Positions 1 to 64,000 of a stretch of 64,000 nucleotides of DNA are shown here, one piece after another. Numbering within the stretch: the stretch's first letter is position 1; each line of letters begins with the position of its first letter. The position numbers and the translations under genes are program-made. Location: IMG/VR virus record IMGVR_UViG_3300042889_001272, positions 124,001-188,000 of that record; one strand, given 5' to 3'. A model generated the notes under the pieces. The model saw only the letters and a list, made by a program, of their open reading frames with translations, was not told the DNA's origin and did not search any database.

Positions 1-2
1 GA

Positions 3-794
3 ACTTCCTTTGCGTTTAAAAAAGACAATATTGTCGACTCTACGGAAATCACAACCGTGAATGAAACAGGTCTGGACGCAATGGCAGGCGATGGTGGATA
101 CCAAGAAGCGTATCTCGGTGATCATCTTCGATTTAAGATGAAACGTGAGGGCAAACGTTTTTGGGCAGGCGATAACATCAGCGATTACCTGCACGAAGGC
201 GATATAGAAAAACTAATCGACGAAGCAACTCCAGCATTTGAACAAGTGCTAGATAGTTTGCTAATTGATCGTGAGAATGATCCTAACAGTAAAGGTACTG
301 CAAGACGACTTGCTAAAATGTACTTTAATGAAATTATGGCAGGAAGATATGAACAAGCTCCAGACGCAACAGCATTTCCAAATGATTCGGCAGACCGTTA
401 TGAAGGCATGCTCGTGGTTCGCAGTGAACTTCGTAGTATGTGTAGTCATCATCACCAACCCGTTACTGGGGTTGCTTATATTGGCATTATCGCGGCAGAG
501 AAACTGATCGGTCTTAGCAAGTACACTCGTATCGCACAATGGTGTGCTAGGCGTGGTACTTTACAAGAAGAACTTTGCAATGACATTGCCCGTGAGATTA
601 GCAAAGCTACTGATTCGGAAAACGTAGCTGTGTATATCCAGGCTGTTCATGGATGCTGTGAGAATAGGGGTATTATGGCACATAGCAGTTTGACTCAAAC
701 TACTGTACTTAAAGGATTCTTTAAAGAAGATCCGGGTGCAAAGAAAGAATTCTTTGATAATATTAAACTACAACAGGAGTTTGCACCAAGATGA
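3..794 (+). CDS. folE: GTP cyclohydrolase I (5' partial; frame is open to the window edge)
   Basis: Motifs RSMCSHHHQP, GLSKYTRIAQWCARR, QEEL, HGCCENRG; no stop in frame upstream of the GTG at 57. Confidence 0.95.
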   Translation, partial: TSFAFKKDNIVDSTEITTVNETGLDAMAGDGGYQEAYLGDHLRFKMKREGKRFWAGDNISDYLHEGDIEKLIDEATPAFEQVLDSLLIDRENDPNSKGTARRLAKMYFNEIMAGRYEQAPDATAFPNDSADRYEGMLVVRSELRSMCSHHHQPVTGVAYIGIIAAEKLIGLSKYTRIAQWCARRGTLQEELCNDIAREISKATDSENVAVYIQAVHGCCENRGIMAHSSLTQTTVLKGFFKEDPGAKKEFFDNIKLQQEFAPR

Positions 795-994
795 AAGATC
801 CAGTAATAGAATCCAAAGCCAATGAATTAAAGTCGTTGGTTGATCAAGTTAATCAAATTATGAGTGATCTACAAGACATGAATGTAGAAGTTAGAATTGC
901 ATATATTGATAAAAATGAACATAATCCTACTAATGAAAAATTAAGACAGGGCATCAAACTTTGGCGAGTAGAAGAGCACAATGGCTACCTCTAA
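791..994 (+). CDS. hypothetical protein
   Basis: 67 aa ORF, ATGA overlap with folE. Confidence 0.65.
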   Translation: MKDPVIESKANELKSLVDQVNQIMSDLQDMNVEVRIAYIDKNEHNPTNEKLRQGIKLWRVEEHNGYL

Positions 995-1346
995 TCCAGG
1001 TTACGGTGCTATTCCACCTGGGCCACCTGGGCCACCTGGGCCACCTGGGCCGCAAGGATTAAGCGGACAGATTCTAACTGCTAATGGTATGAATGGTAGT
1101 AATTGGTCGCCGCAACATACTAATGCTGTTCAAATTGGTAGTCCTGATCCTGTTATTACATTTAAATTAGACGGTGACATCGTAACCAAAGCAGGAACTA
1201 TTACAGCAGATGATTGGATTTCTGTTATCAAAGTTATGAAACAGTTGATCATGGATATGAGCCAAGATGAGGAATTAGTATCTAAATATCCATATATACG
1301 AGATGCGGCACATATATGGATGATTAACAAACTTAAAGGAGAATAA
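981..1346 (+). CDS. hypothetical protein with short collagen-like (Gly-Pro-Pro) N-terminal segment
   Basis: PPGPPGPPGPPGPQG; tightly packed in the operon. Confidence 0.7.
   Translation: MATSNPGYGAIPPGPPGPPGPPGPQGLSGQILTANGMNGSNWSPQHTNAVQIGSPDPVITFKLDGDIVTKAGTITADDWISVIKVMKQLIMDMSQDEELVSKYPYIRDAAHIWMINKLKGE
1014..1049 (+). repeat. 9-bp tandem repeat (CCACCTGGG)x4 encoding (PPG)4
   Basis: Four identical copies read directly. Confidence 0.95.
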
Positions 1347-1347
1347 T

Positions 1348-1608
1348 ATGGCAACACGCAAAAAGAAATCAGACAGTATTACTTTAGAAATGCCCGGCAC
1401 TATTGGGGGTGCAAAAATAGTATTTGCAGAACCCACAGTGGTCAAAGGTAGTCATTTAACTGTTACTACTCACTCAGATGGCAAAACTACACTGGCGTGG
1501 GATGACGAAGCATTGCTTAATGATGTACGTGCGGCATTACTAAAAGCAGAGAGTACCATTCCTGCAACCACAGAAACTACACCAAAGCGATCTAAAAAAT
1601 CAAAATAA
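1348..1608 (+). CDS. hypothetical protein
   Basis: 86 aa, AGGAG RBS upstream, basic termini. Confidence 0.75.
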   Translation: MATRKKKSDSITLEMPGTIGGAKIVFAEPTVVKGSHLTVTTHSDGKTTLAWDDEALLNDVRAALLKAESTIPATTETTPKRSKKSK

Positions 1609-1609
1609 A

Positions 1610-1879
1610 ATGCCAGCGGTAAAACATCAGCAGATGAAAACACAACAACTGATTTCTCTTAATTTTTGGGAATCTAAACAATTAGAATATTGGCTGGCTG
1701 ACAATTTTCCAGATTGTCGAGTTCGTTGCCTTTATGATACTTGGTCCGGACATCCAGAAGTAGTCGAATGGTATGCCATAGAAGGTGATATAACAGTTGA
1801 CATGGAGTGCCTTCTGAAGTTAAAATACGGTAACAAATTAAAAAGCTCAAACGCAGGAATAAGACATGGACAAAATTAA
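1610..1879 (+). CDS. hypothetical protein
   Basis: 89 aa ORF filling the gap between packed genes. Confidence 0.6.
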   Translation: MPAVKHQQMKTQQLISLNFWESKQLEYWLADNFPDCRVRCLYDTWSGHPEVVEWYAIEGDITVDMECLLKLKYGNKLKSSNAGIRHGQN

Positions 1880-2726
1880 AGTAAGCGAAATATTTTACAG
1901 CGCACAAGGCGAAGGTCGCTTTATTGGCGTACCCAGTGTGTTCTTTAGAACATTCGGCTGTAACTTTAAATGTGGCGGCTTTGGCTTGCCCGTAGGTCAA
2001 AAGACAACAGAACCAGATGACATTGGTGCAAAGGTACATTTATATAAATCTTTTATGGATTTGCCACTAGCACAAACAGGTTGTGACAGTTATGCTAGTT
2101 GGCATCCTGCATTTAAACATCTAAGTCCTTATTACAGTATTGATGAAGCTATAGATGAAATGCTTAAACTAACTCCTAATAATGCATGGAAGCAAAGCAA
2201 TGGCAATGACGTACATCTTGTTATTACAGGCGGAGAACCTTTGCTGGGATGGCAACAACTATATCCAGATTTGCTAAGTGAAAACAAGATGCGCGATCTC
2301 GAAAATCTAACCTTCGAGACAAACGGCACTCAGCACTTGCATGAAGACTTTAAACGTTTCTTGTCAGACTCTTATCACTTACGCAAAGATCAAATTACAT
2401 TTAGCGTTAGTCCTAAACTAAGTGCCAGTGGTGAGTCTTGGAAGGATGCAGTCTGTCCTGAAGTAGTAGTAGAATATCAAACACGTGGCTTTACTTACTT
2501 GAAGTTTGTTGTTGACAAGTTAGAAGACTTTAAAGAAGTAGATGCAGCCACAGCAGAATATAGAGATGCAGGATTTACCGGACCAGCGTTTGTCATGCCG
2601 GTGGGTGGCACAGATACGGCTTATTTTGCCAACAGCAAACATATTGCAGACATTGCATTAGAAAAAGGTTACAGATATAGTCCTAGACTACACGTAGACA
2701 TTTGGAGTAACGGATGGGGCAAGTAA
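1866..2726 (+). CDS. queE: 7-carboxy-7-deazaguanine synthase QueE (radical SAM)
   Basis: EIFYSAQGEGRFIGVPSVFFRTFGCNFKC...CDS, ITGGEP, ETNGT, SVSPKL, SPRLHVDIW. Confidence 0.88.
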   Translation: MDKIKVSEIFYSAQGEGRFIGVPSVFFRTFGCNFKCGGFGLPVGQKTTEPDDIGAKVHLYKSFMDLPLAQTGCDSYASWHPAFKHLSPYYSIDEAIDEMLKLTPNNAWKQSNGNDVHLVITGGEPLLGWQQLYPDLLSENKMRDLENLTFETNGTQHLHEDFKRFLSDSYHLRKDQITFSVSPKLSASGESWKDAVCPEVVVEYQTRGFTYLKFVVDKLEDFKEVDAATAEYRDAGFTGPAFVMPVGGTDTAYFANSKHIADIALEKGYRYSPRLHVDIWSNGWGK

Positions 2727-3067
2727 TGAAAGCACAACAACCGGCAAAAGGTATAATGTTTGATGCTGATTATGGCAATAGTAAATCATATACTATTGCC
2801 TGCGATTGCCATGATGGAGATCATCAGGTTCATATGTGGATTGAACTTAATGGCGAAGAAGATACCAAGGACGTAGAAATGACTTTCTACGTTAATACTA
2901 CAACACCTTTCTGGAAACCGGGATTCAGCAGAGTCAAAGCCGCTTGGAATATATTAATCAAGGGCTACAGAGAAGATCAACATACATTGATTTTAAACAA
3001 ACAGGCAGCATTGAATGTTGCCAATACTATTAATCAAGTAGTAGAAGAATTACAAGGAAAAAAATGA
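2714..3067 (+). CDS. hypothetical protein
   Basis: About 110 aa ORF overlapping queE stop and metK start. Confidence 0.7.
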   Translation: MGQVMKAQQPAKGIMFDADYGNSKSYTIACDCHDGDHQVHMWIELNGEEDTKDVEMTFYVNTTTPFWKPGFSRVKAAWNILIKGYREDQHTLILNKQAALNVANTINQVVEELQGKK

Positions 3068-4164
3068 GTTATTTGTTTACCAGCGAGAGTGTGTCAGAGG
3101 GACATCCGGATAAAATTGCAGATGCTATCAGTGATGCGATTTTAGATTTAGTAATGGCCAAAGAGGATCTTAGTCTTCGGTGCGCTTGCGAAACATTAGT
3201 AACTACTAATCGTGTTGTTCTTGCAGGAGAATACAAAGGTATTTTAGACAACGTAGAAGTAGAAAACGCAGTAAGAAAAGTTATTAAAGATGTGGGCTAC
3301 GAACAAACAGGATTTGATTGGCGTACTGTTGAAATTACTAATTTACTACACGGACAAAGTGCCGACATTGCATTAGGTACAGATAACTTTGGCGCAGGCG
3401 ATCAAGGCTTAATGTTTGGTTATGCTTGTAATGAAACTGATAACTATATGCCCAGCGCAATTTATTGGAGTCATGAGATCCTTCGGCACTTAACCGATGC
3501 TCGTAAAAATGGTGTTGTAAATTGGTTAGGACCTGATGCAAAAAGTCAAGTAACATTTGAATACAATGACGATGGCACTCTAAAGCGTATTGCCAAAGTT
3601 GTTTGTAGTACACAGCACAGTGATTCAGTGGGTATCGAAACAGTTCGCAAAATTGTAACTACACTTATTCGCAATGTACTACCAGGTAAGTATATCGATG
3701 AACATACTGAATTCTTTATTAACCCTACTGGTCGATTTGTTATTGGTGGTCCTGATGGTGACACTGGTCTCACAGGACGAAAAATCATCGTCGACACCTA
3801 CGGCGGTTATAGCCCTCACGGTGGTGGTGCTTTTAGCGGCAAAGATCCTACTAAAGTAGATCGTAGTGCCGCATATATGATGCGATACATTGCTAAGAAT
3901 ATTGTCGCTAGCGGTAAGTCATCTTGGGCTAATGTACAGATTAGCTATGCTATTGGGCTTGCTGAGCCAATGAGCTTCTATGTTGAATGTGACGACATTG
4001 ATGTTGCTCGTGAACTAACCGTTTCTATTCCTAGTTTAGTAGATTTAACTCCAAAAGGTATCATTGAACGATTTAACTTGTTCCGTCCTATCTATAGTAG
4101 CACAACCAACTATGGTCACTTTGGTAAAGATTATTTGCCATGGGAAAAGATCGACTTGTTCTAA
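3064..4164 (+). CDS. metK: S-adenosylmethionine synthetase
   Basis: FTSESVSEGHPDK, GAGDQGLMFGYA, GGPDGDTGLTGRKIIVDTYGG, GGGAFSGKDPTKVDRSAAY, YGHFG. Confidence 0.98.
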   Translation: MSYLFTSESVSEGHPDKIADAISDAILDLVMAKEDLSLRCACETLVTTNRVVLAGEYKGILDNVEVENAVRKVIKDVGYEQTGFDWRTVEITNLLHGQSADIALGTDNFGAGDQGLMFGYACNETDNYMPSAIYWSHEILRHLTDARKNGVVNWLGPDAKSQVTFEYNDDGTLKRIAKVVCSTQHSDSVGIETVRKIVTTLIRNVLPGKYIDEHTEFFINPTGRFVIGGPDGDTGLTGRKIIVDTYGGYSPHGGGAFSGKDPTKVDRSAAYMMRYIAKNIVASGKSSWANVQISYAIGLAEPMSFYVECDDIDVARELTVSIPSLVDLTPKGIIERFNLFRPIYSSTTNYGHFGKDYLPWEKIDLF

Positions 4165-4170
4165 AATATT

Positions 4171-4482
4171 ATGCTAAACAAACTAAAAAACTTATTTGGT
4201 AAGAAACCAGAAGCCACAGGCAAAGAAGGTAAAGAACCTTGGGTCAATGTAGTTAACACTAACTTTGATGAAGGCAATCCAAACCAAGGCTTTATGGAAC
4301 TCGAATGGAATAAGCCATTCATTGAATTTCTACGTAAGCATGGTTATGAAGGCGCCAACGACGAGGAAGTAGTTGATAAATGGTTTACTGATTTATGTAA
4401 AAACATTGGCGGGCAAATGGACGAAGAAGCCAAATTTGTTGCAGATGCTGACAAGTTACCAAAGAAGCGGAAAAAGTCTTGA
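4171..4482 (+). CDS. conserved phage hypothetical protein
   Basis: 103 aa; EPWVNVV...ELEWN...DEEVVDKWF pattern typical of large-phage ORFans. Confidence 0.75.
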   Translation: MLNKLKNLFGKKPEATGKEGKEPWVNVVNTNFDEGNPNQGFMELEWNKPFIEFLRKHGYEGANDEEVVDKWFTDLCKNIGGQMDEEAKFVADADKLPKKRKKS

Positions 4483-4506
4483 CTTTAATTGATAATCGTG
4501 TATAAT
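4479..4506 (+). promoter_or_regulatory. sigma70-type promoter
   Basis: TTGACT-N16-TATAAT immediately before ORF 4512. Confidence 0.6.
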
Positions 4507-4511
4507 AACGT

Positions 4512-4727
4512 ATGTCAACAAAATTAAATTGGAATTACGAAGTTAAGTGGGTAGGAGATACTCATATACTATTGGTTCTACGTAGAACTGACAATGAAGA
4601 CTTAGTAAATGAAATGCTAATGACAGTTAAAGAGTATGCTGAATTTATGGGCTTGCTACAAGAGTTCAACATACACTTTAAAGAAAAAATTGACCAACAA
4701 CTTATACAAGATTATTTAAATGGGTAA
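4512..4727 (+). CDS. hypothetical protein
   Basis: 71 aa ORF downstream of the promoter, overlaps the next start. Confidence 0.7.
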   Translation: MSTKLNWNYEVKWVGDTHILLVLRRTDNEDLVNEMLMTVKEYAEFMGLLQEFNIHFKEKIDQQLIQDYLNG

Positions 4728-5709
4728 ACAATACATCCTAGTAGATGCCGCTAACATGTTCTTCCGTGCTCGTCACGTAGTTCGAGGCGAAGACGCTGAA
4801 ACTAAGGTAGGCATGGCTTACCACATTATGTTTAACAGTATTAACAAAGTATGGCGCGACTTTAAAGGCAGTCACGTCGTTGTCTGCCTCGAAGGTCGAA
4901 GCTGGCGTAAAGATGCTGATAAAAACTATAAAGCAAATCGTACTGCGGCTCGCATGGCACTGAGTCCTAAAGAAGCAGAAGAAGATAAAATCTTTTGGCA
5001 AGCCTTTGATGAGTTTAAAGACTATCTTACATCTAAGTCTAACTGTACTGTTCTACAGCATGAACGATGTGAAGCAGATGATTTCATTGCTCGCTGGATT
5101 CAAAATCATACTGAAGATGAACACGTGATTGTCAGCAGTGACAGCGATTTTTATCAATTGCTGGCGCCAAATGTTCGCCAGTTCAACGGCATTAGTAAAC
5201 AGTTAATTACTGTGGAAGGTATCTTTGATGAAAAAGGTCGACGCATTAAAGATAAGAAAACTAAAGAGGAACTAGCCGCTCCAGATCCACAATGGTTATT
5301 GTTTGAGAAATGTATGCGTGGCGATAGTTCAGACAATGTGTTCTCGGCCTTTCCAGGTGTGCGTGAAAAAGGTACTAAGAACAAAGTTGGTTTGAGAGAA
5401 GCCTTTGCTGACAGACAATCCAAAGGCCTTAATTGGAATATGATGATGTTGCAACGTTGGGTCGACCACGAAGGTACCGAACACAGAGTTCGTGACAGAT
5501 ATATCCATAATAAGATGCTTATTGACTTGACAGAACAGCCAGAAGACATTAAAATAGCGTTAGATACAACTATTAGCGAATCCGTTAATAAACAAAGAGT
5601 GCAGTCAGTGGGCTTACACTTTGTCAAGTTTTGTAGTAAATGGAACCTTGTCACTATCGCAGATAAAATGACAGACCACGGTGAGTACTTAGGAGCAACA
5701 TACAAATGA
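4720..5709 (+). CDS. rnh: 5'-3' exonuclease / T4 RNase H-like flap endonuclease
   Basis: LVDAANMFFR, EGRSWRK...YKANR, CEADDFIA, SSDSDFYQL, GDSSDNV (PIN/FEN acidic motifs). Confidence 0.88.
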   Translation: MGKQYILVDAANMFFRARHVVRGEDAETKVGMAYHIMFNSINKVWRDFKGSHVVVCLEGRSWRKDADKNYKANRTAARMALSPKEAEEDKIFWQAFDEFKDYLTSKSNCTVLQHERCEADDFIARWIQNHTEDEHVIVSSDSDFYQLLAPNVRQFNGISKQLITVEGIFDEKGRRIKDKKTKEELAAPDPQWLLFEKCMRGDSSDNVFSAFPGVREKGTKNKVGLREAFADRQSKGLNWNMMMLQRWVDHEGTEHRVRDRYIHNKMLIDLTEQPEDIKIALDTTISESVNKQRVQSVGLHFVKFCSKWNLVTIADKMTDHGEYLGATYK

Positions 5710-6179
5710 TTTTAGCAAAAAGTGTAATTAAAGATAAGTTTTGGATTCTTGAAGAGAATGCCAAACGGGTTGGCATGATGAACTTCAAAGATAATAATTA
5801 TACTATTAATCTTAAACGTAAAGACTTAGTAGTTCAAAGTGAGGACGAACTTAAGAATATGGGCATTGAGTTTGTTGTTCGCGACTTAACACATGGTGGT
5901 CATCTTGAGGTCATGGGTTATCCAACGGATCAAGAAGAAGTCTTTAATGTAAAAGACATTGACGGATTTCCAACATTTACTAAAAAAGCAGAAAGTAAAA
6001 GCATCCATGTTGCAGGTTGGTATGGCTTAAAGTTTAAAAATGGTTGGTGTACTAGTTTATGTCCCAGATTATCTACTGTTAAGACCAATGTATATGCGGG
6101 ACCGTTTAAAACTAAAATGGATCTAAAAGTTGTTTTAGGACAGAAAAAAGACGTAATTTTAAACGAAGACGATAGTTAA
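5706..6179 (+). CDS. hypothetical protein
   Basis: 157 aa, ATGA overlap with exonuclease. Confidence 0.75.
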   Translation: MILAKSVIKDKFWILEENAKRVGMMNFKDNNYTINLKRKDLVVQSEDELKNMGIEFVVRDLTHGGHLEVMGYPTDQEEVFNVKDIDGFPTFTKKAESKSIHVAGWYGLKFKNGWCTSLCPRLSTVKTNVYAGPFKTKMDLKVVLGQKKDVILNEDDS

Positions 6180-6201
6180 AATAGTATATAACCTGTTTTC
6201 T

Positions 6202-6209
6202 GATAAATA
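6202..6209 (+). promoter_or_regulatory. T4-like late promoter GATAAATA
   Basis: Intergenic, upstream of GGAG RBS and ORF 6229; motif recurs before several genes. Confidence 0.55.
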
Positions 6210-6228
6210 ATATATTGGAGAACAGTAA

Positions 6229-6546
6229 ATGGCAAGACCTAAACCTACTATATTATTAACACACGTGGATCCTAGCTCATATAAGAGCGAAGAAATATTA
6301 GAAGCTGATGCTATCTATGCAGTATTCTATCAAGGAAATCCGTTTAATCTTCGTACGTTTTTAAACAGCTTACAAGACTACCCCGGACCTAAATACAAGA
6401 AGGTTAGCTTCTCTAATCCAGGTCATGCGTTTAATCTAATGGAAAAAATGAACAAGTTGTTCAAGTGTTCAGACTTTACTGTAGTAGAATTAAAAGAAGG
6501 GTCTTTAGTCAATGAATCAGACCTTATCAAAAAAGCAGTTAAGTGA
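6229..6546 (+). CDS. conserved large-phage hypothetical protein
   Basis: MARPKPTILL...GPKYKKVSFSNPGHAFNL; GGAG RBS. Confidence 0.8.
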   Translation: MARPKPTILLTHVDPSSYKSEEILEADAIYAVFYQGNPFNLRTFLNSLQDYPGPKYKKVSFSNPGHAFNLMEKMNKLFKCSDFTVVELKEGSLVNESDLIKKAVK

Positions 6547-6853
6547 AGCAATCTTTGAACAACTTAAAAAGTCTGTTGGTCGAGACTTAGAGTTCTTTCA
6601 AATATTCAAAAACGTCAAAGGTACTAGATTTACCAGTACAGGTTTTGAACTGGCTAAAATCCTATGGCGAGTGTATCCAATAAAGTTCAAACAAGAATAT
6701 AGAGTATTAAACAAGACTCTACTGTTGTTAGACGAACGCATGGATTGGCCATATTACCTGAGCAAACGTCAATTGGTATTGTTCAGCGAAATGGATGCGT
6801 TCGAGTTTACATTATATTCAGGAGATATAAATTTATGGTCCAACAAATTATAA
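6512..6853 (+). CDS. hypothetical protein
   Basis: 113 aa ORF overlapping the previous gene. Confidence 0.7.
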   Translation: MNQTLSKKQLSEAIFEQLKKSVGRDLEFFQIFKNVKGTRFTSTGFELAKILWRVYPIKFKQEYRVLNKTLLLLDERMDWPYYLSKRQLVLFSEMDAFEFTLYSGDINLWSNKL

Positions 6854-6861
6854 ATTATAAA

Positions 6862-7209
6862 TTATACAATTTCAACTTCGACTGTAGTTGCGTGGCCATG
6901 AATAGCATTGTACTCATCACGAGCTTCTTTAAATAAAGGCATCCCAGCTTCTACAGCTCTGGCATCGTTTTCGGCGAAAAGTTCATCTCTGCCCATAGGT
7001 GATGTAAAGATATGAGTAACTGTCATCGTTAAACCATCAACTGACTCAGTTCTATCAAATGAAATTATTGCATTTGGTTCATCTGGACTTTTGGGACGTG
7101 CAGTTTTTGCAGCGACCATTTGCTCTTGATATACTTGTCCTACCGCTGTATTGATAAAAAAAGGCGCATTTGCAGTTGGTCTTACAGTAGTGAGTGAGAA
7201 TTTGAACAT
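6862..7209 (-). CDS. hypothetical protein, probably late-expressed
   Basis: 115 aa; AGGAG RBS; GATAAATA on - strand at 7236-7243. Confidence 0.75.
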   Translation of the reverse strand: MFKFSLTTVRPTANAPFFINTAVGQVYQEQMVAAKTARPKSPDEPNAIISFDRTESVDGLTMTVTHIFTSPMGRDELFAENDARAVEAGMPLFKEARDEYNAIHGHATTVEVEIV

Positions 7210-7315
7210 AATTGTCTCCTAGAATATGTTTACTTTATTTATCTTTAAATTTATTTTTTTAGCATTTTCAATGGCTTTTTCGTATCGAATTGTTAATAAC
7301 TTGAATATTGACAAA

Positions 7316-8230
7316 CTATTTTTTAAGCAATTTAGTTACAATTTCCTTCCAATATTGTCTTTCATTAATATACCAATCGTTGTATTTTGCTACTGAAAGA
7401 GTAGTTGGTGTAATTAAATCCTTTTGATATGCTTCTAATGCTTTGCTACTAGCTGTAGACTTTGCTAAAATTTTATTAATTTCGTTATATTTGTCAACGG
7501 GCATTTCGTTAGATGCAAATACAGCATAATTAGCTACTAACTTATCAACTCCAGATATGCCTTGTTTAGTTAAGAGTAGACCTTTAAACTCTTCTAAATC
7601 TCGAACACCAGTATATCCAATTACTGAAACCTCTTTAGCATCAATCACGGGTTTAGCATCTATGACAAAGGTTACTGCGGCATCCACATGCCCGCCTGCA
7701 GCCGCTATTGTAGCATCGATCATACCTTTAAAATTTACAATGACTAAGTTAGGATTCTTTTCTTTAAGGACATTGGCCAGCATATCAGATAAGCTGCCTA
7801 TGCCACTAATGCCTATGCTTGGATTAGGTTGCTGAAGTAACTCGTTTATATTTTTATATTTTTTGCTAACTACAGCTAAAGGTGCGCCTCCACCTTGCAC
7901 TAATACTGGCTTAAATTTATCTAAGTCATGGATACCTGTCGTTTCTACTGCCGGTCTAATAAAGAAACTAGAACTCATCCCCACTACGGTATTATTCGGA
8001 TTCTGTAACACATGATTGGCAGCAATGCTACCGCCTGCGCCTGATTTAGATTCGATAATGAAATTGTATTTTGATTGAGACTTATTGGCATCTTCTGCAA
8101 TGTGTCTTAATGTTATTGCTTGATTTGAGCCAATGCTAAATCCCCATAGTATAGAAATAGTTTCGGCTGCTGAAGCTGCTGTTGCAGTTGCTAATGTGAC
8201 AATTGCCACGATTGTTTTAAATGTTTTCAT
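7316..8230 (-). CDS. Bug/TctC-family tripartite tricarboxylate transporter substrate-binding protein
   Basis: Signal peptide (..ATAASAA), ESKSGAGGSIAA (cf. NRPGAGG), FKGMIDATIAAAGGHVD, about 300 aa periplasmic-binding size. Confidence 0.8.
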   Translation of the reverse strand: MKTFKTIVAIVTLATATAASAAETISILWGFSIGSNQAITLRHIAEDANKSQSKYNFIIESKSGAGGSIAANHVLQNPNNTVVGMSSSFFIRPAVETTGIHDLDKFKPVLVQGGGAPLAVVSKKYKNINELLQQPNPSIGISGIGSLSDMLANVLKEKNPNLVIVNFKGMIDATIAAAGGHVDAAVTFVIDAKPVIDAKEVSVIGYTGVRDLEEFKGLLLTKQGISGVDKLVANYAVFASNEMPVDKYNEINKILAKSTASSKALEAYQKDLITPTTLSVAKYNDWYINERQYWKEIVTKLLKK

Positions 8231-9377
8231 TCATGTTTCCTATAAAATATTTATTTGAAAAAGTTGTAAGGCCGCTAACTACCCCATCACGCTTGCCTGC
8301 CACAACATAGTTTTTTGCATTCTCTGCAACATAATTTATGCCTTCTTGCCATATTTGAAACTCAGGAGTGTTGTTGTACAGTGAAAAAAACCAGTCATCA
8401 AATTCATTGTTCCAATCTTTTGTAGACTTATCTGCTTGATACCAAGAATCATTCCACGTCGAGTATATAATTTTTCTATACATTCTTTCGTGTATCAGTC
8501 GGTGTTTTGTAAACAGATCTACCAAATCAACAGGGCTCCACAGTGGTTGATATTGGGGATATACTCTTAACCATTTTTTAATAACATGCGCCTGCTTGCA
8601 TATTATTGGCAATGCGCTTGGGTCCCAATAAAAATACTCAACTGTAGCGTTATCATATTCAGACAAATGGTCACTTGCACTAGCAATATTAGCACTCTTA
8701 TCGCTGAATAGTACATAGAATTTATTCTTTTCTATGTAAGTTCTAGGCTTTTCTATTCCTAATATTACACATATGCTCTTACTACGATCGAATTGATTTC
8801 TTACTTCTTTAAAATATGTGTAATTGTAACGAGTTGCACCACTAACATTTAATGGCTCACGACTAGTTTCTACCCATGACGCATTTCCTGCTTTTCTCAA
8901 AGTATCAAAAACATTATCGCTTAAATCTAATACAGTAATTTTAGTTTTAGGACTTTGATCTTTTATATATTGTAACCTGCCAATAGTTTGTAATTCAAAT
9001 TCTGCGCCTGCATTCCAACTTCCTCGAATACTAGTATCTAATACAGTTAAGCGATTAGCTTTGGACATGTGATTAACAACTACTTCATCAATTAACAGAC
9101 CTTGCCGCAAAAATGATTCTAATATGTTGTGACTATCGCTACCTGCACTATAGCTTAAAATAACATAATCGTATTTCTCACGAATTTCTCTAGATCGTCG
9201 GTCATACAGTTGATCCAGTGTTTCTTCCGGCTCTATAGTCCAATCAAATCTGTCAAATTCTTCGTTATTAAAATGCCAATTTAATGGTTTATTTACTTGA
9301 GAAGAATATACACACGCTTTAATCTTAGAATCAAATTCTAAATTGTTACACGAATAGTATCCCAGTTTTTTGTTCAT
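8217..9377 (-). CDS. PP-loop (adenine nucleotide alpha hydrolase-like) enzyme, paralog 1
   Basis: ILSYSAGSDSHNIL PP-loop motif; extensive similarity to 9429-10592. Confidence 0.7.
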   Translation of the reverse strand: MNKKLGYYSCNNLEFDSKIKACVYSSQVNKPLNWHFNNEEFDRFDWTIEPEETLDQLYDRRSREIREKYDYVILSYSAGSDSHNILESFLRQGLLIDEVVVNHMSKANRLTVLDTSIRGSWNAGAEFELQTIGRLQYIKDQSPKTKITVLDLSDNVFDTLRKAGNASWVETSREPLNVSGATRYNYTYFKEVRNQFDRSKSICVILGIEKPRTYIEKNKFYVLFSDKSANIASASDHLSEYDNATVEYFYWDPSALPIICKQAHVIKKWLRVYPQYQPLWSPVDLVDLFTKHRLIHERMYRKIIYSTWNDSWYQADKSTKDWNNEFDDWFFSLYNNTPEFQIWQEGINYVAENAKNYVVAGKRDGVVSGLTTFSNKYFIGNMNENI

Positions 9378-9428
9378 TTATAATTAAATTTCCTATATAG
9401 TATTTTTTTGACAGAGTTATGTATATAT

Positions 9429-10592
9429 TTATTCTGTCAATCCTGCTAGCAGGCCTGCGTCATAGTATTTTCTAAATCGTTTTAATCCATCCCCGCTTTC
9501 GAGAACATAGTTCGATAATTTAGAACTTACATAATCCACGCCTTCTTGCCAAACATTAACTGCTTTTGAATTAGAGTATCCATCTTTAAACCAAATATCA
9601 AATTCACTATACCAATCAGACGTTGATTTATCTGCTTGCCAGTAAGATGCATCCCATGTGCTGTACAATAAACTTCTCAATATTGGTTCATGAATTAGCC
9701 TCGAGACTTGATAGGTATTATTTTCTAGATGCCAAAATTTTTGCATCTCTGGATTGGCGCTTAGATATTTTTTAATAACATGACATTGCTTAATCAACAA
9801 AGGCACACAATCTGGACTCCAGTAAAAAAATTCAGCTGTACTGTTATTATAATCTGTTAAATGTTCTGAAACAGTTTGTTGGTTTGCCGACCTATCAATG
9901 AAATTCATTATCACATGATCTTTATAAGGACCTTTTGTGGGAATTATTATTTTAGGTTTTTCGACACCTATAATCATACACACGCTTTTTTCTTTGTCAA
10001 ATCTTTTACGGACTTCAGTGAGATACAAATAGTTAAATCGGGTTGCACCAGCTGGGTTCAGCCCTTCCCTTTTACTAAGAATCCAACTAGCATCTCCGGT
10101 GTTCTCCATTAATCCAAAGAGATGATCGCTCATGTCTGCCAAGGTAATTTTTGTTTTGGGTATTTTAGGTGAAATCTCTTTTAATCTAGGCAAGGTCTGT
10201 AGATAATGTTCAGCATTGGCATTCTTTGCGTCTTTATTTGCTGGATTTAAATCGACGAATTTTCCAGCTGCTTTTTCAAAATGGTTAACAAGTATTTCAT
10301 CAATGTGTAGCCCTTGGCGCACAAAGCTCATTAAAATATTGTGACTATCGGCGCCGCCGCTGTAACTTAATATAACATAATCATATTCATTTCTTAATTG
10401 TCTTGCTCGGCGATTATATAACTCATCTAATGTTTCTTCTGGTTCTATTTTCCAATTATATGATTTAAAAATTTCATCATTGAACATCCATTCGGCAGGT
10501 ACATTTACTTCATTGCTATATAATAATGCTTTTATCTTAGATGAGAATTCTTGCCCGTTGCATACGTAGTATCCTAAATTTTTGTTTATCAT
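9429..10592 (-). CDS. PP-loop (adenine nucleotide alpha hydrolase-like) enzyme, paralog 2
   Basis: ILSYSGGADSHNIL; shared blocks EPEETLDxLY, GLxIDE, GxEKP, EYFYW, YSTW...YQADKST.DW..EFD. Confidence 0.72.
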   Translation of the reverse strand: MINKNLGYYVCNGQEFSSKIKALLYSNEVNVPAEWMFNDEIFKSYNWKIEPEETLDELYNRRARQLRNEYDYVILSYSGGADSHNILMSFVRQGLHIDEILVNHFEKAAGKFVDLNPANKDAKNANAEHYLQTLPRLKEISPKIPKTKITLADMSDHLFGLMENTGDASWILSKREGLNPAGATRFNYLYLTEVRKRFDKEKSVCMIIGVEKPKIIIPTKGPYKDHVIMNFIDRSANQQTVSEHLTDYNNSTAEFFYWSPDCVPLLIKQCHVIKKYLSANPEMQKFWHLENNTYQVSRLIHEPILRSLLYSTWDASYWQADKSTSDWYSEFDIWFKDGYSNSKAVNVWQEGVDYVSSKLSNYVLESGDGLKRFRKYYDAGLLAGLTE

Positions 10593-10664
10593 TGACAGTA
10601 CCTGGTAAATAACTTTATAATTTATTTAGTAAACAAAAATGAAATTTGTATTTAAAAACGGCAG

Positions 10665-11414
10665 ATGTTAAATACTACTATGAACAAACAACAGCTCAAT
10701 GAATTGTTTTGTGGTATTGGCTACAAGGTTTTCAAAGATGTAGTAGATCCTGCTATTATCGACAAGATTAATAAAAAAACTGAATTGCTAGTTCCACATC
10801 GTGGCCATGCCATGGACCACAAATACTACACTGCTGATAAAGTAGCAGAATGTAAAGACTTGGCTGTTTGGTGGAGCCAAGAACTAAGTGGATGGCCTGA
10901 AGTTCAAGAAGTTACTCGTCAACTCATCAATACCGTCGGAATACTTTTTGACGAACCCGATTCATATATTGCAGACATTATTACCAATGAACCAGGTAAT
11001 ACACATATTAAACCGCATATAGACAGTCCGTATCGTTTTCCCAAATGGTGGAACGAAGATGAATTATTAGGTATACAATGTATTCTACCACTGTGTGAAT
11101 TTACATCCAAGAATGGCGGCACCGGCTTATTGCCAAACAGTCACAATACTCGCTGGGTGGTCAAAGATAGTTATGCTGGAAAATATAATGAAGAATTTTT
11201 GGCAGGAGTCGAACAGCCCAAAATGAGTCCGGGCGATGCGTTAATTTACCATCCTCGCACTCTTCACAGCACAATGCCAAATAACACTGATGTTTCACGC
11301 AGAGCATTACTTGTTCATATCACAAGTAAAGAAATGGCGAGACTGTTACAAGCAGAAGATACAATTTGGCAAGAAGAATCAAAAAAGATGTCATCTATGT
11401 CAACGAAATACTGA
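10665..11414 (+). CDS. phytanoyl-CoA dioxygenase (PhyH)-family 2OG-Fe(II) oxygenase
   Basis: HID...HST facial triad, NGGTGLLPNSH, PGDALIYH, RRALL. Confidence 0.85.
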   Translation: MLNTTMNKQQLNELFCGIGYKVFKDVVDPAIIDKINKKTELLVPHRGHAMDHKYYTADKVAECKDLAVWWSQELSGWPEVQEVTRQLINTVGILFDEPDSYIADIITNEPGNTHIKPHIDSPYRFPKWWNEDELLGIQCILPLCEFTSKNGGTGLLPNSHNTRWVVKDSYAGKYNEEFLAGVEQPKMSPGDALIYHPRTLHSTMPNNTDVSRRALLVHITSKEMARLLQAEDTIWQEESKKMSSMSTKY

Positions 11415-11482
11415 GCTACTGCGTTATATATATGTAGGGACAAAAATGTCGCCACAATTCATTAACCAAAAGGAAACTTAAA

Positions 11483-11773
11483 ATGAAAAATCTTATCGCT
11501 ACCTTAATCGTTGCATTTGCCGCAACATCCGCTTTTGCTCAAACACCTGCTAAGGTTGAAGAAGTTAAGAAGCCTACTGCCGCTACAGCAGCCGCACCCG
11601 TACCTGCTACACCAAAGGAAATGCCTAAGGTAGAAAAGCCAAAGACAAAAGCTGAAAAAGAAGCTGAAGCAAAGGCAAAGGCAGCTAAACCAGCAGACAC
11701 TAAAAGTGCTACACCTGCTGCCAAAGCAGACGAAAAGGCTGTTGCTAAACCTGCCACAGCACCTACTAAGTAA
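11483..11773 (+). CDS. secreted/periplasmic Ala-Lys-Pro-rich low-complexity protein
   Basis: Signal peptide MKNLIATLIVAFAATSAFA; AAGGA RBS. Confidence 0.8.
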   Translation: MKNLIATLIVAFAATSAFAQTPAKVEEVKKPTAATAAAPVPATPKEMPKVEKPKTKAEKEAEAKAKAAKPADTKSATPAAKADEKAVAKPATAPTK

Positions 11774-11957
11774 TTTAGAATTAGACGATGATGACTATGA
11801 TGGTGGTTCCAACGACATAGATCTTCATCGTGGCTACAATAGACTTAGACTTATTACTGTTGATTTTGACAATGATGAAGTCAGTGATTATGTAGCAACA
11901 AAGTTGGCACTGGCCCGTGAAAAGGCCATGCAGGCATACAGAGAAAAATGGGCTTAA
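11706..11957 (+). CDS. possible small protein overlapping the previous gene (+1 frame, GTG start only)
   Basis: Open frame with acidic DDDDYD segment ends at a terminator; start uncertain. Confidence 0.4.
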   Translation: MLHLLPKQTKRLLLNLPQHLLSNLELDDDDYDGGSNDIDLHRGYNRLRLITVDFDNDEVSDYVATKLALAREKAMQAYREKWA

Positions 11958-11970
11958 TTGCCCATTTTTC
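11943..11970. terminator. intrinsic terminator, bidirectional-type hairpin
   Basis: GAAAAATGGGC-TTAATT-GCCCATTTTTC, 11-bp stem with A/T tracts. Confidence 0.75.
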
Positions 11971-11975
11971 ATTTG

Positions 11976-12004
11976 TTGACATAAATTGATTTTGAGTATA
12001 TAAT
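11976..12004 (+). promoter_or_regulatory. early sigma70 promoter
   Basis: TTGACA-N17-TATAAT. Confidence 0.85.
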
Positions 12005-12010
12005 CACGTT

Positions 12011-12244
12011 ATGAACAAAGAAAAAGTAAACAATATCTTACAATGGACAGGCACGTTTTTCATCCTTGCGATGTATGTACTCATGAACTTCTTTAGAGAA
12101 TTGAGATTAGATCCAGTCTGCGGATTACTAGGCGGATTGTGCTATGCAACTTGGGCATATCGTGTTGCAAATAAACCACAGATGTTGGTCAATGTTGTAG
12201 CCATTACAGTATGCGTTATTGGTTTGGTAAAAGCCTTTAATTGA
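12011..12244 (+). CDS. small membrane protein (2-3 TM)
   Basis: Hydrophobic segments; directly downstream of promoter. Confidence 0.7.
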   Translation: MNKEKVNNILQWTGTFFILAMYVLMNFFRELRLDPVCGLLGGLCYATWAYRVANKPQMLVNVVAITVCVIGLVKAFN

Positions 12245-12279
12245 CACAAATTGGTTTTGGCAGTATAATATACACATAG
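12241..12279 (+). promoter_or_regulatory. early sigma70 promoter cassette, copy 1 of a 39-bp near-identical repeat
   Basis: TTGACACAAATTGGTTTTGGCAGTATAATATACACATAG; N17 spacer. Confidence 0.9.
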
Positions 12280-12301
12280 TTTAACAAAATAGGAATCCAA
12301 A

Positions 12302-12640
12302 ATGTCAGTAAATCTTAAAGAGTTAGTTGAAGCCGCTGTTTCACAGGGCCGAGTTGAAGCCGCTCGTAAGACAGAACAATTTTTAGCCAAACACGGTGAT
12401 CGCGATGCCTGCGGTTTTGCTTGGGTTACTGTTTTTGAAAAAGGTTCAACTAAGTTGGGCAAGGCGCTGATAGCCAACGGTTTTAGTAAATCTTACAGCG
12501 GTGGCCTCCAGCTTTGGGATCCAAGCCAGTCGTTTACACAAAGCATTTCTGCCAAAGAAGCAGGTGCAGAAGCATTCGTAGCAGTGATGAAAAATACTTT
12601 CCCTACTATGCAAGTTTATGCTGGTTCACGCATGGACTAA
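12302..12640 (+). CDS. early hypothetical protein
   Basis: 112 aa, AGGA RBS, own promoter. Confidence 0.8.
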   Translation: MSVNLKELVEAAVSQGRVEAARKTEQFLAKHGDRDACGFAWVTVFEKGSTKLGKALIANGFSKSYSGGLQLWDPSQSFTQSISAKEAGAEAFVAVMKNTFPTMQVYAGSRMD

Positions 12641-12679
12641 TTGACACAAATTGGTTTTGGTAGTATAATATACACATAG
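12641..12679 (+). promoter_or_regulatory. early sigma70 promoter cassette, copy 2 of the 39-bp repeat
   Basis: TTGACACAAATTGGTTTTGGTAGTATAATATACACATAG; one mismatch to copy 1; abuts the preceding TAA. Confidence 0.9.
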
Positions 12680-12700
12680 ACAGCAAAAAAGGAACTTGAA

Positions 12701-12883
12701 ATGGACTATGTTAAACACCTGGAAACTGTTACCAATTGGGGTATGTATCACAACATCCAAGGCGGCTTGTTAGAAACCTTGCAAGCCATGCGAGCATGTG
12801 GTTCTGACGAACTGCACCGCGATGAGCGCATGGCATTGCGTTGTTTGATGGATGGCTTTGAACAAATGCTTGCGCCGATGTAA
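12701..12883 (+). CDS. early hypothetical protein
   Basis: 60 aa, AAGGA RBS, own promoter. Confidence 0.7.
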   Translation: MDYVKHLETVTNWGMYHNIQGGLLETLQAMRACGSDELHRDERMALRCLMDGFEQMLAPM

Positions 12884-12888
12884 AACGG

Positions 12889-12917
12889 TTGACCAATATT
12901 GCCCATTCTGCTATAAT
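12889..12917 (+). promoter_or_regulatory. early sigma70 promoter
   Basis: TTGACC-N17-TATAAT. Confidence 0.8.
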
Positions 12918-12946
12918 AAACACATCAACTCCAAAAAGGATACGAG

Positions 12947-13231
12947 ATGAAACAAAGTCACACAATGTACATCTACAAAGCAGACAAGCGCACAAAAAGC
13001 GGCGAGCGACTTGTTAGCACCACTGTTTGGCAACATCGAGATGAAGCAGAAATGAAGCGTGAAGTTCGCGAACTGCAATATCAACTGTATCCTGTGAAGT
13101 TGGGTTTTCGCATTGAATTCTTTGCTACAATGAAAACTGTAAAGAATCTAATGACTGGCAAAGACGTGCAGATTGACCGTGACACTCCTTGGGCTTGTAA
13201 TCCTGCCAGCGAAACGTATTGGTCAATGTAA
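12947..13231 (+). CDS. early hypothetical protein
   Basis: 94 aa, AAGGA RBS, own promoter. Confidence 0.8.
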   Translation: MKQSHTMYIYKADKRTKSGERLVSTTVWQHRDEAEMKREVRELQYQLYPVKLGFRIEFFATMKTVKNLMTGKDVQIDRDTPWACNPASETYWSM

Positions 13232-13260
13232 TTGACATAAATTGAGTTTGGTTGTATAAT
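13232..13260 (+). promoter_or_regulatory. early sigma70 promoter
   Basis: TTGACA-N17-TATAAT abutting the preceding TAA; downstream ACATAGTTTAACAAAA shared with the 12241 cassette. Confidence 0.88.
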
Positions 13261-13290
13261 ATATACATAGTTTAACAAAAAGGAGTTTAT

Positions 13291-13560
13291 ATGAAAGCAC
13301 TTCAAGCATTTATTGTACAGAAGAATCATTGGAATTCATTCTTCAAAGGCGAACAGTTTGAGATCCAGACTGCCAAAGGTCGTCAGCGTGTTGCAGATAT
13401 GATTGACAGCTCTTTGAGCCCTGAGAACTTGACCTGCGATGGAGAACTTCCCCGCGCAGAGGTCAATCGGAGATACAAAGAGCTGTCAACAGCCGCAAAG
13501 CAGTTGAAGAAATTGGACCCCAGTGTTACATTCTACGAGTGGGAAGCGGAGATTGTATGA
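13291..13560 (+). CDS. early hypothetical protein
   Basis: 89 aa, AAGGAG RBS. Confidence 0.8.
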   Translation: MKALQAFIVQKNHWNSFFKGEQFEIQTAKGRQRVADMIDSSLSPENLTCDGELPRAEVNRRYKELSTAAKQLKKLDPSVTFYEWEAEIV

Positions 13561-13715
13561 GTGCAATGTCTAATATGTCAATTGAAATTCAAGGTATGCT
13601 TGAAGATGGTTACTTGCCCGTGACTATTGCTCGCCAACTTGAAATTCCCATTACTTGGGTCTTCGAGGAAATCGAACAAGATGAACTAAGTCCTTTTGAA
13701 ACCATTAATTCTTAA
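13557..13715 (+). CDS. small hypothetical protein (52 aa, not in the ORF track)
   Basis: ATGA overlap with the previous stop; MSAMSNMSIEIQGMLEDGYLPVTIARQLEIPITWV... Confidence 0.65.
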   Translation: MSAMSNMSIEIQGMLEDGYLPVTIARQLEIPITWVFEEIEQDELSPFETINS

Positions 13716-13720
13716 ACATC

Positions 13721-13954
13721 ATGAACAAATTTGATAAAGAAAATTTAGAATTTTTTATGCAATCCGATAAGGACACTATTCGAGATTGGTGCGAATGGGC
13801 CGATCAAGTTAATATGGCGTATGCTATGAAATTGATCCAAACAGAACTTTCTCGATTGGCTGTACAGTCTTTGACATTGGAAGACGACGTTGCTCATACA
13901 GATGACGCAGACCGTGCTATCTTAGAGATGCTAGAGAAATTTGACACAAAATAA
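13721..13954 (+). CDS. early hypothetical protein
   Basis: 77 aa ORF, 5 nt after the previous stop. Confidence 0.7.
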   Translation: MNKFDKENLEFFMQSDKDTIRDWCEWADQVNMAYAMKLIQTELSRLAVQSLTLEDDVAHTDDADRAILEMLEKFDTK

Positions 13955-13969
13955 TTTTGGTGTTATAAT
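13941..13969 (+). promoter_or_regulatory. early sigma70 promoter
   Basis: TTGACA-N17-TATAAT within the 3' end of the previous gene. Confidence 0.85.
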
Positions 13970-13990
13970 AACACTTTAATGGAGAGAATT

Positions 13991-14146
13991 ATGAAGCGAG
14001 AAATCATTACTGCTAAAGTTCCTAAACAGAAACGCCGTGCTGAGTTCTTGTTTCATAACGGTGCTTATCGCCCGCAGGTCGTTGCTAGCCAAAAAGTTTA
14101 CAATCGTAAAAAGTTGGCAAAAGTAATTGACACAAAAGGCGAATGA
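13991..14146 (+). CDS. small basic protein (51 aa, not in the ORF track)
   Basis: GGAGAG RBS; MKREIITAKVPKQKRRAEFLFHNGAYRPQVVASQKVYNRKKLAKVIDTKGE. Confidence 0.7.
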   Translation: MKREIITAKVPKQKRRAEFLFHNGAYRPQVVASQKVYNRKKLAKVIDTKGE

Positions 14147-14155
14147 GCATATAAT
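14127..14155 (+). promoter_or_regulatory. early sigma70 promoter
   Basis: TTGACA-N17-TATAAT. Confidence 0.85.
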
Positions 14156-14216
14156 AGTGATACGGTGAATGGTTCATCGTACACATTTTTTACACACAGA
14201 GAAAGAGAAATCTAAA

Positions 14217-14474
14217 ATGGCTACTACTAAAACTTTTAAAGTTATCGGCGTTTCAACACTTAATGGCAAGACTAAAGTTCGTTTTGCTAACGACTTTGCA
14301 GGTCGTATTAAGAACTTGGTGAAGAATGGTCACACTAATGTTGAGCTCTTTGAGCTCCCAGAAGTGATGACCAAAGAAGCAGGCCTAGCTTATGCTAAGG
14401 CTAATGCGTTGTTCGCTATCCCTGCTGACACAGACATCACCGCGGAAGACCTTGTCGCAGTCGCAGGCAAGTAA
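14217..14474 (+). CDS. hypothetical protein (likely start ATG 14217)
   Basis: MATTKTFKVIGVSTLNGKTKVRFAND...; followed by a hairpin. Confidence 0.8.
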   Translation: MATTKTFKVIGVSTLNGKTKVRFANDFAGRIKNLVKNGHTNVELFELPEVMTKEAGLAYAKANALFAIPADTDITAEDLVAVAGK

Positions 14475-14481
14475 TTAAGTA

Positions 14482-14501
14482 GGGGCACAGAAGTGTGCCC
14501 C
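14482..14501 (+). terminator. GC-rich hairpin, possible terminator or processing site
   Basis: GGGGCACA-GAAG-TGTGCCCC, weak downstream T tract. Confidence 0.55.
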
Positions 14502-14527
14502 ATCTTTACCTTTCTTAGGAAATCATA

Positions 14528-14758
14528 ATGAGTAGATTACAATTACATGGGCGTAACTATGTAGTGTTTGATGCCAGTAACAAGGAACATCGTAAGTGGT
14601 TTGCTGACTTTAATGCAACTCGTCGTTGGGGTAACTGCCCTGTGCGTTTTGTTGTCAACGATGATCACGGCGATTTGATCACCCAAGTACAGCGAGAACT
14701 AATCCAGTTCTACGTTGATAAAGAATTTAAACTAAACAAAGAAGTAAAAGCAAAATGA
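14528..14758 (+). CDS. hypothetical protein
   Basis: 76 aa, AGGA RBS. Confidence 0.75.
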   Translation: MSRLQLHGRNYVVFDASNKEHRKWFADFNATRRWGNCPVRFVVNDDHGDLITQVQRELIQFYVDKEFKLNKEVKAK

Positions 14759-14874
14759 CATATACTGCACCGACACCAATGCCTAAAGAAGGCGATAAAG
14801 TACGTAGTTCAACTGGCGGAGTCATTACATACACAAAGACAGGTTTGATCCACACTATGTCTAAGAATCGTTAA
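14755..14874 (+). CDS. small hypothetical protein (39 aa, not in the ORF track)
   Basis: ATGA overlap; stop abuts the next TTGACA. Confidence 0.55.
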   Translation: MTYTAPTPMPKEGDKVRSSTGGVITYTKTGLIHTMSKNR

Positions 14875-14903
14875 TTGACACAATTAAGATTAGACGTTAT
14901 AAT
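14875..14903 (+). promoter_or_regulatory. early sigma70 promoter
   Basis: TTGACA-N17-TATAAT before the AAA gene. Confidence 0.88.
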
Positions 14904-14938
14904 ACATTCATAGCAAAACATTTATAGGAGTATGCTAA

Positions 14939-16054
14939 ATGGCAAAAGTAAATAAAGGCGGAGTAGGTGAACCCCGTACAGTAAAGATCACAGAAGCAAA
15001 GCGTCTCGTTCGCCATGCTATGAAGAAAAAGCGTCCAGTGTTCCTGTGGGGTCCTCCAGGCGTTGGTAAATCCGACCTTGCCGCTCAGTTGGCAGATGAA
15101 ATGGGCGGCGCACTTATTGACGTCCGTTTGAACTTGTGGGAACCTACAGACATTAAAGGTATCCCTTATTATAACGCAAAAGAAAATGTAATGAGCTGGG
15201 CCCCTCCAGCAGAACTGCCTACTAAAGAATTTGCCTCCAAGCATCCTGTAGTAGTGCTATTCCTAGACGAGCTCGCAGGTGCGGCTCCTGCTGTACAGGC
15301 CGCGGCTTACCAACTTATCCTTAACCGCAAGGTAGGCACATATGAACTGCCAGACAATGTAGTTATTATGGCGGCAGGTAACCGCATGACAGATAAAGGT
15401 GTTACTTATCGTATGCCTACTCCATTGGCTAACCGCTTTGTTCACTTTGAACTTCGCGTAGACTTTGCAGACTGGAACGTTTGGGCACTGCAAAATCGTA
15501 TCCATCCAGACGTGGTAGGTTACTTGAACTACCAAAAAGCAGACTTGTACAACTTTGATCCTACAGTACATGACCGTAGTTTTGCAACTCCACGTACTTG
15601 GATGTTCGTCAGCGACTTGCTCGACGACGACATGACAGACAACGAGCAGACAGATACTGTAGCAGGTTGCGTTGGTGAAGGTCTTGCAATTAAGTTTATG
15701 GCGCATCGTAAGATTGCCGCAGACTTGCCAACTCCTGCAGATGTATTGTCAGGTAAGGTTAAAGAATTGAAGACTAAAGAAATTAGTGCTATGTATTCTT
15801 TGACAACTGGTATGTGCTACGAGCTCAAAGACGGTTACGAGAACGCTAAGAAGAGTGGCAAGCTAGATACATGGCACACTAACTGTGAGAACTTTATCCA
15901 GTTTATGATGGATAATTTTGAGGCAGAGATGGTTATTATGGGTGCCCATACAGCACTTAAGAATTACAACTTGCCATTTGACCACAAGAAGCTCAAGAAC
16001 TTTCCAGACTTCTTCAAACGCTATGCTCACTTGGTAGTGGATGTCAGCAATTGA
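14939..16054 (+). CDS. MoxR-like AAA+ ATPase
   Basis: Walker A GPPGVGKS, Walker B VVLFLDE, AAGNR, LANRF, TPRTW; AGGAG RBS. Confidence 0.9.
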   Translation: MAKVNKGGVGEPRTVKITEAKRLVRHAMKKKRPVFLWGPPGVGKSDLAAQLADEMGGALIDVRLNLWEPTDIKGIPYYNAKENVMSWAPPAELPTKEFASKHPVVVLFLDELAGAAPAVQAAAYQLILNRKVGTYELPDNVVIMAAGNRMTDKGVTYRMPTPLANRFVHFELRVDFADWNVWALQNRIHPDVVGYLNYQKADLYNFDPTVHDRSFATPRTWMFVSDLLDDDMTDNEQTDTVAGCVGEGLAIKFMAHRKIAADLPTPADVLSGKVKELKTKEISAMYSLTTGMCYELKDGYENAKKSGKLDTWHTNCENFIQFMMDNFEAEMVIMGAHTALKNYNLPFDHKKLKNFPDFFKRYAHLVVDVSN

Positions 16055-16406
16055 CATTGAAGACGAGCTCAAGGCTCACTTGGAGTATATGACTATAGAC
16101 AAGGAAAGGGGTATCCCTTTCCGGTCTGAAATGTTGGAATTGATCTACGGCAATATGGATTATGTTAGAAGTGTGTTTGGACCAGGCGAACTTACACGAG
16201 ACAGTATCATTGACTATTTCGACCTTGCAAGGACTACTTGGTCAGAGATAGACTACACAGATGGTCGAACAAGAAACGAGTTAATCAAATGGTGCAGGTC
16301 GATGAGTATCAAACCCTTGCATTACTATGCGCCATTGGGTACCAAGATCATTTGGTTTAAAGAACCAGAGTCAGCTTTTCTTTGCCGTTTAAAATTTGGT
16401 CTTTAA
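16041..16406 (+). CDS. hypothetical protein between the AAA and VWA genes
   Basis: 121 aa ORF. Confidence 0.65.
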   Translation: MSAIDIEDELKAHLEYMTIDKERGIPFRSEMLELIYGNMDYVRSVFGPGELTRDSIIDYFDLARTTWSEIDYTDGRTRNELIKWCRSMSIKPLHYYAPLGTKIIWFKEPESAFLCRLKFGL

Positions 16407-16435
16407 TTGACATTAAATAAGTTTAAGTGTATAAT
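16407..16435 (+). promoter_or_regulatory. early sigma70 promoter
   Basis: TTGACA-N17-TATAAT abutting the preceding TAA. Confidence 0.88.
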
Positions 16436-16455
16436 AGATACATACAGGAGCAAAT

Positions 16456-17649
16456 ATGAAATTCACAACAAAAGATAGACTTACTAAAGCCCGTGTTAAG
16501 ATGTTGCTTAAACATCCATTTTGGGGTAACTTGGCAACCCGTCTTAAAATGGTAGAGAACAGTGACTGGCTGACAACTGCCGCTACAGATGGTCGCCACT
16601 TTTACTATTGTGAAAAGTTTATTGAAAGTCTAGACGACGAAGAACTAGTTTTCTTGTTTGGACACGAAGTCGGACACATTGTCTATGACCACATGGGACG
16701 TCGTGGAGATAGAGATCCTCAGTTATGGAACATGGCCGGTGACTATCTTATCAACGATATGCTTATCCAAAACAATGTAGGCAAAAAGATTACCAAGGTG
16801 CCAATCCTTTGGGATCCTAAATTCCGCGACATGACAGCAGAAGAAGTCTATGACGACTTGTTTAAGAACGCTGTTAAAATCCAAGTTACTTTGGACATGC
16901 ACATGGACGGTTCTGGTGAAGAAGGCGAAGAAGGCAAAGGCAGTGACGGCAAGAGTAAGTCCAGTGGCATTAAGATTGACGAAGAAACTGCCAAGAAGAT
17001 GCGTGACGAGATGAAAGAAGCTATCCTGCAAAGTGCCCAAGCGGCAGGTGCAGGTAACGTTCCATCAGGTATCAAACGTCTTATTAACCAGTTTACTGCT
17101 CCTAAGATGCGTTGGCAAGACCTGTTGCGTATCCAATTAGAATCTAGTTTGAAAAATAACTATAGTTTTATGCGTCCCAGCCGTAAGGCTTGGCATACCG
17201 GTGCAGTATTGCCCGGCATGTTGCCAGCAGAAGAATTGGATATTGTAGTTGCCATCGACATGTCGGGCAGTATTAGCAATGAGATGGCACAGGATTTCTT
17301 GTCAGAAGTCAGAGGCATGATGGATTTGTATAATAGTTACAAAATCCATGTATTCTGTTTTGACACAGAAGTGTACAATCCCGTAACGTTCAGCGATGAC
17401 TACGGCGATGACATCGCTACATATGAAACAATGGGCGGTGGTGGCACAGACTTTGACGCTTGCTGGCGTTATATGAAGGAAGAAGATATTAATCCCAAAC
17501 AGTTTATTATGTTTACAGACGGATATCCATACGACAGTTGGGGTGACGAAAACTACTGCGACACGTTATTTGTTGTGCATGGTAATGAACAGATAGAAGC
17601 ACCGTTTGGCGTTACAGCACATTATACTTTTGACAACGAAACCGTTTAA
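16456..17649 (+). CDS. HExxH metallopeptidase-like plus VWA-domain protein (DUF2201-type partner of MoxR AAA)
   Basis: TAATDG, HEVGH, WNMAGDYLIN, MIDAS DMSGS, GGGGTDF, FTDG. Confidence 0.88.
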   Translation: MKFTTKDRLTKARVKMLLKHPFWGNLATRLKMVENSDWLTTAATDGRHFYYCEKFIESLDDEELVFLFGHEVGHIVYDHMGRRGDRDPQLWNMAGDYLINDMLIQNNVGKKITKVPILWDPKFRDMTAEEVYDDLFKNAVKIQVTLDMHMDGSGEEGEEGKGSDGKSKSSGIKIDEETAKKMRDEMKEAILQSAQAAGAGNVPSGIKRLINQFTAPKMRWQDLLRIQLESSLKNNYSFMRPSRKAWHTGAVLPGMLPAEELDIVVAIDMSGSISNEMAQDFLSEVRGMMDLYNSYKIHVFCFDTEVYNPVTFSDDYGDDIATYETMGGGGTDFDACWRYMKEEDINPKQFIMFTDGYPYDSWGDENYCDTLFVVHGNEQIEAPFGVTAHYTFDNETV

Positions 17650-17663
17650 TTTTATTATTTTTA

Positions 17664-17690
17664 AATAGGACCTTCGGGTCCTATTCTTTT
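17664..17690 (+). terminator. intrinsic terminator with cUUCGg tetraloop
   Basis: AATAGGACC-TTCG-GGTCCTATT followed by CTTTT. Confidence 0.9.
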
Positions 17691-17737
17691 GACTATGTGC
17701 AAGAAGTGTGTTATAATAAGAACATATGCTATAAATA
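17689..17737 (+). promoter_or_regulatory. tandem early (TTGACT-N17-TATAAT) and late (TATAAATA at 17730-17737) promoters
   Basis: Both motifs read directly upstream of ORF 17777. Confidence 0.65.
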
Positions 17738-17776
17738 AAATAGGTATATAATATATCAACCTTAAGGAGTATTTAA

Positions 17777-18007
17777 ATGAACATTAACGATCTTTCCGTT
17801 TTATTTGCGGCTGTCGAACTAGCTGTCAAACGTGGAACATTCAGTATTTTTGAAATTGGTACAGTCGGGCAATCCGCTGACCGTTTGGGAGCATTTTTAA
17901 AAGAAGCTAACGAACAAGCCAAGGCTGCTCAAGAAGCAGAACAAGCTGCCGCAGAAGGTCAAGCACCTGCTGAAGCCGCGCCTGAAGCTCCAGTAGAGCA
18001 GGCCTAA
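17777..18007 (+). CDS. hypothetical protein with Ala/Glu/Pro-rich tail
   Basis: 76 aa, AAGGAG RBS. Confidence 0.8.
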   Translation: MNINDLSVLFAAVELAVKRGTFSIFEIGTVGQSADRLGAFLKEANEQAKAAQEAEQAAAEGQAPAEAAPEAPVEQA

Positions 18008-18020
18008 TTAGGAATCGACT

Positions 18021-18602
18021 ATGCCTAAGTTTACTAAACATGTAGGGCAAGTTGTTAGCACAGGTAAGAAATGTGTTGTTGTATTTAGAACAATACCTAA
18101 TGACACATCTTCTTGCCTTGTTATACAAACAGAAGATATTCCCAGTCTTTATCACGATGACTTAATCAACGCTGTTGAAAGTGATAGTGCTCAAGAAGAC
18201 ATGGATTTCTACAAATATGCTCAACGTACACAATTCCATGATGGACGAACTATACTAGAAGGTAGTCATCAAAGTAATTGGATGATCAAATATCCAACCT
18301 CTGAGATTATGATGCTGCCAACTTTAGAACATAAAATTCTACTCAGCGATCTTAACCAAAAATTAGATCAAGCAGGTAGAACAACCAGCGGTGACATTAG
18401 TCAACCAGCACTAGAAGGTAAACCAGCTGGTATTTTGGATGAAAAAGACATTGCTAATCAAATGCGCGGTCAAGCGGCCTTCTTTCGCAAGGAAGCAGAA
18501 CGTTTACTTAAAGAAGCAAATGATTTAGATCCAACAGCGGTAACTGCCTCGCCCGTTGCTGAGGCTTCTACGCCTAAGCGAGCATACAATAAAAAAAAGT
18601 AA
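18021..18602 (+). CDS. conserved large-phage hypothetical protein
   Basis: 193 aa, AGGA RBS; KHVG...KCVVVFR.IP. Confidence 0.8.
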   Translation: MPKFTKHVGQVVSTGKKCVVVFRTIPNDTSSCLVIQTEDIPSLYHDDLINAVESDSAQEDMDFYKYAQRTQFHDGRTILEGSHQSNWMIKYPTSEIMMLPTLEHKILLSDLNQKLDQAGRTTSGDISQPALEGKPAGILDEKDIANQMRGQAAFFRKEAERLLKEANDLDPTAVTASPVAEASTPKRAYNKKK

Positions 18603-18618
18603 GTAAGGAACCCGAGCC

Positions 18619-18930
18619 ATGGCTATTAGGAAAAAGGATAGAAGTTTTGAAGAAATCCTTAAGGATGTTGTCATGGAAGAAGTTCCTATAGAATATATAA
18701 CACATATTCAACTTAAACTTATCAACGGAGATGTTCTTGAATTTAATCAAGAAGAACTAGAAGGCTTAAAAGATGCCGGCGAAATTCTCAAAGCACAGGG
18801 TCTAGAGCACTTGCGTGATAATATTCAAGACATCGAGGTTTTTATTGATAGCAGTAAAATCAAAAATCGCGTTATAAAGTATGTACGTGGTATATTAACC
18901 AGCCAATTTGGAGATGAAAGGCAGACATAG
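18619..18930 (+). CDS. hypothetical protein
   Basis: 103 aa, AAGGA RBS. Confidence 0.75.
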   Translation: MAIRKKDRSFEEILKDVVMEEVPIEYITHIQLKLINGDVLEFNQEELEGLKDAGEILKAQGLEHLRDNIQDIEVFIDSSKIKNRVIKYVRGILTSQFGDERQT

Positions 18931-18951
18931 TACTAAATACGTATGAATTAA

Positions 18952-19296
18952 ATGTTCATACTCATGTCAATAAAACCTGCTTGCCTTAATAAAACAACAA
19001 GCCCATTTGTGAAATCAGACGGGTCACTTCTTCCATGTTGTTGGGCAAGTACTAGTTCTGACACTATTAAATTTCTAGGCAAAGAAAAATATTCACAATT
19101 AAATTTATATCATCATACTGTTGATGAAATTTATTCATCTGATGCTTATAAATTAATAAAATCAAAAATATTAGGCGAAAATCCTTTTGATATATGCAAA
19201 CAGTGGTGTAATGTGTTGCGGCGATCACAGCGACAAGACTACTTCATAGATTCATCGGAAATAGATGACTACATTAATAAGTATATTACTTTATAA
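18952..19296 (+). CDS. stand-alone SPASM/twitch-type Fe-S domain protein
   Basis: C-x8-VKSDGSLLPCCW...NL....DEI...CKQWC; ACTAAATA motif at 18932-18939. Confidence 0.7.
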   Translation: MFILMSIKPACLNKTTSPFVKSDGSLLPCCWASTSSDTIKFLGKEKYSQLNLYHHTVDEIYSSDAYKLIKSKILGENPFDICKQWCNVLRRSQRQDYFIDSSEIDDYINKYITL

Positions 19297-19300
19297 TTTT

Positions 19301-19972
19301 ATGTATAAATTAAAGACCCAAGTAATAGAATTAGAACTAACTTCAAAATGCACACTGCTATGCCCTGAATGTGCTAGAACCATGGATAAAGAAGAAACTA
19401 AAAACAAATGGAATTTTGGTGAGTTAGATATAGAAATTATAGAAAAATTGGCCAGCCAAACTCCTTACATAAGAACATTTAATTTTTGTGGTGGTTACGG
19501 TGATCCAATTTATCATAGCAGACTATTTGATATAATTGATATTTGCCATCGTTATAATAAATCAATTCACATAGAAACTGCGGGCAATCTTAGAAGCAAA
19601 GAATGGTGGAATAAATTGTCATTAATCCTCGGTGAACGCGATTCTATTTGTTTCAGTGTAGACGGATTAAAACATAGTAATCACATTTACAGAATAAATT
19701 CCAATTGGGATAGCATATTGAATGCCATGACTATCATGAGTGAATCATCATGCCATACGAAATGGAAATGGATATTGTTCAAATCTAATCAAGATGATGT
19801 TTTGGAAGGTTACAAATTAAGCAAGAAACTTGGTATTAAAAAATTTGAGCTAGTGGAAAGCGGTAGAATAACTCCGGGGAATGAGCCTACTAAATCAGTA
19901 AAGCAGATTTTAGCAGAGTTAAGAGAATATAACGAAACACAAGGACTTGACAACTATATTATTTTAAAGTAA
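19301..19972 (+). CDS. radical SAM protein (core only; likely start 19301)
   Basis: CTLLCPEC, CGGYGDP, IETAG, FSVDG, KWKWILF. Confidence 0.88.
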   Translation: MYKLKTQVIELELTSKCTLLCPECARTMDKEETKNKWNFGELDIEIIEKLASQTPYIRTFNFCGGYGDPIYHSRLFDIIDICHRYNKSIHIETAGNLRSKEWWNKLSLILGERDSICFSVDGLKHSNHIYRINSNWDSILNAMTIMSESSCHTKWKWILFKSNQDDVLEGYKLSKKLGIKKFELVESGRITPGNEPTKSVKQILAELREYNETQGLDNYIILK

Positions 19973-19975
19973 AAT
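19947..19975 (+). promoter_or_regulatory. sigma70-type promoter for thyX
   Basis: TTGACA-N17-TAAAAT. Confidence 0.65.
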
Positions 19976-19997
19976 AATACTTTTAAAGAAGTTATAA

Positions 19998-20882
19998 ATG
20001 ACACTAAGAACAGAAATTAATTTTGAAACAGATAAGAACTATCTTCCAGTATTGGATCATGGTTTTGTAGGTCTTGTTGACTACATGGGCAGTGATAGCG
20101 CCATCGTTCAAGCCGCTCGTGTTAGTTATGGTGCTGGGACAAAACAAGTTCAAGATGATAGAAACCTAATCCGGTATCTAATGCGTCACGAACATACTAC
20201 ACCTTTTGAAATGTGTGAGGTAAAGTTCCACATTAAACTTCCTATCTTCGTTATGCGACAGTTGGTACGTCATCGTACTGCCAGCATGAACGAATACAGT
20301 GCTCGTTATAGTGTGCTTACAGATGAGTTTTACATTCCCGAACTAGAACAAATCCAAAAGCAAAGCACAAGTAACAAACAAGGGCGTGAAGATGCCGAGT
20401 GGGGCTTTGAAGAAAAGCGTGGCGTTCAACATGCCTTCCAACGTAGCTTTCATAATGCATACAAAGAATATGCAAGTTTGCTAGGTAAGGAAGATTCTGG
20501 ACTAGCACGTGAGTTGGCTAGAAGTGTGCTTCCGGTAGGCGGATATACAGAATTGTATTGGAAAGCCAACTTGAAGAACTTTTTACACATGGCTCGCTTG
20601 CGTATGGATCCACATGCACAATGGGAGATCCGTGAGTTTGCAGGTGCTATGTATAACTTGGTTAAACCTTTGTTCCCAGAGGCTTGCGTGGCATTCGAGG
20701 ACTACGCTGTTAACTCAGTTAAGTTGAGTACTGGAGAATATCAGCTTGTTAAGAGTTTAATCAGCAAAGAAAAATGGGCTACTATGGTTACAAAATACGG
20801 CAATGACGAAAAAGCCCTGGGACAAGACGTAGGGCTTGGTGCTCGTGAACTCAAAGAGTTTAAAGAAAAATTAGGCTTGTAA
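19998..20882 (+). CDS. thyX: FAD-dependent thymidylate synthase
   Basis: AARVSY, HTTPFE, RQLVRHRTASMNEYSARY, ARSVLP, HAQWEIR. Confidence 0.97.
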   Translation: MTLRTEINFETDKNYLPVLDHGFVGLVDYMGSDSAIVQAARVSYGAGTKQVQDDRNLIRYLMRHEHTTPFEMCEVKFHIKLPIFVMRQLVRHRTASMNEYSARYSVLTDEFYIPELEQIQKQSTSNKQGREDAEWGFEEKRGVQHAFQRSFHNAYKEYASLLGKEDSGLARELARSVLPVGGYTELYWKANLKNFLHMARLRMDPHAQWEIREFAGAMYNLVKPLFPEACVAFEDYAVNSVKLSTGEYQLVKSLISKEKWATMVTKYGNDEKALGQDVGLGARELKEFKEKLGL

Positions 20883-21425
20883 AGGATCAACGCTGATTTC
20901 ATTTATATGAAACTCAGCGGGTTGTTCTAAAATCCATTTAATATAACTAGCCGCACCCTGAATAGGAATTGTTTTCCTGTCAGGGTGTTTTGCTTGTACA
21001 TTACTTAAACTGCCAAAGCTAATTAATGTGACTCTGGGGTTCTTTGCCCAGACTCCGGACATGCCTAGACTATTAGCGTAATCGCGCAATGCTTTCTTTT
21101 CAGCATTATAAAGCCAATCTGTGGCTTTCATCACTCTGTCAGTAGTACTACCTATACAAATAATCAAAGTTTGTTTGCCTGCTAGTTTAAGTTTCTTGTA
21201 TACCGCTTCGAGTAGCAAAACTTGATTAAACTTCCATAATGCACTATTAATAATTACTGCATCATAATCAACACTCATCTCGGCAAATACTTGTTGATTC
21301 TCTGCTTTAGTTAAATCTAAATCATGAGTTGTTCTACTTACAAATGTTAATTCATGTTGTGTTAACTCTAAATTTAGTGCCTCTGCTAGACCAAAATCTG
21401 GATTACCTGATATTAATATTTTCAT
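20871..21425 (-). CDS. short-chain dehydrogenase/reductase-like protein
   Basis: ILISG..FGLA Rossmann start, IINSA, IGS, YxxxK (YNAEK). Confidence 0.7.
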   Translation of the reverse strand: MKILISGNPDFGLAEALNLELTQHELTFVSRTTHDLDLTKAENQQVFAEMSVDYDAVIINSALWKFNQVLLLEAVYKKLKLAGKQTLIICIGSTTDRVMKATDWLYNAEKKALRDYANSLGMSGVWAKNPRVTLISFGSLSNVQAKHPDRKTIPIQGAASYIKWILEQPAEFHINEISVDPLQA

Positions 21426-22588
21426 AAGAATGTTGTATCTCCTGGGAACAAAGGTAATTTAGTGCCTGGCGCACGTTTTGGAATCTTACTGTCAGCACTA
21501 CTCACACAACTTGTTCCGCCACAGGGCATTGGTTTATCGTATAACTTGAAGCCGGTTTCGATATGTCCTAATGGAACTTCACTACAACTGTAACTACGTT
21601 TTACTGTGCCATCTGGTTCGCGGATAATAATACTTCGATAGCCACTGCTACACTCCCAACCATTGAAGTTGTTAAAGTTGAATGCGTTAAAACGTTCTGC
21701 CTGATCCATGAACCATGGATTTCCTTCTTTATCAACAAATTCGATTTGATAATGAGGGTCAACATCGACTTGTTTTTTACGACTAGGATCGGCTCTATCA
21801 ATTATAAAAGTAGGTTTTGGACGTTGAACAAGGCCTGCGGCTAATGCTTTTTCTTCTGTGTAAGCACGTTGTGGCATACCATTGTGTAACTTAGCCAACA
21901 TCTCGGGTGTATAACCATCTACTACACGGCTTGCTGTGGGATCGCTTTGTGGCTTGAGTGTAACGTTAATACCTCTATTATGAAAGTATAAACTTAGATC
22001 ATAAATCTCGTTGAACTGCTCTGGAACCATGACCATGTTGATAGTAATCTGAGTGTCATATTCTTGACACAAGACTAACTTGTCAGCAAACTCTTCAACC
22101 TTCTTATCAGTGTCGACGTGTTCACGATGACAACTTGCTGTGATACTAGCACGATGGAAGTGCTTGACTGCTGGTACATACTTTTCTTCAAACCATTTAA
22201 TCGGTCGACTCATGTTACTGGTCATATGTACACTAGTATAGTTTGTGTTAGCCGCATCATTGTTTAAGTGATTAAGGATATCAATGTACGCAGGATGGAA
22301 TGTGGGTTCTCCGCCACTTAAACTAAAGTGGAAACTATTAAATCCATTTTCTCTTGCTTGACGTTTGATCTCGTCCACAGTATGCAACATCAAAGGAGTG
22401 GGACGATGATCTTTAGTATCACTGCGAGCATAAGGCCAGCAATAACTGCAACGATAGTTACAGTAGCGTCCTAGTAGCCACGATACGGTAAACATATCGC
22501 GGTATAGCATTGTTCTTTGTCCAACTCTAACTAGATCCTTAAACGGAATCTTAGTAAAGTCATAATCACTGGTTTTTAAATCACTCAT
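21422..22588 (-). CDS. radical SAM protein with C-terminal SPASM/twitch
   Basis: CNYRCSYC, SGGEP, TSN; WECSSG...DG...C...CVSSAD. Confidence 0.92.
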   Translation of the reverse strand: MSDLKTSDYDFTKIPFKDLVRVGQRTMLYRDMFTVSWLLGRYCNYRCSYCWPYARSDTKDHRPTPLMLHTVDEIKRQARENGFNSFHFSLSGGEPTFHPAYIDILNHLNNDAANTNYTSVHMTSNMSRPIKWFEEKYVPAVKHFHRASITASCHREHVDTDKKVEEFADKLVLCQEYDTQITINMVMVPEQFNEIYDLSLYFHNRGINVTLKPQSDPTASRVVDGYTPEMLAKLHNGMPQRAYTEEKALAAGLVQRPKPTFIIDRADPSRKKQVDVDPHYQIEFVDKEGNPWFMDQAERFNAFNFNNFNGWECSSGYRSIIIREPDGTVKRSYSCSEVPLGHIETGFKLYDKPMPCGGTSCVSSADSKIPKRAPGTKLPLFPGDTTFL

Positions 22589-22811
22589 TTTGTTCGTAGA
22601 TAAATTTTACGTCCTTGCCCGGACCGACTTCGCTGGGCATGCCACCGTATTGCTTGACATACCATTCTATGGCTGCGATGTACCAACCTTGACTGTTATG
22701 TCTACTTTCTTTGTTAAAAATATATATATTGTCGTTGGTTGCTGGCATCGTACTTATAATGCGGGCCGCTTCTAATTGTAATTTGCGTAATGGAAGATCT
22801 TGTATATTCAT
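22581..22811 (-). CDS. hypothetical protein
   Basis: 76 aa, overlaps both neighbours. Confidence 0.65.
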   Translation of the reverse strand: MNIQDLPLRKLQLEAARIISTMPATNDNIYIFNKESRHNSQGWYIAAIEWYVKQYGGMPSEVGPGKDVKFIYEQNE

Positions 22812-23785
22812 TATACATATTTATTTTTTGTTGCCATCAAATCTGGCATACACCAACAAGTGTTATAGGGACAGATTACTCCGGAAGTAGGTAAGTTCAT
22901 AATATTTGATTCTTTCCAATTACCAAAATCTTCGTCTGTGCCTATCATACATCCACTACCCCTGCGTATTGTGCCATTGGCATCAAGTGTTATTTTATCA
23001 ACTCCTATACCACAGCTCCAATCTTTAAATTTGTTTTGTTCATCCACAAGTATCTGTCCTGTGACTTCTTGCAAGCGTTGTTGCCTCAAATATGTAAAAC
23101 TAGACTTATATATACTCTTTCTGGACTTGGCTACTTTTCTGTTTGCTTGTATATAGTTCATTTGTTCTTGTGTATATAATACTTTACTATCTGCAACAGC
23201 TTCGTATCTGTTATCCACTAATTTTAATTCGAGACTGGTAAACTCTTTGACATTGTTTAATATGTACTCGCGAGCTTCGAGTACCTTATCCCAAACTGCT
23301 GGCCAAGCAAGAATCAATATAGTCTTATATTCATTGTCCAATGCATTTATACTTTCCACAAACTTTTCTACACTTTTGACCTGTGTAGGATGATAACTGA
23401 ACACCACCGAAGATACCTGTGTACCTATTCTACGCCAATAATCTTCAGGCATTACTCCATTGGTAATAAATTTAATATTACTATCTGGACTATTTTTTTT
23501 AATTATATCTATAGCTTCGGGTAGTTTTTTCCATATAGCAAGTTCGCCGCCCAGTAATGTATATTCAAGGCGCCGACTTTTTCCATAATGTGATTGTAAC
23601 TCGCGTGTAGTGTAATCAATGCTGTCTAAACTAGGCCAGCCAAAACTACCATCATGTATTATGCTGGGACAATATTCGCAGGCATAGTTACATACGTTGG
23701 TCATTGTCCAATCAATGATTACCCAATCAGGATCTGCCTGTATCCTATCAAACAGTAAAGTTTTCATATAATTCCGGGCAGACAT
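22811..23785 (-). CDS. radical SAM protein with C-terminal SPASM/twitch
   Basis: CNYACEYC, LGGE, ITNG; WSCGIG...C...CPYNTCWC. Confidence 0.92.
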   Translation of the reverse strand: MSARNYMKTLLFDRIQADPDWVIIDWTMTNVCNYACEYCPSIIHDGSFGWPSLDSIDYTTRELQSHYGKSRRLEYTLLGGELAIWKKLPEAIDIIKKNSPDSNIKFITNGVMPEDYWRRIGTQVSSVVFSYHPTQVKSVEKFVESINALDNEYKTILILAWPAVWDKVLEAREYILNNVKEFTSLELKLVDNRYEAVADSKVLYTQEQMNYIQANRKVAKSRKSIYKSSFTYLRQQRLQEVTGQILVDEQNKFKDWSCGIGVDKITLDANGTIRRGSGCMIGTDEDFGNWKESNIMNLPTSGVICPYNTCWCMPDLMATKNKYV

Positions 23786-24947
23786 CCCGTAGACTTTGAT
23801 TGCGTTTATTATCTAATAATGATGTAAACTTTTTAAAATCATGCCAGTTTGCACTTGTTTTTGTCATAGTAAGATTTTTTTTCATATTATCCAAAAAGAA
23901 TTTATTAGCAGGATCGTATTTTTGTTCTACATACTCTATTTGTGCAAGAGCTTTTTGTTTAATACTATCTGGTGCTGTGGCAACATGCAAGTATTGTGGG
24001 TGTGTAAGTAATCTATATTCTATCCACTCGACGGGTCGTTTAATAAGAGATTCTGCCCAGTCGTAAAACTCTTTTACGTTTAGCATATTGTATATTTGAT
24101 AGCTGGCATTGGGACTGAATAAAAAGTTCTTGTATTCGTTCCTGAACTTGCATAACATGTCTATTTTACCCGTGAGTTCTTCCCAAGTGCATTGCTCTCC
24201 GCCACGCATGTATTCGAATAACTTGCCCGTACCATCTACACTGATATTAATATTAACTGATTTTGCTTTGCGTAAACGTAATAAATGTTCTTCCCGTAGC
24301 AAACTACCATTGGTTGTTATACTCAGTCTAACATTCTTTAGTATACCCGAATTGTCCAGCACATCAAATACATCCAATAAATCATTGTTAATAAAAGGTT
24401 CTCCGCCGGTTACAGTTATCATACGAAGATCTGTTAATTGTGGCAATAAGTTGGTGACAAATGTCATTAAGTCATTTCTGTTCTTTGTGTAGTCTACATA
24501 TTCTTCTCGCTTGAATCCATTGTCTCTCAGCAACTTATCGTCATTGATCCAACTGTTACTGAACATGCTGTTGCACATTCTACATTTAAAATTGCAGAGA
24601 TTACTAGTATTCAAAAACAAATGATATATGTTATTTCCAGTTTTACTGTTTTCAAAGTCTTTACTGTCCCATATATCACCATTCCACCAACGCTCATTAT
24701 TTTTCCAATTAAGACGCTGGCTTACCACGCCCTGTTTCTCTCGCTCGTGACAGGTATTACAGCCCGGTAGATTCCAAACTCCATCCACCATGTCTGTACG
24801 TAATTGCACAAACTTTCCATTGTCCCAGACATTTTGGTCTGTCATTAGTCCCATGGGCGTTGAACTCATCATGCATCTACTTATAAAACCAGCAGGATGT
24901 GTAGATATACTTGCAAATGGAATTAAACAAACTTTATCAGGTATCAT
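23748..24947 (-). CDS. radical SAM protein with N-terminal twitch-like domain
   Basis: CLIPF...RC...GCNTC; CNFKCRMC; TGGEP; TTNG. Confidence 0.92.
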   Translation of the reverse strand: MIPDKVCLIPFASISTHPAGFISRCMMSSTPMGLMTDQNVWDNGKFVQLRTDMVDGVWNLPGCNTCHEREKQGVVSQRLNWKNNERWWNGDIWDSKDFENSKTGNNIYHLFLNTSNLCNFKCRMCNSMFSNSWINDDKLLRDNGFKREEYVDYTKNRNDLMTFVTNLLPQLTDLRMITVTGGEPFINNDLLDVFDVLDNSGILKNVRLSITTNGSLLREEHLLRLRKAKSVNINISVDGTGKLFEYMRGGEQCTWEELTGKIDMLCKFRNEYKNFLFSPNASYQIYNMLNVKEFYDWAESLIKRPVEWIEYRLLTHPQYLHVATAPDSIKQKALAQIEYVEQKYDPANKFFLDNMKKNLTMTKTSANWHDFKKFTSLLDNKRNQSLRDVCPELYENFTV

Positions 24948-26106
24948 TTAGTTCTGGTACTAGCTTGGATATAGCTTCATCTCTACTTGCATCTAAAGTT
25001 GTTGTGTACTTGACAAAAGCAGGCCATTTATTATTCCAGTCTTCTGCTATCATGTAATCTATTAATGATGTCACCCTTTTAATATTCAAATAAGGTTGCA
25101 GTCGTTGTATTGCCAGCTTTTTTAAATTTTCGGGCAGGATGCGTACATTTAAATAATCAGGGTGATCCAATATGTTTAAGTGTATATCAGTTATAGACAA
25201 GTCAGTGAGATAATCAAAAAACTTGTCTAATTGTAATACATTGTATACCTGTACTGTACAATGAACTTGAAGATCTATCTTGCCCTGTTCACTCATCTCA
25301 ATAAAAGTAGCAAGATTCTTTTCCACCAAAGCCCAGCCTGTTGGATATCTAATATATCTATTGAGATCACCATGGGCATCTATGCTTGCATTGATTTTAA
25401 TCTTCTTAAAATGTTGCCAATAGTTTACTAGTTTCTTGGGCAAATTAGTACAATTTGTATTGTACTTCAAAGTAATGTTTTTAGCAAGATCTAATTCAAT
25501 TAACTTATCAAATAGTTTATATTGACTCAACGCCAAAGTTGGCTCGCCGCCTGTTAGATAAATTTCTTCAATAGTATTTGCCAACTTTAACAAGTTAACT
25601 GCAACTGCGTCGTCATTGGGCCAATCCATACTGCTAAGACGTTTAATTTCAGAATCATTTAACTGTTGCTCAACTAAATGCCATTCGTCTACCCATTGAT
25701 TACTAGCATATGGATTACACATGCGGCATTTTAAATTGCACAAGTTGCCCAAGCGTATATCAATATATTGTACTGTAAGTTCAGGAGTTGCAGTAGGTTC
25801 ATAGTCAAACATATACTTTTCATTCCAGGCTAGTCTTGAACTACGTACACCGCTGTCTTCCTCTCTAAAGCAACGTTCACACATTGCAGGCCTTTGATCT
25901 GTTAGTAGTTCACTGCGAATTTTCTTCATAGTGTCACTGTGCCAGAAATCCTGCATGTCAGGATCTGTGATCTTATACGCTTTGTTTGTTCCATTGCGTA
26001 GAATAAAGTTTTTACCGGGTGTACTATTACAGCATACTCGTAGGTTGCCACTGGCATTGGTTGCTAAATGCATCCATGGTAGAATACAGAATGTTTTACT
26101 TTGCAT
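24937..26106 (-). CDS. radical SAM protein with N-terminal twitch-like domain
   Basis: CILPW...VCC...CERC; DIRLGNLCNLKCRMC; TGGEP; YNTN. Confidence 0.93.
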   Translation of the reverse strand: MQSKTFCILPWMHLATNASGNLRVCCNSTPGKNFILRNGTNKAYKITDPDMQDFWHSDTMKKIRSELLTDQRPAMCERCFREEDSGVRSSRLAWNEKYMFDYEPTATPELTVQYIDIRLGNLCNLKCRMCNPYASNQWVDEWHLVEQQLNDSEIKRLSSMDWPNDDAVAVNLLKLANTIEEIYLTGGEPTLALSQYKLFDKLIELDLAKNITLKYNTNCTNLPKKLVNYWQHFKKIKINASIDAHGDLNRYIRYPTGWALVEKNLATFIEMSEQGKIDLQVHCTVQVYNVLQLDKFFDYLTDLSITDIHLNILDHPDYLNVRILPENLKKLAIQRLQPYLNIKRVTSLIDYMIAEDWNNKWPAFVKYTTTLDASRDEAISKLVPELNDT

Positions 26107-26836
26107 TTAATTCTTCTAATAATAAATCGTAACTTCTACACATGACTTCTGCATGTTTCTCCCCAGGCGCACCGTGTATAATCATATGAATTCTAGGTTC
26201 TGATCCTATGTGTCTAACACTATGACGTCTACCTATGTCTATTGCTCTTGCATCGCCTGGTTGCCATGGAATTAATCCCGCATCTTCCATGACAAATTCA
26301 ACTCCATCTGGATTATTGATGGCAATATTGTATGCTGCCATTTTACGAACTTCGTAGTCAGCATGTGGTTTAATATAGCCACCCGGCAATAAAAGCATAA
26401 ACCTAACACGATCGAAATGTTTGAAATTCCATGTATTTTTTAACCAGCCAACAGTTACAGGACAAACGTCTGCAATATCAGTCCACGTATACACTGGTTG
26501 TTCTGTGAAGTTATATACTTTACTGCGCCAGTCGTCGGTGGTGTATTTGTCATAGCCGTGGATTACAAGACTATGCCAGCCAGGATGCTCGTTGCCTCTG
26601 TGTTTTACAAACTCATCCATTAAAGATAACGCTTCGGCTTCTATTTCTTTTTGTGGTAACGGCAAGTCCAACTTAAGACTGGGGCAGTTGCTTTCTTTTT
26701 CTATCCAGCTAAAGTAATCTTTCATTAACTGCCTGTCTGATCTCCAATTAGAAAACTTTTCAGGGCGTGTATTTAATGAACTATAGTGTGAAAAGTCTTT
26801 CCACTCGTCGAAAAATTCTGTTACTTCGTTATCCAT
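26096..26836 (-). CDS. aspartyl/asparaginyl beta-hydroxylase-like 2OG-Fe(II) oxygenase
   Basis: RVRFMLLLPGGYIKPHAD...HSV...PRIHMIIH. Confidence 0.8.
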   Translation of the reverse strand: MDNEVTEFFDEWKDFSHYSSLNTRPEKFSNWRSDRQLMKDYFSWIEKESNCPSLKLDLPLPQKEIEAEALSLMDEFVKHRGNEHPGWHSLVIHGYDKYTTDDWRSKVYNFTEQPVYTWTDIADVCPVTVGWLKNTWNFKHFDRVRFMLLLPGGYIKPHADYEVRKMAAYNIAINNPDGVEFVMEDAGLIPWQPGDARAIDIGRRHSVRHIGSEPRIHMIIHGAPGEKHAEVMCRSYDLLLEELNAK

Positions 26837-28221
26837 GGTAATATCTCCAGTGTTTTAACTCGGTGTAAGAATTGATCTGGATTGTCAAGTATTTGTCTAG
26901 GAGTTTCATTCCTCCAATTTGACTTGATTCCCGGCCTGTTTTGATACAATTGAAACGTATCCATGCCAGCATCAGAAAATTTATCAAGAATATCTTGTTC
27001 TAGTCTATACCTGGATACTGCACTGAACAACCAAGAAGTGTTCTGATAGTGCAATATATTTGTTAAATGTACATACGTTTTTTCACCGACATGACCGGCC
27101 AGAAGTTTATTTTTCACCTGATTAACGTCGAATAAATTACACGGCTCAAATATTACATTCAAATTTGGCCATACATTTTTAATGAAATCTTCTAGGCCCT
27201 GTGGCATCATTTCATTTATAATTTCCTGCATTCTATCTAAATTGCGATCAGCTTTCATCATAGGTATCAGGTCTAATTCTGTAAACAAGCTGTACAAAGT
27301 TGTTTTAAAATTTGAATAGTTGCAGTTGATTTCTCGAAGTCGTCGTTGTATTGCCAATGAAACTGGACTAAAATCAAAAACTGTGACTCGGCCGCCGGGT
27401 TTTAATCCAGCTGTGTATGCCATGAGCAATGGAGTTATACCACTTGCGGTACATATCACTCCCTGCATGTCTGTGTCTAATAATTTTTCTGGGGGCGACT
27501 CTGTGTTTGCCGCAAAGTGACCATAGCCTTGTAAACTTTCCAATACGTCTGAAATTTTAGAGTGAAAGTCTTTGGCAACTTCTGGATATATATAATACTT
27601 ACTTTCTCTCATGGACTCATCGAAACTAACTACAGAGCTGCCAGACTTTAATGCAGTGTCGATTATGTTCCAGCCAAATCGTTTTCCTGCGTAATTTTCA
27701 ATGGCATTGCCCTGAGCGATCCAATGTGGTGTATATCCATCATGCCAATTTTCTTCACTGCGTATTGGTTTAACTGTAGACCACGGTCCGCTAAATTCTT
27801 CTTTGCCTATCAATGGTCGACCATTTGCTCGCCACCAATCCATGTTAATAATAAAACATTGATGGTGCAATTCGTAGAACTTGTCGCCTTTGTCTAATAT
27901 ATGTCCTGCAACTGCAAAGTTGGGATTATTTTCTAGAAACTTTGGAAGTACGTGATAAAAATTATCATGCTTGCTGAGATTAGTGCCCATGGCTACAATC
28001 ATCAAATATTTTAATCCGGCAACATCTGCCCATTTTAAAATAGCATCCGGATCTTTATTGCATGTTGTTGGCAGATAATAGTTTTCATTTTCCTGAACCC
28101 AGTATTCCGTTATGTTTTTAGACAGCGAAAGCGCAGTAGAGTCCTTGATATAATCAGTTATGTCCAGCCATGCCATACCGAAGCCGATGTTACTTAAATG
28201 TTTGTACTGGTAATATGCCAT
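26821..28221 (-). CDS. hypothetical protein (possible two-domain transferase)
   Basis: 466 aa; no confident family; ICTASG / VFDFS in the C-half is weakly Rossmann-like. Confidence 0.75.
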   Translation of the reverse strand: MAYYQYKHLSNIGFGMAWLDITDYIKDSTALSLSKNITEYWVQENENYYLPTTCNKDPDAILKWADVAGLKYLMIVAMGTNLSKHDNFYHVLPKFLENNPNFAVAGHILDKGDKFYELHHQCFIINMDWWRANGRPLIGKEEFSGPWSTVKPIRSEENWHDGYTPHWIAQGNAIENYAGKRFGWNIIDTALKSGSSVVSFDESMRESKYYIYPEVAKDFHSKISDVLESLQGYGHFAANTESPPEKLLDTDMQGVICTASGITPLLMAYTAGLKPGGRVTVFDFSPVSLAIQRRLREINCNYSNFKTTLYSLFTELDLIPMMKADRNLDRMQEIINEMMPQGLEDFIKNVWPNLNVIFEPCNLFDVNQVKNKLLAGHVGEKTYVHLTNILHYQNTSWLFSAVSRYRLEQDILDKFSDAGMDTFQLYQNRPGIKSNWRNETPRQILDNPDQFLHRVKTLEILPWITK

Positions 28222-28224
28222 TAA

Positions 28225-29532
28225 TTATTTCCCTGTAAATTTTTCTTTTCTTTTTACATCTAATATTTCATTGAATTTTTGAAACTTTTCGAAACTTACG
28301 TCATATTTATTTGTATCTATACACTCGTCTATCCAGCTTATTGCGTCAGCTATATGTCTCTTATTATTGATTTCTCTAATAGAATTTTCTTGCATTGATT
28401 CAAACTTTACAATCAACTTTGACTTTGCCGCTGTCAGCCTTTCTATTGGCAGAACATTTGCATGTAAAAAAGTAGGCCATTGTAAACGGCTTGTATGCCA
28501 CATTATGTCAAAGTCAGTGTCTATTGCTTCAAATGTTTCAACTAAGTACTCTACATTAAGTGCAGATATGCAAGTACTTGCCTTTATGTAATCTAACTTA
28601 TCACCCAAACTTTCTTTGGACTGTTGTATGTTTTCTTTTATGTCGTTCCATACAGAACCGTGTCTAATATAAGCATTAAGTTCGTCGTAGCCATCTATAC
28701 TGATTGTTAAACGCACCGACTTGAATTTTTTCCAAAGGTCCAGTACATTGCGACCTTTCTTTGCTTCGAGATCTGTTAAATTTGTACTGTATTTTAAAAT
28801 AACGTCACTGGGATCCTTGATACGATCCAGCATATTGTAATGCAACGGATCCATTAAAGGCTCGCCTCCGGCAAATTCGAATTCCTTGATATCATCGATG
28901 ATCTCATACAAGTCCTGCACAAATGTATTGTGTGTCTCAAATAAATTTAACACAGGTTTTTTACGTAAGTCATTGCTGTCGATGATATTATTAATATACT
29001 CCCGTTCTCCAGGTTCATAAATTTCTTTAACAGCATCCCAGTCTTGTAGCCACGGTGTACTGTCCTTGGGCCAACACATACGGCATTTTAAATTACAAAG
29101 ATTGCTTAATTTAAACTCGACAATAGGAATATTCCATGGTGATTCTTTTGTGCGTTTATATGTTGCAACTAAATGTGCATACTCTTGTGTTCTCTCGTAA
29201 TTTTGACTTTGTCTTAAACTGGTAATACCTTTGTCTTCCATTGACCAGCAAGCATTGCAATGAGGATCTCTAATACCTGATATTAGATTATTTCTGACTA
29301 TTTTATATTTTTTATGATTCCAAAGATCTCGGAATGCTATATTTTTAATATCCCAGATTTTAGTACTTCGACAGCACAGTCTAAACTCGCCATTGGTTGT
29401 GGTACTTGTGTGTATAAACGGCATTATGCAAAATGTCTTATCATCTACATCAAAACCATGCTGTTCTTTAAATAACTCGCTGGGTCTATAATCTAACAGG
29501 AATTGTTTTCCTTTTCCTTTAGCTTCATTCAT
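28225..29532 (-). CDS. radical SAM protein with N-terminal twitch-like domain
   Basis: CIMPF...LCC...CNAC; CNLKCRMC; AGGEP; YSTN. Confidence 0.93.
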   Translation of the reverse strand: MNEAKGKGKQFLLDYRPSELFKEQHGFDVDDKTFCIMPFIHTSTTTNGEFRLCCRSTKIWDIKNIAFRDLWNHKKYKIVRNNLISGIRDPHCNACWSMEDKGITSLRQSQNYERTQEYAHLVATYKRTKESPWNIPIVEFKLSNLCNLKCRMCWPKDSTPWLQDWDAVKEIYEPGEREYINNIIDSNDLRKKPVLNLFETHNTFVQDLYEIIDDIKEFEFAGGEPLMDPLHYNMLDRIKDPSDVILKYSTNLTDLEAKKGRNVLDLWKKFKSVRLTISIDGYDELNAYIRHGSVWNDIKENIQQSKESLGDKLDYIKASTCISALNVEYLVETFEAIDTDFDIMWHTSRLQWPTFLHANVLPIERLTAAKSKLIVKFESMQENSIREINNKRHIADAISWIDECIDTNKYDVSFEKFQKFNEILDVKRKEKFTGK

Positions 29533-29863
29533 TGCTGATCCTTAATCTCTTAATATTATTTAATTCTGCTTTACTCAGCTGTATGTCGGCGGCGCAGGTA
29601 CAATTTTCTTTGGTACAAATAATGGGCTCAGTGGGCACCGAGAAGCCGGTGTGTATATCTCCTAGCTTGCCGCCCACCTTACATATGGCTCTCCAAACAT
29701 TGCCGTCATTGTCTATGGTCAAATTCTGAACGCCTGCCCAGCACATCCAACCTTTGAATTTGTTCGTTTCGTTGGCCAGTAAATCATTGACATTGCTTTC
29801 TTCGCTGGTGCCGTCTTCATAATGAACTACTATGTTTGCCCAATTAGTTACTTTACTTGTCAT
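29525..29863 (-). CDS. SPASM/twitch domain; C-terminal half of a split radical SAM gene
   Basis: WMCWAG...DG...C...CTKENCTCAAD; matches the C-terminus of paralog 22811-23785. Confidence 0.75.
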   Translation of the reverse strand: MTSKVTNWANIVVHYEDGTSEESNVNDLLANETNKFKGWMCWAGVQNLTIDNDGNVWRAICKVGGKLGDIHTGFSVPTEPIICTKENCTCAADIQLSKAELNNIKRLRISNE

Positions 29864-30561
29864 TTTTTCTTATTCAACATAAAATCAAGTTCTTCTTGAG
29901 TATAGTAGTCATCTTTACATTTACCGTGCGATGTTTTTAATCCACTTAATCCCGGAACTGCCCAGATTTTTGTCTCAGGATCCAGCCTAGGTCTAATTCT
30001 TCTAATTACCCAATGCACATCATTTTCATTCATGATGTCGATTATCTCATTTGCTTCCGCCATTTTACCTGGAAGATACATCAAGTGGGTGTGTAGGTTT
30101 TGATTCTTGCGCTCTTTAACAAGTTTATTTAACTCTACGATAGTGTTAATTATCTTGTCGTGATATGCAAATTCAAAATGATAACTAAAAATATAATAAG
30201 TAATATACGGTAAACTATCAATATATTTTTGAAGTGGAACACTGCCGTTAGTAGTGACACTAATTTTATTAATACCATTGTTCTTTATTATTTTAAGAAT
30301 GTCGATAATTTTTGGATGCACAAATGGTTCGCCGCCAGTTAAACTGATACGGCATTCTTTACCCTGTGATCGAGCAACATCTGCTATCTGCTTGACTGTT
30401 TTTTCAATGACATCTAAACTTAAATGCTGACTTTCTCTGTCATGTATGTCGCTACCACAGTAGCTACAATCATAGTTACAACGTTTACCTAGATTCCATT
30501 CAATGCGTAGCCATTTGTCTTTAGGCGCATGATTGTCTTCTACCGCAACCAGTTTATTCAT
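29860..30561 (-). CDS. radical SAM core; N-terminal half of a split gene
   Basis: EWNLGKRCNYDCSYC, TGGEP, TTNG, SYH. Confidence 0.9.
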   Translation of the reverse strand: MNKLVAVEDNHAPKDKWLRIEWNLGKRCNYDCSYCGSDIHDRESQHLSLDVIEKTVKQIADVARSQGKECRISLTGGEPFVHPKIIDILKIIKNNGINKISVTTNGSVPLQKYIDSLPYITYYIFSYHFEFAYHDKIINTIVELNKLVKERKNQNLHTHLMYLPGKMAEANEIIDIMNENDVHWVIRRIRPRLDPETKIWAVPGLSGLKTSHGKCKDDYYTQEELDFMLNKKK

Positions 30562-33106
30562 TCCAATAATCCGTTAATTCGGGTATAACATTCAATACGT
30601 TTTCCTTTCGAATTTTATCCAACTCTACAGTGAATTGTTTGAATGTATTCCACTGTGTTTCGTGAATTCTATTAGATTCCAAACTACGAACTAATACCTC
30701 AAAGTCGGGTATTCCATACAATTGATCTACCATCTTTTTTCTTAGTTCAGTAGGTAGTACCAATGGACTCAGATACATCGGACTATTACATACAGTCTCG
30801 AATGCATTTGATGCACTAACTTTTTCAAATTTTTCTTCCCAACTTTTTAATTTTTTATGCAACGATTTTAGATTTAATAAATTATAGGCTTGCATAGTAA
30901 CATTAAATCCAATCTCAACGTTGGGTAATTTATTATACATGCTTATTACATCTTCTAGTTCGTCAATAGTAAACTTACCGCCACGTATATAACTATACAG
31001 TTCACCCGTTCCTTCCACACTGAACATTAAACGTACATTTTTAAATTTTTCAAGCATAGATAAAATCTTCGGATTAACGATCGTGCCATTAGTTGTGTAC
31101 TGCAAAGTGATAAATTCATTTTTCCCATATTTGATGAGTTCTTCCAAGTAGGGCACATGATTTTTTGCCATCATAGGTTCCCCTCCCTTAAAGTCTATAC
31201 GCTGTATATGTTTCATATGTCTTATAGGTTCTAATAGACTACTTAATTCTTGTTGAACTATTACTTGTTTTTCTGGATTATTTTCCTTTTCAAATTTAGG
31301 ATTAATTTTTGCCAACATCAAGTCTTCCTCAAACCATTGATTACTGGCCCATGAGCCACACATACGACATTTTAAATTACATACGTTACTAAGATTGACA
31401 TCCATCTGAGTCCAAAATAATTTCTCTTTGGTCAAAGGACGGGTATAATCATAGTCACTGGGTATTCCATTTGTAAACTTTTTGTTAAACCATTGTCTTC
31501 TACTGGTTCCTATTAAATTCTCACGTTCCCAACAACTGCTACATTCTTCTGGTTTTTCTCCTTTGAGGAACTGATTTCTTATTTTTATAATTTTTTCATT
31601 ATTAATAAAACTATCTACAATATTATCCTTACTGGCTGTTCCTAGAGACCCTTTAAACTGACAGCAAGGTTTAATATTATCATTGGCACTTATTGCAAGG
31701 CCGTGCCATGGCATTTTACAGAAGCTTTCATACTTTTCGCGTCGATATTCATTAAAATAAATTTCATAGTTACTGTAAATTTCTGGATCTAATTGTTCGA
31801 GACTTTCACCGCGTATTTCATCTAGCTCGTATGTATATTTGACAAATTCTTTAGGACCTTGCTTTGCAAGTCCCTTAACTTCAATTGGATTGTCTATTAA
31901 ATCTTCCAGTAATTTTTTTATGTCATTGATATATCTTGCTTCTGTTATAGCACTTTTGCCATTTTGGTCGCCGCGAAAAAAATCATATTTGTCAATAAGA
32001 TAATTTATTTGATCAAGACTCTTTTGCAGTATTTTTCCATTTAACCATTGTACGTGCAAAGTTTTGGGCCCTACTAATATTCTGTGCTCCATACTATGAC
32101 GATGTTTGCTACTTGTTACCGGCTTTTCTTTATCCCAGCCATAAAATTTAATTATCCATTCGATAAATTCTGCAACGTTTAATGCATTAATGGCTTGGAA
32201 GGTCCCGTTAATGTTCATTTTATAAACGCCTGGCCTCGGTTTGTCACACCAATTTCTAATTAATTCTGCCTTCTCTATAATGCCATCCCAATCTATGGCG
32301 CCTGCACTTCTAATATAGCTGAAATATCCTCTAGTACCATCTAAACTAAGATTGATGTTGACATACTTAAAACCTTCCAATGCTTCTAGATGCTTTTCTG
32401 TGATAACGCTACCATTAGTAGTAATCATTAATTCAATTTGTTTGTCCAAGCCAGCATCACGCAACATGCCCAGGAATTCCATGAATTGCGGCACAAGGAA
32501 TGGTTCACCACCTAATATCTCCACACGACGTAAATCCTTGCCATTATCCACTAATTCTCGCAACTGCTCTGTAGACAATGTATGTTTTGTTCTATCAAAC
32601 ATAGAACTTGTTCTAGCATAAGGACTGCCGGCTCCGCCTGATGCAAAGCCACGTTTTTTAAGTTTTTCCTCGTCACCTATCCATGCGTTGCTATATGCAC
32701 TGCTACACATTCTACATTTAAAATTACACAAGTTATTAAAAGCAATATCCAAGTGTACAAGTTTATTACCCGTTAGATTATTATCCCAATCAATATCTTC
32801 CCACCGATCGTCAATTACATCCAGATTCTGCCAGTGAGTACGTTTGCTGGTTACATTTTTATCTTCCTTGCTTTGACAATTTTGGCAACCCAGTGTCCAT
32901 TCTCCGTTGCGTTGGTCTTTTCTTAGATCTTGAAATGATTTGTTGTCCCATTGTTTAATAATAGAACCACTGTTAACATCACCCATTTCTGTTTCGCTCA
33001 TATGGCAGCGAACCATTTTTCCAGTAGCATGTATTGCAATGCTACTAACAGGTAGCATACATATTGTAGGACTCAGTAGTTTATTTTTATCGCCTTGTTC
33101 ACTCAT
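30554..33106 (-). CDS. tandem double radical SAM protein (two twitch-rSAM units, 850 aa)
   Basis: Unit 1 CMLP..C..CQNC / CNFKCRMC / LGGEP; unit 2 CKMPW..PCC..CSSC / CNLKCRMC / KGGEP. Confidence 0.93.
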   Translation of the reverse strand: MSEQGDKNKLLSPTICMLPVSSIAIHATGKMVRCHMSETEMGDVNSGSIIKQWDNKSFQDLRKDQRNGEWTLGCQNCQSKEDKNVTSKRTHWQNLDVIDDRWEDIDWDNNLTGNKLVHLDIAFNNLCNFKCRMCSSAYSNAWIGDEEKLKKRGFASGGAGSPYARTSSMFDRTKHTLSTEQLRELVDNGKDLRRVEILGGEPFLVPQFMEFLGMLRDAGLDKQIELMITTNGSVITEKHLEALEGFKYVNINLSLDGTRGYFSYIRSAGAIDWDGIIEKAELIRNWCDKPRPGVYKMNINGTFQAINALNVAEFIEWIIKFYGWDKEKPVTSSKHRHSMEHRILVGPKTLHVQWLNGKILQKSLDQINYLIDKYDFFRGDQNGKSAITEARYINDIKKLLEDLIDNPIEVKGLAKQGPKEFVKYTYELDEIRGESLEQLDPEIYSNYEIYFNEYRREKYESFCKMPWHGLAISANDNIKPCCQFKGSLGTASKDNIVDSFINNEKIIKIRNQFLKGEKPEECSSCWERENLIGTSRRQWFNKKFTNGIPSDYDYTRPLTKEKLFWTQMDVNLSNVCNLKCRMCGSWASNQWFEEDLMLAKINPKFEKENNPEKQVIVQQELSSLLEPIRHMKHIQRIDFKGGEPMMAKNHVPYLEELIKYGKNEFITLQYTTNGTIVNPKILSMLEKFKNVRLMFSVEGTGELYSYIRGGKFTIDELEDVISMYNKLPNVEIGFNVTMQAYNLLNLKSLHKKLKSWEEKFEKVSASNAFETVCNSPMYLSPLVLPTELRKKMVDQLYGIPDFEVLVRSLESNRIHETQWNTFKQFTVELDKIRKENVLNVIPELTDYWNE

Positions 33107-34373
33107 AATTTAATAGCCTTGCCATTTCTGGGAATGTTTTTATAAAATCTTCATTTCTAGATTTATCTACAAAGAATATTTCTTTTTTTCTTCTAGCATC
33201 TATGTCGTTTGACCATGCATCTATACTGTTCATATAATCTAGTATTTCATCTATAGTATTGTGATACTTTTCGTCAACAGTTGCTTTGGTGTTTTCTAAA
33301 TATGTCGTTAGTTCTGTCTTTATTTTTGCATTCAGCGTTCTTACATTATTTGGACTATCCATTGTTGTTACATAATGGGGAGTAAAAGATTTTATAAAAG
33401 GCATCCGTTCTAACTCTTGTAAAAAATTACCCAATGTTGCTATATTAAAAATATTAACCGTTGTATCAATAGTAGAATAGTAGTTGGATTTGCTGAAAAA
33501 ATACTCCAGGTTATTTTTTACTTCTTGCCATACTGCACCACTGCGCTGATAATCAAATTTATCGCCAATGTCATCTATGCTTAAACTCCAATGCACTGCT
33601 TTGAATTTATCAAGTATTTTTTCTTGTTCGGCAGTTGGGATAACAGTTCCGTTTGTATTATACCACAGCCATATCTTACTTGCATCATAACGATTTATGA
33701 TTGCTTTCAACATTTCGTAGTGTTCTTCGATCATCAAGGGTTCACCACCCATGATATGTATTACTCTGACGTTTTCGAACATATCGATGTTCTGCCAAAA
33801 ATCGATGTTATCAATCCACTTGGCCTGTTGATTATATTCAAATTCATGACTAGACTTGAAGTCGGAATATGTTGGATCATTTAATTTTTTTAAATCAAAT
33901 GTTTCTTTAAGCCATTTTGCACTATTCCAAAGTCCGCATATTCTACATGCCAAATTGCATCTATTGCCAGCTTTTATTTCCAACCAGATAAGTTGTTGTT
34001 CTGGAGTCTTTCCATACATTATTTCTTCTACAAAATCTGCCACTTTAGCACTACTGGTATACATATATCTGCCACTGAATCTATCTTTGGAATTTACACC
34101 CCAGCAAGGTTTACATGCAGGATGTTGCTCATTTTTAAGAAAAGATTCTCTAAACTTGATATGTGCGGGATGTTTTATAATATCTGCAATTGAACCATCT
34201 TCGACATTTAAAGGCCTGCCATCTTCTTTTATTAATGCATTACCTAAACAGCATGGGCGTATGTCCCCGTTTGATTCCACAGCTACATGGCCGAATGGCA
34301 TGACACAAAAGTTATTTGTGTCCAGCCATTTATTTATTTTGTCTTTTTTTTCAAAAGATATATAGTTAGACAT
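33099..34373 (-). CDS. radical SAM protein with N-terminal twitch-like domain
   Basis: CVMPF...PCC...CKPC; CNLACRIC; MGGEP; YNTNG. Confidence 0.93.
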   Translation of the reverse strand: MSNYISFEKKDKINKWLDTNNFCVMPFGHVAVESNGDIRPCCLGNALIKEDGRPLNVEDGSIADIIKHPAHIKFRESFLKNEQHPACKPCWGVNSKDRFSGRYMYTSSAKVADFVEEIMYGKTPEQQLIWLEIKAGNRCNLACRICGLWNSAKWLKETFDLKKLNDPTYSDFKSSHEFEYNQQAKWIDNIDFWQNIDMFENVRVIHIMGGEPLMIEEHYEMLKAIINRYDASKIWLWYNTNGTVIPTAEQEKILDKFKAVHWSLSIDDIGDKFDYQRSGAVWQEVKNNLEYFFSKSNYYSTIDTTVNIFNIATLGNFLQELERMPFIKSFTPHYVTTMDSPNNVRTLNAKIKTELTTYLENTKATVDEKYHNTIDEILDYMNSIDAWSNDIDARRKKEIFFVDKSRNEDFIKTFPEMARLLNYE

Positions 34374-35841
34374 TGTTAAATATATCCTTCATTTCAGAAA
34401 AAGTTTCGTAAAAACTAGTGCCACGGTGCTCGTCTATTTTTTCCAAATACTCTTTCATTTCCGGTAAACGTACACTCCAGTCTTCACTTTTCATGAATCT
34501 AATTAGGCCGCGCAGACGCTTGACGCCGTAGTCATTTGCAAGAAACACGTCTTTGTCCAATGTTTCACTTTGCTTGACTCCGTTCATATAGTTGTCGGTC
34601 CACCAAGGTATTAATTCTTCTTCTATCTTACGTGCAACTTCGTCTTTAAATTTCTCAGGAAGAACTTTGACATTTAAGAATGCAGGCCAATATACAAAGT
34701 GGAAATTAATACCACCTGCACCCAAAGGCCACATGTTGATCTTCTTAAAGTTTTGTGTCATTTTCCACTTAATAAATTCAGGCAAGTAATGAATGTTCAA
34801 TGCGTTAACGGCACAAGCCACTGTGACTTCTACGTTGTCAGTTGTCTGCGTATCTAATATATGAAATACTTCTTCTGTGCGCTTCCATTCACTGGGGTAA
34901 CGAATATACTCGTTGTGTGCGCCAAAAGAATCGACACTGTAATGAAAACGTACAAGTTTAAAGTGACTCCATAGTTCAAATAAGTCCTCTCTCCACTCTA
35001 CACCATTGCTATTATAACGTATTTCCATGTCTTTTGCAACCCCTTGTCGAATACATTCTTCAAGGATAGCATAGTGTTCTTCGATGATCAATGCTTCGCC
35101 TCCGGCAAAGTATAGTTGTTTCATGTGAGGAATTTGTTGATAGAACTGTTCCCAGAACACTGGATTGTTCTTATGCCAATTGTAGCTACTGCCATTGGTA
35201 CTGCCTTTGTTTTCCCAGTTCCAAATTTCTTTTACTTTATCATTTTCAATCTTAGGGTAAACTGCTTGCCAGTCTTTGATCCAACCACTACTGTCGTGCG
35301 GGCTACACATGATACAGGCTAGCTGGCATTTTGTTCCGAAGCGTAAGTCAATATATCGTAGTTTAGGCGGAACACTGCCATCTTCACTGGTTTCTTGTAC
35401 TAGTTCGTCGATGCTTACTCGCTTGCTCCAATATTCTGTTTCCCATTGGCGTTTACTTCTATGACCTGCGGCCTCTTCTTTATAACACTTTAAACAGCTT
35501 GAAGGCTTTTCACCCACCATCATTTGTGAGCGTACATTTTTCATATATGTACTGTTCCAGCTGGATTCGAAGTCCGCAACATTTAAGTTGTTGGGACGGC
35601 CTTCTTCGTCTTTTAAAATTCCAATATTGCCGCCATGTAGTTTTTCATTGGTAGCGCCTACTGAACTGGCATTGGCAGTACAACATACTCGCATTTGGCC
35701 ATCGGGACGAGTACTTAAATGTATCCAAGGTAAAATGCACCATGTTTTACTAACATTGAGATGATTTTTTGTTTGGGAAGTTCGGTCTTTGTTAACCATC
35801 ATGTCTTCGCCGGATTCGTTGGGCATAACGTTGTCGATCAT
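34366..35841 (-). CDS. radical SAM protein with N-terminal twitch-like domain
   Basis: CILPW...VCC...CLKC; CQLACIMC; AGGE; YNSNG. Confidence 0.93.
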   Translation of the reverse strand: MIDNVMPNESGEDMMVNKDRTSQTKNHLNVSKTWCILPWIHLSTRPDGQMRVCCTANASSVGATNEKLHGGNIGILKDEEGRPNNLNVADFESSWNSTYMKNVRSQMMVGEKPSSCLKCYKEEAAGHRSKRQWETEYWSKRVSIDELVQETSEDGSVPPKLRYIDLRFGTKCQLACIMCSPHDSSGWIKDWQAVYPKIENDKVKEIWNWENKGSTNGSSYNWHKNNPVFWEQFYQQIPHMKQLYFAGGEALIIEEHYAILEECIRQGVAKDMEIRYNSNGVEWREDLFELWSHFKLVRFHYSVDSFGAHNEYIRYPSEWKRTEEVFHILDTQTTDNVEVTVACAVNALNIHYLPEFIKWKMTQNFKKINMWPLGAGGINFHFVYWPAFLNVKVLPEKFKDEVARKIEEELIPWWTDNYMNGVKQSETLDKDVFLANDYGVKRLRGLIRFMKSEDWSVRLPEMKEYLEKIDEHRGTSFYETFSEMKDIFNNV

Positions 35842-37100
35842 TTTTTTAATTTCTCATATAATTGTGGAAAAGTTGTCTTCCAGTCTGTGTTTCTAATGGC
35901 ATCTAATTTTGTTACTATATCTAAACATTTATCAACTAGGCCTGAGTTGCCTTCTATATTTGTTTCTAAATAATTTACAAGATGTGCTATTTGTTTTTTC
36001 TTTTTGTCAGTTGTTGCCCACGCATTATATTTAATTAAAATATCCTGTTTTACTTCTAGTGGAAGTATTGCAACATCGAAATAATCCGGACTGCTTAAGA
36101 TTCTAACACTGGAGTTGTGTTTTTCAAATTGATCAAAATAATCTAATAAATTGGGTGTTGTGTATACACTTAAAACTTGCCACGTTACTGTGAAATCCAT
36201 TTTGATGTTAGACATTTCTTTACTTAATGTGTTTACATTCTTACTTATTTGCTGCCATGTGGCGGGGAAACGAATATATTCAAACTGATCACCAAAATCA
36301 TCTATACTAATACGTAGCCAAACTTTTTTAAAATGTTTCCACAAATTCAAGGCACGTTTGTGTATAGCAGTTAAATTTGTATCATATTCCAAAGTAACTT
36401 CGCCGGCTCTGCCACTGTCAATAACTTTTTGCAAGAAATCATAATGGGGTTCGATCAGCATGGGTTCGCCGCCCACAAGATATACTTGCTTCAAATACGG
36501 AATCTTTGCTTCTAATTTGGTCCAAAACTCTGGGTTATCCCACCAATCATATTCACCAGCATCCCTATATCTACCATCAACATCTTTTAAATTGATCTTT
36601 GTTCCACTGTCAGTGAACTTGGTTGTACCATTAAGTAAAACATAATCTTCATACCACTGACTGCTACTGGCAGGATGACACATGACACATTTTAAATTGC
36701 ACAAGTTACCAAAACGTAAATCCCAGTAACTAGGTTGCCAATCTGTGTTACCGTGTTCATCTGTATGCTGTCTAGCAATGTCTACATCAAACTCGCCATC
36801 ATACATCTTATTACTCACAGTTCTACGACTGCTTGCACCCATGTCTTCTTTGACCCAGCAGGTATTACAGTCGCTGTGACGCTGATCAGCAAGCATGGCC
36901 AATCTTATTTCTCTAGCTTTGTCGCCATTTTTAATAACGTCAAAGTCATCGCGGCCGAGATTGTAGGGCTTACCATTATTATCTCTTATTGTGCCTTGTT
37001 GACTGTCTTTACTATTGGTCATCAAGCAACAAACCCTGGCAGTGCCAATGGGCTTTGCTGCCATTTGCACCCAAGGTATAACACAAAATGTTTTATCCAT
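35838..37100 (-). CDS. radical SAM protein with N-terminal twitch-like domain
   Basis: CVIPW...VCC...CNTC; CNLKCVMC; VGGEP; YDTN. Confidence 0.93.
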   Translation of the reverse strand: MDKTFCVIPWVQMAAKPIGTARVCCLMTNSKDSQQGTIRDNNGKPYNLGRDDFDVIKNGDKAREIRLAMLADQRHSDCNTCWVKEDMGASSRRTVSNKMYDGEFDVDIARQHTDEHGNTDWQPSYWDLRFGNLCNLKCVMCHPASSSQWYEDYVLLNGTTKFTDSGTKINLKDVDGRYRDAGEYDWWDNPEFWTKLEAKIPYLKQVYLVGGEPMLIEPHYDFLQKVIDSGRAGEVTLEYDTNLTAIHKRALNLWKHFKKVWLRISIDDFGDQFEYIRFPATWQQISKNVNTLSKEMSNIKMDFTVTWQVLSVYTTPNLLDYFDQFEKHNSSVRILSSPDYFDVAILPLEVKQDILIKYNAWATTDKKKKQIAHLVNYLETNIEGNSGLVDKCLDIVTKLDAIRNTDWKTTFPQLYEKLKK

Positions 37101-38055
37101 TGAAATATTTCTTTGCTAAATGTTTTGCAAACTTCTCATGTACTTCTTTGTTAAAGTGAAATCCAGAAGTAAATGATTTATGATCTTTATCCATCATTCT
37201 TGCCATGGAGTCTATGCCGTTGGGAAACAATGATAATATCGTTCTGCCTAAATATGTTTCAGGATTTGGATTATCAATATCCATAGTCTGTTGGACATCG
37301 TTACATCCTTCATTGACTGTAGTATATTCTATTTCAAAAAATAAAGAATCAACCATTATTACTTCTATACCCAATGCTCCTTGTATTGCATTTTTATACA
37401 TATTCACCGTTGACAAATAATTCAATAGTCTAGAATTCGACCACATATCAAGTTCTAATGCTTGACGATTATCTGTTGATAGGAAAAACTTTTCAGCTAC
37501 AGAATAGTTATCAGCTATACTACTTCCTTGATTTAATGACCTAACAAAAAATTCATTATCTAATTTATTATGATCCAAATAGGCAGGTCTGTATATGTCG
37601 TAGGAATCATACCTAAATTCTTTTATATAAGCATGTCTTGTTCTACATGTGAACTGAATTATTGCTTTTTTAACATCTATTCCTTGTTTTCTTAGATTAT
37701 ATATATCATTGCATGTTCTTAAATAAATGCCATAGTTATCGCTGCCTGGGGCAGATTTATTGATAATTGTAGTGTCAGTGATGTCTTCCAGCAATGCTGC
37801 CCAATTTAATTGTTTCATTAATCTATTAGTTTTGCCTGCAAAATTTAATTCAGTGGTGCCTGGAACTATTTCTGCATATTTTAAATTTCTCCAATTCAAA
37901 TACTCAAATACTTTATCTCCAGCTAAGTTGTTGTTGAAGCAATGTTTAACGTCATTGAATGATAACTCTTCTGGATATCCGTCCAAAATGTAATCGGCTA
38001 TGTCTACTCCGTTGGTAAAACTACATCCGTTTACGTAAATTACTGCGCTCATCAA
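37093..38055 (-). CDS. SGNH/GDSL-like protein
   Basis: VNGCSFT, NKSAPGSDN, C-terminal HFNKEVHEKFA. Confidence 0.55.
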   Translation of the reverse strand: MMSAVIYVNGCSFTNGVDIADYILDGYPEELSFNDVKHCFNNNLAGDKVFEYLNWRNLKYAEIVPGTTELNFAGKTNRLMKQLNWAALLEDITDTTIINKSAPGSDNYGIYLRTCNDIYNLRKQGIDVKKAIIQFTCRTRHAYIKEFRYDSYDIYRPAYLDHNKLDNEFFVRSLNQGSSIADNYSVAEKFFLSTDNRQALELDMWSNSRLLNYLSTVNMYKNAIQGALGIEVIMVDSLFFEIEYTTVNEGCNDVQQTMDIDNPNPETYLGRTILSLFPNGIDSMARMMDKDHKSFTSGFHFNKEVHEKFAKHLAKKYFNG

Positions 38056-38936
38056 AAATACCTTTCTGAGATTTTTTTAGCAAACCTGTCATGTATTTTA
38101 GCGGTAAAATGTAGGCCCGCTGTAACAGTTGCTGGTTCATTTAAATCTATGCAATCCAACATACTTAATTTAATTTCATCATCTAATTGTTTTTTAAAAT
38201 CCAGCAAATAGTCATCTTTATTTTTAGTTAACCAATCGGGGTGTAATAATTCAAAAGGTTTTTTGCCAAAAATAGAGTTAGGATAACATGCACTATCCAC
38301 TAAAATTAATCTAGCACTGGTAATTGATGCTATTGCATGTTTAAACATATACATATTATATAACCAACGATATACTGACATTTCATAATGTTCGTTGTTG
38401 TTAAGATCGTCGATTACATCTGCATCCGATATCGGATTAATACTTTTTATATGGTAGTAATAATCATTTCCGTTATAACGCTGTGGTTCTTCACGGTCAT
38501 GAGTTTCTTTAAAAAAACTGTATCTAGATGGTGATGTTACTTGTATTAATATATCTGTTATATTATAACCTTGTTTTTGCAATCTATGTAAATCTGCCAA
38601 GGTCCTGTGAATTATAGCACACATGCTACTGCCGCCGTGACTACTTAGATTATGAACCGGTTTACCTAATTGTTCACTGAGTTTATTAGACCATCTATTA
38701 TTAACTTCAAACTGTGCTATTTCTTTAGCTAACAGTTTATCGTTGATATGTTTATTGAAATTATATTTTTGATCGAGCGCAGATATTTGATTGGCTCGAA
38801 TGATATCAGAATCTGCGCTTGTTATTTCCTGTAAACTGTAATATTGTTTAAAAAATGGATATAAATGATCTGCTAGATCACATCCTTCTGTGAAGCTATC
38901 CCCATTAACATAAATGATATCTTTACCTTGGGTCAT
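38052..38936 (-). CDS. SGNH/GDSL-like protein
   Basis: VNGDSFT, NLSSHGGSS, C-terminal HFTAKIHDRFA. Confidence 0.6.
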   Translation of the reverse strand: MTQGKDIIYVNGDSFTEGCDLADHLYPFFKQYYSLQEITSADSDIIRANQISALDQKYNFNKHINDKLLAKEIAQFEVNNRWSNKLSEQLGKPVHNLSSHGGSSMCAIIHRTLADLHRLQKQGYNITDILIQVTSPSRYSFFKETHDREEPQRYNGNDYYYHIKSINPISDADVIDDLNNNEHYEMSVYRWLYNMYMFKHAIASITSARLILVDSACYPNSIFGKKPFELLHPDWLTKNKDDYLLDFKKQLDDEIKLSMLDCIDLNEPATVTAGLHFTAKIHDRFAKKISERYF

Positions 38937-39276
38937 AGTCGTCCCACTTGACAGCGTTTTCCATTTGAAATTTATAATTTGATATTAGTCTTTCGAATGT
39001 CTCTATTGTAAAGCGCAAATTAAAGTTGCCGCCGTGTGTGTTAATTGTAAAACGCACAGCTGATATATTGCGTTTAATAACAACATACATTTTTATACCG
39101 CATTTCAACTGCAAATTAATACCTTCCCTGGTATTAGCACCTGCAAACATTTGTTTTATCTCGTCGTGCGTTAATCGGTAAGTTAACACAAAGTTATCGT
39201 TTACACGTAAACTTAGATCATTGATATCATATTTTTTGTATGCATATAACTTTAAATCTTCATCAAATGGTTTCAT
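38923..39276 (-). CDS. hypothetical protein
   Basis: 117 aa ORF packed in the operon. Confidence 0.65.
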   Translation of the reverse strand: MKPFDEDLKLYAYKKYDINDLSLRVNDNFVLTYRLTHDEIKQMFAGANTREGINLQLKCGIKMYVVIKRNISAVRFTINTHGGNFNLRFTIETFERLISNYKFQMENAVKWDDYDPR

Positions 39277-39280
39277 AATA

Positions 39281-39607
39281 TTATTTAAACAACACTGTTT
39301 TATGATTAAGCATCTCTATTCTTTCATTGCCTGGTTCCCGCTTGGTGCATAACAATCTGCAAATTGGCAATGGATTATCTGATTGAACCATTGTTCTTAT
39401 ATTTGCCCAGGCCTGTGAATTCGTTATTTCTTCGTAGGAATAATTATTTAAATTTAGTTGGGCATACAACTCTTCGCCTAGAAATTTTTCTAATTCACCA
39501 TTAGTAGTAGTATAACAACAAGGAGAGTATGTACCACTTGCTCGTACAAAGAAAATATTTTTAGTCTTATAGCATTCTGGATCTAGTTGCATTTTGTCCT
39601 TCTTCAT
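39281..39607 (-). CDS. stand-alone SPASM/twitch-type domain protein (paralog of 18952-19296; start possibly 39592)
   Basis: C...VRASGTYSPCCY...FLGEELYAQLNL...CRLLC. Confidence 0.72.
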   Translation of the reverse strand: MKKDKMQLDPECYKTKNIFFVRASGTYSPCCYTTTNGELEKFLGEELYAQLNLNNYSYEEITNSQAWANIRTMVQSDNPLPICRLLCTKREPGNERIEMLNHKTVLFK

Positions 39608-40235
39608 GTACGTAATTATTTAATTCCGAAATTACTTCTTCCAAACTTCTGTCGGGTTTGTATCCAGGGGGATACTCTCTTCCACTGCTAACTACTAAGA
39701 ATTCGCCCACGCCCAGCTGTCGACTTAATTTGTATCCTTCTATGCCATCATTTTCATTGTATTTAAAAATTATCCATTTCCATTGTATATCAGCCAGTGA
39801 CAGAGAAGTCATAATTTTAATACCTGTTTCAATGCTGGACCATTCCGAATTCACCCTGTATAAATCTTTGCCGGGCAAGCCATCTATACTGAAGACAAAC
39901 ATGTCTCTCTGTTCGAACAAAGGAGCCAACGTCGTCCACCAAGCGGCATTTCTATAACTACCATTGGTGTTCACAGTTATTTGCTTGTCAGCCTTTTTTA
40001 CAAGTTTGATTATTTCAGCAAATTTTGTATGATATATAGGATCACCATATCCTCCGGAAAATATAACTGACTTAATACTTGGCACCTGCATCATTTTTTC
40101 AATGACAGCAATGTCTAGTTCGCCGTATTTCCATTTGTGTTTCTTTTCGTCTGGATCCCTAGTCCGCGGGCATTCTGGACAAAATAGTGTACACTTGCTG
40201 GTTATTTCCAATTCTAAGCGCGACGGGTCAGTCAT
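39567..40235 (-). CDS. radical SAM protein (core only; paralog of 19301-19972)
   Basis: CTLFCPEC, SGGYGDP, NTNG, FSIDG, QWKWIIF. Confidence 0.9.
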   Translation of the reverse strand: MTDPSRLELEITSKCTLFCPECPRTRDPDEKKHKWKYGELDIAVIEKMMQVPSIKSVIFSGGYGDPIYHTKFAEIIKLVKKADKQITVNTNGSYRNAAWWTTLAPLFEQRDMFVFSIDGLPGKDLYRVNSEWSSIETGIKIMTSLSLADIQWKWIIFKYNENDGIEGYKLSRQLGVGEFLVVSSGREYPPGYKPDRSLEEVISELNNYVHEEGQNATRSRML

Positions 40236-40251
40236 AATATTTTAAAAATAT

Positions 40252-41004
40252 TTATTCATCTATTGTTCTGATATTTTCTAAAGGATTTAATTGATGTTTT
40301 TTAATGTTTGTATAATAGCCATCCTTATAAACAAATCCGTTTACGTCTTCTTTAGTGGCTCTGGTCAACGGATTGGCAACAGGCTTGGCTTTTCCTATAC
40401 ATACTGCGTAACCTGGTGCCATATGGTGTCTATTTGCCATTTCGTCGGTAATTCCAAATTCATTATATATAGAATGCAAATGAGCTTTTAATTCAGGTGT
40501 TTCCATGACGTTCCTGACACCTCTAGTACAACCATTGAATCCAACATCCAATCCAAGAAGATATGCTTGTTGGGCTAGAAATGCCATGTTCATTCCTATG
40601 TTAATATTTCTTATGTATCTGTCCCCCAAATCTGGTTCTTTTAAATAAGTTCCATCTGCATCTAAATGACTGAGATGATTGACAATAGGAAGAGCGGCGT
40701 TAGCTTCTAAATATATTACTACAGCAGGCGCAGTCGATATACCTAGTTGATATTCTGTTGGCATTACTTTACCCAACGACTCGCTGTATTTAGACACCAT
40801 AAAAAATATATTGTCCTGCAACCATTCTTTATGTTCCTGCTTTTCAACAAGGATTGGTATAAAATTTCTATTCGAGTTCTGCGCTGGCGCATAATTGACT
40901 GCATCGATTAGCATTTGTCGTTGTTCTTTTGTTAGTTTTTGATCTGTAAAAACTTTCGATGTGCGTCTTGTTTTTAAAAACTCATTATATTCAATTGGTG
41001 TCAT
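40252..41004 (-). CDS. nitroreductase-family flavoprotein (likely start ATG 41004)
   Basis: RRTSKVF, APAQNS, NIGMNMAFLAQQAYLLGLDVGF, CIGK; AAGGA RBS. Confidence 0.75.
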   Translation of the reverse strand: MTPIEYNEFLKTRRTSKVFTDQKLTKEQRQMLIDAVNYAPAQNSNRNFIPILVEKQEHKEWLQDNIFFMVSKYSESLGKVMPTEYQLGISTAPAVVIYLEANAALPIVNHLSHLDADGTYLKEPDLGDRYIRNINIGMNMAFLAQQAYLLGLDVGFNGCTRGVRNVMETPELKAHLHSIYNEFGITDEMANRHHMAPGYAVCIGKAKPVANPLTRATKEDVNGFVYKDGYYTNIKKHQLNPLENIRTIDE

Positions 41005-41014
41005 GATTTTTCCT

Positions 41015-42190
41015 TTATTTAAATTGTTCATTGAATGCATCGTATTTAGTGCCGCATGTCTTAGCACATACTGCCAACTTACCTTCTGCACAGCTAGGTT
41101 TATTCCAGCTATCGGGGATTGTTTCTTGCATATATTTACCATTGATAACATCATTTAAGTTGTGTAATCGCAGATCTAAACTGTCTAACCCAACTTTATT
41201 GATAGCATCCCAAATTTGACCGCCACGTTCTTTCCAATACCATACATACATTTGTCCCGCTGTCCAGCAACATGGTTGTAAGTATCCTTCGGCTGTGATA
41301 TAAATGCTTTTCTCTTCGGCAACTTTACATTTAACTTCTACAGAGTCCCAATACTTTTCCATGTCTTTTTTCTTAGCAGGGTCTACGTTAAACTTTTGAT
41401 TCCCAATTTTGCCTTCTAATTCCGCTACAGTTGATATAAAATCAATTTTAATTTCGCCTTTATCTTTGCTTAGGCTTTCTAATTGTTTTAGTGCGGCATT
41501 TTGATATTCTGGATTAGTCGGCATACTTAACATTTGAGTAGTACTGCCTTTACGGTTTCCGGCCTGATGATTTGTCTTGACTGCACCTTTGGTATTACTA
41601 AAGAATCTATTGGACTTTTTAACATTGAACTTTTCAAAGCCCATGCTGGTTGCCAATGCTCTGGCTTCTTCTACTTGATGTTCATTGTGTCCGAATACGA
41701 TATAGTCCCAACGTGCTCTGCCTCCAGCTTGTATAAAGGCTCGAGCATTTTCCATGATCTTTTTCCATACAGTGCCCTGTCTATACAAATGATTAGTATC
41801 CTCTAATCCATCTACACTGAATACAACATAATGACTTTTGCCCATGGCTGCTGGCAACTTGCTCCACCATTCAGGAGTCTTGGCGCTGGCATTTGTGTGA
41901 AAACTGAGTTGCATTTTGGCATTGTGACTGCGAATATATTCAAATATTTCCAGGGTATCGTTGGCGCTGATAGGATCGCCATAGTTGCCGCACATATACA
42001 AACGTTTTAATTGTTTGATAAAATCAGGCTTGAGTATTGTTTGAACATCATCTAAACTTAATTCAGCATTGTGTAACTGCGGATTTACTTCGCCGCCGTT
42101 GATGTTACGGGCACACTGGGAACAGCTGGCATTACAGCGTTCAGTGACTTCTAAATGAACTGTGGTAATTTCAGAAGATTTATACATCAT
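41015..42190 (-). CDS. radical SAM protein with C-terminal SPASM/twitch
   Basis: CNASCSQC, CGNYGDP, HTN, FSVDG; C...ITAEGYLQPCCW...CAKTC. Confidence 0.93.
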   Translation of the reverse strand: MMYKSSEITTVHLEVTERCNASCSQCARNINGGEVNPQLHNAELSLDDVQTILKPDFIKQLKRLYMCGNYGDPISANDTLEIFEYIRSHNAKMQLSFHTNASAKTPEWWSKLPAAMGKSHYVVFSVDGLEDTNHLYRQGTVWKKIMENARAFIQAGGRARWDYIVFGHNEHQVEEARALATSMGFEKFNVKKSNRFFSNTKGAVKTNHQAGNRKGSTTQMLSMPTNPEYQNAALKQLESLSKDKGEIKIDFISTVAELEGKIGNQKFNVDPAKKKDMEKYWDSVEVKCKVAEEKSIYITAEGYLQPCCWTAGQMYVWYWKERGGQIWDAINKVGLDSLDLRLHNLNDVINGKYMQETIPDSWNKPSCAEGKLAVCAKTCGTKYDAFNEQFK

Positions 42191-43041
42191 TTAACTCCGT
42201 ATAACATATAACGTTTGTAACTAGGAAGAACAGTTTCTCCTCTAAAATACAATGTAGTTACTGGATATTTTTTTAAAAACACACCAAAGTCTTGACAATA
42301 ATTTATGTGTTGGTAATCCGGACTGCTGTTAGATTGTAATAATACTGTGGTACCTGACTTTAACTTTTCGAACCAAGTATTATCCATGTGTTCTGCACTG
42401 GTGTTAATAACTAAGTCTGGATTAATTATACTGTCATTAAAGATGATATCGTTGTTTGCATCAAAACAATGTTCCATATTTTTATTACAGATAAATGCAT
42501 TTGGATTCATAATATTAATCAAAGGATTCATACTGGCATCTGGATCGATACTGTACAAATGTTTATAGTTTATATCTTTTAAAAACAAACTATGATGTGT
42601 TAACCAGCCGCCGATTAATAAAATATTATCAAATGATAAATTGTGTTTACTCAGCGTTTCTGCCATCCATAATTTACTGAGTATTTGACTTTTACTAAAA
42701 ATAGTTGCAAGTATACTGTCATTTAACAATGTTATTTTATGTAACTTCTGAAGTACAGAATCATCTGGCCATATTGAATTCATAATATAAATCAATTCTT
42801 TAGTAACCAATTTATCTTCGGCACAGATATTTGCATAAAAATTTAAACGATTACTTCTGTTTGAGTCAGGATATAGCTCATAGTCCGAAGAAATTAAATC
42901 TTTTAATGGCCATGGTTTAGAATTAGCTTCGGAATATTTCATATTGATGATATTCCTAATAAATTTCTTTTTTTCAGATTCATTGATAAAGTTAAAAAAC
43001 TTTTCAATGCCAAACAACCATGTTAAATTATCATTATCCAT
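42187..43041 (-). CDS. putative class I SAM-dependent methyltransferase-like protein
   Basis: SQILSKLW, LLIGGW, YSIDPD, INTSAEH, LQSN pattern. Confidence 0.5.
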   Translation of the reverse strand: MDNDNLTWLFGIEKFFNFINESEKKKFIRNIINMKYSEANSKPWPLKDLISSDYELYPDSNRSNRLNFYANICAEDKLVTKELIYIMNSIWPDDSVLQKLHKITLLNDSILATIFSKSQILSKLWMAETLSKHNLSFDNILLIGGWLTHHSLFLKDINYKHLYSIDPDASMNPLINIMNPNAFICNKNMEHCFDANNDIIFNDSIINPDLVINTSAEHMDNTWFEKLKSGTTVLLQSNSSPDYQHINYCQDFGVFLKKYPVTTLYFRGETVLPSYKRYMLYGVK

Positions 43042-43756
43042 TACAGCTAGTCCAGTCTATAAATTTATTTTTTAACCATTTAAAGTCATTGACCAGTGTA
43101 AAGTCGCAGTCTTTTGATTTAGCATAAGCAACACCTTGTCTGGCTCCGTGTACAGCGAAATAGCCGTGTTCTGTTTCAAGGCCAGCTTCGCACCACATTG
43201 TCAAACGTTCCTGGCTTTCTTGGTCATTGTTATTTTTATTAATGCCAGCACTTAGTTTAACTGCTTCACGGAATGCTGTTCGCCACGTAGCATACGGACT
43301 GTAATTAAATCTATGCTCTGTGGCAAGAACATTTACTTTAATATAACTATCTGCCAGTGTGGTAGTCATATCAGGCCGATCTAAACGTTCTGCACTAAAA
43401 CAATCTTTACTGAATAGTTTAATTCCACCATGCCCATAAATCAATCCGTTAATGGGATTCTTACTGCGAAATACTGCTACACTCTTTGGAGTTAGTTCTA
43501 TCTTCTTATCAAAGTTAAAACTATCAACTATCCACGAATCAGCATCCACTACATAAAATCTATCGATTTCGCACAAACTTGCAATATGTTTGTGACTTTC
43601 GAATATATTACCCACGGCTGCAACCGCAACTGCATGGTTAGTTTTAGTCTGTAAACGTTCCCAATTTTCGTTTAGATTTGCTTCATCTGTGTATAAAAAG
43701 TAAACGGGTGTCATATTAGTATTTAGGTAACTCAAATCCATACAACGGCAACGCAC
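43034..43756 (-). CDS. DxD glycosyltransferase-like protein, paralog family member
   Basis: VVDADS, NPINGLIYGHGGIKLF, WRTAFREAVKL. Confidence 0.6.
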   Translation of the reverse strand: MRCRCMDLSYLNTNMTPVYFLYTDEANLNENWERLQTKTNHAVAVAAVGNIFESHKHIASLCEIDRFYVVDADSWIVDSFNFDKKIELTPKSVAVFRSKNPINGLIYGHGGIKLFSKDCFSAERLDRPDMTTTLADSYIKVNVLATEHRFNYSPYATWRTAFREAVKLSAGINKNNNDQESQERLTMWCEAGLETEHGYFAVHGARQGVAYAKSKDCDFTLVNDFKWLKNKFIDWTSCNG

Positions 43757-44717
43757 TTTGATTTAACAACGATGGCCATCCCTGTCCTTTCGTTGGACTA
43801 AAATGAACGTGTTTAAACCAAATGCTTTGATTGGCATCTAATTCAACTAGCGGTAATCCTAGTTTATGTGTTAAGTCTAACATTAGTTTATGGCTATGAT
43901 CATTGATAAATTCTCCTTGTCCTAACTTCATAAGTTGCTCATCCCAAAATTTATCAAACCATGTATAGTCTGAAATTACACTATGATCAAAATTTTCAAC
44001 ATACAGCATATAAGCCCCTAGACGTGAGCCGTATATTACCCAGTCTCCATTTTCAACGTCGCGACCCACTGTCATCCATATTAACCAACGGGCAAAGTTC
44101 GCAGGGTACATCTTGTGTTTAAAATCTTCTGGTCTAACTTTAAAACCCTGATCCAGTCCCATTTTAACGCCTTCGCGAAAACCTGCTCTGAATGCTTGTT
44201 TGAAACTGGCATTGTTATGTACAATGCCATATGTATTGTTCATTTGTTTATATTGTTCAGGATCCCAACAAAAATCTACGTTATGAGTATTGTCGCCTTT
44301 TGTTGCGGCTTCATGGCTTTTCATATTATTGATATGTTCTGCATACCACAATTTAACGCCGCCATTGCCGTAGACTAAACCATTGACAATGTTCCTGCTA
44401 CTCCAGCTCAATGTTGCATGTTTGATGTCATTGGTAATTTCAATGCTTTTTTTCCATATTTCTGCATCTACTCTGCAATCTGCATCTACAGTAAAAAAGC
44501 GTTTGCTGCCTGCTTCTTCTGCGGCTTTTTTATGTGCGGCATCAAAGCCTTTTACGCCATGCACACGTTTTACCAATTTAGGATTAGGATGATTATCTTT
44601 TAAAAAATTAAAATTTTCATCAGCATTGGGTTCATCAAAACTAAGAAATATAACTGGTATATCTTTTAGTTTTAATATATTATTGTTTTTACTTTCTAAA
44701 GAATTTATTAAACTCAT
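43716..44717 (-). CDS. DxD glycosyltransferase-like protein, paralog family member
   Basis: FLSFDEPNAD, RVHGVKGFDAAH, TVDAD, NGLVYGNGGVKLW, RAGFREGVK. Confidence 0.6.
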   Translation of the reverse strand: MSLINSLESKNNNILKLKDIPVIFLSFDEPNADENFNFLKDNHPNPKLVKRVHGVKGFDAAHKKAAEEAGSKRFFTVDADCRVDAEIWKKSIEITNDIKHATLSWSSRNIVNGLVYGNGGVKLWYAEHINNMKSHEAATKGDNTHNVDFCWDPEQYKQMNNTYGIVHNNASFKQAFRAGFREGVKMGLDQGFKVRPEDFKHKMYPANFARWLIWMTVGRDVENGDWVIYGSRLGAYMLYVENFDHSVISDYTWFDKFWDEQLMKLGQGEFINDHSHKLMLDLTHKLGLPLVELDANQSIWFKHVHFSPTKGQGWPSLLNQSALPLYGFELPKY

Positions 44718-45432
44718 TTTTCATCCATTCGTAATCATTGATCATCTTTAAAGCTACATCATCGTCTTGATATTGTAGACCATATTTTTTACCCTGCTGA
44801 GCTCCTATTATAGATTGCTCGCCAAATCTTCTTCCTGCGCCCACTGTGATCCAAGTGTGCAGTCTATGTTCTGCTTCGTTGCGTAATCTAGTAATTGTTT
44901 CAACGTCCAGCTTATTTACTAATTCTTTATTGGTCAAGTTGGCTGACAGTTTTGCACATTCTCTATATGCGCTTCGAAATGTGCTGAACTCGTCGTAGTT
45001 AAATGCGGTGATATTACTAACTTCGTCAAATACTTTGGTACTTAATCCAAAACCCGTTGTGAAATCAATGACATCTTTATCTTCGCACAGTAACGGCTGC
45101 TTAGGTAATATTTTAACACCTCCATGACCATAAATCAAGTCATTTATTGGATTTATACTCGACCATACACATATATAATCACATTCTGGCTTATACCACC
45201 ATGTATTATATTTGCTGGGAGTAAAAGAGAAATTAAAGTCGTCGACAATAATTGCGTCACTGTCGACGACATAGAAATTATTAGTGAAACTTCTTCTAGC
45301 ACATTCTTGATGCGCTGGCGCAAATCCTTTTATACCGTTTACTCTGCGAGCATTAGGGACAAGCTCTTTGAGTCGGGCATAATTTTCATCTGCATATGGT
45401 TCGTTGTAACTGAGGAAAAAAACATCTAGCAT
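44689..45432 (-). CDS. DxD glycosyltransferase-like protein, paralog family member
   Basis: FLSYNEPYAD, RVNGIKG, VVDSD, YGHGGVK, FRSAYRECAKL. Confidence 0.6.
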   Translation of the reverse strand: MLDVFFLSYNEPYADENYARLKELVPNARRVNGIKGFAPAHQECARRSFTNNFYVVDSDAIIVDDFNFSFTPSKYNTWWYKPECDYICVWSSINPINDLIYGHGGVKILPKQPLLCEDKDVIDFTTGFGLSTKVFDEVSNITAFNYDEFSTFRSAYRECAKLSANLTNKELVNKLDVETITRLRNEAEHRLHTWITVGAGRRFGEQSIIGAQQGKKYGLQYQDDDVALKMINDYEWMKNEFNKFFRK

Positions 45433-45456
45433 TATACTAGTATTTAATATTTTTAC

Positions 45457-46929
45457 TCACGTTACTACAGGCACATTGTACTTTAAATAGAAGTCTCGGG
45501 CATGTTCAATATTATTAACCATTGGCTGGCCTTTAATATTTAGACTAGTGTTTAGTAACATTGGACATCCGGTTAAACTATACCAATCTTCTAATAGCTT
45601 TCTAAATCCAGGACTGTCATTTTTACTCACAGTTTGCACACGGCTTGTTCCATCTTTATGTATAATAGCAGGGAACTCTTCTGGCTTGGTACATTTAGCA
45701 ACAAATTGCATGAACGGGCTGGCCGTTATGTTTGCAGGCATATCAAAGTATTCGTGTACATGTTCTTCTAAGATTGCTGGTGCGAATGGTCTGAACTGCT
45801 GTCTTCGCTTGATTGCGTTGACTGTGTCTTTGATTTCGGAACCTCTAGGATCCGCCAGTAGGCTTCGGTGCCCAAGAGCACGTGGTCCGAACTCAGCCTT
45901 GCCGCTAGCCACTCCCACAATTTTATCTCTTGTAAGTATACTAATAGTTTCATCAACTGGATATTCCTTTCCCATGTTTGTGCCAAGATATGCTCCTGGC
46001 CAGGTAACCTGCTCGCCAAAGAAGGCAGCAACTGCGCCAACACTACTGCCGGCATCGCCGGGGTTTGGCATGATCCATACCCGGTCCCAATCGCCTGTGA
46101 TTTCACTGTTGGCCACGCAATTAAGGGCACATCCGCCCATTAATACAATGTTCTTACTGGGCATATTTGCTCTAGCCCAACGACTAATACCCTGCAATAT
46201 TTCAGTGTAAACTTGCTGAGTAGCGGCAGCTAAGTCAAAAGTATCTTGTTCTTTTAATAAATCTAGTCGCCAATCTGGACAGCCGCGATGTAAGTTACGT
46301 TTAAACTTAACTTCGGGCCCATTAATTACACTAAAGAAATCTTCGTATACTGCGGCTTTGTATTTGTTGGCGTCGCCATAAGCAGCCATGCCCATGAGAA
46401 TATATTCTTCTTCGTTGGGCTTTAGTCCAATACGCTGTGTCATAGCACTGAACCATAATCCCAGACTATTTGGATATCCCTGTGCATATACTTTCTTTAA
46501 TTCATTGCCGGTGCCTTGCCAGACTGTCAGTGTTTCAAATTCGCCTATGCTGTCGATTACTACCACTGTGGCATCTGGCAATCCGCTGGTATAATAACCT
46601 GCGGCAGCATGGCTCTTATGATGTTCACCTATTACCAAAGGTTGGTTTAGGTTGTATTTTGCTAGATATGATCGTACATCGTTTTCCACTGTACGGTTGC
46701 CCTGGCCGGCTTGGAATTGACGGGCAGTTTTTAACACAGGATTTTCATACCAAACAATTAAATCTGGCTTGCCGTATTGTTCGGCATCTAAGATAATACC
46801 TGCACAGAGATCTCCGTCGTTTTTAATTCCAGAATATCTTTCACTGTGAGCTGCGAATTGTAATTGTTTATCATGCCAGACTGACACGGCAGCATCGTGA
46901 CTGTTGGCACTAATTCCCCAAATGTTCAT
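45457..46929 (-). CDS. carbamoyltransferase (NodU/CmcH/TobZ family)
   Basis: HDAAV, HHKSHAA, MGMAAYG, GGCALNCVAN, EFGPRALGHRS, RPFAP, RVQTV, LNTSLN. Confidence 0.95.
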   Translation of the reverse strand: MNIWGISANSHDAAVSVWHDKQLQFAAHSERYSGIKNDGDLCAGIILDAEQYGKPDLIVWYENPVLKTARQFQAGQGNRTVENDVRSYLAKYNLNQPLVIGEHHKSHAAAGYYTSGLPDATVVVIDSIGEFETLTVWQGTGNELKKVYAQGYPNSLGLWFSAMTQRIGLKPNEEEYILMGMAAYGDANKYKAAVYEDFFSVINGPEVKFKRNLHRGCPDWRLDLLKEQDTFDLAAATQQVYTEILQGISRWARANMPSKNIVLMGGCALNCVANSEITGDWDRVWIMPNPGDAGSSVGAVAAFFGEQVTWPGAYLGTNMGKEYPVDETISILTRDKIVGVASGKAEFGPRALGHRSLLADPRGSEIKDTVNAIKRRQQFRPFAPAILEEHVHEYFDMPANITASPFMQFVAKCTKPEEFPAIIHKDGTSRVQTVSKNDSPGFRKLLEDWYSLTGCPMLLNTSLNIKGQPMVNNIEHARDFYLKYNVPVVT

Positions 46930-48008
46930 CTGTATATAAAAGGATCTCGTTTGCGTAGTTCTTCTAAGCGTTTCTTTAATTTGACTTGAAACTGTACTTC
47001 CGGATGTTCGTGGTCAAATGTTTTATAAAGATCCAGCAATGATGTAATTGTTTTTTCTAGTTCGGAATTAAACTTGTTGGCATCTATGGCTGTGATAATA
47101 TCTCTGTATTCATCACTGTTAAAACAATAATGTCCACTGACACTCACTGCAATGTCCAAATCAGTAACACCGACTGGAACCCACCGTTGCCAATAATTTT
47201 TACTGTACACATAGTCTGCAAACTTAGACCATAGTTCCTTGGGTGCAAACTCTTTTAACAAGTCTGTTTGTACTTTGCCTAACTGCGGCGCAATATTTAA
47301 ACTATCAACATCGGCATCTATTCTTTTTTGTATATCATCGGCAGTAAAGTAGTCGGCATTATGTTCTTTGAATAAAAAGCCTGCGGCACGTATTTGTTCG
47401 CCGATTACTTGATTACGTGCAACATCAAATGTGCCGGCTTGCCCGTCTTTGGTTAGACTGCCTGTTTGTGTTACAAAGAATTTAACATTATTTTTATAAG
47501 GATTTAAAAATCCCAGTTGTATGTCGATTCTAGCTAGACTACTATCAACATCTATACCCGTGTTGTCCTCACTGCCAAATTCCAGCATAATATCAGGATT
47601 CAAACTTAATGCATATTCAATTAATTGCTTTGCATAATGTAATTGGTTATCTTTAATACGACTAACATCAATATGTATTAAATCAAATCTAGAGGCAATA
47701 TCAGCCGATATAGTTTTCATACAACGAATGATTGCATCTTCAATGGACAGTCCTCGATCTAAATCACTGAAGTAAGGCCCGCAATGATCTCTGCACAACA
47801 GCAAGTTTGGATTTTTATATTGTTTTACTTGTTCTGCTAATTCAGCAGTAGTACAAACATATCCTGTAACATAGTCAACTTGATTGCGGCTGGCAATAAT
47901 CATCAATGGATAATTATTATCTCTTGTATGTTTAGCAAGGATTGATATAATTTCCTTGCTCATTGGTCCGAAGCCCAATTTAAATTGTTTCATATTGTCT
48001 GCTTTCAA
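46926..48008 (-). CDS. GatZ/KbaZ-like (tagatose-bisphosphate aldolase/epimerase-like TIM-barrel) protein
   Basis: IIASRNQVD, RDHCGP, IHID, EHNAD, NIAPQLG. Confidence 0.6.
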   Translation of the reverse strand: MKADNMKQFKLGFGPMSKEIISILAKHTRDNNYPLMIIASRNQVDYVTGYVCTTAELAEQVKQYKNPNLLLCRDHCGPYFSDLDRGLSIEDAIIRCMKTISADIASRFDLIHIDVSRIKDNQLHYAKQLIEYALSLNPDIMLEFGSEDNTGIDVDSSLARIDIQLGFLNPYKNNVKFFVTQTGSLTKDGQAGTFDVARNQVIGEQIRAAGFLFKEHNADYFTADDIQKRIDADVDSLNIAPQLGKVQTDLLKEFAPKELWSKFADYVYSKNYWQRWVPVGVTDLDIAVSVSGHYCFNSDEYRDIITAIDANKFNSELEKTITSLLDLYKTFDHEHPEVQFQVKLKKRLEELRKRDPFIYR

Positions 48009-48720
48009 TTTCGTTGTAGAGTTCTTCGCTGGGTTTTATCCCAGTGTAAATCTCAAATTGTTTTAAGAATTGACTGCGATAAAACTCACGCCCAGATACA
48101 TATTTAATATTATAATTCTGACATTGTTGTTTAAACTCGTTGTTCTTAATGGCCAAGTCGATTACCAACCTTGTGTCGGGGGGTATTTGTCCCAACATAT
48201 ATGGACTTTCATCAGTGCTTGTTCCCAATGCTGTACAGTTAATTATGATGTTTGCAGTCTTATACCGTTCATTCCATGTACTTAGATTCCTGGCACAAAC
48301 ATTTAAGTTTCCGTAATGTTCTTCTTCTAGATATTTAACGAACATACTGCCTATGGCTCCTGCACCCAAAATAGTTATTTTATCTGTTTTATTGATATGC
48401 TTGCAAACATGTTCAACGCCTGCTAGATCGGCATTGTATCCATGAGTCTGTCCTTTGTTTATCTTAATAGTATTACAACTATTGTAAAGTTGTACATAGG
48501 GATGTTTTTTATTCAAATATGATATAATGGACTGCTTAAAAGGCATACTAACACTGATTCCAGCGACGTCGTCTTCAATGGCCTGCGTTATTGCTTTTTC
48601 AATATCAGTACAGGCCAATGGTTCATATGTTGCATCTATATTATAGTGTTTAAAGAATTCTGTGTAAAAATATTGCCCAGTCTTTCCTGGAAATTTACTT
48701 AGACTTATAAATTTTTTCAT
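47980..48720 (-). CDS. shikimate dehydrogenase-like oxidoreductase
   Basis: SVSMPFK, CNTI, GYNAD, LGAGAIG, INCT, QF.IYTG. Confidence 0.85.
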   Translation of the reverse strand: MKKFISLSKFPGKTGQYFYTEFFKHYNIDATYEPLACTDIEKAITQAIEDDVAGISVSMPFKQSIISYLNKKHPYVQLYNSCNTIKINKGQTHGYNADLAGVEHVCKHINKTDKITILGAGAIGSMFVKYLEEEHYGNLNVCARNLSTWNERYKTANIIINCTALGTSTDESPYMLGQIPPDTRLVIDLAIKNNEFKQQCQNYNIKYVSGREFYRSQFLKQFEIYTGIKPSEELYNEIESRQYETI

Positions 48721-49055
48721 CGTTTGTACGCTCTTATTTCTCTTATTTTATTATCTTGATCAAAGTCTATAACATCTATTACTGGAATTGCAACTTTATT
48801 ATCTAATATAACTTTGATCTCTGCTATAACAGTATTATGGCCCATGGCAATTTTATCAATTTCTATTCGAATATTCCCCAACTGTGAAAACAATGTTTGA
48901 TTAAATGCCAATACATTTTCTCTGCCGATCATTTGTCCGTCCCAGTCTGTTAATATTACATTTTCAGCAAACATTGTTTCCAAGCTGGTCAAATCCTTTT
49001 CACTGAATGCTTTTAAGTAAAGCATGGCAATCTGACTCTGTGTGGCTTTACCCAC
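48717..49055 (-). CDS. SnoaL/NTF2-like protein
   Basis: YLKAFSEKD...FAENVIL.DW...G.E.V...DVIDF...KI.EIRAY. Confidence 0.8.
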   Translation of the reverse strand: MGKATQSQIAMLYLKAFSEKDLTSLETMFAENVILTDWDGQMIGRENVLAFNQTLFSQLGNIRIEIDKIAMGHNTVIAEIKVILDNKVAIPVIDVIDFDQDNKIREIRAYKR

Positions 49056-50601
49056 GATCTAACTCCGCAAATAGTTTAATACCCAAGTACCATAGGAATA
49101 TATCAAATGGAGCAGTGTGCAATGGGCTCATGTTCCAAAAGATTATCGGTATTAATTGTTGTACTTTATTATAATCTAAATTGTTATCTACGATGTATTT
49201 CTTCAACCGCTGTTGATATACGGTGATATGATCGACATTCGGAATACTCAATGTTACACTGCTGTCTTCGATTTCTATGTTAAAATTATGATTCTTAATG
49301 TTGGCATAGTTGATGATCAACCCCCCGGCCATTTTAGCCAAGTCGTAGTATATATCACCGTACTCGACTAGGCCTGCGAACTCATGTCGCCAGTCAATGA
49401 TCTTAAACTCTCCGCTGTCACTGATGACAATGTTATCAAACTGTAAATCACCGTGCAGGAATCCCGGGCGGGTAACTTGTGCAAAATATTCCCAGTCTAT
49501 CTTATTTAAATAATAACTATGGTCTCGGACTTCTATGCCGTCGATGTTGGTCACTGGTTTTAAACCAGGATACTTTTCTAAAAACTTGTTGATACGTGAC
49601 AGTGATTTTGTTTTATAGAACTCAATGCTGGCATCATGTATATCAGCATCTATGTCTCGCCACACATTTTTTTCCAGCCAATTAAGCAATTCATTGAATG
49701 CCACTGGATTGTTGAACTCGTATAATGTCTTGCCTGGAAAGAAATCATAGGCCATATAATTGCCGCTGTGCGTACAGTTGGCGGGGAAGACATGTGGATT
49801 AGCCAATACTTTGTCATACTTCTTTTTGGCAACTGTGTTATCTAGCCACCATTTAACTACACGATTGTTACAAATATATGTTACTTCGTCTTTTTTTGTA
49901 AAGTCGAATTTTTGGCTTTTACTTAATTCGGTTTGATATATTGTTGGACTGCCAAAGTCTAACCATGTATTAAGATTCGCAGTATCACTGCCTAGTTTAA
50001 TAATACCAATAAACTCATTACTGTGACTTTGTTCCAAGTCTGCAAAAAATGTTGTATAGTCATTTATATACATCAGCCCTGTAAATGCCGACCAAGTTGC
50101 AGGAGTAGTTTCTTTAAACTTGATCTCTTGTATATGAAAACTATTGTTTTTGTTAAACATTGTATAAAGATGCGTGTCTTGTTCAGGCACTGACTTAACA
50201 AAATAACAATCCTTGTTTCTAACTAAATCTACCACTGTTTGGTCAAAGTAAGTGTCACAGGGTACATACCAAAAAGGTGCATCTATTACCTCTTTACATT
50301 GTAGCAATGTGTATCCGGTTCCTGATTTAGCACTGGTCCAGTCGTTGATGTGTAAAAATTCTATATTTCTGTCACTATATGCTACATTACAAAAATCTAT
50401 AATTTGTTCTTTTAGATGTCCAACAGGTATAATAAACTTCGTATCCTTGGGAAAGTTATCTATGATATGTCCTAAAACTGGTTTATCTTTGTAAGGCAAT
50501 AATGCCTTATTAAGATTCTTAGTATAATTGCCCATTCTACTGCCAAGCCCGGCTGTAGGAATAACAACAGTATTACTCATGTTCGTAGCTGATTCTACCA
50601 T
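49048..50601 (-). CDS. nucleotidyltransferase fused to an APH/choline-kinase-like phosphotransferase
   Basis: N: IPTAGLGSRMG..K.LLP, PCD, WLDFG; C: HGDLQFDN, IIDWR, YDLAK. Confidence 0.85.
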   Translation of the reverse strand: MVESATNMSNTVVIPTAGLGSRMGNYTKNLNKALLPYKDKPVLGHIIDNFPKDTKFIIPVGHLKEQIIDFCNVAYSDRNIEFLHINDWTSAKSGTGYTLLQCKEVIDAPFWYVPCDTYFDQTVVDLVRNKDCYFVKSVPEQDTHLYTMFNKNNSFHIQEIKFKETTPATWSAFTGLMYINDYTTFFADLEQSHSNEFIGIIKLGSDTANLNTWLDFGSPTIYQTELSKSQKFDFTKKDEVTYICNNRVVKWWLDNTVAKKKYDKVLANPHVFPANCTHSGNYMAYDFFPGKTLYEFNNPVAFNELLNWLEKNVWRDIDADIHDASIEFYKTKSLSRINKFLEKYPGLKPVTNIDGIEVRDHSYYLNKIDWEYFAQVTRPGFLHGDLQFDNIVISDSGEFKIIDWRHEFAGLVEYGDIYYDLAKMAGGLIINYANIKNHNFNIEIEDSSVTLSIPNVDHITVYQQRLKKYIVDNNLDYNKVQQLIPIIFWNMSPLHTAPFDIFLWYLGIKLFAELDRG

Positions 50602-51022
50602 GTGTTCTACCTGCGTCGTCTTGTAATCGAATTACATCATCTAATTCTGTTGTGCTGGTTTCCATGAATTCTAAATCAGTGTCAGCGATTACTCTGTGTA
50701 CATAGCCTGGTTGTACATTGAATACAACACCGGCTTTAAGTTCTATACGTTCGAATGTATATTCGTAGGCTTCTACTTGCCTAGACGTCATGCCTTGTTC
50801 TAAAAACTTGGCAATGTCCAGTGGTTCTCGACTGCGATGTAACATGCCTGTGCCGCTGAGAACGTAGTTAGTTTCTATCTTATATTCGTGTACTTGTAAG
50901 CTGGTTCTATTGCCCGCTTTGAATAAAATACGTTTACTGGCATACGGAGTTTGGCTTCCATCTGCAATCCAAAGCTCGTAGCCCCAGTGTTTAGTTACTT
51001 TTTTAATTTTCATCATGCCCAT
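50573..51022 (-). CDS. cupin (mannose-6-phosphate isomerase-like)
   Basis: KHWGYE, SLQVHEYK.ET, PGYVHR, EtST.ELDDVIRLQDD.GR. Confidence 0.85.
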   Translation of the reverse strand: MGMMKIKKVTKHWGYELWIADGSQTPYASKRILFKAGNRTSLQVHEYKIETNYVLSGTGMLHRSREPLDIAKFLEQGMTSRQVEAYEYTFERIELKAGVVFNVQPGYVHRVIADTDLEFMETSTTELDDVIRLQDDAGRTHGRISYEHE

Positions 51023-51810
51023 CCATTTTCTTTTAACTTTGTTAATACTATGTTATATGCTTCATTATGCCCGTCGGGTCCAGTATGCCACGTTTTAATT
51101 TCATCTGGATATTTGACACTTAATTCTCCCCAGGACAATCTAACTAAATTTTCTTCATCCATGTACTTAGCATATTCTTCTGGCTCTTGTGTCAGCATCA
51201 AATGTTTAATATTATGTTTCTTTAACAGTTGATGTGCCATGGTCATTACCCCAATACTTTGTAATCGATTTATCCTAGGGTCGTGTATAGTTGTGGCAAA
51301 GTCGTACAGTGTTTTCATTCTTTCTTTTGGTTCATTTTGAAATCTAGCATAATAGCCAGAATACTTGTCATCTTTTCTAAATGTTTCCCAAAAGTCAATT
51401 ACACCCATGTAATTTTCAGTGAACATTCCGCCCTTGTACAAAGGATCATCTTGCATGGGATGCTTGTCTAAAACTTGATGATATGTTTCTGCTCTATAAG
51501 GAGGATATTGATGATAATTAACATCGACATTTGTTATTTCATGTCCGAATTTGTAGTCCATGGGAAACCAATCAACCCTGTCATAACTAGTATGACTCAC
51601 TAATACAATGTCATCTTCTGATGCAATATTTTTTACTGCATATTCTGCCTGCAAGTAAATGCTTAGATTCGTACTAGATCCTTTGGCAAGATTAAACAAC
51701 TCTCTTTCAAGGTTGTTTGCCAATAATACTCCATATGGTTCTGTATGCAAATCTATGCACCCAATACCAATATTAAAACTATCACCACATATTATTAATT
51801 TTTTAGACAT
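51013..51810 (-). CDS. SGNH/GDSL-like protein (likely start 51810)
   Basis: ICGDSFN, NLAKGSSTN, C-terminal HTGPDGH. Confidence 0.6.
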   Translation of the reverse strand: MSKKLIICGDSFNIGIGCIDLHTEPYGVLLANNLERELFNLAKGSSTNLSIYLQAEYAVKNIASEDDIVLVSHTSYDRVDWFPMDYKFGHEITNVDVNYHQYPPYRAETYHQVLDKHPMQDDPLYKGGMFTENYMGVIDFWETFRKDDKYSGYYARFQNEPKERMKTLYDFATTIHDPRINRLQSIGVMTMAHQLLKKHNIKHLMLTQEPEEYAKYMDEENLVRLSWGELSVKYPDEIKTWHTGPDGHNEAYNIVLTKLKENGWA

Positions 51811-52600
51811 CTTTATATTTCTCTTCCCACCATTCATTTTGTTTATTTCTCAAATCCTGAAAACTATGTTCATGTTTTATCATACCATTTTCAAACATAT
51901 CATTTATATTATCTCTTAATATCACACAATCCATGTATCTGTGAAGTAAGTTATCTATAGTCTTGCCGCGCTCTATTAAATATCTTGCAAATAAACTATG
52001 AATATCATATTTGTTCGAAATAGTTTCGTTGTAATAGTATACATAATAATCAAAAAACTCAGACAGTATTTTAAACATTTCCCAATCTACCATTAGACAC
52101 GTATCATTAGTGGAAAAATAATCGCTGTTTGGATCAGTGCTTAATCCGCCGATGCTGTGCATGTGGTCAGGAATAGGTAGCTGATTATTAAAATTTTTAA
52201 TAGGCTGTAGATAACGAATATATAAATCTGGGCGCCATAATAATATCTTATTGTACTGTCTTACATGTTGCATTGACAACAAAACTTGATAAGCATATTT
52301 CCATTTAAATGCCATGCCGATTGTAGGGTGATATGCAAATTCAGGATTTTGTTTTAATTGTTGTTCCGTAAACATCATTTTATTATCTACTAATAAGTTT
52401 ATTGATGAAAAGTTTACACTACTTCTATTAATAGTATTTGCTATAATATCAGTAGTACACTCTGTATGCATATCAGTTGACTGCGGATTATAAATTTTAT
52501 TTTCAGTGATTAAATAATAATCAGCATCAATTATCCAACTGCTGGACGCTTCGACTAGATGTCGCATCACTCCAGAAATTATAATCGCAGTGTTAGACAT
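51803..52600 (-). CDS. hypothetical protein, SGxxR family (glycan-related, uncharacterised)
   Basis: AIIISGVMR, RPDL, ND..; resembles 53509 and 54407. Confidence 0.6.
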   Translation of the reverse strand: MSNTAIIISGVMRHLVEASSSWIIDADYYLITENKIYNPQSTDMHTECTTDIIANTINRSSVNFSSINLLVDNKMMFTEQQLKQNPEFAYHPTIGMAFKWKYAYQVLLSMQHVRQYNKILLWRPDLYIRYLQPIKNFNNQLPIPDHMHSIGGLSTDPNSDYFSTNDTCLMVDWEMFKILSEFFDYYVYYYNETISNKYDIHSLFARYLIERGKTIDNLLHRYMDCVILRDNINDMFENGMIKHEHSFQDLRNKQNEWWEEKYKDV

Positions 52601-53549
52601 ATAACTTATGTTGCTTAATATATCTTACTAATTCATTAGCCCATGCTTCATGACCTTCCGGGCTAGGATGCCAGCCAGTCAAAGGAGGATTGACATTATT
52701 AACAGGATCTTCTATGTAACTCTTAAAAGTATTATTGGAGTGATCTTTTTTATAAAATCTAACAGGATCTATACTATCCCATAGTGCAGTATAATCATTG
52801 ACGTGCAGTTCGCGAAGCATTGGATTTTTAGATTGTTGATATTTATGACCACCAATACTGCCTTTTAACTTTTTAACTTCGTCACTGACTTTTAAATCCT
52901 GCCAATCATTAGGATTGGCATTGGGCGTTTGATAGAAAGCATTAAAGCACATCCATTTAATATTATTAACTCTGCAAAAGTTCTGCAACTGCAAAACATT
53001 TAATACATATCTAGGAATATATTCTTCGGCATGCCATAGATATGCAACATATAATTCCCAGAATTTTTCCTGGGCAACTGCATCAAAGTGCGGGACCTGC
53101 GGCCACAATCTAAATAGATGCGATAACCCATCGTCTTTATACCAAAAGCTATTGCGTTCAGGACTTGTCCAGCCAATTATAACAAACAACTTATCAGTTG
53201 GAATATTATTTGCTATATATTTTTGAGAAATATAGTTAATAGTTCTACGTAGAATAGTACCGTTGTCATCGGCTGGCCAACTGAGATTAGTCACTGGAAC
53301 TTTTAAAAGTTTTGCCAAATGTGTGGGGAAAATTTTAGGCGTTCTATAAGCATCATTTTCTTCTACAAAATCATAATGCCCCGGGTGTGTATCATCTGGA
53401 TATCTTTTTGCAATATTAGGATCGACGATTTCACAGCCAAATGTCCAGCTGTCACCGTCACATATAATTTCTGGTTCTATGTTGACATCGATGATGTCAA
53501 CCATTCGTTTAGATGTACCACTCAAACCATTTCCTCCTAATTTCTTCAT
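52593..53549 (-). CDS. SGNH/GDSL-like protein
   Basis: CDGDSWT, NLSWPADDN, IGWTSPER, HPSPEGHEAWA. Confidence 0.65.
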   Translation of the reverse strand: MKKLGGNGLSGTSKRMVDIIDVNIEPEIICDGDSWTFGCEIVDPNIAKRYPDDTHPGHYDFVEENDAYRTPKIFPTHLAKLLKVPVTNLSWPADDNGTILRRTINYISQKYIANNIPTDKLFVIIGWTSPERNSFWYKDDGLSHLFRLWPQVPHFDAVAQEKFWELYVAYLWHAEEYIPRYVLNVLQLQNFCRVNNIKWMCFNAFYQTPNANPNDWQDLKVSDEVKKLKGSIGGHKYQQSKNPMLRELHVNDYTALWDSIDPVRFYKKDHSNNTFKSYIEDPVNNVNPPLTGWHPSPEGHEAWANELVRYIKQHKLYV

Positions 53550-54426
53550 AGTTATAAATTGAATTCAATTTTGCTTCCACTGCGGTGCTTCGCATCACTG
53601 CATATTCAAATGGATTTACGCAGTTTGGGTGTATGGATAATTCTGTCATGTAATTATATAATAAACAACCGGGTCCTAGCCATAATACTTTATCCAAGTT
53701 TAAACCACATTGATTCTTAAATTGATATTCCATGGGGCGGGAGATTTTATGAAAAGAATATAGATCTCCCATTAAATCCATGGTAGGACTATCACCATAA
53801 AATAACACATCATCAAAATTATTAGAATTAAATTCTGAGGCAAATTTGCTTACGGGTGTAGCTGTATAACAAACGCCTGGCCAAACTCGTTGTAAAGGAA
53901 ATCGATGACTAGGGTTGTAAATGACATCCAATCTTGCCTTAATAACTAAGTCATATTGAAAACTTTGTTTCAATTCATAGTCTCTTTTAAGCATTAAACT
54001 TCTTGCAAAGCTATAGAACATTGGATCCCAGGCACGTTTGAATTTTTCTTTATCAAATTCTTGTTGTATAAAACCCTTTGGCTTATATGTTTCTATAATG
54101 GCATCTCGATCATTGTGAATCACATCAGTATAAACAGTGATATCTGTTTTGGGCAAGCGCCATGTATTGGTATCCCATGTATGAATAAAGTAATCAGTTT
54201 CTACATCCAAGCCATTTTCTGGGTGCGGATATTCGTGTTCAAAGAAACGTTTAATGTTGGCAACACTTTCCTGCCAATAACGTGCTTGACCACTGAAGCA
54301 AACTGCAATTCTAAATTTTCTTTTAGGTTCCGCTGATAGCGGCTCTGGTATTTCAACCTGAATAGGCGCACTACGCAAATTGCCAGTAAGTGAGTCTATT
54401 TCAACATTAAATAAGCTCATGTCCAC
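53509..54426 (-). CDS. hypothetical protein, SGxxR family
   Basis: IAVCFSGQAR, FIHTW, YDLVIKARLD, DD.LFYG. Confidence 0.65.
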   Translation of the reverse strand: MDMSLFNVEIDSLTGNLRSAPIQVEIPEPLSAEPKRKFRIAVCFSGQARYWQESVANIKRFFEHEYPHPENGLDVETDYFIHTWDTNTWRLPKTDITVYTDVIHNDRDAIIETYKPKGFIQQEFDKEKFKRAWDPMFYSFARSLMLKRDYELKQSFQYDLVIKARLDVIYNPSHRFPLQRVWPGVCYTATPVSKFASEFNSNNFDDVLFYGDSPTMDLMGDLYSFHKISRPMEYQFKNQCGLNLDKVLWLGPGCLLYNYMTELSIHPNCVNPFEYAVMRSTAVEAKLNSIYNYEEIRRKWFEWYI

Positions 54427-55255
54427 CTAATTCTCCTTCTAATCCTGATTTTATTTTTCTATCTAAGTAGTCCTGACTCCTGAATATTTTAGGATCAACT
54501 GACAATGGGGATATTTCTATGTTTAACATCTTTGCATAAAAATACAATGCGTGTTCTGGGCCCACTAGATTATTACTGTTAAAACTTTTCTTTCCTATAA
54601 TCGGCAACCATCTATAAAATTCACAGATGCGGTTAAATGTAACAGTGTCAGCAAACCAAAATACGTCGCCCAATCTATGAAAAGGAAATTGTTCAGGATC
54701 TTTTCTAGTATGACAAGTATAAAAAGTATTAACTTCTGGATACACTAGATCATATCTTACAAAATGATCAATTTGATAATCATCAAAAAACATGTCGTAT
54801 CTTATCTTGATGCATAAATCATAATGAAAATCATTTTCGAACTCGTGAATTTTCTTTAAGTGAGCGGCTCTCATCACGCTATAGAATTGGCCGGCGGCCC
54901 AATCTAATTTAGTTTCACCGTGCTCATTGAGATGTACAGCATTTTGTTCGCGCACATCTTTGATTTTATTTTTGTTAGAAAATTCATCTTCAAATACACA
55001 CGCTTTGGGTTTTATTATATCTACAAATCTCTTCTTTTCATCATCAGATATTTTGTCTCCGGGCACGGTATTATAATCCCAGCCTTCGTGCATTAACAAA
55101 CGATGGGGCGGCGAATTATAATCCCATACATGACAAAATATGTCTATGTCATCGACTTCGTATGATTGTTTGATTTTATCAATTAGTTTAAACCACGTAT
55201 GATAACATTTTTCCCATGTTCGGGGTTGTCCGCTGATACAAATAGCCACTTTCAT
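54407..55255 (-). CDS. hypothetical protein, SGxxR family
   Basis: VAICISGQPR, FCHVW, YDLCIKIRYD, GD.FWF, GPE. Confidence 0.65.
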   Translation of the reverse strand: MKVAICISGQPRTWEKCYHTWFKLIDKIKQSYEVDDIDIFCHVWDYNSPPHRLLMHEGWDYNTVPGDKISDDEKKRFVDIIKPKACVFEDEFSNKNKIKDVREQNAVHLNEHGETKLDWAAGQFYSVMRAAHLKKIHEFENDFHYDLCIKIRYDMFFDDYQIDHFVRYDLVYPEVNTFYTCHTRKDPEQFPFHRLGDVFWFADTVTFNRICEFYRWLPIIGKKSFNSNNLVGPEHALYFYAKMLNIEISPLSVDPKIFRSQDYLDRKIKSGLEGELGGHELI

Positions 55256-56652
55256 TTAGCATTTTTCCATTTAGTATAGTAAGGTTCAAACTCAGGAAAT
55301 GTAGCCAAAAAGTTTGTTCCTCTGCGTTTGTCGTGCTCATCCACAAACGCAACTAGATCCTTTTGATATACTGTAACTTCCTCTGGATCTTTTTGATTCA
55401 TTGTTAATTCATATATACGTTTAAATTTTTCAGCTTCCCATTTGAAAAATCCTTGATTAGCACTTCCATACCATTCACCGTTTTCTAAATTACGATACAT
55501 CATTGTTACTTGATTGAAAATATATTCTTTTGCCCAACTTTCTGGCATAACATGAAAGATGCTTTGGTGCGCTGGGTGCCTTAGAAACGGTGCATCTAAA
55601 ATTAACGGAGCATGAACATTGTTCCAGCCACCGAACTCGTTTTTAATATCTAATACATCTTGTAAGAATAACGAATATGTAGGTACACTAAGAACATTGT
55701 AGGTACTCATGATAGTAATAGTACACTCTGGGATTTCTTTTAATACCCTGCGGATGTTACTTAACCAAAGTTCATAATTCATACCATCACGAATATATTC
55801 TGCAGCCTTGCCATGAGCATCACAGCTTGTAAAGATTTTAAACTTTTTAACTTTCTTTTCTTCGCAGATAATTTTAACTTTTTCAAGGAATCTGTCAAAT
55901 AACTGTGGTGGCACACACAAATTGCTGTTAATGCTCAGGTGTATATCTGGATTAGGATTTTCAATGACATAGTCAAGAACTTTAAAAGTATCTTTACTTA
56001 GTAAAGGTTCTCCGCCAGTTATCCTAAAGTGCTGAAGTTCTTTATAAACAGTGGGCCACCATTTCCAGAATGCTTCCACATAAGGATTGTATTGATTGTG
56101 CGGAATAGGCATTTGATCAATTTGTTTAAGGCCAGCAATATCATTGAAACGGCCGTGTGTTGGATATGGGCCATGTTGTTTAACTTCTTCCATCCACAGA
56201 CTACTGACCTGTGGACTACAATAGCTACATTTAAAATTACAGACGTTACTGAAACTGACTTCCAGATAACTAGGAACAACGTCACTGTCCCATGGCAAAT
56301 TGCGAACTTCGTCAAAGTGAGGCTTTGCCCATACATCATAGCTCTTATAGATTCTATCGCTGAGTGCATCTGGTGCGCTGTCCTCTACTTTCCAGCAATA
56401 GTCACATTCTTTAGGACGGGCACCTTCCAACATTAACTTACGCTGTTCTTTTTTAAACTGTGTATTATGTAATGCACTGGGATTAGCGGCTAGTTCGTCT
56501 AAAGGAATTTTGTGCGTAGTGGGATGGTGACAACTGTGGTTGTGACCTGTTTGCAAATGCAGAGTTACCTGTTTCCACTTGGCAATACAAAAACTAGGAC
56601 TAACGTCGTTAATCTTTTTTTGAAATGCAATGATATCTTTATTGTGTTCCAT
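55252..56652 (-). CDS. radical SAM protein with N-terminal twitch-like domain
   Basis: CIAKW...SCHH...CDYC; CNFKCSYC; TGGEP; NSN. Confidence 0.92.
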   Translation of the reverse strand: MEHNKDIIAFQKKINDVSPSFCIAKWKQVTLHLQTGHNHSCHHPTTHKIPLDELAANPSALHNTQFKKEQRKLMLEGARPKECDYCWKVEDSAPDALSDRIYKSYDVWAKPHFDEVRNLPWDSDVVPSYLEVSFSNVCNFKCSYCSPQVSSLWMEEVKQHGPYPTHGRFNDIAGLKQIDQMPIPHNQYNPYVEAFWKWWPTVYKELQHFRITGGEPLLSKDTFKVLDYVIENPNPDIHLSINSNLCVPPQLFDRFLEKVKIICEEKKVKKFKIFTSCDAHGKAAEYIRDGMNYELWLSNIRRVLKEIPECTITIMSTYNVLSVPTYSLFLQDVLDIKNEFGGWNNVHAPLILDAPFLRHPAHQSIFHVMPESWAKEYIFNQVTMMYRNLENGEWYGSANQGFFKWEAEKFKRIYELTMNQKDPEEVTVYQKDLVAFVDEHDKRRGTNFLATFPEFEPYYTKWKNAK

Positions 56653-56653
56653 A

Positions 56654-57640
56654 TTAATTTATCGAGTTATCTACTTGATTTTCTTTGACCTGGGCACCAA
56701 GTCTGGGTGGATTAATCCAGCTTTCCTTGAACATTTTACTTCCGTTATAGTCAAGTTCTGCAATCTCTAATCCTAGGTTTGTTCTCAATGATTCTCCTAG
56801 TTTGAATATTTCGTCTTGTAGTTTTTTCTTGTCATATGTCCAGCCACTGGCTAAACATTTTTCAGACTCTCCGGCAAACTGTGGACGGACAGCATTTTTC
56901 CAAAAATCATCATGCCATTCAAAATCTCTCACCAATGTGAAATCAAAGCCATCTCTGTCAATATTAGACATATAGCAACCTAATCTAGTTCCGTACATGG
57001 CCCATAGTCCATTGTATACATCAGCACCTACACTAGCCCATACCAGCAAACGTTTATAATTTCTATCGTGTACTCGTTGTTTGAGTTGCCTAGGATCCAC
57101 GGTTACTCCGCCTTCTAATGCTAGTTTAACACCTTCACGGAAGCCTGCGCGATATGCTTGGTAAGCACTGGCATTATTAAAAACGTCACTGTATATGTTA
57201 TTCATTTGATGATAGTAAATGTCCCAGCAAAAGTCAACTTGTGCTTTGGGATCTTCTGCGGCTTCGTGTGTACGCATTTGTTCTACCACATGTTTGGGCC
57301 AAAGTTTAATGCCGCCATTGCCATAAACTAAACCGTTGACAACATTCTTGCCTGCCCATGATATAACGTCATGTCGACTAATTTTCGACATATCCAATTC
57401 AATGCTTAAAAAGTCATCACGTACAATGTTATCTGCATCCACAGTAATAAATCTATCTGTTTCAGCGGCAGCGGCAGCGGCTTTGTGCGCGGCATCAAAT
57501 CCTTTTACTCCATGCACACGCTTGGCCCATGGAGCTTTGTTACATAAGTCAGAATAGTTCTTATCGGCGTTGGGTTCGTCGTAGCTTAAAAATATAATAT
57601 CAAAACTGGTAATCGGTGCTAGCATCTTCTTCCTTTGCAT
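56654..57640 (-). CDS. DxD glycosyltransferase-like protein, paralog family member
   Basis: FLSYDEPNAD, RVHGVKGFDAAH, TVDAD, NGLVYGNGGIKLW, RAGFREGVKL. Confidence 0.6.
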   Translation of the reverse strand: MQRKKMLAPITSFDIIFLSYDEPNADKNYSDLCNKAPWAKRVHGVKGFDAAHKAAAAAAETDRFITVDADNIVRDDFLSIELDMSKISRHDVISWAGKNVVNGLVYGNGGIKLWPKHVVEQMRTHEAAEDPKAQVDFCWDIYYHQMNNIYSDVFNNASAYQAYRAGFREGVKLALEGGVTVDPRQLKQRVHDRNYKRLLVWASVGADVYNGLWAMYGTRLGCYMSNIDRDGFDFTLVRDFEWHDDFWKNAVRPQFAGESEKCLASGWTYDKKKLQDEIFKLGESLRTNLGLEIAELDYNGSKMFKESWINPPRLGAQVKENQVDNSIN

Positions 57641-58589
57641 GTAAATGAAAATAGTTACATACTAATTTAACTTCTTTTTCACTTGTTAATTTTATCTCAA
57701 AATTATTATAGTTGTTAAGTTGGTTACTACTTAACTTGATAGAACCCAGCATCATTGTCGGGTCATGTTTTTCACAAATGTATAATTCTATGTCTTCATT
57801 TAATCTAAATGTGTTGATGTCTTGTATTGTACTTTGTAATTTTAACACATTACCCGTCTGTTTGTAAAGCAAATTTGGAAGATAATCTAAATTATTTTCT
57901 GCAACTAAGTTTTCATTTGATCGGTAGTCGTATGATATAATTTGGTTGTCGTTGTAATATAAAAATCCAATGTTTTTCAATCCCAACACATCGTCTGGCA
58001 ACCATCTACACTTAAAACTAATATCGTGTTTTTCAAATAATTCTCTAGTAGACACAGTGAATTTTCCAAACAGCTTGGATCTTTCATTTTTATCAATACA
58101 ATATATTTCTATGTAATCGGGCAATTCTTCCAAGTGTTTTTCTGAAGTTTTTTCCAATAACATATTCAATTTAAAAATATTATAGTCAAAAATTAGCTGT
58201 ATTTTTTTAGTTACTACATCACAGTGTAAGTGTATAAAGGACCGTTCTGAATTTGTGGCGAAAATAAAGTCAAATTCCCCTTTTCTGCGTTGCTTGTTAT
58301 GTGTTAATTCAAATTCATTGGTTGTTTGATTTTTTTTAACTATGAGCTTAGACAGTGATAATTTGTTTTCGAATAATTTTTTTGTTAATGTAGAAGCAGT
58401 TATAACAGCTATCGAATTTCTTTTCTCTGATGGAACAATTTCCATGGGTGATGCAACAACAGGCAAACCTGTAAGTCTATTATATTCGACATACACTTTT
58501 TGTTCGTTATTTGTATTTCTACTTTTAAGAACTCTTTTTTGTATGTCAAATTCTTCGACTTGATCGTCATCACTTACACAGTTGCTCAT
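57600..58589 (-). CDS. hypothetical protein
   Basis: 329 aa ORF overlapping both neighbours. Confidence 0.75.
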   Translation of the reverse strand: MSNCVSDDDQVEEFDIQKRVLKSRNTNNEQKVYVEYNRLTGLPVVASPMEIVPSEKRNSIAVITASTLTKKLFENKLSLSKLIVKKNQTTNEFELTHNKQRRKGEFDFIFATNSERSFIHLHCDVVTKKIQLIFDYNIFKLNMLLEKTSEKHLEELPDYIEIYCIDKNERSKLFGKFTVSTRELFEKHDISFKCRWLPDDVLGLKNIGFLYYNDNQIISYDYRSNENLVAENNLDYLPNLLYKQTGNVLKLQSTIQDINTFRLNEDIELYICEKHDPTMMLGSIKLSSNQLNNYNNFEIKLTSEKEVKLVCNYFHLHAKEEDASTDYQF

Positions 58590-59404
58590 TTATTTTTAAA
58601 ATTTTCTAATATTTCATCAGTGAGCCATCCCTTGGATTCATATTTAACCAAACCATGTTGTACAAAATTTTCAATTTTAAGAGTACCTTTATCATTAACC
58701 CAGTAAGTTAAAAATTCACTCCAACGCTTGGTCCAATTGTTATTAATATAATTATTTTCTTGTTTTGACAGATCTATGCAATGCATAAAATCAAAGGTTG
58801 ATATCTTCTTTTCAGTTATAGACTGCAATAAGGATAGCACCCAACTGGGCCATATATATTTGGGAAACGGTGGCATTTCATGTTCTTTGTCTGCAAAGAA
58901 ATTTATATAATTGTCTTGATCATAACTGGAACATAACACACTGGCCAGTCCTAGAATGTAATCACAGCCCTTGTCTTTGTTGAAAAATATTGCATTTGGA
59001 ATACTGCTGACTCCAAAATTTTTAAATTCGATGCTGGCAGTACTGTACATCACTGGATTTACAATTTCATTATTAAACAAATAGCGATGTTTTGGAAGAA
59101 CAATGGGATCTAAACTTCGCAGATTTTCCCATATTCCTAGATCAAAATAAGTCAACAATTGATCGGGCAGTAAGCCAATAGTCTTGGTATACGGACTCAT
59201 TAACATTGATTTGAAATAGCATAATGTTGGATTCGTTTCATCTAAAAAAATGACATTGTCCGCTTCTATAAATTTTGCATCCGTACTATTAACAATGACA
59301 CTGACAGGTCTAATAGAATCTATTTTTTTAATGCTTGTTATTAATAGATTTATTTCTACAGAGTTTTCATCAGTTCCATTAACTATTAAATAACCTTCAC
59401 TCAT
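58586..59404 (-). CDS. GT-A-like hypothetical protein (degenerate)
   Basis: GYLIV, SPYTKTIGLLPD aligns with SPYRQTLMIDVD of the next gene. Confidence 0.5.
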   Translation of the reverse strand: MSEGYLIVNGTDENSVEINLLITSIKKIDSIRPVSVIVNSTDAKFIEADNVIFLDETNPTLCYFKSMLMSPYTKTIGLLPDQLLTYFDLGIWENLRSLDPIVLPKHRYLFNNEIVNPVMYSTASIEFKNFGVSSIPNAIFFNKDKGCDYILGLASVLCSSYDQDNYINFFADKEHEMPPFPKYIWPSWVLSLLQSITEKKISTFDFMHCIDLSKQENNYINNNWTKRWSEFLTYWVNDKGTLKIENFVQHGLVKYESKGWLTDEILENFKNK

Positions 59405-60293
59405 AGATTAACTCCTTGAGTTTAGTGTAGTGTCTTAAAATTGCCATTTTATTCATCAAGTGTATGTTTTCATTTATTATTCTACTGCAAATATTTTTCC
59501 ATAACTCTTTGGGATCTGGACATAATAACACGTAGTCATTGAGAGATTTAAACTCTACAATATCATCAATTTGCTCACTGAAGCGCATTACTTTTCCTGG
59601 CAGTACTGCCACTGTATTTCCCACTGTTTGGCCATTTAGTATATGTGCGGCAATACTGGCAGCATAGTCTGTTCTGAATAACACTCCGGGAAACTTGTAT
59701 AACCACTTGTAATAATGATAGTTTTCTTTAACATGTTCCCAAACACCAAAGAACAAACGAGCAACTTCACTGTCATTTCTCCAATACACAACTGTGCTCC
59801 ACCACATGTCTATGCCATCTGGATGAAGTTTTTGTTCCCAGATTCTGGGCTTATAATTGCGAACGCTGACAGCGTCTTTATACATTGCAAGTTCGTAGTC
59901 TGTGTCGAACACTGCATCTAAACTATCATTGCCCACAATGTAGTCGACATCTATCATCAATGTTTGTCGGTAAGGGCTTTTTTGAAAAATGCTGTGTTTA
60001 TTTTTATTATTGAACTGTGTGCTGAATTCTGTCCAAGGACTGTCCCTGTGCATTCTTGTATTACGTTCGTGCTGAATATCTTCCACAATGATATGATCAA
60101 AGGTATAAGATAATTGCTCAGGTGTGAGTTCCGCAGTTAACGCATTAAGAGTGTTTAAATCTGTGAGCAAAGTGACATGATTGTTTTTCATGTGCAGTTT
60201 TACATTTGCTGCCGCTATTATTGCCAATCTTTCATAGGCTATTTTGCCGTTGTTATACGCAATCAGCAAAACACCTTTATCAAATTTAGACAT
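59397..60293 (-). CDS. GT-A-like (GT8-like) putative glycosyltransferase
   Basis: GVLLIAYNN, SPYRQTLMIDVDY (DxD), WSTVVYW, FRTDYAASIA, H.MNK. Confidence 0.55.
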   Translation of the reverse strand: MSKFDKGVLLIAYNNGKIAYERLAIIAAANVKLHMKNNHVTLLTDLNTLNALTAELTPEQLSYTFDHIIVEDIQHERNTRMHRDSPWTEFSTQFNNKNKHSIFQKSPYRQTLMIDVDYIVGNDSLDAVFDTDYELAMYKDAVSVRNYKPRIWEQKLHPDGIDMWWSTVVYWRNDSEVARLFFGVWEHVKENYHYYKWLYKFPGVLFRTDYAASIAAHILNGQTVGNTVAVLPGKVMRFSEQIDDIVEFKSLNDYVLLCPDPKELWKNICSRIINENIHLMNKMAILRHYTKLKELIYE

Positions 60294-60639
60294 CTAATCC
60301 TACCAATCCTTTAGTGTCTCTTTTCTTTTTTAGTTTTTCGTAGTCGTTGTAATATTCGTTCAGTGCTTCTGTGTATGCACTGAACAATTTTGTATGAAAG
60401 TCTTGTAATGCTGTTATTAGTATTGGGTTTTCGTTGTCATCTATAAAAACAAATTGTTCGACTTTTTTGTCTAACAAGTGCTGAATAAAATTGATTAGTT
60501 CCAGTGTGGCTGTGAACATTGAATTCGAATAGCCAATGGTTAACACGGTATTCATTCGCTGTTTAAGGTTTAGTTTTTGATTGTTTAAAGTTAAGCGATA
60601 GTTACTGAACTCTAACGCTTCTCTGAGTTTGTCATCCAT
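60286..60639 (-). CDS. conserved large-phage hypothetical protein
   Basis: MDDKLREALEFSNYRLTLNNQK; GGAG RBS; TATAAATA late promoter upstream. Confidence 0.8.
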   Translation of the reverse strand: MDDKLREALEFSNYRLTLNNQKLNLKQRMNTVLTIGYSNSMFTATLELINFIQHLLDKKVEQFVFIDDNENPILITALQDFHTKLFSAYTEALNEYYNDYEKLKKKRDTKGLVGLDV

Positions 60640-60667
60640 TTTGACTCCATTATATACTAGTATAATG

Positions 60668-60675
60668 TATTTATA
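60668..60675 (-). promoter_or_regulatory. T4-type late promoter TATAAATA
   Basis: Exact T4 late consensus on - strand in the intergenic gap at the head of the super-cluster. Confidence 0.7.
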
Positions 60676-60693
60676 GTAGCAAAATGAAATATT

Positions 60694-61773
60694 TTAAGGA
60701 GATGTAGCTATTCCAGAAAAGGCAGGCTGGCCAATTGAAAATGTTGCACTACCGCTGGATTTTGTAGTAGCTTTATTACTTTCCACATACAAGGTGTGAG
60801 TTCCATTTACTTCTGTTGAATCTGCACTATGTAACACAACTCGCAACACTAACTGAACTGGACCGGTTGTATAGCTTCCGTTTGTTGCTACAATCGAACC
60901 ATAAACTCGTATACTTCTTCTACTGCCGCCATATCCGTAGCCATATCCGTAGCCATTGCCGTAGCCATACCCGCCGCCATTGCCGTAGCCATACCCGCCG
61001 CCATTGCCATAGCCATACCCGCCGCCATTGCCATAGCCATATCCATATCCATATCCATATCCATAGCCATATCCATACCCGTATCCGCCGCCGCCGGCGC
61101 TGTTACAAGTTAGTAATAACTGCTCTGTAGAGTTCAAGTCTCTAAAGCCTTTATTTTCGCTGATAATATTTGCAGTAGTTGAAACTGTATTAGTTAATTT
61201 CAAACTTACAACTCCGAATCTAGCATATACTGATTGCCATAACCCAGACGCCCCGGATCCAGTGCCTGTTAAATTTAAATTAATGCTACTATCACTGTTG
61301 AAGAAATATCTAGCTTTATCATAATTTTGAAAATTTAAAGTCACAGTGTATGTTAAGTTAGAATTCCATGGTGTGTTTCTTGGGATGTTTCCCAAAGTAG
61401 CCAATGCTCGTTGTCCAATGGCTGATAAATTATGTCTTGTGTCAACATCAGCTGACACTGTTTCTATATCATTCCAGATGCTGGCAGTGACTTTTTGTCC
61501 GATTATAACACGATCTAGTTCGTAGACACTGCCTGTGTGTTCAGCGCCTAAATTAATACGGTCGATCATTTCATTGACCAGTGCTGCCGTAATTTTTGTT
61601 CCGGTGGTGGCTAAACTAGCGGATGTGTTTCCCCATCCGTAACCCTGTCTAATTTTATCAGCTAATACTGTTTTAGGTATACTACTGGGATAAATGTCGG
61701 CAAAAACTTTGTTGGTATTGTTAACCAACACATTATAGTCACTGGCTGTGATTAATTGCCCTTTTGATGCCAA
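60694..61773 (-). CDS. virion structural protein (tail/baseplate-associated) with Gly-Tyr repeat
   Basis: G..ITASDYN, GYGWG, GQKVTASIWN, ARYFFN motifs; position among structural genes. Confidence 0.75.
   Translation of the reverse strand: MASKGQLITASDYNVLVNNTNKVFADIYPSSIPKTVLADKIRQGYGWGNTSASLATTGTKITAALVNEMIDRINLGAEHTGSVYELDRVIIGQKVTASIWNDIETVSADVDTRHNLSAIGQRALATLGNIPRNTPWNSNLTYTVTLNFQNYDKARYFFNSDSSINLNLTGTGSGASGLWQSVYARFGVVSLKLTNTVSTTANIISENKGFRDLNSTEQLLLTCNSAGGGGYGYGYGYGYGYGYGYGYGNGGGYGYGNGGGYGYGNGGGYGYGNGYGYGYGYGGSRRSIRVYGSIVATNGSYTTGPVQLVLRVVLHSADSTEVNGTHTLYVESNKATTKSSGSATFSIGQPAFSGIATSP
60925..61096 (-). repeat. Gly-Tyr tandem repeat: (GY)n plus (GNGGGYGY) units
   Basis: 6-bp CCATAT/CCATAG runs and 24-bp GCCGCCATTGCC(G/A)TAGCCATACCC units on the + strand. 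Confidence 0.92.
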
Positions 61774-61774
61774 T

Positions 61775-62713
61775 TTATCTCACTCCAACAGCTACTTCTA
61801 CTGTGCTAATACCATTACTGATTTTATCGTTTAATGCTCTGCCGATAATGTTTATTGGATTATATTCATTTGTTGCCATGCCAACGCCTTCGACTTCGCT
61901 GGAAACAATGCGCTGACCTTTACGTACTGTGCCTTTTACTAAACAAGGTACACGACCTTTAAGTGCCACAGGATAAGCATTTTCTTGCATTTTCATTTTG
62001 CTGTTTAACAAGAAGCCAGGGGCAGTTGATATAATACCAAATACTTCTTCGTCGTAGGCTTTAATTGTTTTAGTAATTTCCATTTCGCCGCCAAGACGAA
62101 CAATGTTACCAGGAACAAGTTCGACATCACTTCTATATATTTCTGCCATGTCGGCAAATTCTGCTTCCATTGCACGACCGCGTATTTTAAAGTTACCGTA
62201 TTCAGAACCAGCATCTTGGCCGTCATTCATATTGATGCCGCAGCCAATAGTTGGAAATCTATTTTGCAAACCAGTGTCTGCATGTGGAGTATATGTACCA
62301 GCATCACTGCTGATAATAGCAACGATTGTGCCGGTTGTTGCATTCAATGAAGCTCCGACTTGAATTTTAATAGCACGATGAAAAATTCCTGAAATATCTT
62401 TAATTAAAGCTGTGCTGAATCCGTCCACCGGACCGCCAATTAAATCAGTGCCGCCAATTGGATTCCATTTTACACCGTCATACACGCTGACAACTCGTGA
62501 ATTACTGTTCCACCAAAATTGACCAGTAATTGGATTTGATGGAGCAACTGGGTTACTGAAGTGCTCTAGCATCTGAACTAGGTTTTCTGCCATTATTTCG
62601 CCGTAAGCGGAATAATTTTTACCCAGCAACTTAATAGGAGTAGTTGTATCTACTGTTCTATCTGCAACGATTGTTAGTCGTGTGCCGTCTGTTTTTGTAA
62701 CATCATATGCCAT
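61775..62713 (-). CDS. virion structural protein with C-terminal peptidase G2/IMC-like domain
   Basis: MAYDVTKTDG, GKNYSAYGE..AENL..MLEHF, GQFWW; C-terminal ADMAEIY...PVALKGRVPC...KG. Confidence 0.72.
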   Translation of the reverse strand: MAYDVTKTDGTRLTIVADRTVDTTTPIKLLGKNYSAYGEIMAENLVQMLEHFSNPVAPSNPITGQFWWNSNSRVVSVYDGVKWNPIGGTDLIGGPVDGFSTALIKDISGIFHRAIKIQVGASLNATTGTIVAIISSDAGTYTPHADTGLQNRFPTIGCGINMNDGQDAGSEYGNFKIRGRAMEAEFADMAEIYRSDVELVPGNIVRLGGEMEITKTIKAYDEEVFGIISTAPGFLLNSKMKMQENAYPVALKGRVPCLVKGTVRKGQRIVSSEVEGVGMATNEYNPINIIGRALNDKISNGISTVEVAVGVR

Positions 62714-62736
62714 TCTTCAAAATTCCTTTATTGTAT

Positions 62737-62744
62737 TATTTATC
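62737..62744 (-). promoter_or_regulatory. T4-like late promoter GATAAATA
   Basis: Intergenic, upstream of AAGGA RBS of 62713. Confidence 0.6.
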
Positions 62745-62748
62745 TATT

Positions 62749-63324
62749 TTAGTTTAGTCTAATTCTTAAAGTATAAACAATCTGTATTACTCTGTTTGCA
62801 GACTTTTGCACTGGATCGAACACAATATGACTCAACAAATATCCTGTATTTTTGCCGTTGCTGCCACGGCTTTTTAGACCTAATTCGTTGAAAATATAAT
62901 CCCCGAGGCCAGCCTCTGGTTGATTTTCTTCTATTGTGCAAGTAACTACCAAATCAGTGTAGTTTAAACCAGTGATATGATTTACAACTACATTATTATT
63001 GATATCATCAAAGTTATTTGCAGTGTCGGCCATGTCAACAACTTTGAAATACGTTGGATTATACAGGCCTGCTTGTAAACCTGTGGATAAATTATCAGTG
63101 ACGTCGTTGTAAGTGATGTTTCCAGTTTCGTCTATGATCAAGCCGCCGTTGCCGAAATGCATTTCATATACGTAAGAATTATTGTTTCCTTGTAACATAG
63201 TGGCAATAATTAATGTCATTGTTTCAGGATTAATTGCGTTATGCTCACTGACAAAGACTTCTTGAGTCTTTGGATCCCAAATCTTTACGTGACCATCGAT
63301 GTTAATATTTGTCGAATCTATCAT
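62749..63324 (-). CDS. virion structural (baseplate/tail) protein
   Basis: GHVKIWD...NAI, FNELGL, HIVFDPVQKSANRVIQIVYTLRI; GTTAAATA at 63343-63350. Confidence 0.72.
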   Translation of the reverse strand: MIDSTNINIDGHVKIWDPKTQEVFVSEHNAINPETMTLIIATMLQGNNNSYVYEMHFGNGGLIIDETGNITYNDVTDNLSTGLQAGLYNPTYFKVVDMADTANNFDDINNNVVVNHITGLNYTDLVVTCTIEENQPEAGLGDYIFNELGLKSRGSNGKNTGYLLSHIVFDPVQKSANRVIQIVYTLRIRLN

Positions 63325-63365
63325 TTTATTTCCTGTATACTGTATTTAACTGTTTCTTTAACTAC

Positions 63366-64000
63366 TTAGTTAAAGACGGTGCCTTCTCCGGCAAGTTCGC
63401 CTCCATATCCAATGTTAATTTCAGTGTCTTCTACTGACAATGTTTCGTCCATGGACAAATTGGTATTTTCTATTAACTGTTTATTAACTGTGGAACTTCG
63501 AATTTTATCTCTATAACTTTTTACACTGGTATAAAAGTTTAAAAATACGTCAATGTCATCACGACGAAGTGTATTTGTTTTATCCAAGACGTTGTTTATT
63601 AAATTAATAGGTTCTATTGTGCTGGACTTTTGTAGCCAATCTACATTAGTTTGTTCGCTTAACACATATCTAAACATGGCACACATCATTTTAGAGTAGC
63701 TGACTTTGTATGTATCTACAAAAAGATTATTTCGTAGTGCTTCTGTTATTGCATAAAATATATTGCAGAAGTCAAAGTCCCAAGGAATGTTAATTGCGTT
63801 CCATTTAGAGCCATCCCATGTGCCTTTAGGATCGAACAATTCATCGCTGAGTTTAATTGCGCCACGCTGATTTGTTTTATCAGCAGTTCTATAAACTACT
63901 TTGAATCCTCCATCTACATCTTTTTCATATATAGATTTATCTTCCAATACTTTGATATATGAATTTGCTGTTACATAAGATGTATAAATTTCAGCCAATT
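63366..64000 (-). CDS. C-terminal part of a large structural (baseplate wedge-like) protein; 5' end outside the window
   Basis: Frame open to the window edge; context among structural genes. Confidence 0.65.
   Translation of the reverse strand, partial: LAEIYTSYVTANSYIKVLEDKSIYEKDVDGGFKVVYRTADKTNQRGAIKLSDELFDPKGTWDGSKWNAINIPWDFDFCNIFYAITEALRNNLFVDTYKVSYSKMMCAMFRYVLSEQTNVDWLQKSSTIEPINLINNVLDKTNTLRRDDIDVFLNFYTSVKSYRDKIRSSTVNKQLIENTNLSMDETLSVEDTEINIGYGGELAGEGTVFN

What the first reader, a model, noticed from the sequence alone, without database searches (positions are those of the whole stretch)
6862..11414. Island: Bug/TctC binding protein, two paralogous PP-loop ATPases, divergent PhyH dioxygenase and a small late protein
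Seen: a - strand unit (PP-loop, PP-loop, TctC, 115-aa ORF) with nnTAAATA motifs at 10623-10630 and 7236-7243, and a divergent 2OG-Fe(II) oxygenase. There are no TctA/TctB membrane subunits here. Known: PP-loop enzymes adenylate a carboxyl or carbonyl group for amide, lactam or thio transfer, and Bug/TctC proteins bind carboxylates and are expanded in Betaproteobacteria. Inference: an uncharacterised small pathway that captures a carboxylate, hydroxylates it and ligates it, or a periplasmic protein that hijacks host TctAB. Also a host clue.
Basis: partly seen in the sequence, partly recalled or inferred. Interest (0 to 1): 0.62.

Follow-up and report, generated by a model that had tools for sequence, protein, structure and literature searches.

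The report
Phage ligase and binding-protein gene pair
A giant freshwater phage carries two copies of an unannotated, virus-only ATP-using enzyme next to a secreted nutrient-binding protein, and this pairing recurs and co-diversifies across many uncultured phages, which suggests a phage-run "capture and activate" route for an unidentified small molecule.

Summary
The window is part of a 235.6-kb virus record, an incomplete freshwater jumbo phage whose relatives reach about 350 kb.

- **PP-loop genes:** The two genes are 49% identical. They belong to a large, virus-restricted family (1,890 clusters at 50% identity) with no Pfam, PHROG or NCBIfam model. A confident model has a PP-loop fold that best matches the synthetase domain of asparagine synthetase B and beta-lactam synthetase. 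There is no glutaminase domain.
- **TctC gene:** It is a secreted Bug/TctC binding protein of a viral clade.
- **Linkage:** The PP-loop/TctC linkage is conserved. In 20 of the 25 dereplicated loci that hold a TctC, it abuts a PP-loop gene (4.5 expected by shuffling). Each TctC clade pairs with its own PP-loop clade. Four independently sampled TctC contigs also carry PP-loop genes.
- **115-aa ORF:** It has an ABM (dimeric alpha/beta-barrel) fold and belongs to a small family that recurs in these islands.
- **PhyH:** It is not part of the unit. It has its own perfect sigma-70-type promoter, lies on the opposite strand, and is linked in only 2 of 55 locus groups.
- **Late-promoter motif:** It is at chance level.

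Most likely mechanism (inferred): the binding protein hijacks host TctAB to import a solute, probably a carboxylate, which the cognate PP-loop enzyme adenylates and amidates or ligates. The substrate is unknown.

The parts
9429..10592 (-). PP-loop ATPase paralog A (387 aa), of the 'PPA clade' that elsewhere pairs with canonical (T2) TctC
   Evidence: SGGADS motif. AF2 model pLDDT 84.4, pTM 0.87. Best structural matches: AsnB 1ct9 Z 10.7 over 280 residues, human ASNS Z 9.7, beta-lactam synthetase Z 8.9, TsnB9 Z 8.8, carbapenam synthetase Z 8.7. 851 word-search homologs, none named. Tree placement.
8217..9377 (-). PP-loop ATPase paralog B (386 aa), the cognate partner of the adjacent T1 TctC
   Evidence: 49% identical to A. 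SAGSDS variant of the PP-loop. Keeps every family-invariant residue (K19, Y59, R67, Y70, Y72, S78, G80, D82, F90, D98, E128, D153, G209, K212, Y310 in PPA numbering). Its stop overlaps the TctC start by 14 nt. Its clade is always next to T1 TctC.
7316..8230 (-). Secreted TctC/Bug-family solute-binding protein, viral clade T1
   Evidence: PF03401 at 28.7 bits. Family profile against PDB TTT binding proteins, E 1e-49. Sec-type signal peptide ending ASA|AE. First carboxylate 'pincer' motif replaced (WGFSIGSNQ instead of APGGPSD), second retained as GIGSLSD. 91 relatives, nearest clusters viral.
6862..7209 (-). 115-aa ABM / dimeric alpha-beta-barrel fold protein, of a ~100-aa family that recurs in these islands
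   Evidence: hhalign against family c11: 98.4%, E 4e-15. The c11 profile hits IsdI/IsdG at E 3e-4. AF2 pLDDT 93.4. Foldseek hits Rv0793, ABM monooxygenases, LsrG, MhuD and polyketide cyclases, E 3e-5, probability 1.0.
10623..10630 (-). ACTAAATA string upstream of PP-loop A (possible promoter element, unproven)
   Evidence: Read directly. Only weak enrichment of ATAAATA/TAAATA upstream of genes. TATAAATA is under-represented.
7236..7243 (-). GATAAATA string in the 106-nt gap before the 115-aa ORF, followed by an AGGAG ribosome-binding site
   Evidence: Same caveat as for the other string.
10592..10621 (+). Perfect sigma-70-type promoter (TTGACA-N18-TATAAT) driving PhyH; marks the border of the cassette
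   Evidence: 12 of 12 matches. TTGACAC and GTATAAT are among the most enriched upstream words in this genome.
10665..11414 (+). PhyH-family 2OG/Fe(II) oxygenase: a neighbour, not a module member; the true start is probably 10680
   Evidence: PF05721 at E 4e-16. H118-x-D120 triad. 190 relatives of 240-245 aa on phage contigs up to 357 kb. Present in 2 of 55 PP-centred locus groups.

Best explanation
Positions 6862-10592 are a minus-strand accessory cassette set inside a plus-strand gene block of an uncultured freshwater jumbo phage. Its core is a conserved two-gene module. One gene is a cytoplasmic PP-loop ATPase from a large virus-only family built like the synthetase half of asparagine synthetase B or beta-lactam synthetase. 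The other is a cognate, Sec-exported TctC/Bug-type solute-binding protein. Proposed mechanism: during infection the phage binding protein is exported to the periplasm, captures a small solute (most likely a carboxylate), and delivers it to the host's own TctA/TctB permease. In the cytoplasm the matching PP-loop enzyme adenylates that carboxyl group (ATP to AMP + PPi) and transfers it to ammonia or an amine, or closes a ring. The ABM-fold protein here, and the FabK/NMO-type FMN enzymes and a second PP-loop family in relatives, would carry out further tailoring. The window holds the complete PPB-TctC(T1) pair. It also holds PPA, whose usual partner, a canonical T2 TctC, is present in near-identical phages but deleted here. 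Shown: gene anatomy, folds, export signal, conserved adjacency, paralog-specific pairing. Inferred: transport through host TctAB, a shared ligand, the chemistry and the substrate.
For: Fold: model pLDDT 84. AsnB-type synthetase domains are the top hits over 260-280 residues at Z 8.7-10.7; generic PP-loop domains match 150-190 residues at Z 6-7. Foldseek gives the same families. The PP-loop and a GxD/EKP motif are invariant across paralogs only 23-31% identical to PPA, which suggests active enzymes. TctC: family profile E 1e-49 to solved TTT binding proteins. 31 of 32 members pass Pfam. All have signal peptides. Linkage: 25 of 55 dereplicated PP loci hold TctC, and in 20 it directly abuts a PP gene, against 4.5 expected (maximum 12 in 2000 shuffles). 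Adjacency survives changes of orientation. Each TctC clade sits beside its own PP clade, including three different pairs inside the single locus L025. Mantel r is 0.72, with 0 of 5000 permutations as high. Four of four independently sampled T1-TctC contigs carry PP genes 0-3 genes away. PPB and TctC overlap by 14 nt. No TctA/B in the phage record. Contigs from an RNA library cover parts of TctC and PPA (weak).
Against: No substrate is identified. Sequence similarity to AsnB is limited to the PP-loop, and Z 10.7 at rmsd 5.0 A is only moderate. The T1 TctC has lost the canonical first carboxylate-pincer motif, so its ligand may not be a simple carboxylate. 30 of 55 locus groups have a PP gene without TctC within 7 kb, so the enzyme does not require it. 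Co-diversification of adjacent genes can partly reflect duplication of a two-gene segment and shared ancestry. The host is unknown, so the presence of TctAB is unverified. The RNA-library contigs do not prove transcription.
Confidence: 0.4

Rival explanations
1. There is no functional coupling. The PP-loop genes, TctC and the ABM-fold gene are independent accessory genes that sit together only because they share a hypervariable island inherited and duplicated as blocks.
For: The surrounding islands are mosaics of unrelated accessory genes: radical SAM, fatty-acid desaturase and hydroxylase, GNAT, GDSL, AhpC, CMD, DSP phosphatase. More than half of the PP loci lack TctC. The second TctC is a presence/absence polymorphism.
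Against: Direct adjacency is 20 of 25 against 4.5 expected. It persists through inversions and across PP clades only 25-50% identical. Paralog-specific pairing holds within one genome (L025) and across genomes. The reciprocal sampling gave 4 of 4.
Confidence: 0.2
2. The PP-loop enzymes act on nucleic acid or nucleotides, for example a QueC/TilS/MnmA/GuaA-like base modification of tRNA or phage DNA. TctC would be an unrelated nutrient-uptake gene.
For: Many PP-loop enzymes modify bases. The genome encodes FolE (window 3-794) and a weak QueD/PTPS homolog but no canonical QueC. The companion PP-loop family c1 gives weak QueC, MnmA and GMP-synthase hits.
Against: No TGT/DpdA transglycosylase is found in the record. 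The candidate radical SAM at 19265-19972 resembles SPASM maturases, not QueE. QueC, TilS and MnmA score well below AsnB-type enzymes in the structural search (Z 5.3-6.1 against 8.7-10.7). This reading does not explain the paralog-specific pairing with a periplasmic protein.
Confidence: 0.15
3. The PP-loop enzyme acts on, or binds, the TctC protein itself. Examples would be ATP-dependent amidation, lactam formation or tagging before export, as lasso-peptide cyclases (AsnB homologs) or Cap9 do for protein or peptide substrates. Enzyme and protein substrate would then co-evolve.
For: Paralog-specific pairing is what enzyme/protein-substrate pairs show. The AsnB superfamily includes peptide-modifying cyclases (own knowledge). 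Cap9 appears among the structural matches at Z 6.0.
Against: There is no evidence of contact. TctC carries a Sec signal and a full canonical fold. Many PP genes lack TctC. No leader-like peptide or partner protease is seen.
Confidence: 0.1
4. The viral TctC is not a transport component. It would be a periplasmic sensor, decoy or superinfection-exclusion factor, for example one that blocks host TTT uptake or signalling. The PP-loop enzyme would have an unrelated cytoplasmic role.
For: No TctA/B in the phage record. The T1 clade has a remodelled binding motif. Orphan Bug proteins with signalling roles are known (own knowledge).
Against: The T2 clade keeps both canonical ligand-binding motifs. 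This reading also leaves the pairing unexplained.
Confidence: 0.1

Closest known systems
Asparagine synthetase B family synthetase domain (AsnB, beta-lactam synthetase, carbapenam synthetase, TsnB9)
   Same: PP-loop SGGxDS motif. The same overall architecture over about 280 residues, including the helical C-terminal subdomain (Z 8.7-10.7). These enzymes adenylate a substrate carboxylate and form an amide, lactam or hydroxamate.
   Different: No N-terminal Ntn glutaminase domain: only about 50 residues precede the PP-loop domain. No detectable sequence similarity beyond the PP-loop. A distinct invariant GxD/EKP motif. Virus-restricted.
Bug/TctC solute-binding proteins of tripartite tricarboxylate transporters (BugD, BugE, Bug27, TphC, AdpC)
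   Same: Pfam PF03401, the same length of about 300 aa, a Sec signal, and profile E 1e-49 to 1e-30 to solved members. The 'orphan' situation without adjacent TctAB is typical of Bug proteins.
   Different: Encoded by a phage, in clades that are 96-100% viral. The window's T1 clade replaces the first carboxylate-pincer motif. Systematically paired with a PP-loop enzyme.
Cyanophage PstS (a phage-encoded periplasmic phosphate-binding protein that works with the host PstCAB; own knowledge)
   Same: The phage supplies only the periplasmic binding component and relies on the host permease.
   Different: Different transporter class (TTT, not ABC). Here the binding protein is coupled to a dedicated cytoplasmic enzyme and has diversified into several paralog pairs.
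ABM / dimeric alpha-beta-barrel proteins (Rv0793, ActVA-Orf6-type monooxygenases, IsdG/I, LsrG, polyketide cyclases)
   Same: The fold of the 115-aa protein and a weak profile hit to IsdI/IsdG.
   Different: No Pfam ABM match. No conserved catalytic residues identified. Function untested.

Membership tests
PP-loop ATP pyrophosphatase superfamily | SGGxDS pyrophosphate-binding loop at the end of the first strand of a Rossmann-like alpha/beta domain | tested here: met
   SGGADS in A and SAGSDS in B. S78, G80 and D82 are invariant across 32 divergent members. The model places the motif between strand 72-77 and helix 81-92. All top structural hits are PP-loop enzymes.
PP-loop ATP pyrophosphatase superfamily | Substrate-dependent cleavage of ATP to AMP + PPi | not testable with these tools
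   Needs an enzyme assay.
Asparagine synthetase B / class II amidotransferase family (Pfam PF00733) | Sequence match to the Asn_synthase model | tested here: not met
   No Pfam or NCBIfam hit for either paralog or for 10 further family members. hhalign against E. coli AsnB aligns only 10 columns of the PP-loop.
Asparagine synthetase B / class II amidotransferase family (Pfam PF00733) | N-terminal Ntn glutaminase domain with catalytic Cys at position 2 | tested here: not met
   The proteins start MINKN / MNKKL, and only about 50 residues precede the PP-loop domain.
Asparagine synthetase B / class II amidotransferase family (Pfam PF00733) | Synthetase-domain architecture (PP-loop domain plus C-terminal helical subdomain) | tested here: met
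   1ct9 Z 10.7 with 280 residues aligned. 9b6c, 1jgt, 7ylz and 1q15 at Z 8.7-9.7. The next class of hits aligns 150-190 residues at Z about 7.
TctC/Bug family (PF03401) | HMM match above the gathering score | tested here: met
   28.7 bits against 27 for the window protein. 31 of 32 viral relatives match, best E 5e-26. Profile against the PDB, E 1e-49.
TctC/Bug family (PF03401) | Periplasmic location (signal peptide) | tested here: met
   N-terminal hydrophobic segment with an AxA site in all 33 distinct viral members, by inspection; no dedicated predictor was run.
TctC/Bug family (PF03401) | Two conserved strand-turn-helix 'pincer' motifs that hold the ligand carboxylate (own knowledge of BugD/BugE structures) | tested here: inconclusive
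   The T2 clade has APGGPSD and GYGSSEH. The window's T1 clade has WGFSIGSNQ and GIGSLSD.
Complete tripartite tricarboxylate transporter | TctA and TctB membrane subunits encoded together with TctC | tested here: not met
   No PF01970 or PF07331 match in the 235.6-kb record, which is about 66% complete.
PhyH 2OG/Fe(II) oxygenases (PF05721) | HMM match and the HxD...H iron triad | tested here: met
   E 4e-16. H118-x-D120 with H196/H201.
ABM / Dabb dimeric alpha-beta barrel | Ferredoxin-like beta-alpha-beta-beta-alpha-beta fold of about 100 residues | tested here: met
   pLDDT 93.4. Foldseek E 3e-5, probability 1.0 to Rv0793 and ABM proteins. Pfam ABM model not matched.
T4-type late promoter | TATAAATA about 10 nt upstream of the transcription start, enriched before late genes | tested here: not met
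   The two sites read ACTAAATA and GATAAATA. TATAAATA is found 2 times against 9.2 expected.

The most novel reading that the evidence does not exclude
Phage-encoded binding-protein/ligase pairs form a modular nutrient-piracy system that has diversified by substrate. Each secreted TctC paralog would feed a different solute through the host TTT permease to its own dedicated PP-loop adenylating enzyme. This would define a new, very large class of viral auxiliary metabolic modules (more than 1,800 sequence clusters) and a new enzyme family within the AsnB-like branch.
Probability: 0.3. Interest if true: 0.75.

Novelty: new variant of a known kind. Interest (0 to 1): 0.58.

Why it matters
The PP-loop family is one of the larger blocks of viral dark matter seen here. 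It has 1,890 clusters at 50% identity, is essentially absent from 185,579 species genomes, and has no model in Pfam, PHROGs or NCBIfam. A conserved partnership with a ligand-binding protein gives a practical route to de-orphaning it. The binding protein is soluble and easy to screen for ligands, and its ligand is the prime candidate substrate for the enzyme. If confirmed, this would extend the PstS precedent (a phage supplies only the periplasmic component of a host transporter) to TTT systems. It would also show phages coupling uptake to a private activation step, which bears on how jumbo phages rewire metabolism in lakes.

Tried and rejected
- **Family scans of both PP-loop paralogs:** Pfam, PHROGs and NCBIfam gave nothing beyond sub-threshold noise.
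- **PDB sequence profile search with A1:** only a spurious 15-bit hit.
- **hhalign against E. coli AsnB:** only the PP-loop aligns.
- **Searches of 50,697 deposited phages:** megablast and tblastn with the region, PPA and TctC gave no match; PhyH gave one weak hit.
- **ESM Atlas by features and by shape:** only unnamed viral clusters.
- **Fusion clue:** the longer family member P0357 (584 aa) has a C-terminal extension that matches neither Pfam, the c1 family nor TctC.
- **Complex prediction on PPB plus mature TctC:** no verdict (score 0.08, mark 0.34). This is not evidence either way.
- **7-deazaguanine pathway idea:** FolE and a weak QueD homolog are present, but there is no QueC, no TGT, and the candidate radical SAM is not QueE.
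- **Asn-supply idea for an AT-rich phage:** Asn is 6.4% of the predicted proteome. This is suggestive at best and was not pursued.
- **Literature searches:** no paper on a phage TctC/PP-loop pairing. Only a tctA domain listed as a putative AMG in SUP05 viruses (PMC6359870).
- **tRNA and repeat scans of the region:** nothing relevant.

Full report
**Context.** The window is G000:C1:124001-188000 of a linear 235,561-bp IMG/VR virus record estimated to be 66% complete. Relatives of its genes lie on contigs of 345-357 kb, so this is an uncultured jumbo phage of about 350 kb. Near-identical DNA occurs in lake-water and freshwater metagenomes from 24 listed runs, each from a different study; two of them may be the source sample. 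The window also encodes a FEN/RNase H-type exonuclease, FolE, MetK, ThyX, a carbamoyltransferase and more than a dozen radical SAM/SPASM proteins. Genes up to 6853 and from 10665 to about 20.9 kb run on the + strand. The cassette at 6862-10592 is an inverted, lower-GC (34-35%) insert between them.

**Observation.** All five ORFs are present as described. PPB's stop overlaps the TctC start by 14 nt. PPA and PPB are separated by 51 nt. TctC and the 115-aa ORF are separated by 106 nt that contain GATAAATA and an AGGAG site. The two nnTAAATA strings exist but carry little weight. TATAAATA is under-represented (2 against 9.2 expected), and TAAATA is only modestly commoner upstream of genes than on the opposite strand (37 against 20 of 87 regions). 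A perfect TTGACA-N18-TATAAT promoter at 10592-10621(+) precedes PhyH. TTGACAC and GTATAAT are among the most enriched upstream words in the genome. PhyH is therefore read from a host-type promoter as the first gene of the + strand block.

**The PP-loop proteins.** PPA and PPB are 49% identical. A third paralog, 28% identical, lies at G000:5959-7110. None matches Pfam, PHROGs or NCBIfam. The word search found 851 unnamed homologs. An exhaustive profile search found 1,890 cluster representatives (1,001 at E<1e-30), almost all 365-430 aa. Ten of these were scanned and also had no Pfam domain. The family is viral:
- Atlas clusters are 99-100% Viruses.
- A scan of 185,579 species genomes returned a single contig, in a Haliscomenobacter MAG.

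An AlphaFold2 model (pLDDT 84.4, pTM 0.87) has a PP-loop alpha/beta core. An exhaustive structural search puts the synthetase domains of E. coli AsnB (Z 10.7, 280 residues, rmsd 5.0), human ASNS (9.7), beta-lactam synthetase (8.9), TsnB9 (8.8) and carbapenam synthetase (8.7) on top. NAD synthetase, LarE, GMP synthetase, TilS and QueC follow at Z 5.7-7.3 over 150-190 residues. Foldseek agrees. At sequence level only the PP-loop aligns with AsnB, and there is no glutaminase domain. Across paralogs down to 23% identity the invariant residues are K19, Y59, R67, Y70, Y72, S78, G80, D82, F90, D98, E128, D153, G209, K212 and Y310. That pattern fits an active enzyme. I therefore file the family in the PP-loop superfamily. 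It works like the AsnB-type carboxylate-adenylating synthetases, but it is not a member of Pfam Asn_synthase.

**TctC.** The window protein barely passes PF03401. It belongs to a viral family whose profile hits TphC, BugD, BugE, Bug27 and AdpC at E 1e-49 to 1e-30, and 31 of 32 members pass Pfam. All 33 distinct members have Sec-type signal peptides. A tree separates a canonical clade T2 (motifs APGGPSD and GYGSSEH) from the window's clade T1 (WGFSIGSNQ and GIGSLSD) and from several smaller clades. T1 has 91 metagenomic relatives, and the nearest Atlas clusters are 96-100% viral. It is thus an old viral lineage and a poor host marker. No TctA or TctB is encoded in the record.

**Linkage.** I fetched 78 viral loci centred on PP homologs and clustered all their ORFs.
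- After dereplication into 55 groups, 25 contain TctC within 7 kb.
- In 20 of those 25, TctC directly abuts a PP gene. Shuffled gene orders give a mean of 4.5 and a maximum of 12 in 2000 trials.
- Adjacency persists in co-directional, convergent and upstream arrangements.
- The PP tree shows that T2 TctCs sit only beside the PPA clade. T1 sits beside the PPB, L079 and L078/L067 clades. T3 sits beside the L011_8539/L025_10890 clade, and T5 beside L048/L061.
- Locus L025 alone holds three such pairs.
- Distances of paired genes correlate (Mantel r 0.72, 0 of 5000 permutations as high). This test does not remove shared ancestry.
- As a reciprocal test, four T1-TctC contigs found independently of PP (L085, L087, L088, L090) all carry PP-family genes 0-3 genes away.
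- Near-identical phages (L002-L005, 99% PPA) have the order PPA-PPB-TctC(T1)-TctC(T2). The window lacks the T2 gene. A contig from another lake run shows a 1013-nt insertion exactly at 7317/7320. This is a natural presence/absence polymorphism that leaves PPA without its usual partner here.

**Other members and non-members.**
- The 115-aa ORF aligns with a ~100-aa family (c11) found in these islands (hhalign 98.4%, E 4e-15). The two together occur in 9 of 55 groups.
- The c11 profile weakly hits IsdI/IsdG. A pLDDT-93 model matches ABM/Dabb proteins.
- The commonest neighbours elsewhere are a second PP-loop family, c1 (35 of 55 groups; related to the PP family only around the PP-loop), and a FabK/NMO-type FMN protein (20 of 55).
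- Other recurrent neighbours are DUF2061, radical SAM, fatty-acid desaturase and hydroxylase, GNAT, GDSL, AhpC and CMD genes.
- The own genome has c1 copies at G000:9454-10350 and 121435-122322, and no NMO-type gene in the available 66%.
- PhyH is a well-conserved gene of this phage lineage (190 relatives) but lies beside PP genes in only 2 of 55 groups.

**Mechanism.** The best-supported reading has three steps. The secreted binding protein captures a solute and uses the host TctAB. The cognate PP-loop enzyme activates the solute by adenylation and forms an amide or ring. Small redox proteins then tailor it. The chemistry is coherent, because Bug ligands are carboxylates and AsnB-type enzymes adenylate carboxylates. 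The paralog-specific pairing of a periplasmic and a cytoplasmic protein is most simply explained by a shared ligand. The weak points are the unknown substrate, the altered binding motif of T1, the many PP genes without TctC, and the lack of expression data. Contigs from an RNA library cover parts of TctC and PPA, but they do not prove transcription. The rivals are coincidental linkage, a nucleic-acid substrate, TctC as a protein substrate, and a non-transport role for TctC. They are listed with their tests in the Rival explanations section. The 7-deazaguanine idea was checked and is weak. A complex prediction for PPB plus TctC gave no verdict.

**Novelty.** I found no paper describing this pairing. 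Each component belongs to a known superfamily. The virus-only PP-loop family, the viral TctC clades and their co-diversifying partnership appear undescribed. I rate it a new variant of a known kind, of moderate-to-good interest.

Noticed in passing
window 21422-37100 and 55252-56652 (- strand): A long array of at least twelve radical SAM genes, many with an N-terminal SPASM domain, including an 850-aa double radical SAM protein at 30554-33106. Further related copies run up to genome position about 180.6 kb. This is an unusual density for one phage.
   Followed up: partly
window 7317/7320; L002:10357-11268: Presence/absence polymorphism of a second, canonical (T2) TctC gene. It is present in 99%-related phages and as a 1013-nt insertion in a contig of an independent lake run, and absent in the window. 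The adjacent 115-aa gene is replaced by a 57%-identical allele there.
   Followed up: yes
G000:C1:1400-14100 (outside the window): A second accessory island in the same genome. It holds the third PP-loop paralog (5959-7110), a c1 PP-loop gene (9454-10350), a fatty-acid-desaturase-like gene, a DSP phosphatase and a radical SAM gene. A further c1 copy lies at 121435-122322, just upstream of the window.
   Followed up: partly
window 11483-11773 (+): A 96-aa protein with a signal peptide and an Ala/Lys/Pro-rich low-complexity body. It is conserved (76-81%) in close relatives. The RNA-library contig overlapping its start had by far the highest depth of the laid contigs (85.7).
   Followed up: no
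window 14939-17649 (+): A MoxR-like AAA ATPase followed by a DUF2201 metallopeptidase/VWA protein. The pair is conserved in relatives (clusters c26 and c25).
   Followed up: no
window 3-794, 3064-4164, 19998-20882; G000:46607-47020: FolE, SAM synthetase (MetK), ThyX and a weak QueD/PTPS homolog, but no QueC, QueE or TGT. The FolE product therefore probably feeds something other than a standard 7-deazaguanine DNA modification.
   Followed up: partly
L084 (NZ_JBBAKG010000090.1, 23.4-kb contig of a Haliscomenobacter MAG): The only hit for the PP-loop family in 185,579 species genomes. The contig also carries a distant PP paralog, a TctC-like gene, and AhpC/CMD genes 82-88% identical to those of the viral loci. 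It is probably a phage contig binned into the MAG, and possibly a host hint.
   Followed up: partly
related loci, e.g. L016:6183-6998, L048:3989-4432, L045:4556-5452: Fatty-acid-desaturase-like (about 271 aa), fatty-acid-hydroxylase-like (about 147 aa), FabK-like FMN reductase and GDSL lipase genes recur around the PP/TctC module. They hint at a lipid-like or aliphatic carboxylate chemistry.
   Followed up: no
window 45457-46929 and 49048-50601 (- strand): A carbamoyltransferase (NodU/CmcH type) and a fused nucleotidyltransferase/APH-like kinase lie among the downstream - strand genes. This suggests sugar or small-molecule tailoring.
   Followed up: no

What the first reader, a model, noticed from the sequence alone, without database searches (positions are those of the whole stretch)
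18952..60293. About 41 kb phage-encoded modification super-cluster: candidate undescribed virion-decoration pathway
Seen: a nearly continuous, overlapping-gene, - strand block with 14 radical SAM genes, free SPASM-type genes, 4 SGNH-like, 4 paralogous DxD GT-like, 3 SGxxR-family and 2 GT8-like proteins, a carbamoyltransferase, a methyltransferase-like protein, an Asp/Asn hydroxylase, a nitroreductase, an SDR and a sugar-nucleotide module. It lies directly downstream of and co-oriented with tail/baseplate genes, behind a TATAAATA at 60668. Known: these enzyme classes build and tailor glycans and modified peptides. Inference: this looks like a natural-product-scale pathway expressed late, which fits modification of the virion (protein cross-links plus a tailored glycan) better than DNA base modification or host metabolic support.
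Basis: partly seen in the sequence, partly recalled or inferred. Interest (0 to 1): 0.92.

Follow-up and report, generated by a model that had tools for sequence, protein, structure and literature searches.

The report
Phage radical-SAM glycan-tailoring gene island
A 235-kb uncultured freshwater phage carries a real, 40-kb back-to-back operon of 43 soluble enzymes, including 14 radical SAM genes, four glycosyltransferase-like proteins and a sugar-activation module; it most likely builds and radically re-tailors an unusual sugar chain, but what that chain is attached to (virion, host surface, DNA or a small carrier) remains unproven.

Summary
The cluster is real. It has 43 co-directional minus-strand genes (20871-60639), 99.9% coding, with 37 of 42 junctions overlapping. 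There are 14 radical SAM genes (15 domains), all with an intact CxxxCxxC motif. Eight genes (nine domains) belong to NCBIfam NF033640, an uncharacterised family with the twitch domain at the N-terminus.

The four "DxD" paralogues fold as GT-A glycosyltransferases. The carbamoyltransferase, the sugar-1-P nucleotidyltransferase/kinase, the Asp/Asn hydroxylase and the nitroreductase are confirmed. The SGNH-like label holds at motif and profile level. The GT8, SGxxR-triplet, SDR and methyltransferase labels are not verified.

Gene order is conserved across many uncultured phage contigs. Each of the nine N-twitch paralogues has its own orthologue in chromosomal multi-radical-SAM clusters of Bdellovibrionota, where the commonest partners are GT2 glycosyltransferases.

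No cluster protein has a membrane segment. The TATAAATA motif is present here, but 18 of 28 relatives carry a sigma-70-type promoter at the same spot, so late timing is not a conserved property.

Best reading: a cytoplasmic glycan-assembly and radical-tailoring pathway. Virion decoration is plausible but unproven, and protein cross-linking is unsupported. Similar radical SAM cassettes in phage "host recognition clusters" are already noted in the literature without a mechanism.

The parts
60668..60675 (-). TATAAATA (T4-type late promoter motif) heading the operon
   Evidence: One of only 2 copies in 64 kb (9.2 expected). Kept in close relatives, replaced by a sigma-70-like promoter in 18 of 28 relatives.
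60286..60639 (-). First gene, 117 aa, unknown function; conserved head of the module
   Evidence: Orthologue upstream of the 55252-type radical SAM in 37 of 54 viral loci. No Pfam or PHROG hit.
59397..60293 (-). 298-aa protein with GT8-like motifs (IAYNN..., IDVDY); unverified glycosyltransferase
   Evidence: Alignment A6. No PDB or Pfam hit. Orthologue present in 45 of 54 loci.
57600..59404 (-). Two unknown proteins (57600, 58586), found only in close relatives
56654..57640 (-). GT-A-fold DxD protein (family A2), directly upstream of radical SAM 55252
   Evidence: An A2-family gene ends <400 nt upstream of the 55252 orthologue in 58 of 74 loci.
55252..56652 (-). N-terminal-twitch radical SAM (NF033640)
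   Evidence: 337.8 bits against a cut-off of 170. 570 related stretches in IMG/VR.
53509..55255 (-). Paralogue pair 53509/54407 (CFSGQPR...HTWD motif), unknown fold
   Evidence: Weak DUF7796 hit, E 0.018.
51013..53549 (-). SGNH-like 52593 (DUF6071), unknown 51803, SGNH-like 51013
46926..51022 (-). Sugar module: cupin 50573, sugar-1-P nucleotidyltransferase + APH-type kinase 49048, SnoaL-like 48717, shikimate-DH-like 47980, GatZ/KbaZ aldolase-like 46926
   Evidence: Order conserved in at least 6 contigs.
45457..46929 (-). NodU/CmcH-type carbamoyltransferase
   Evidence: Pfam 180.5 and 114.7 bits. 524 related stretches in IMG/VR.
43034..45432 (-). Three more GT-A-fold DxD paralogues (44689, 43716, 43034)
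42187..43041 (-). Family A7, possibly a Rossmann/methyltransferase-like protein (unverified)
   Evidence: Alignment A7. Spermidine synthase hit only at E 1.6. Sits in the conserved module A2>A7>s76.
39281..42190 (-). Radical SAM 41015, nitroreductase 40252, radical SAM 39567 with its separate SPASM gene 39281
37093..39276 (-). 117-aa unknown protein 38923 and two SGNH-like paralogues 38052/37093
28225..37100 (-). Array of N-twitch radical SAM genes 35838, 34366, 33099, 30554 (fused double domain, 850 aa) and 28225, plus radical SAM 29860 with its split Cys-rich domain 29525
   Evidence: Syntenic with a Bdellovibrionia chromosome. Each paralogue has its own orthologue clade.
26821..28221 (-). 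466-aa unknown enzyme-like protein (family A3), also present in the Bdellovibrionia cluster
26096..26836 (-). Asp/Asn beta-hydroxylase family (PF05118) 2OG oxygenase
   Evidence: The same family occurs twice in the Bdellovibrionia cluster.
23748..26106 (-). Two N-twitch radical SAM genes (24937, 23748)
22811..23785 (-). Radical SAM 22811 (group with 21422 and 29860)
22581..22811 (-). s76: highly conserved 76-aa three-helix protein with a conserved tail; a partner or adaptor of the GT-A-like proteins
   Evidence: Found fused to an A2 domain in protein P0249.
20871..22588 (-). Radical SAM 21422 and the last gene 20871 (184 aa, weak SDR-like hit); the 3' end overlaps the convergent thyX by 12 nt
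18952..20882 (+). Convergent plus-strand unit: SPASM 18952, radical SAM 19265 (paralogues of 39281/39567), ThyX 19998
   Evidence: Arrangement kept in L003 and L006.
17690..17737 (+). Tandem TTGACT-N17-TATAAT and TATAAATA after a terminator hairpin; heads the plus-strand unit that ends in thyX
60694..63998 (-). Upstream co-oriented fibre-like or structural genes. 60694 carries a (GY)n / GGGYGYGN repeat; 61775 is tail-fibre-like; 62749 is a structural protein of jumbo myoviruses; 63366 is part of a giant virion protein.

Best explanation
The island encodes a soluble, cytoplasmic pathway that activates sugars, assembles a short glycan and then rebuilds and decorates it.

Proposed steps:
1. A kinase/nucleotidyltransferase fusion, with a cupin, an aldolase-like enzyme and a dehydrogenase-like enzyme, makes one or more unusual NDP-sugars.
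2. Four GT-A-fold DxD proteins (and possibly 59397) transfer the sugars.
3. The carbamoyltransferase, the SGNH-like esterases/acyltransferases, the 2OG hydroxylase and the flavin nitroreductase decorate the product.
4. Nine position-specific N-terminal-twitch radical SAM domains, plus five other radical SAM enzymes, abstract hydrogen atoms from defined sugar carbons. This would oxidise, epimerise, deoxygenate or bridge the sugars, as twitch-domain enzymes do in aminoglycoside pathways.

The pathway has no membrane, flippase or polymerase component, and in this phage it lies behind a late-type motif next to fibre genes. The acceptor is therefore most likely a cytoplasmic phage macromolecule, with virion or fibre proteins as the first candidate. 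The small conserved protein s76 would act as an adaptor or carrier for the GT-A-like enzymes.

Shown: gene content, folds and families, linkage, conservation, orthology with Bdellovibrionota clusters, and absence of membrane segments.
Inferred: the glycan nature of the product, sugar chemistry by the radical SAM enzymes, and the acceptor.
For: - Families and intact catalytic motifs.
- The N-terminal domain of the N-twitch family aligns to the twitch domain of BtrN, a carbohydrate-oxidising radical SAM enzyme (E 1.3e-3).
- The A2 model (pLDDT 81, pTM 0.80) matches only GT-A enzymes. The best PDB hit is the PBCV-1 A64R capsid-glycosylating transferase (E 6.6e-4, prob 1.0). Viral hits include the mycobacteriophage Che8 glycosyltransferase. 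Some A2 homologues carry Pfam GT2.
- An A2 gene lies directly upstream of the 55252-type radical SAM in 58 of 74 viral loci.
- In 76 Bdellovibrionota-dominated genome loci, the commonest non-radical-SAM neighbours are GT2 glycosyltransferases (12 and 10 loci). A UDP-sugar pyrophosphorylase and a methyltransferase edge the chromosomal cluster.
- Gene order 55252>...>45457>...>41015 is conserved at 30-90% identity in at least 6 contigs.
- Each of the nine N-twitch paralogues sits in its own well-supported clade with bacterial orthologues, implying distinct specificities.
- No hydrophobic segment occurs in any of the 49 proteins (max KD19 1.46).
- TATAAATA heads the operon here, and fibre-like genes lie upstream.
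- s76 is fused to an A2 domain in P0249.
Against: - No acceptor was identified, and no member of NF033640 has a known reaction.
- The best core matches of the radical SAM domains also include peptide maturases (CteB, SkfB, anSME) and nucleotide enzymes (viperin, MoaA).
- The TM-scores of the GT-A matches are low (0.26-0.39 to PDB), and the window's A2 proteins miss Pfam GT2 (E 0.11).
- Most relatives have a sigma-70-type rather than a late promoter at the operon head. That suits early functions such as host-surface or DNA modification at least as well.
- Soluble GT-A enzymes can act on lipid-linked intermediates using host flippases, so the absence of membrane proteins is not decisive.
- The fibre-like genes are found upstream in only 8-17 of 54 related loci.
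Confidence: 0.4

Rival explanations
1. Host envelope glycan remodelling. The island supplies unusual NDP-sugars, peripheral glycosyltransferases and tailoring enzymes that hijack the host's own lipid carrier, flippase and ligase. This alters the O-antigen or capsule and blocks superinfection. It is the reading published for pelagimyophage 'host recognition clusters'.
For: - PMC7029224 describes a ~44-kb hypervariable region beside tail fibres with GTs, LPS genes and radical SAM cassettes, and proposes O-chain modification.
- 18 of 28 relatives have a sigma-70-type (early-like) promoter at the operon head.
- The gene set resembles an O-antigen/CPS locus: NDP-sugar module, several GT-A enzymes, SGNH enzymes, a carbamoyltransferase.
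Against: - None of the 49 proteins has a membrane segment, and there is no Wzx/Wzy/ABC exporter, initiating phosphoglycosyl transferase or Gtr-type protein.
- This phage's operon head has a late motif and no clear -35 element.
- The ~45-kb chromosomal counterpart in Bdellovibrionia shows no exporter in the Pfam lists.
Confidence: 0.2
2. Scaffold-borne or ribosomal-peptide-derived glycoconjugate. A small protein (s76, or an unrecognised precursor) is modified by the radical SAM/SPASM-twitch enzymes and the Asp/Asn hydroxylase, then glycosylated and methylated. This resembles mycofactocin (MftA/MftC, GT2 MftF, methyltransferase MftM). Alternatively, structural proteins such as the Gly-Tyr-repeat protein are cross-linked.
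For: - s76 is as conserved as the best-conserved enzymes (72% mean column identity).
- It sits in a fixed module A2>A7>s76>radical SAM>N-twitch radical SAM in at least 10 loci.
- It has a conserved exposed tail with invariant Ser, Pro and Gly.
- SPASM/twitch enzymes are typical peptide maturases, and the Asp/Asn hydroxylase family acts on proteins.
- A flavin enzyme is present.
- The mycofactocin precedent for GT2 plus methyltransferase on a peptide-derived core: PMC7491314, PMC9679996.
- The GGGYGYGN-repeat protein lies just upstream.
Against: - s76 is a three-helix bundle without the beta-sheet of an RRE and has no structural match.
- It occurs fused to enzyme domains, which suits an adaptor better than a substrate.
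- It is absent from the Bdellovibrionia chromosomal cluster.
- No peptidase, exporter or RRE was found.
- The GY-repeat protein exists only in the closest relatives.
Confidence: 0.15
3. DNA hypermodification. The glycosyltransferase-like and radical SAM enzymes build a complex adduct on phage DNA bases to evade restriction.
For: - The island abuts thyX. In minimal relatives the N-twitch radical SAM ends 7-37 nt from thyX.
- Relatives have early-type promoters.
- The phage already invests in DNA modification: a 7-deazaguanine module lies at 57-4164.
- From my own knowledge, radical SAM enzymes take part in thymidine hypermodification. Virus-encoded GTs that hypermodify DNA are cited in PMC12619734.
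Against: - The window contains no hydroxymethylase, base kinase or DNA-glycosylase-like transferase.
- The thyX here is an ordinary PF02511 match (198.6 bits).
- Orthologous clusters sit in Bdellovibrionota chromosomes next to rpoD-dnaG, where bulk DNA hypermodification is not expected.
- A 40-kb pathway is far larger than any known DNA-modification system.
Confidence: 0.1
4. Free small-molecule product. The island makes an aminoglycoside-like pseudo-oligosaccharide or nucleoside-type metabolite during infection, for example against competitors or host defences.
For: - The enzyme palette recalls aminoglycoside or nucleoside-antibiotic clusters: BtrN-like twitch domain, NodU/TobZ-class carbamoyltransferase, APH-type kinase, shikimate-DH-like, SnoaL-like and nitroreductase enzymes.
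- All proteins are soluble.
- PMC12801897 reports 'antibiotic synthesis' genes, including a radical SAM maturase, in a cyanophage.
Against: - No cyclitol synthase, aminotransferase, exporter or self-resistance gene was detected.
- Four or more glycosyltransferase-like proteins and a conserved protein partner (s76) point to a macromolecular acceptor.
Confidence: 0.1

Closest known systems
Host recognition cluster (HRC) of pelagimyophages and cyanomyophages (Zaragoza-Solas et al. 2020, PMC7029224); T4-like marine viral genome with 12 radical SAM genes (Nishimura et al. 2017, PMC5332604)
   Same: Both are large (~35-45 kb) hypervariable regions beside tail-fibre genes of aquatic myoviruses that carry glycosyltransferases, sugar genes and radical SAM cassettes. 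Asp/Asn hydroxylase is common in both.
   Different: Those reports only list the genes; the first proposes host O-chain modification and the second Fe-S metabolism. Here the radical SAM set is resolved into NF033640 subfamilies with bacterial orthologues, a GT-A partner family and a small adaptor. The nearest cultured relatives of this phage's structural gene are jumbo myoviruses (Atu_ph07, CBB), and membership of the pelagimyophage group was not tested.
Virus-encoded cytoplasmic virion glycosylation: PBCV-1 A64R, mycobacteriophage Che8-type glycosyltransferases, mimivirus fibril glycosylation
   Same: Both use soluble viral GT-A enzymes together with virus-encoded sugar-nucleotide synthesis. 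The A2 model's best PDB match is A64R, and its viral matches include the Che8 GT and a megavirus hydroxylase-GT.
   Different: None of those systems contains radical SAM enzymes. Virion glycosylation is not demonstrated here.
Twitch-domain radical SAM enzymes of carbohydrate pathways (BtrN; also sugar epimerases and dehydratases of aminoglycoside biosynthesis, from my own knowledge)
   Same: Both have one auxiliary-cluster twitch domain plus a radical SAM core. The N-terminal domain aligns to the BtrN twitch domain, and both occur in a sugar-pathway context.
   Different: Here the twitch domain is N-terminal (permuted), the family (NF033640) has no characterised member, and it occurs in arrays of 2-10 paralogues per locus.
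Mycofactocin pathway (MftA-F, MftM; PMC7491314, PMC9679996)
   Same: Both combine a radical SAM/SPASM enzyme, a GT2-type glycosyltransferase, a methyltransferase-like protein, a flavin enzyme and a small conserved polypeptide.
   Different: No MftC, MftB or MftE equivalents pass their NCBIfam cut-offs. s76 is a folded 76-aa protein rather than a ~30-aa peptide, and it is fused to enzymes in some genomes.

Membership tests
NCBIfam NF033640 (N_Twi_rSAM, twitch domain-containing radical SAM protein) | Whole-protein HMM score at or above the curated cut-off of 170 bits | tested here: met
   Seven genes were scored and gave 248.6-532.3 bits: 23748, 24937, 28225, 30554 (two stretches), 33099, 35838, 55252. 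34366 was not scanned, but it groups with them by BLAST and in the tree.
NCBIfam NF033640 (N_Twi_rSAM) | Cys-rich twitch domain N-terminal to the radical SAM core, with an intact CxxxCxxC | tested here: met
   Pfam places SPASM before Radical_SAM. The Cys positions are invariant in A1. The N-terminal domain aligns to the BtrN twitch domain at E 1.3e-3. The CxxxCxxC motif is present in every domain.
Radical SAM superfamily (PF04055) | Pfam gathering score of 29.5 bits and the CxxxCxxC cluster motif | tested here: met
   13 of 14 genes are above the cut-off; 34366 scores 27.2 bits but has the motif.
GT-A fold glycosyltransferases (GT2-like), for family A2 | Rossmann-like GT-A fold with a DxD motif | tested here: met
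   D78 and D80 are invariant in A2. All top Foldseek hits are GT-A enzymes or nucleotidyltransferases of the same fold, although TM-scores to PDB are low (0.26-0.39).
GT-A fold glycosyltransferases (GT2-like), for family A2 | Significant match to a curated GT HMM | tested here: not met
   Pfam finds nothing at E <= 0.01; the best hit is Glycos_transf_2 at E 0.11 for 56654. Only a few database homologues carry PF00535 or PF13641.
GT-A fold glycosyltransferases (GT2-like), for family A2 | Nucleotide-sugar-dependent transfer activity | not testable with these tools
   Needs an enzyme assay.
SGNH/GDSL hydrolases (37093, 38052, 51013, 52593) | Block I GDS motif near the N-terminus and a C-terminal catalytic His block; match to a curated HMM | tested here: inconclusive
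   GDS and a C-terminal H are conserved. The families are mutually related by hhalign at 94-98%. Pfam gives only DUF6071 and Lipase_GDSL at E 0.039, and there is no PDB hit.
RiPP biosynthetic cluster | Identifiable precursor peptide, RRE/PqqD-like recognition element, and a leader peptidase or exporter | tested here: not met
   No PqqD/RRE, peptidase or transporter family was found in any ORF. The only small conserved protein (s76) is all-helical and is found fused to enzymes.
O-antigen / capsule biosynthesis locus | Membrane components: initiating phosphoglycosyl transferase, Wzx/Wzy or an ABC exporter | tested here: not met
   No such Pfam families. No segment has a 19-residue hydropathy above 1.46.
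T4-type late transcription unit | TATAAATA at about -10 of the start site, conserved in relatives | tested here: inconclusive
   The motif is present and well placed in this phage and its close kin, but 18 of 28 relatives have a sigma-70-like promoter instead. Transcription itself is not testable here.
Phage DNA hypermodification system | Base hydroxymethylase/kinase, or a DNA-directed transferase, linked to the cluster | tested here: not met
   None is found in the window. ThyX is a standard PF02511 match. The 7-deazaguanine genes form a separate module at 57-4164. The rest of the 235-kb genome was not examined.
Mycofactocin-type pathway | MftC-type maturase passing TIGR03962, plus MftB and MftA | tested here: not met
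   TIGR03962 hits score 20.7-48.4 bits against a cut-off of 265.

The most novel reading that the evidence does not exclude
Jumbo phages and predatory Bdellovibrionota share an ancient, modular pathway. In it, up to nine position-specific N-terminal-twitch radical SAM enzymes rebuild the sugars of a glycan made by a private family of GT-A transferases, working with a dedicated 76-aa adaptor or carrier. The result would be a new class of radical-tailored glycoconjugate. It may decorate the attachment fibres that both kinds of predator use to recognise their prey. The chemistry (the reactions of NF033640) would be new to enzymology.
Probability: 0.15. Interest if true: 0.9.

Novelty: new variant of a known kind. 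Interest (0 to 1): 0.72.

Why it matters
If the product is a glycan re-tailored by radicals, the island would add a large block of unknown enzymology. NF033640 has thousands of members and no known reaction. Its partner families have no Pfam or PDB relative.

It would also explain what the 'radical SAM cassettes' in the hypervariable host-recognition regions of abundant aquatic phages are for. That question has been noted since 2017-2020 and left open.

The pairing GT-A-like + N-twitch radical SAM (+ s76) is a compact, conserved module that can be expressed and assayed directly, which makes the question testable.

The one-to-one orthology with chromosomal clusters of Bdellovibrionota offers a possible culturable entry point if a cultured strain carries the cluster (only MAGs were seen here). 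It also hints at a shared surface chemistry between two kinds of bacterial predator.

Tried and rejected
- Megablast of 24 kb of the island against 50,697 phage records gave no match. tblastn found only 21-23% relatives in KVP40-like Vibrio phages and RsoM2USA, and the KVP40 neighbourhood was uninformative.
- Pfam at E <= 10 for 20 unannotated proteins gave only noise-level hits.
- Profile searches of six families (A2-A7) against PDB sequences were all negative. So was the 678-aa protein between the two hydroxylases in Bdellovibrionia.
- Generic sigma-70 promoter and terminator scans inside the block were at chance level: 88 found vs 82 expected, 98 vs 86, and 12-13 terminators vs about 12.
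- s76 as an RRE or carrier protein: the model is a three-helix bundle with no Foldseek match.
- The GY-repeat protein as a conserved substrate: it is found only in the closest relatives.
- 51803 as a third SGxxR member and 58586 as a second GT8-like protein: hhalign probability is below 1%.
- No tRNA or Rfam families occur in the window.
- Literature searches for an N-terminal twitch radical SAM, Bdellovibrio radical SAM clusters, or twitch sugar epimerases paired with GTs returned nothing in the open library.
- Two encoding-contig look-ups failed because tblastn match limits were used instead of ORF limits.

Full report
**What is in the window**

ORF listing and composition show one uninterrupted minus-strand run from 20871 to the window end, preceded by plus-strand genes. 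Between the TATAAATA at 60668-60675 and the convergent thyX there are 43 genes (20871..60639). This count includes a 76-aa gene (22581..22811) that fills the only apparent gap. 37 of 42 junctions overlap, the largest spacer is 24 nt, and 99.9% is coding. 18952-20882 is on the plus strand (SPASM, radical SAM, ThyX), and the first gene of the block (60286..60639) extends beyond 60293.

**Annotation**

Pfam finds the Radical_SAM domain in 14 genes and 15 domains, because 30554 is a fused double enzyme. It also finds two free SPASM genes, an Asp/Asn beta-hydroxylase, a nitroreductase, a two-domain carbamoyltransferase, a GatZ/KbaZ-like protein, a shikimate-dehydrogenase-like protein, a SnoaL-like protein, a MobA-like nucleotidyltransferase fused to an APH-type kinase, a cupin and a DUF6071 protein. 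NCBIfam refines the nucleotidyltransferase to the sugar-1-phosphate class and the carbamoyltransferase to the NodU type, all below equivalog cut-offs. Every radical SAM domain keeps CxxxCxxC. About twenty proteins have no Pfam hit even at E <= 10.

**The radical SAM genes fall into three groups**

The largest group has eight genes and nine domains: 23748, 24937, 28225, 30554 (two domains), 33099, 34366, 35838 and 55252. The seven of these genes (eight domains) that I scanned score 249-532 bits against NCBIfam NF033640, 'twitch domain-containing radical SAM protein' (cut-off 170); 34366 was not scanned but groups with them by BLAST and in the tree. In this family the Cys-rich auxiliary domain lies N-terminal to the core. 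The Cys ligands and the SAM-cluster motif are invariant across the paralogues and database relatives. A profile of the family matches the twitch domain of BtrN with its N-terminal 80 residues (E 1.3e-3). Its core matches radical SAM enzymes of all substrate classes. I found no paper describing this family's function.

**The unannotated families**

*A2 (DxD proteins).* The four DxD paralogues (43034, 43716, 44689, 56654; family A2) have no PDB or Pfam sequence relative. An AlphaFold model built on the family alignment is confident (pLDDT 81, pTM 0.80). It matches only GT-A-fold enzymes. The best PDB hit is the PBCV-1 A64R transferase that glycosylates the major capsid protein. Other hits include WrtF, TarS/TarP, hyaluronan and chondroitin synthases, and SunS/ThuS. 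In the viral structure library the hits are many phage and giant-virus glycosyltransferases, including that of mycobacteriophage Che8. TM-scores to PDB are low, so this is a fold-level assignment. The family has more than 6,000 database members, mostly tandem duplications of about 530 aa, and a few carry Pfam GT2.

*SGNH-like proteins.* Four proteins (37093, 38052, 51013, 52593) share a GDS...H pattern and are mutually related by profile comparison. This supports 'SGNH-like' without a curated match.

*Labels that remain unverified.* The pair 53509/54407 (CFSGQPR motif), 59397 (GT8-like motifs), 42187 (weak Rossmann/methyltransferase-like signal) and 26821 remain unassigned.

**Origin and relatives**

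Three anchor proteins are 100% identical to IMG/VR contig UViG_3300042889_001272 (235.6 kb). No cultured phage is close. A neighbouring structural protein is most similar (38-41%) to those of jumbo myoviruses such as Atu_ph07 and CBB.

The island is strongly syntenic in relatives. The order 55252 > 54407 > 53509 > 52593 > 51013 > 50573 > 49048 > 48717 > 47980 > 46926 > 45457 > A2 genes > 42187 > 41015 recurs in at least six independent contigs at 30-90% identity. The radical SAM array down to thyX recurs in two more.

More distant phages carry a miniature version: 60286-59397-...-A2-A2-N-twitch radical SAM, followed within 7-37 nt by thyX. The window's island therefore looks like an expansion at a fixed genomic site. 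An A2 gene directly precedes the 55252-type radical SAM in 58 of 74 loci.

**Cellular counterparts**

A scan of one genome per prokaryotic species found the N-twitch family overwhelmingly in Bdellovibrionota MAGs, usually 2-10 copies per 20-kb locus. On a 917-kb Bdellovibrionia contig, next to rpoD-dnaG-rpsU, there is a cluster of more than 15 radical SAM genes and two Asp/Asn hydroxylases. It also holds homologues of 26821 and 29525 and a 187-aa protein in the position of 20871, and it is edged by a UDP-sugar pyrophosphorylase and a methyltransferase. Part of it is collinear with window 28225-33106.

Across 76 genome loci, the commonest non-radical-SAM neighbours are GT2 glycosyltransferases. 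One 606-aa GT2 sits directly upstream of the radical SAM in 10 loci. A maximum-likelihood tree places each of the nine window domains in its own well-supported clade with bacterial orthologues (nine separate placements). The paralogues are therefore old, functionally distinct subfamilies and not recent duplications within the phage.

**A small conserved partner**

The 76-aa product of 22581..22811 (s76) is as conserved as the best-conserved enzymes (72% mean column identity). In at least ten loci it sits in a fixed module: A2 > 42187-like > s76 > 41015-like radical SAM > 34366-like N-twitch radical SAM.

An exhaustive profile search of 1.84 billion representatives finds only 57 relatives. Most are stand-alone. 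One is fused to the C-terminus of an A2 domain, and others are fused to a Cys-rich domain or an unknown domain. Its model is a confident three-helix bundle with a conserved extended tail and no structural match. I read it as an adaptor or carrier working with the GT-A-like enzymes. A substrate role is possible but less likely.

**Timing**

TATAAATA occurs only twice in 64 kb, against about 9 expected. One copy is ideally placed before 60286. The other (17730, plus strand) follows a terminator hairpin and a TTGACT-N17-TATAAT promoter, and heads the unit that ends in a radical SAM/SPASM pair and thyX. So the two late motifs drive convergent units that meet at 20871-20882, and the motif is not specific to structural genes.

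More importantly, among 28 distinct upstream regions of 60286 orthologues, 6 have TATAAATA, 18 have a canonical TTGACA-N17-TATACT/TATAAT, and 4 have neither. Late expression is therefore a feature of this clade, not of the system.

**Location of the products**

None of the 49 proteins examined has a hydrophobic stretch compatible with a membrane helix. No flippase, polymerase, exporter, initiating transferase, peptidase or RRE family was detected. The pathway is cytoplasmic and, on its own, cannot export anything.

**Interpretation**

The best-supported statement is that this is a glycan-type pathway. The evidence is sugar activation, several GT-A transferases, carbamoylation and acyl tailoring, and a radical SAM family whose conserved partners in both phages and bacteria are glycosyltransferases and whose auxiliary domain resembles that of a carbohydrate enzyme.

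From established knowledge of twitch-domain enzymes, I infer that the N-twitch enzymes abstract hydrogen from defined sugar positions to oxidise, epimerise, deoxygenate or cross-link them. The nine conserved subfamilies would each have their own regiospecificity.

The acceptor is the weak point. Three observations favour a phage macromolecule such as virion or fibre proteins: the soluble nature of all proteins, the late motif, and the neighbourhood of fibre-like genes. I rank this reading first at 0.4.

The published alternative is remodelling of the host O-chain through the host's own export machinery (PMC7029224). It fits the early-type promoters of most relatives and is not excluded (0.2). 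A scaffold- or peptide-derived glycoconjugate in the manner of mycofactocin (0.15), DNA hypermodification (0.1) and a free pseudo-oligosaccharide (0.1) remain possible.

The Gly-Tyr-repeat protein just upstream is suggestive, but it is confined to the closest relatives.

**Novelty**

Radical-SAM-rich T4-like viral genomes and radical SAM cassettes in phage host-recognition clusters have been reported, but only as gene lists (PMC5332604, PMC7029224). NF033640 already exists as a named but uncharacterised family.

As far as my searches reach, the following are new:
- the resolution of the island into conserved modules;
- the GT-A partner family and its fold;
- the s76 adaptor and its fusion to an A2 domain;
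- the one-to-one orthology with chromosomal clusters of Bdellovibrionota;
- the promoter-class switch at the operon head.

I rate the finding a new variant of a known kind (phage glyco/host-recognition island), with high but not extreme interest. The chemistry and the target are open, and they are directly testable.

Noticed in passing
window 57-4164 (+): A 7-deazaguanine (queuosine-precursor type) module: a GTP cyclohydrolase-like protein (57-794), a QueE-like radical SAM (1866-2726, a 15th radical SAM gene outside the island) and a 366-aa phrog_1569 protein (3064-4164). This suggests the phage modifies guanine in its DNA independently of the island.
   Followed up: partly
window 14939-17649 (+): A MoxR/AAA-type ATPase (phrog_1297) followed by a DUF2201 metallopeptidase with a VWA-like domain. 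This is a conserved pair of unknown role in phages.
   Followed up: no
window 17665-17780 (+): A compact regulatory region: a GC hairpin plus T-run terminator after 16456..17649, then TTGACT-N17-TATAAT, then TATAAATA, then a Shine-Dalgarno site and the ATG of a 76-aa ORF (17777..18007). The tandem early-type and late-type promoters head the unit that ends in thyX.
   Followed up: partly
window 60694-61773 (-): A 359-aa fibre-like protein with a Gly-Tyr low-complexity tract, (GY)n with four GGGYGYGN units. The tract length varies among close relatives (341-361 aa) and the protein is absent from distant ones.
   Followed up: partly
window 22581-22811 (-); protein P0249: The tiny, highly conserved family s76 has only 57 representatives among 1.84 billion proteins. 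It includes a fusion to a GT-A-like A2 domain and fusions to a Cys-rich domain and to an unknown domain.
   Followed up: yes
L048, L012, L088-L090 (JAUICP010000002.1, Bdellovibrionia): A chromosomal cluster of more than 15 radical SAM genes with two Asp/Asn hydroxylases next to rpoD-dnaG-rpsU. The N-twitch radical SAM family is strikingly concentrated in Bdellovibrionota among 185,579 species genomes.
   Followed up: partly
L010, L011, L050, L057 (MAG contigs labelled Crocinitomicaceae, Gammaproteobacteria MED685, Rickettsiales MED657, Neisseriaceae): These contigs carry the phage-type module, including s76, at 50-75% identity to the window. They may be phage contigs mis-binned into bacterial MAGs.
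   Followed up: no
window 40252-41154 / 41015-42190 (-): These two ORFs overlap by 140 nt. The nitroreductase Pfam match starts at residue 60, so the true start of 40252..41154 is probably further downstream than the longest ORF suggests.
   Followed up: no
window 30554-33106 (-) vs L048:5010-7596: The 850-aa double N-twitch radical SAM of the phage corresponds to two separate adjacent genes in Bdellovibrionia. This is either a gene fusion in the phage lineage or a split in the bacterium.
   Followed up: partly

What the first reader, a model, noticed from the sequence alone, without database searches (positions are those of the whole stretch)
18952..40235. Duplicated two-gene module (rSAM core plus free SPASM gene), inverted and with gene order swapped
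Seen: 19301-19972 and 39567-40235 are clear paralogs (ELELTSKCTLLCPEC...KWNFGELD vs ELEITSKCTLFCPEC...KWKYGELD). So are 18952-19296 and 39281-39607 (PCCW...FLGKEKYSQLNL vs PCCY...FLGEELYAQLNL). Copy 1 is on + as SPASM then core, inserted before thyX. Copy 2 is on - as core then SPASM. A fused relative sits at 41015-42190. Keeping both halves together through a rearrangement suggests an obligate two-subunit enzyme whose Fe-S domain works in trans (inference).
Basis: partly seen in the sequence, partly recalled or inferred. Interest (0 to 1): 0.6.

Follow-up and report, generated by a model that had tools for sequence, protein, structure and literature searches.

The report
Split radical SAM enzyme, two copies
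A lake phage carries two old copies of a radical SAM enzyme whose iron-sulfur "twitch" domain is a separate small gene next to the catalytic gene. The pairing is conserved across many phages and Bdellovibrio-like bacteria, so this is very probably a natural two-piece enzyme.

Summary
The two cores are 46% identical (E 3e-72) and the two small Cys-rich ORFs 37% (E 7e-22). The gene order is swapped and the strands are opposite.

The small ORFs are twitch-type domains: four invariant Cys, so one auxiliary cluster rather than the seven-Cys SPASM. They are encoded apart from a radical SAM core that ends just after helix alpha6.

The split is old and selected:
- Core-only proteins form a large clade nested among fused relatives.
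- In all 21 non-redundant loci examined, a twitch ORF abuts the core.
- All four window ORFs have dN/dS of 0.13-0.26.
- Core and twitch trees agree, so the pair duplicated as a unit.

Twitch-then-core order arose twice. Copy 1 is a 1,076-bp accessory cassette. In 80 thyX loci it was present whole or absent whole, never as one half.

A complex prediction for core2 with twitch2 scored ipSAE 0.83 against 0.01 for the best control. The frame offset between the halves varies among orthologues, and RNA-library contigs are colinear with the DNA. Both argue against a frameshift-made fusion.

The substrate is unknown. The family also occurs in Bdellovibrionota genomes. I rate it a new variant of a known kind, of moderate interest.

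The parts
18952..19296 (+). twitch1: free-standing twitch-type auxiliary Fe-S domain protein (114 aa) of copy 1
   Evidence: Pfam SPASM 25.3 bits against a cut-off of 21.5. It has the four invariant Cys. It is 37% identical to twitch2. dN/dS is 0.26 against L010.
19265..19972 (+). core1: radical SAM core-only protein of copy 1. It is 235 aa from the ATG at 19265, or 223 aa from the ATG at 19301, which lies 4 nt after the twitch1 stop.
   Evidence: It carries a CxxxCxxC motif. Pfam Radical_SAM 31.1 bits against 29.5. It is 46% identical to core2. Junction sequence. dN/dS 0.20.
18920..19995 (+). Copy-1 cassette: a 1,076-bp segment holding exactly twitch1 and core1, between a 103-aa gene and thyX
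   Evidence: It is absent with clean breakpoints (window about 18917-18919 joined to 19996-19997) in all 8 relatives aligned, whose thyX is 78-93% identical. Of 80 thyX loci, 5 have both genes, 75 have neither and none has one.
39567..40235 (-). core2: radical SAM core-only protein (222 aa) of copy 2
   Evidence: It carries a CxxxCxxC motif at residues 15-22. Pfam Radical_SAM 33.3 bits. Residues 7-195 align to residues 6-197 of the fused relative P0047. dN/dS 0.14-0.15.
39281..39607 (-). twitch2: free-standing twitch domain protein. The ORF starts at 39607 (108 aa). The likely start is the ATG at 39592 (103 aa), which overlaps the 3' end of core2 by 26 nt in another frame.
   Evidence: Pfam SPASM 31.8 bits. 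Orthologues begin at the residue matching 39592, and a GAAGGA lies just upstream. Residues 8-32 align to P0047 residues 220-244. dN/dS 0.13-0.18. Predicted to bind core2.
38923..39276 (-). P0094: a highly conserved 117-aa protein directly after twitch2. It is fused in frame to the twitch in several relatives and is a possible third component of copy 2.
   Evidence: It is 68-87% identical across loci where the twitch is 40-75% identical. Natural twitch-P0094 fusions of 222-231 aa exist. A 1-nt indel at 39292 makes the difference. The fold is Whirly/PUR/MRP-like, Z 7.6-8.7, and is only a lead.
41015..42190 (-). Fused paralogue (391 aa): radical SAM core plus C-terminal twitch in one chain
   Evidence: Core HMM 167 bits at residues 9-209 and twitch HMM 86 bits at residues 282-385. 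It sits in a separate all-fused clade.

Best explanation
Each module encodes a two-subunit twitch-type radical SAM enzyme.

The larger gene gives the partial TIM-barrel core with the CxxxCxxC cluster that cleaves SAM. The small gene gives the twitch domain, which uses four invariant Cys to hold one auxiliary Fe-S cluster. The two genes abut or overlap, so they are probably translated in a coupled way (inferred).

The twitch protein is predicted to dock by adding its beta-hairpin strand to strand beta1 of the core. That would rebuild the architecture that fused relatives have in one chain.

The family arose from a fused core-twitch enzyme that was split in the linker after helix alpha6. The pair was later duplicated as a unit within this phage lineage. 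One copy had its gene order swapped and became a small accessory cassette in front of thyX. The other copy stayed in the large radical SAM island.

Shown here: paralogy, conserved adjacency, joint gain and loss, purifying selection, descent from fused forms, and a strong predicted interface.

Inferred: actual binding, cluster content, the catalytic need for the twitch subunit, and the substrate. My guess for the substrate is a small sugar- or nucleotide-type molecule or a peptide, as for the structurally nearest enzymes.
For: - Paralogy.
- Domain identity.
- Core-only proteins of about 205-246 aa have no C-terminal Cys, whereas fused proteins of about 290-390 aa have 5-7.
- The split proteins form a clade of 47 nested among fused ones. 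Both window cores lie in a starred 40-row subclade. A tree with added loci gives the same picture.
- The halves are adjacent in every locus examined.
- The twitch-then-core group is one clade in both the core tree (100/99) and the twitch tree (85/92).
- Relatives G001 and G002 hold both copies plus the fused paralogue in the same layout.
- Copy 1 is present or absent only as a unit.
- dN/dS is 0.13-0.26 for all four ORFs.
- The Cys spacing C-x17-C-x52-C-x3-C is the same in free and fused forms.
- The two halves tile the fused protein without loss.
- Complex prediction: ipSAE 0.86/0.83/0.81 in three runs against a best control of 0.01. That mark was reached by 58 of 80 solved complexes and 2 of 110 mismatched pairs. 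The runs agree in at least 89% of contacts, and the partner pLDDT is at least 76. The counts hold only roughly, because I supplied my own alignments.
- No close solved homologue exists by sequence, so the pass is not memory of a near relative.
- The fused relative folds as a SPASM/twitch radical SAM enzyme. The best matches are BlsE, SuiB, SkfB, CteB, anSME, MoaA, DesII and BtrN.
Against: - There are no biochemical data of any kind.
- The complex score may reflect the model's knowledge of intramolecular core-twitch packing in fused enzymes. It shows likeness, not binding.
- In some close relatives twitch2 is fused to the downstream protein P0094. The twitch may therefore have a partner other than, or besides, the core.
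- In marine loci L034, L039 and L042, two core-only radical SAM genes precede a single twitch gene.
- In L033 the twitch ORF lacks a canonical start before its first Cys.
- The substrate and reaction are unknown. All NCBIfam equivalog hits are far below their cut-offs.
Confidence: 0.75

Rival explanations
1. The small Cys-rich protein is an independent Fe-S electron carrier or adaptor, ferredoxin-like. It would serve several radical SAM enzymes of the island, or P0094, rather than being a dedicated structural subunit of the neighbouring core.
For: - Natural fusions of twitch2 to P0094 occur in several assemblies.
- Some marine loci have two core-only radical SAM genes before one twitch gene.
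- Published work shows that auxiliary clusters can mediate intermolecular electron transfer in PapB (PMC10470005).
Against: - Strict one-to-one adjacency and joint duplication with the core, and congruent trees.
- Copy 1 moves as a two-gene cassette far from the island.
- The predicted interface uses the hairpin strand that belongs to the canonical twitch fold (fold elements from PMC6231123).
- The ancestors are fused enzymes.
Confidence: 0.12
2. The two ORFs of copy 2 are joined into one fused protein during expression, by programmed ribosomal frameshifting or RNA-level correction in the overlap.
For: The core2 and twitch2 frames overlap by 26-41 nt, and the homologous regions abut exactly.
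Against: - The frame offset of twitch relative to core is +1 in the window, L001, L005 and L008, but -1 in L007 and L009.
- In L126 the two genes are in the same frame, separated by TAG then ATG.
- In copy 1 the order is reversed, so no shift can give the ancestral fusion.
- A start codon with a Shine-Dalgarno-like GAAGGA is conserved.
- Contigs from two RNA libraries cross the junction without any indel. DNA carry-over in those libraries cannot be excluded.
Confidence: 0.04
3. The split genes are decaying remnants of frameshifted fused genes, or an assembly error.
For: Fused relatives exist, including one 800 bp away (41015-42190). In L033 the twitch ORF lacks a good start.
Against: - dN/dS is 0.13-0.26 on all four ORFs.
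- The split state is conserved over a clade of 47 clusters and in many independent assemblies from different studies.
- An independent DNA run reproduces the window sequence exactly across the junctions it covers (X9).
Confidence: 0.03

Closest known systems
Twitch-domain radical SAM enzymes (BtrN, BlsE, DesII, SkfB, MoaA)
   Same: - A radical SAM core with CxxxCxxC plus one auxiliary cluster domain.
- The Cys layout is one before a beta-hairpin, one after it and two after a helix. This is the layout given for BtrN in PMC6231123.
- The fused relative P0047 matches these structures at TM 0.5-0.63.
   Different: - Here the twitch domain is a separate polypeptide, encoded before or after the core.
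- Sequence identity to solved enzymes is only 11-18%, and no sequence-level PDB relative exists.
- The substrate is unknown.
SPASM-domain radical SAM maturases (anSME, PqqE, SuiB, CteB; Pfam PF13186)
   Same: The Pfam SPASM model hits both small ORFs above its threshold. SuiB, CteB and anSME are among the best fold matches for the fused relative.
   Different: SPASM is defined by seven Cys and two auxiliary clusters (PMC6231123). These proteins have four invariant Cys, five in total.
NCBIfam NF033640, N_Twi_rSAM (radical SAM proteins with an N-terminal twitch domain)
   Same: - The small ORFs align to profile positions 4-84 and the cores to about 112-272. The copy-1 gene order therefore mirrors this architecture.
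- At least six paralogues with an N-terminal twitch domain lie in the same window.
   Different: - Scores of 22-35 bits are far below the cut-off of 170.
- The cores of the window's N-twitch paralogues score only about 5-21 bits against the split-core HMM. They are not close kin.
- Here the two parts are separate proteins.
Accessory domains of radical SAM systems that occur either free or fused: PqqD, a standalone RRE, against the fused RRE of SkfB, SuiB and CteB. From my own knowledge also CofG/CofH against fused FbiC.
   Same: The same functional unit is found either as one chain or as neighbouring genes. PMC6231123 calls PqqD a standalone RRE domain.
   Different: Those cases involve a peptide-binding domain or a second radical SAM domain, not the auxiliary-cluster domain itself. 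I found no paper describing a free SPASM or twitch subunit. The library is incomplete, so this does not prove that none exists.

Membership tests
Radical SAM superfamily (PF04055) | [quoted passage not shown] | tested here: met
   The motif is at residues 29-36 of core1 and 15-22 of core2. C15, C19 and C22 are invariant in 14 sequences. Scores are 31.1 and 33.3 bits against a threshold of 29.5.
Radical SAM superfamily (PF04055) | Reductive cleavage of SAM | not testable with these tools
   This needs purified protein.
SPASM domain (seven-Cys motif, two auxiliary clusters) | The seven conserved Cys pattern CX9-15GX4C-gap-CX2CX5CX3C-gap-C | tested here: not met
   Only C12, C30, C83 and C87 are invariant, and C31 is nearly so. 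The fused relatives have four invariant C-terminal Cys. The motif definition comes from PMC6231123.
Twitch domain | One Cys before a beta-hairpin, one after it, then a helix followed by two Cys, together holding one auxiliary cluster | tested here: met
   The spacing C-x17-C-x52-C-x3-C is seen in free and fused forms. In the P0047 model, strands 230-233 and 238-240 lie between C224 and C242, and helices precede C295 and C299. This is met at the level of sequence and model only. Cluster binding was not measured.
Twitch domain | A C-terminal extension of the same polypeptide as the core | tested here: not met
   The ORFs are separate with their own starts. The frame offset varies and the order is reversed in copy 1.
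NF033640 N_Twi_rSAM | A score above the curated cut-off of 170 bits, with an N-terminal twitch and the core in one protein | tested here: not met
   Scores are 22-35 bits for the four proteins.
   All 21 non-redundant split loci have the two genes adjacent. Of 80 thyX loci, 5 have both, 75 have neither and none has one. Only a sample of the family was examined.
   The prediction supports binding: 0.83 against a best control of 0.01. It is a model, not a measurement.
Whirly/PUR/MRP-like fold (for P0094) | Two beta-beta-beta-beta-alpha repeats with a clear structural match | tested here: inconclusive
   The model has pLDDT 78. Foldseek gives E of 0.009 or worse. VIA-align gives Z 8.7-7.6 to MRP1/2, Pur-alpha, PBF-2, StWhy2 and SsgA over 102-110 residues, but a Z of 7-8 is common background.

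The most novel reading that the evidence does not exclude
The free twitch protein is a portable Fe-S module that evolution re-attaches at will. In this one lineage it is found in five states:
- C-terminal to a core.
- Free after a core.
- Free before a core.
- Fused to a Whirly-like protein (P0094).
- In other paralogues, N-terminal to a core.

On this reading the split pairs are living intermediates of the circular permutation that produced N-terminal-twitch radical SAM enzymes. The P0094 fusion would point to a nucleic-acid substrate for copy 2.
Probability: 0.15. Interest if true: 0.75.

Novelty: new variant of a known kind. Interest (0 to 1): 0.55.

Why it matters
The role of auxiliary clusters in SPASM/twitch radical SAM enzymes is still described as largely enigmatic (PMC10470005). 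It is hard to study because all clusters sit in one chain. Cluster-selective labelling currently needs special methods, as the title of PMC10337720 indicates.

A natural enzyme with the SAM cluster on one subunit and the auxiliary cluster on another would allow several experiments:
- Each cluster could be reconstituted, isotope-labelled or mutated separately.
- Two paralogous pairs in one genome give a built-in test of partner specificity.

The family also documents gene fission, order swap and re-fusion of a metallo-domain. It shows that the radical SAM islands of aquatic phages share enzyme families with Bdellovibrionota.

Tried and rejected
- Nucleotide search of both regions against isolated phages found nothing. 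A protein search found only distant radical SAM genes in Campylobacter CP220-like phages and Pelagibacter phage Mosig, and nothing for the twitch.
- The genes flanking the two copies are not paralogous, so the duplicated unit is two genes, not three.
- I asked whether the split pairs are close kin of the window's many N-terminal-twitch paralogues. They are not: those cores score only about 5-21 bits against the split-core HMM. A direct origin of that family from this clade is therefore not supported.
- The word-based search with the twitch alone found only 3 proteins. The profile search found 20. It is too insensitive for a census.
- P0094 has no hit in Pfam (apart from a sub-threshold DUF7009 match), PHROGs or the Atlas.
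- The promoter and terminator scan around copy 1 found no more sites than chance.
- Four literature searches found no description of a free SPASM or twitch subunit or of an N-terminal twitch. One review, PMC4326806, is not held.
- I did not use the exhaustive representative search, because the word search and family scans were enough.
- No alternative genetic code was used.
- Read laying was given 1,401 bases.
Full report
**Setting.** The window is bases 124001-188000 of a single 235,561-bp virus record with 38% G+C. Near-identical DNA occurs in lake and freshwater metagenomes from many studies. No isolated phage is close at the nucleotide level. The best thyX matches among isolates are about 50% identical.

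- Core1 and core2 are 46% identical over 209 residues (E 3e-72).
- The two small ORFs are 37% identical over 82 residues (E 7e-22).
- Pfam calls the cores Radical_SAM and the small ORFs SPASM, all above the gathering scores.
- The order is small ORF then core on the + strand before thyX, and core then small ORF on the - strand.
- The neighbouring genes are not duplicated.

**What the small ORFs are.** An alignment of 14 free homologues has four invariant Cys (C12, C30, C83, C87) and one nearly invariant Cys (C31). The spacing is C-x17-C-x52-C-x3-C. The fused relatives have the same four invariant Cys at the same spacing, at C224, C242, C295 and C299 of P0047. In the P0047 model a beta-hairpin lies between the first two Cys, and helices precede the last two. 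This is the twitch layout described for BtrN. It is not the seven-Cys SPASM motif (PMC6231123). NCBIfam's model of N-terminal-twitch radical SAM proteins (NF033640) aligns the small ORFs to its positions 4-84 and the cores to about 112-272, but far below its cut-off.

**The split is ancient and is not damage.**
- Among 88 database relatives of core2, those of about 205-246 aa have no C-terminal Cys. Those of about 290-390 aa have five to seven.
- On a tree of 85 cores, the core-only proteins form a clade of 47 (SH-aLRT 92) nested among fused ones. Both window cores lie in a starred subclade of 40.
- Core2 residues 7-195 align to residues 6-197 of fused P0047, and twitch2 residues 8-32 align to residues 220-244. 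The break therefore falls after helix alpha6, and nothing is missing.
- dN/dS is 0.14-0.15 for core2, 0.13-0.18 for twitch2, 0.20 for core1 and 0.26 for twitch1 at unsaturated distances.
- An independent DNA run reproduces the window exactly where it covers it (X9).

**The halves stay together.** I located core and twitch with HMMs in every fetched locus. The loci came from IMG/VR, public assemblies and species genomes. In all 21 non-redundant split loci a twitch ORF abuts or overlaps the core.
- Core-then-twitch order holds for the copy-2 kin (L001-L009, L029-L032), for deeper lineages (L034-L043), and for three Bdellovibrionota MAGs (L128, L129, L132).
- Twitch-then-core order holds for the copy-1 kin (L010-L012, L024-L028, L044, L045) and for a second clade (L033, and L126/L127 from a Bdellovibrionia MAG contig of 917 kb).
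- On a tree of 55 cores, twitch-then-core arose twice, each time as a starred clade inside core-then-twitch lineages.
- The core and twitch trees agree that the copy-1 group is one clade (100/99 and 85/92). The pair was therefore copied as a unit and its order swapped once.
- Relatives G001 (172 kb) and G002 carry copy 1 before thyX, copy 2 about 20 kb away on the other strand, and the fused paralogue, as in the window. Their copy-2 cores are only 67% and 58% identical to the window's. The arrangement is therefore old.

**Copy 1 is an accessory cassette.**
- Of 80 viral contigs with a thyX relative, five have twitch and core upstream, 75 have neither and none has one alone.
- The eight loci without the pair that I aligned have thyX 78-93% identical. 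In each, the sequence runs from window position about 18917-18919 straight to 19996-19997.
- The unit is thus 1,076 bp (18920-19995).
- I saw no flanking repeats.
- A promoter-like site matching 11 of 12 positions lies at its 3' end (19947-19975). The scan as a whole found no more sites than chance.

**There is no fusion by frameshift.**
- In the window, L001, L005 and L008 the twitch frame is +1 relative to the core. In L007 and L009 it is -1.
- In L126 the genes are in one frame, with TAG followed directly by ATG.
- Orthologues share a start that corresponds to the ATG at 39592, preceded by GAAGGA.
- Contigs from two RNA libraries cross the core2/twitch2 junction with no indel. DNA carry-over in those libraries cannot be excluded.

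**Predicted binding.**
- Core2 with twitch2, each given as a 14-row alignment, scored ipSAE 0.86, 0.83 and 0.81 in three runs. The best of three controls scored 0.01.
- This mark was reached by 58 of 80 solved complexes and 2 of 110 mismatched pairs. The counts hold only roughly because I supplied my own alignments.
- The runs agree in at least 89% of contacts, and the partner pLDDT is at least 76.
- The most confident contacts pair core residues 6-10 (strand beta1) with twitch residues 18-23, the first hairpin strand.
- The C-terminal tail of the twitch also touches the core. Its being near the core N-terminus would fit the existence of N-terminal-twitch fusions, but that is my inference.
- No close solved homologue exists by sequence. 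The model could still be recalling the general packing of fused enzymes.

**What the enzyme resembles.** The fused relative P0047 models at pLDDT 91.6. Its best PDB matches are BlsE, SuiB, SkfB, CteB, anSME, MoaA, DesII and BtrN, at TM 0.5-0.63 and 11-18% identity. This places it in the SPASM/twitch subclass but does not give a substrate.

**Surroundings.**
- Copy 2 lies in an island of about 41 kb on the minus strand with at least 13 radical SAM domains in 12 genes. With core1 the window holds 14 such domains in 13 genes. Counting genes outside the window, the genome holds 17.
- At least six of the island's genes show an N-terminal twitch or SPASM domain. One of them is an 850-aa double enzyme.
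- The island also has genes matching nitroreductase, Asp/Asn hydroxylase, carbamoyltransferase, aldolase, shikimate dehydrogenase and nucleotidyltransferase-kinase families.
- It ends at a tail-fibre-like gene and a 2,991-aa ORF.
- Radical SAM cassettes in the host-recognition cluster of T4-like aquatic phages have been noted before. So has a marine T4-like genome with 12 radical SAM genes (PMC7029224; PMC5332604). I did not test whether this phage is T4-like.

**A possible third part.** The 117-aa protein after twitch2 (P0094) is 68-87% identical across loci where the twitch is 40-75% identical. In L001-L005, L008 and database proteins P0098-P0100 it is fused in frame to the twitch. In the closest strains the difference is a 1-nt indel at 39292, also seen in an independent DNA run. 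Its model resembles the Whirly/PUR/MRP fold that binds single-stranded nucleic acids, but at scores near background. Copy 1 has no such partner.

**Verdict.** I found no published description of an auxiliary-cluster domain encoded apart from its radical SAM core, but the library is incomplete. I rate it a new variant of a known kind. The chemistry is probably ordinary twitch-type radical SAM chemistry. The architecture is unusual, widespread and experimentally useful.

Noticed in passing
window 29525-30561 (-) and 21422-22588 (-); L133:3579-4520: There is a second, unrelated split radical SAM enzyme. A 233-aa core (29860-30561) is followed by a 112-aa protein with five Cys (29525-29863). These match the N-terminal part (28% identity, E 3e-17) and the C-terminal part (34% identity, E 2e-9) of the fused 388-aa paralogue at 21422-22588. 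Both also match, in order, within the span of one 313-aa ORF of a Bdellovibrionia MAG. Both parts are conserved in marine loci but are not always adjacent there.
   Followed up: partly
window 21422-56652 (-): An island on the minus strand holds at least 13 radical SAM domains in 12 genes. At least six have an N-terminal twitch or SPASM domain, and one is an 850-aa double enzyme (30554-33106). Other genes match nitroreductase, Asp/Asn hydroxylase, carbamoyltransferase, GatZ-type aldolase, shikimate dehydrogenase and nucleotidyltransferase-kinase families. The product is unknown.
   Followed up: partly
window 39276-39295: A 1-nt indel at 39292 decides whether twitch2 and the downstream 117-aa gene are one ORF or two. 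Both states occur among strains about 98% identical and in more distant relatives.
   Followed up: yes
L126-L136 (species genomes): The only cellular relatives found are in Bdellovibrionota MAGs (Bdellovibrionia, Bdellovibrionales, Oligoflexia, Bacteriovoracaceae, Halobacteriovoraceae). They show fused, core-then-twitch and twitch-then-core forms, with N-twitch paralogues beside them. I did not test whether this reflects gene exchange with phages, prophages or binning errors.
   Followed up: partly
L033:296-637: In this twitch-then-core locus the twitch ORF has no ATG, GTG or TTG before its first conserved Cys. It may use an unusual start or be decaying.
   Followed up: no
window 19947-19975 (+): A near-consensus sigma-70-like site (TTGACA, 17 nt, TAAAAT) sits at the 3' end of the copy-1 cassette, just before thyX. 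The region as a whole has no more such sites than chance.
   Followed up: no
window 1866-2726 (+), 14939-16054 (+), 16456-17649 (+): Three other genes lie upstream of copy 1: a QueE-like radical SAM gene (PHROG 2076, E 2e-50), an ATPase (PHROG 1297), and a DUF2201 metallopeptidase/VWA protein.
   Followed up: no
window 61775-62713 (-) and 63366 to beyond the window end (-): A tail-fibre-like protein and a 2,991-aa ORF (genome 187366-196341) border the radical SAM island. The position recalls the host-recognition cluster described for pelagimyophages.
   Followed up: no
window 40252-41154 (-) against 41015-42190 (-): The longest ORF of the nitroreductase-like gene overlaps the 3' end of the fused radical SAM gene by 140 nt. 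Its true start is probably further downstream. In relatives L029 and L031 a 446-aa N-twitch radical SAM gene lies between this position and the split core, and the window lacks it.
   Followed up: no
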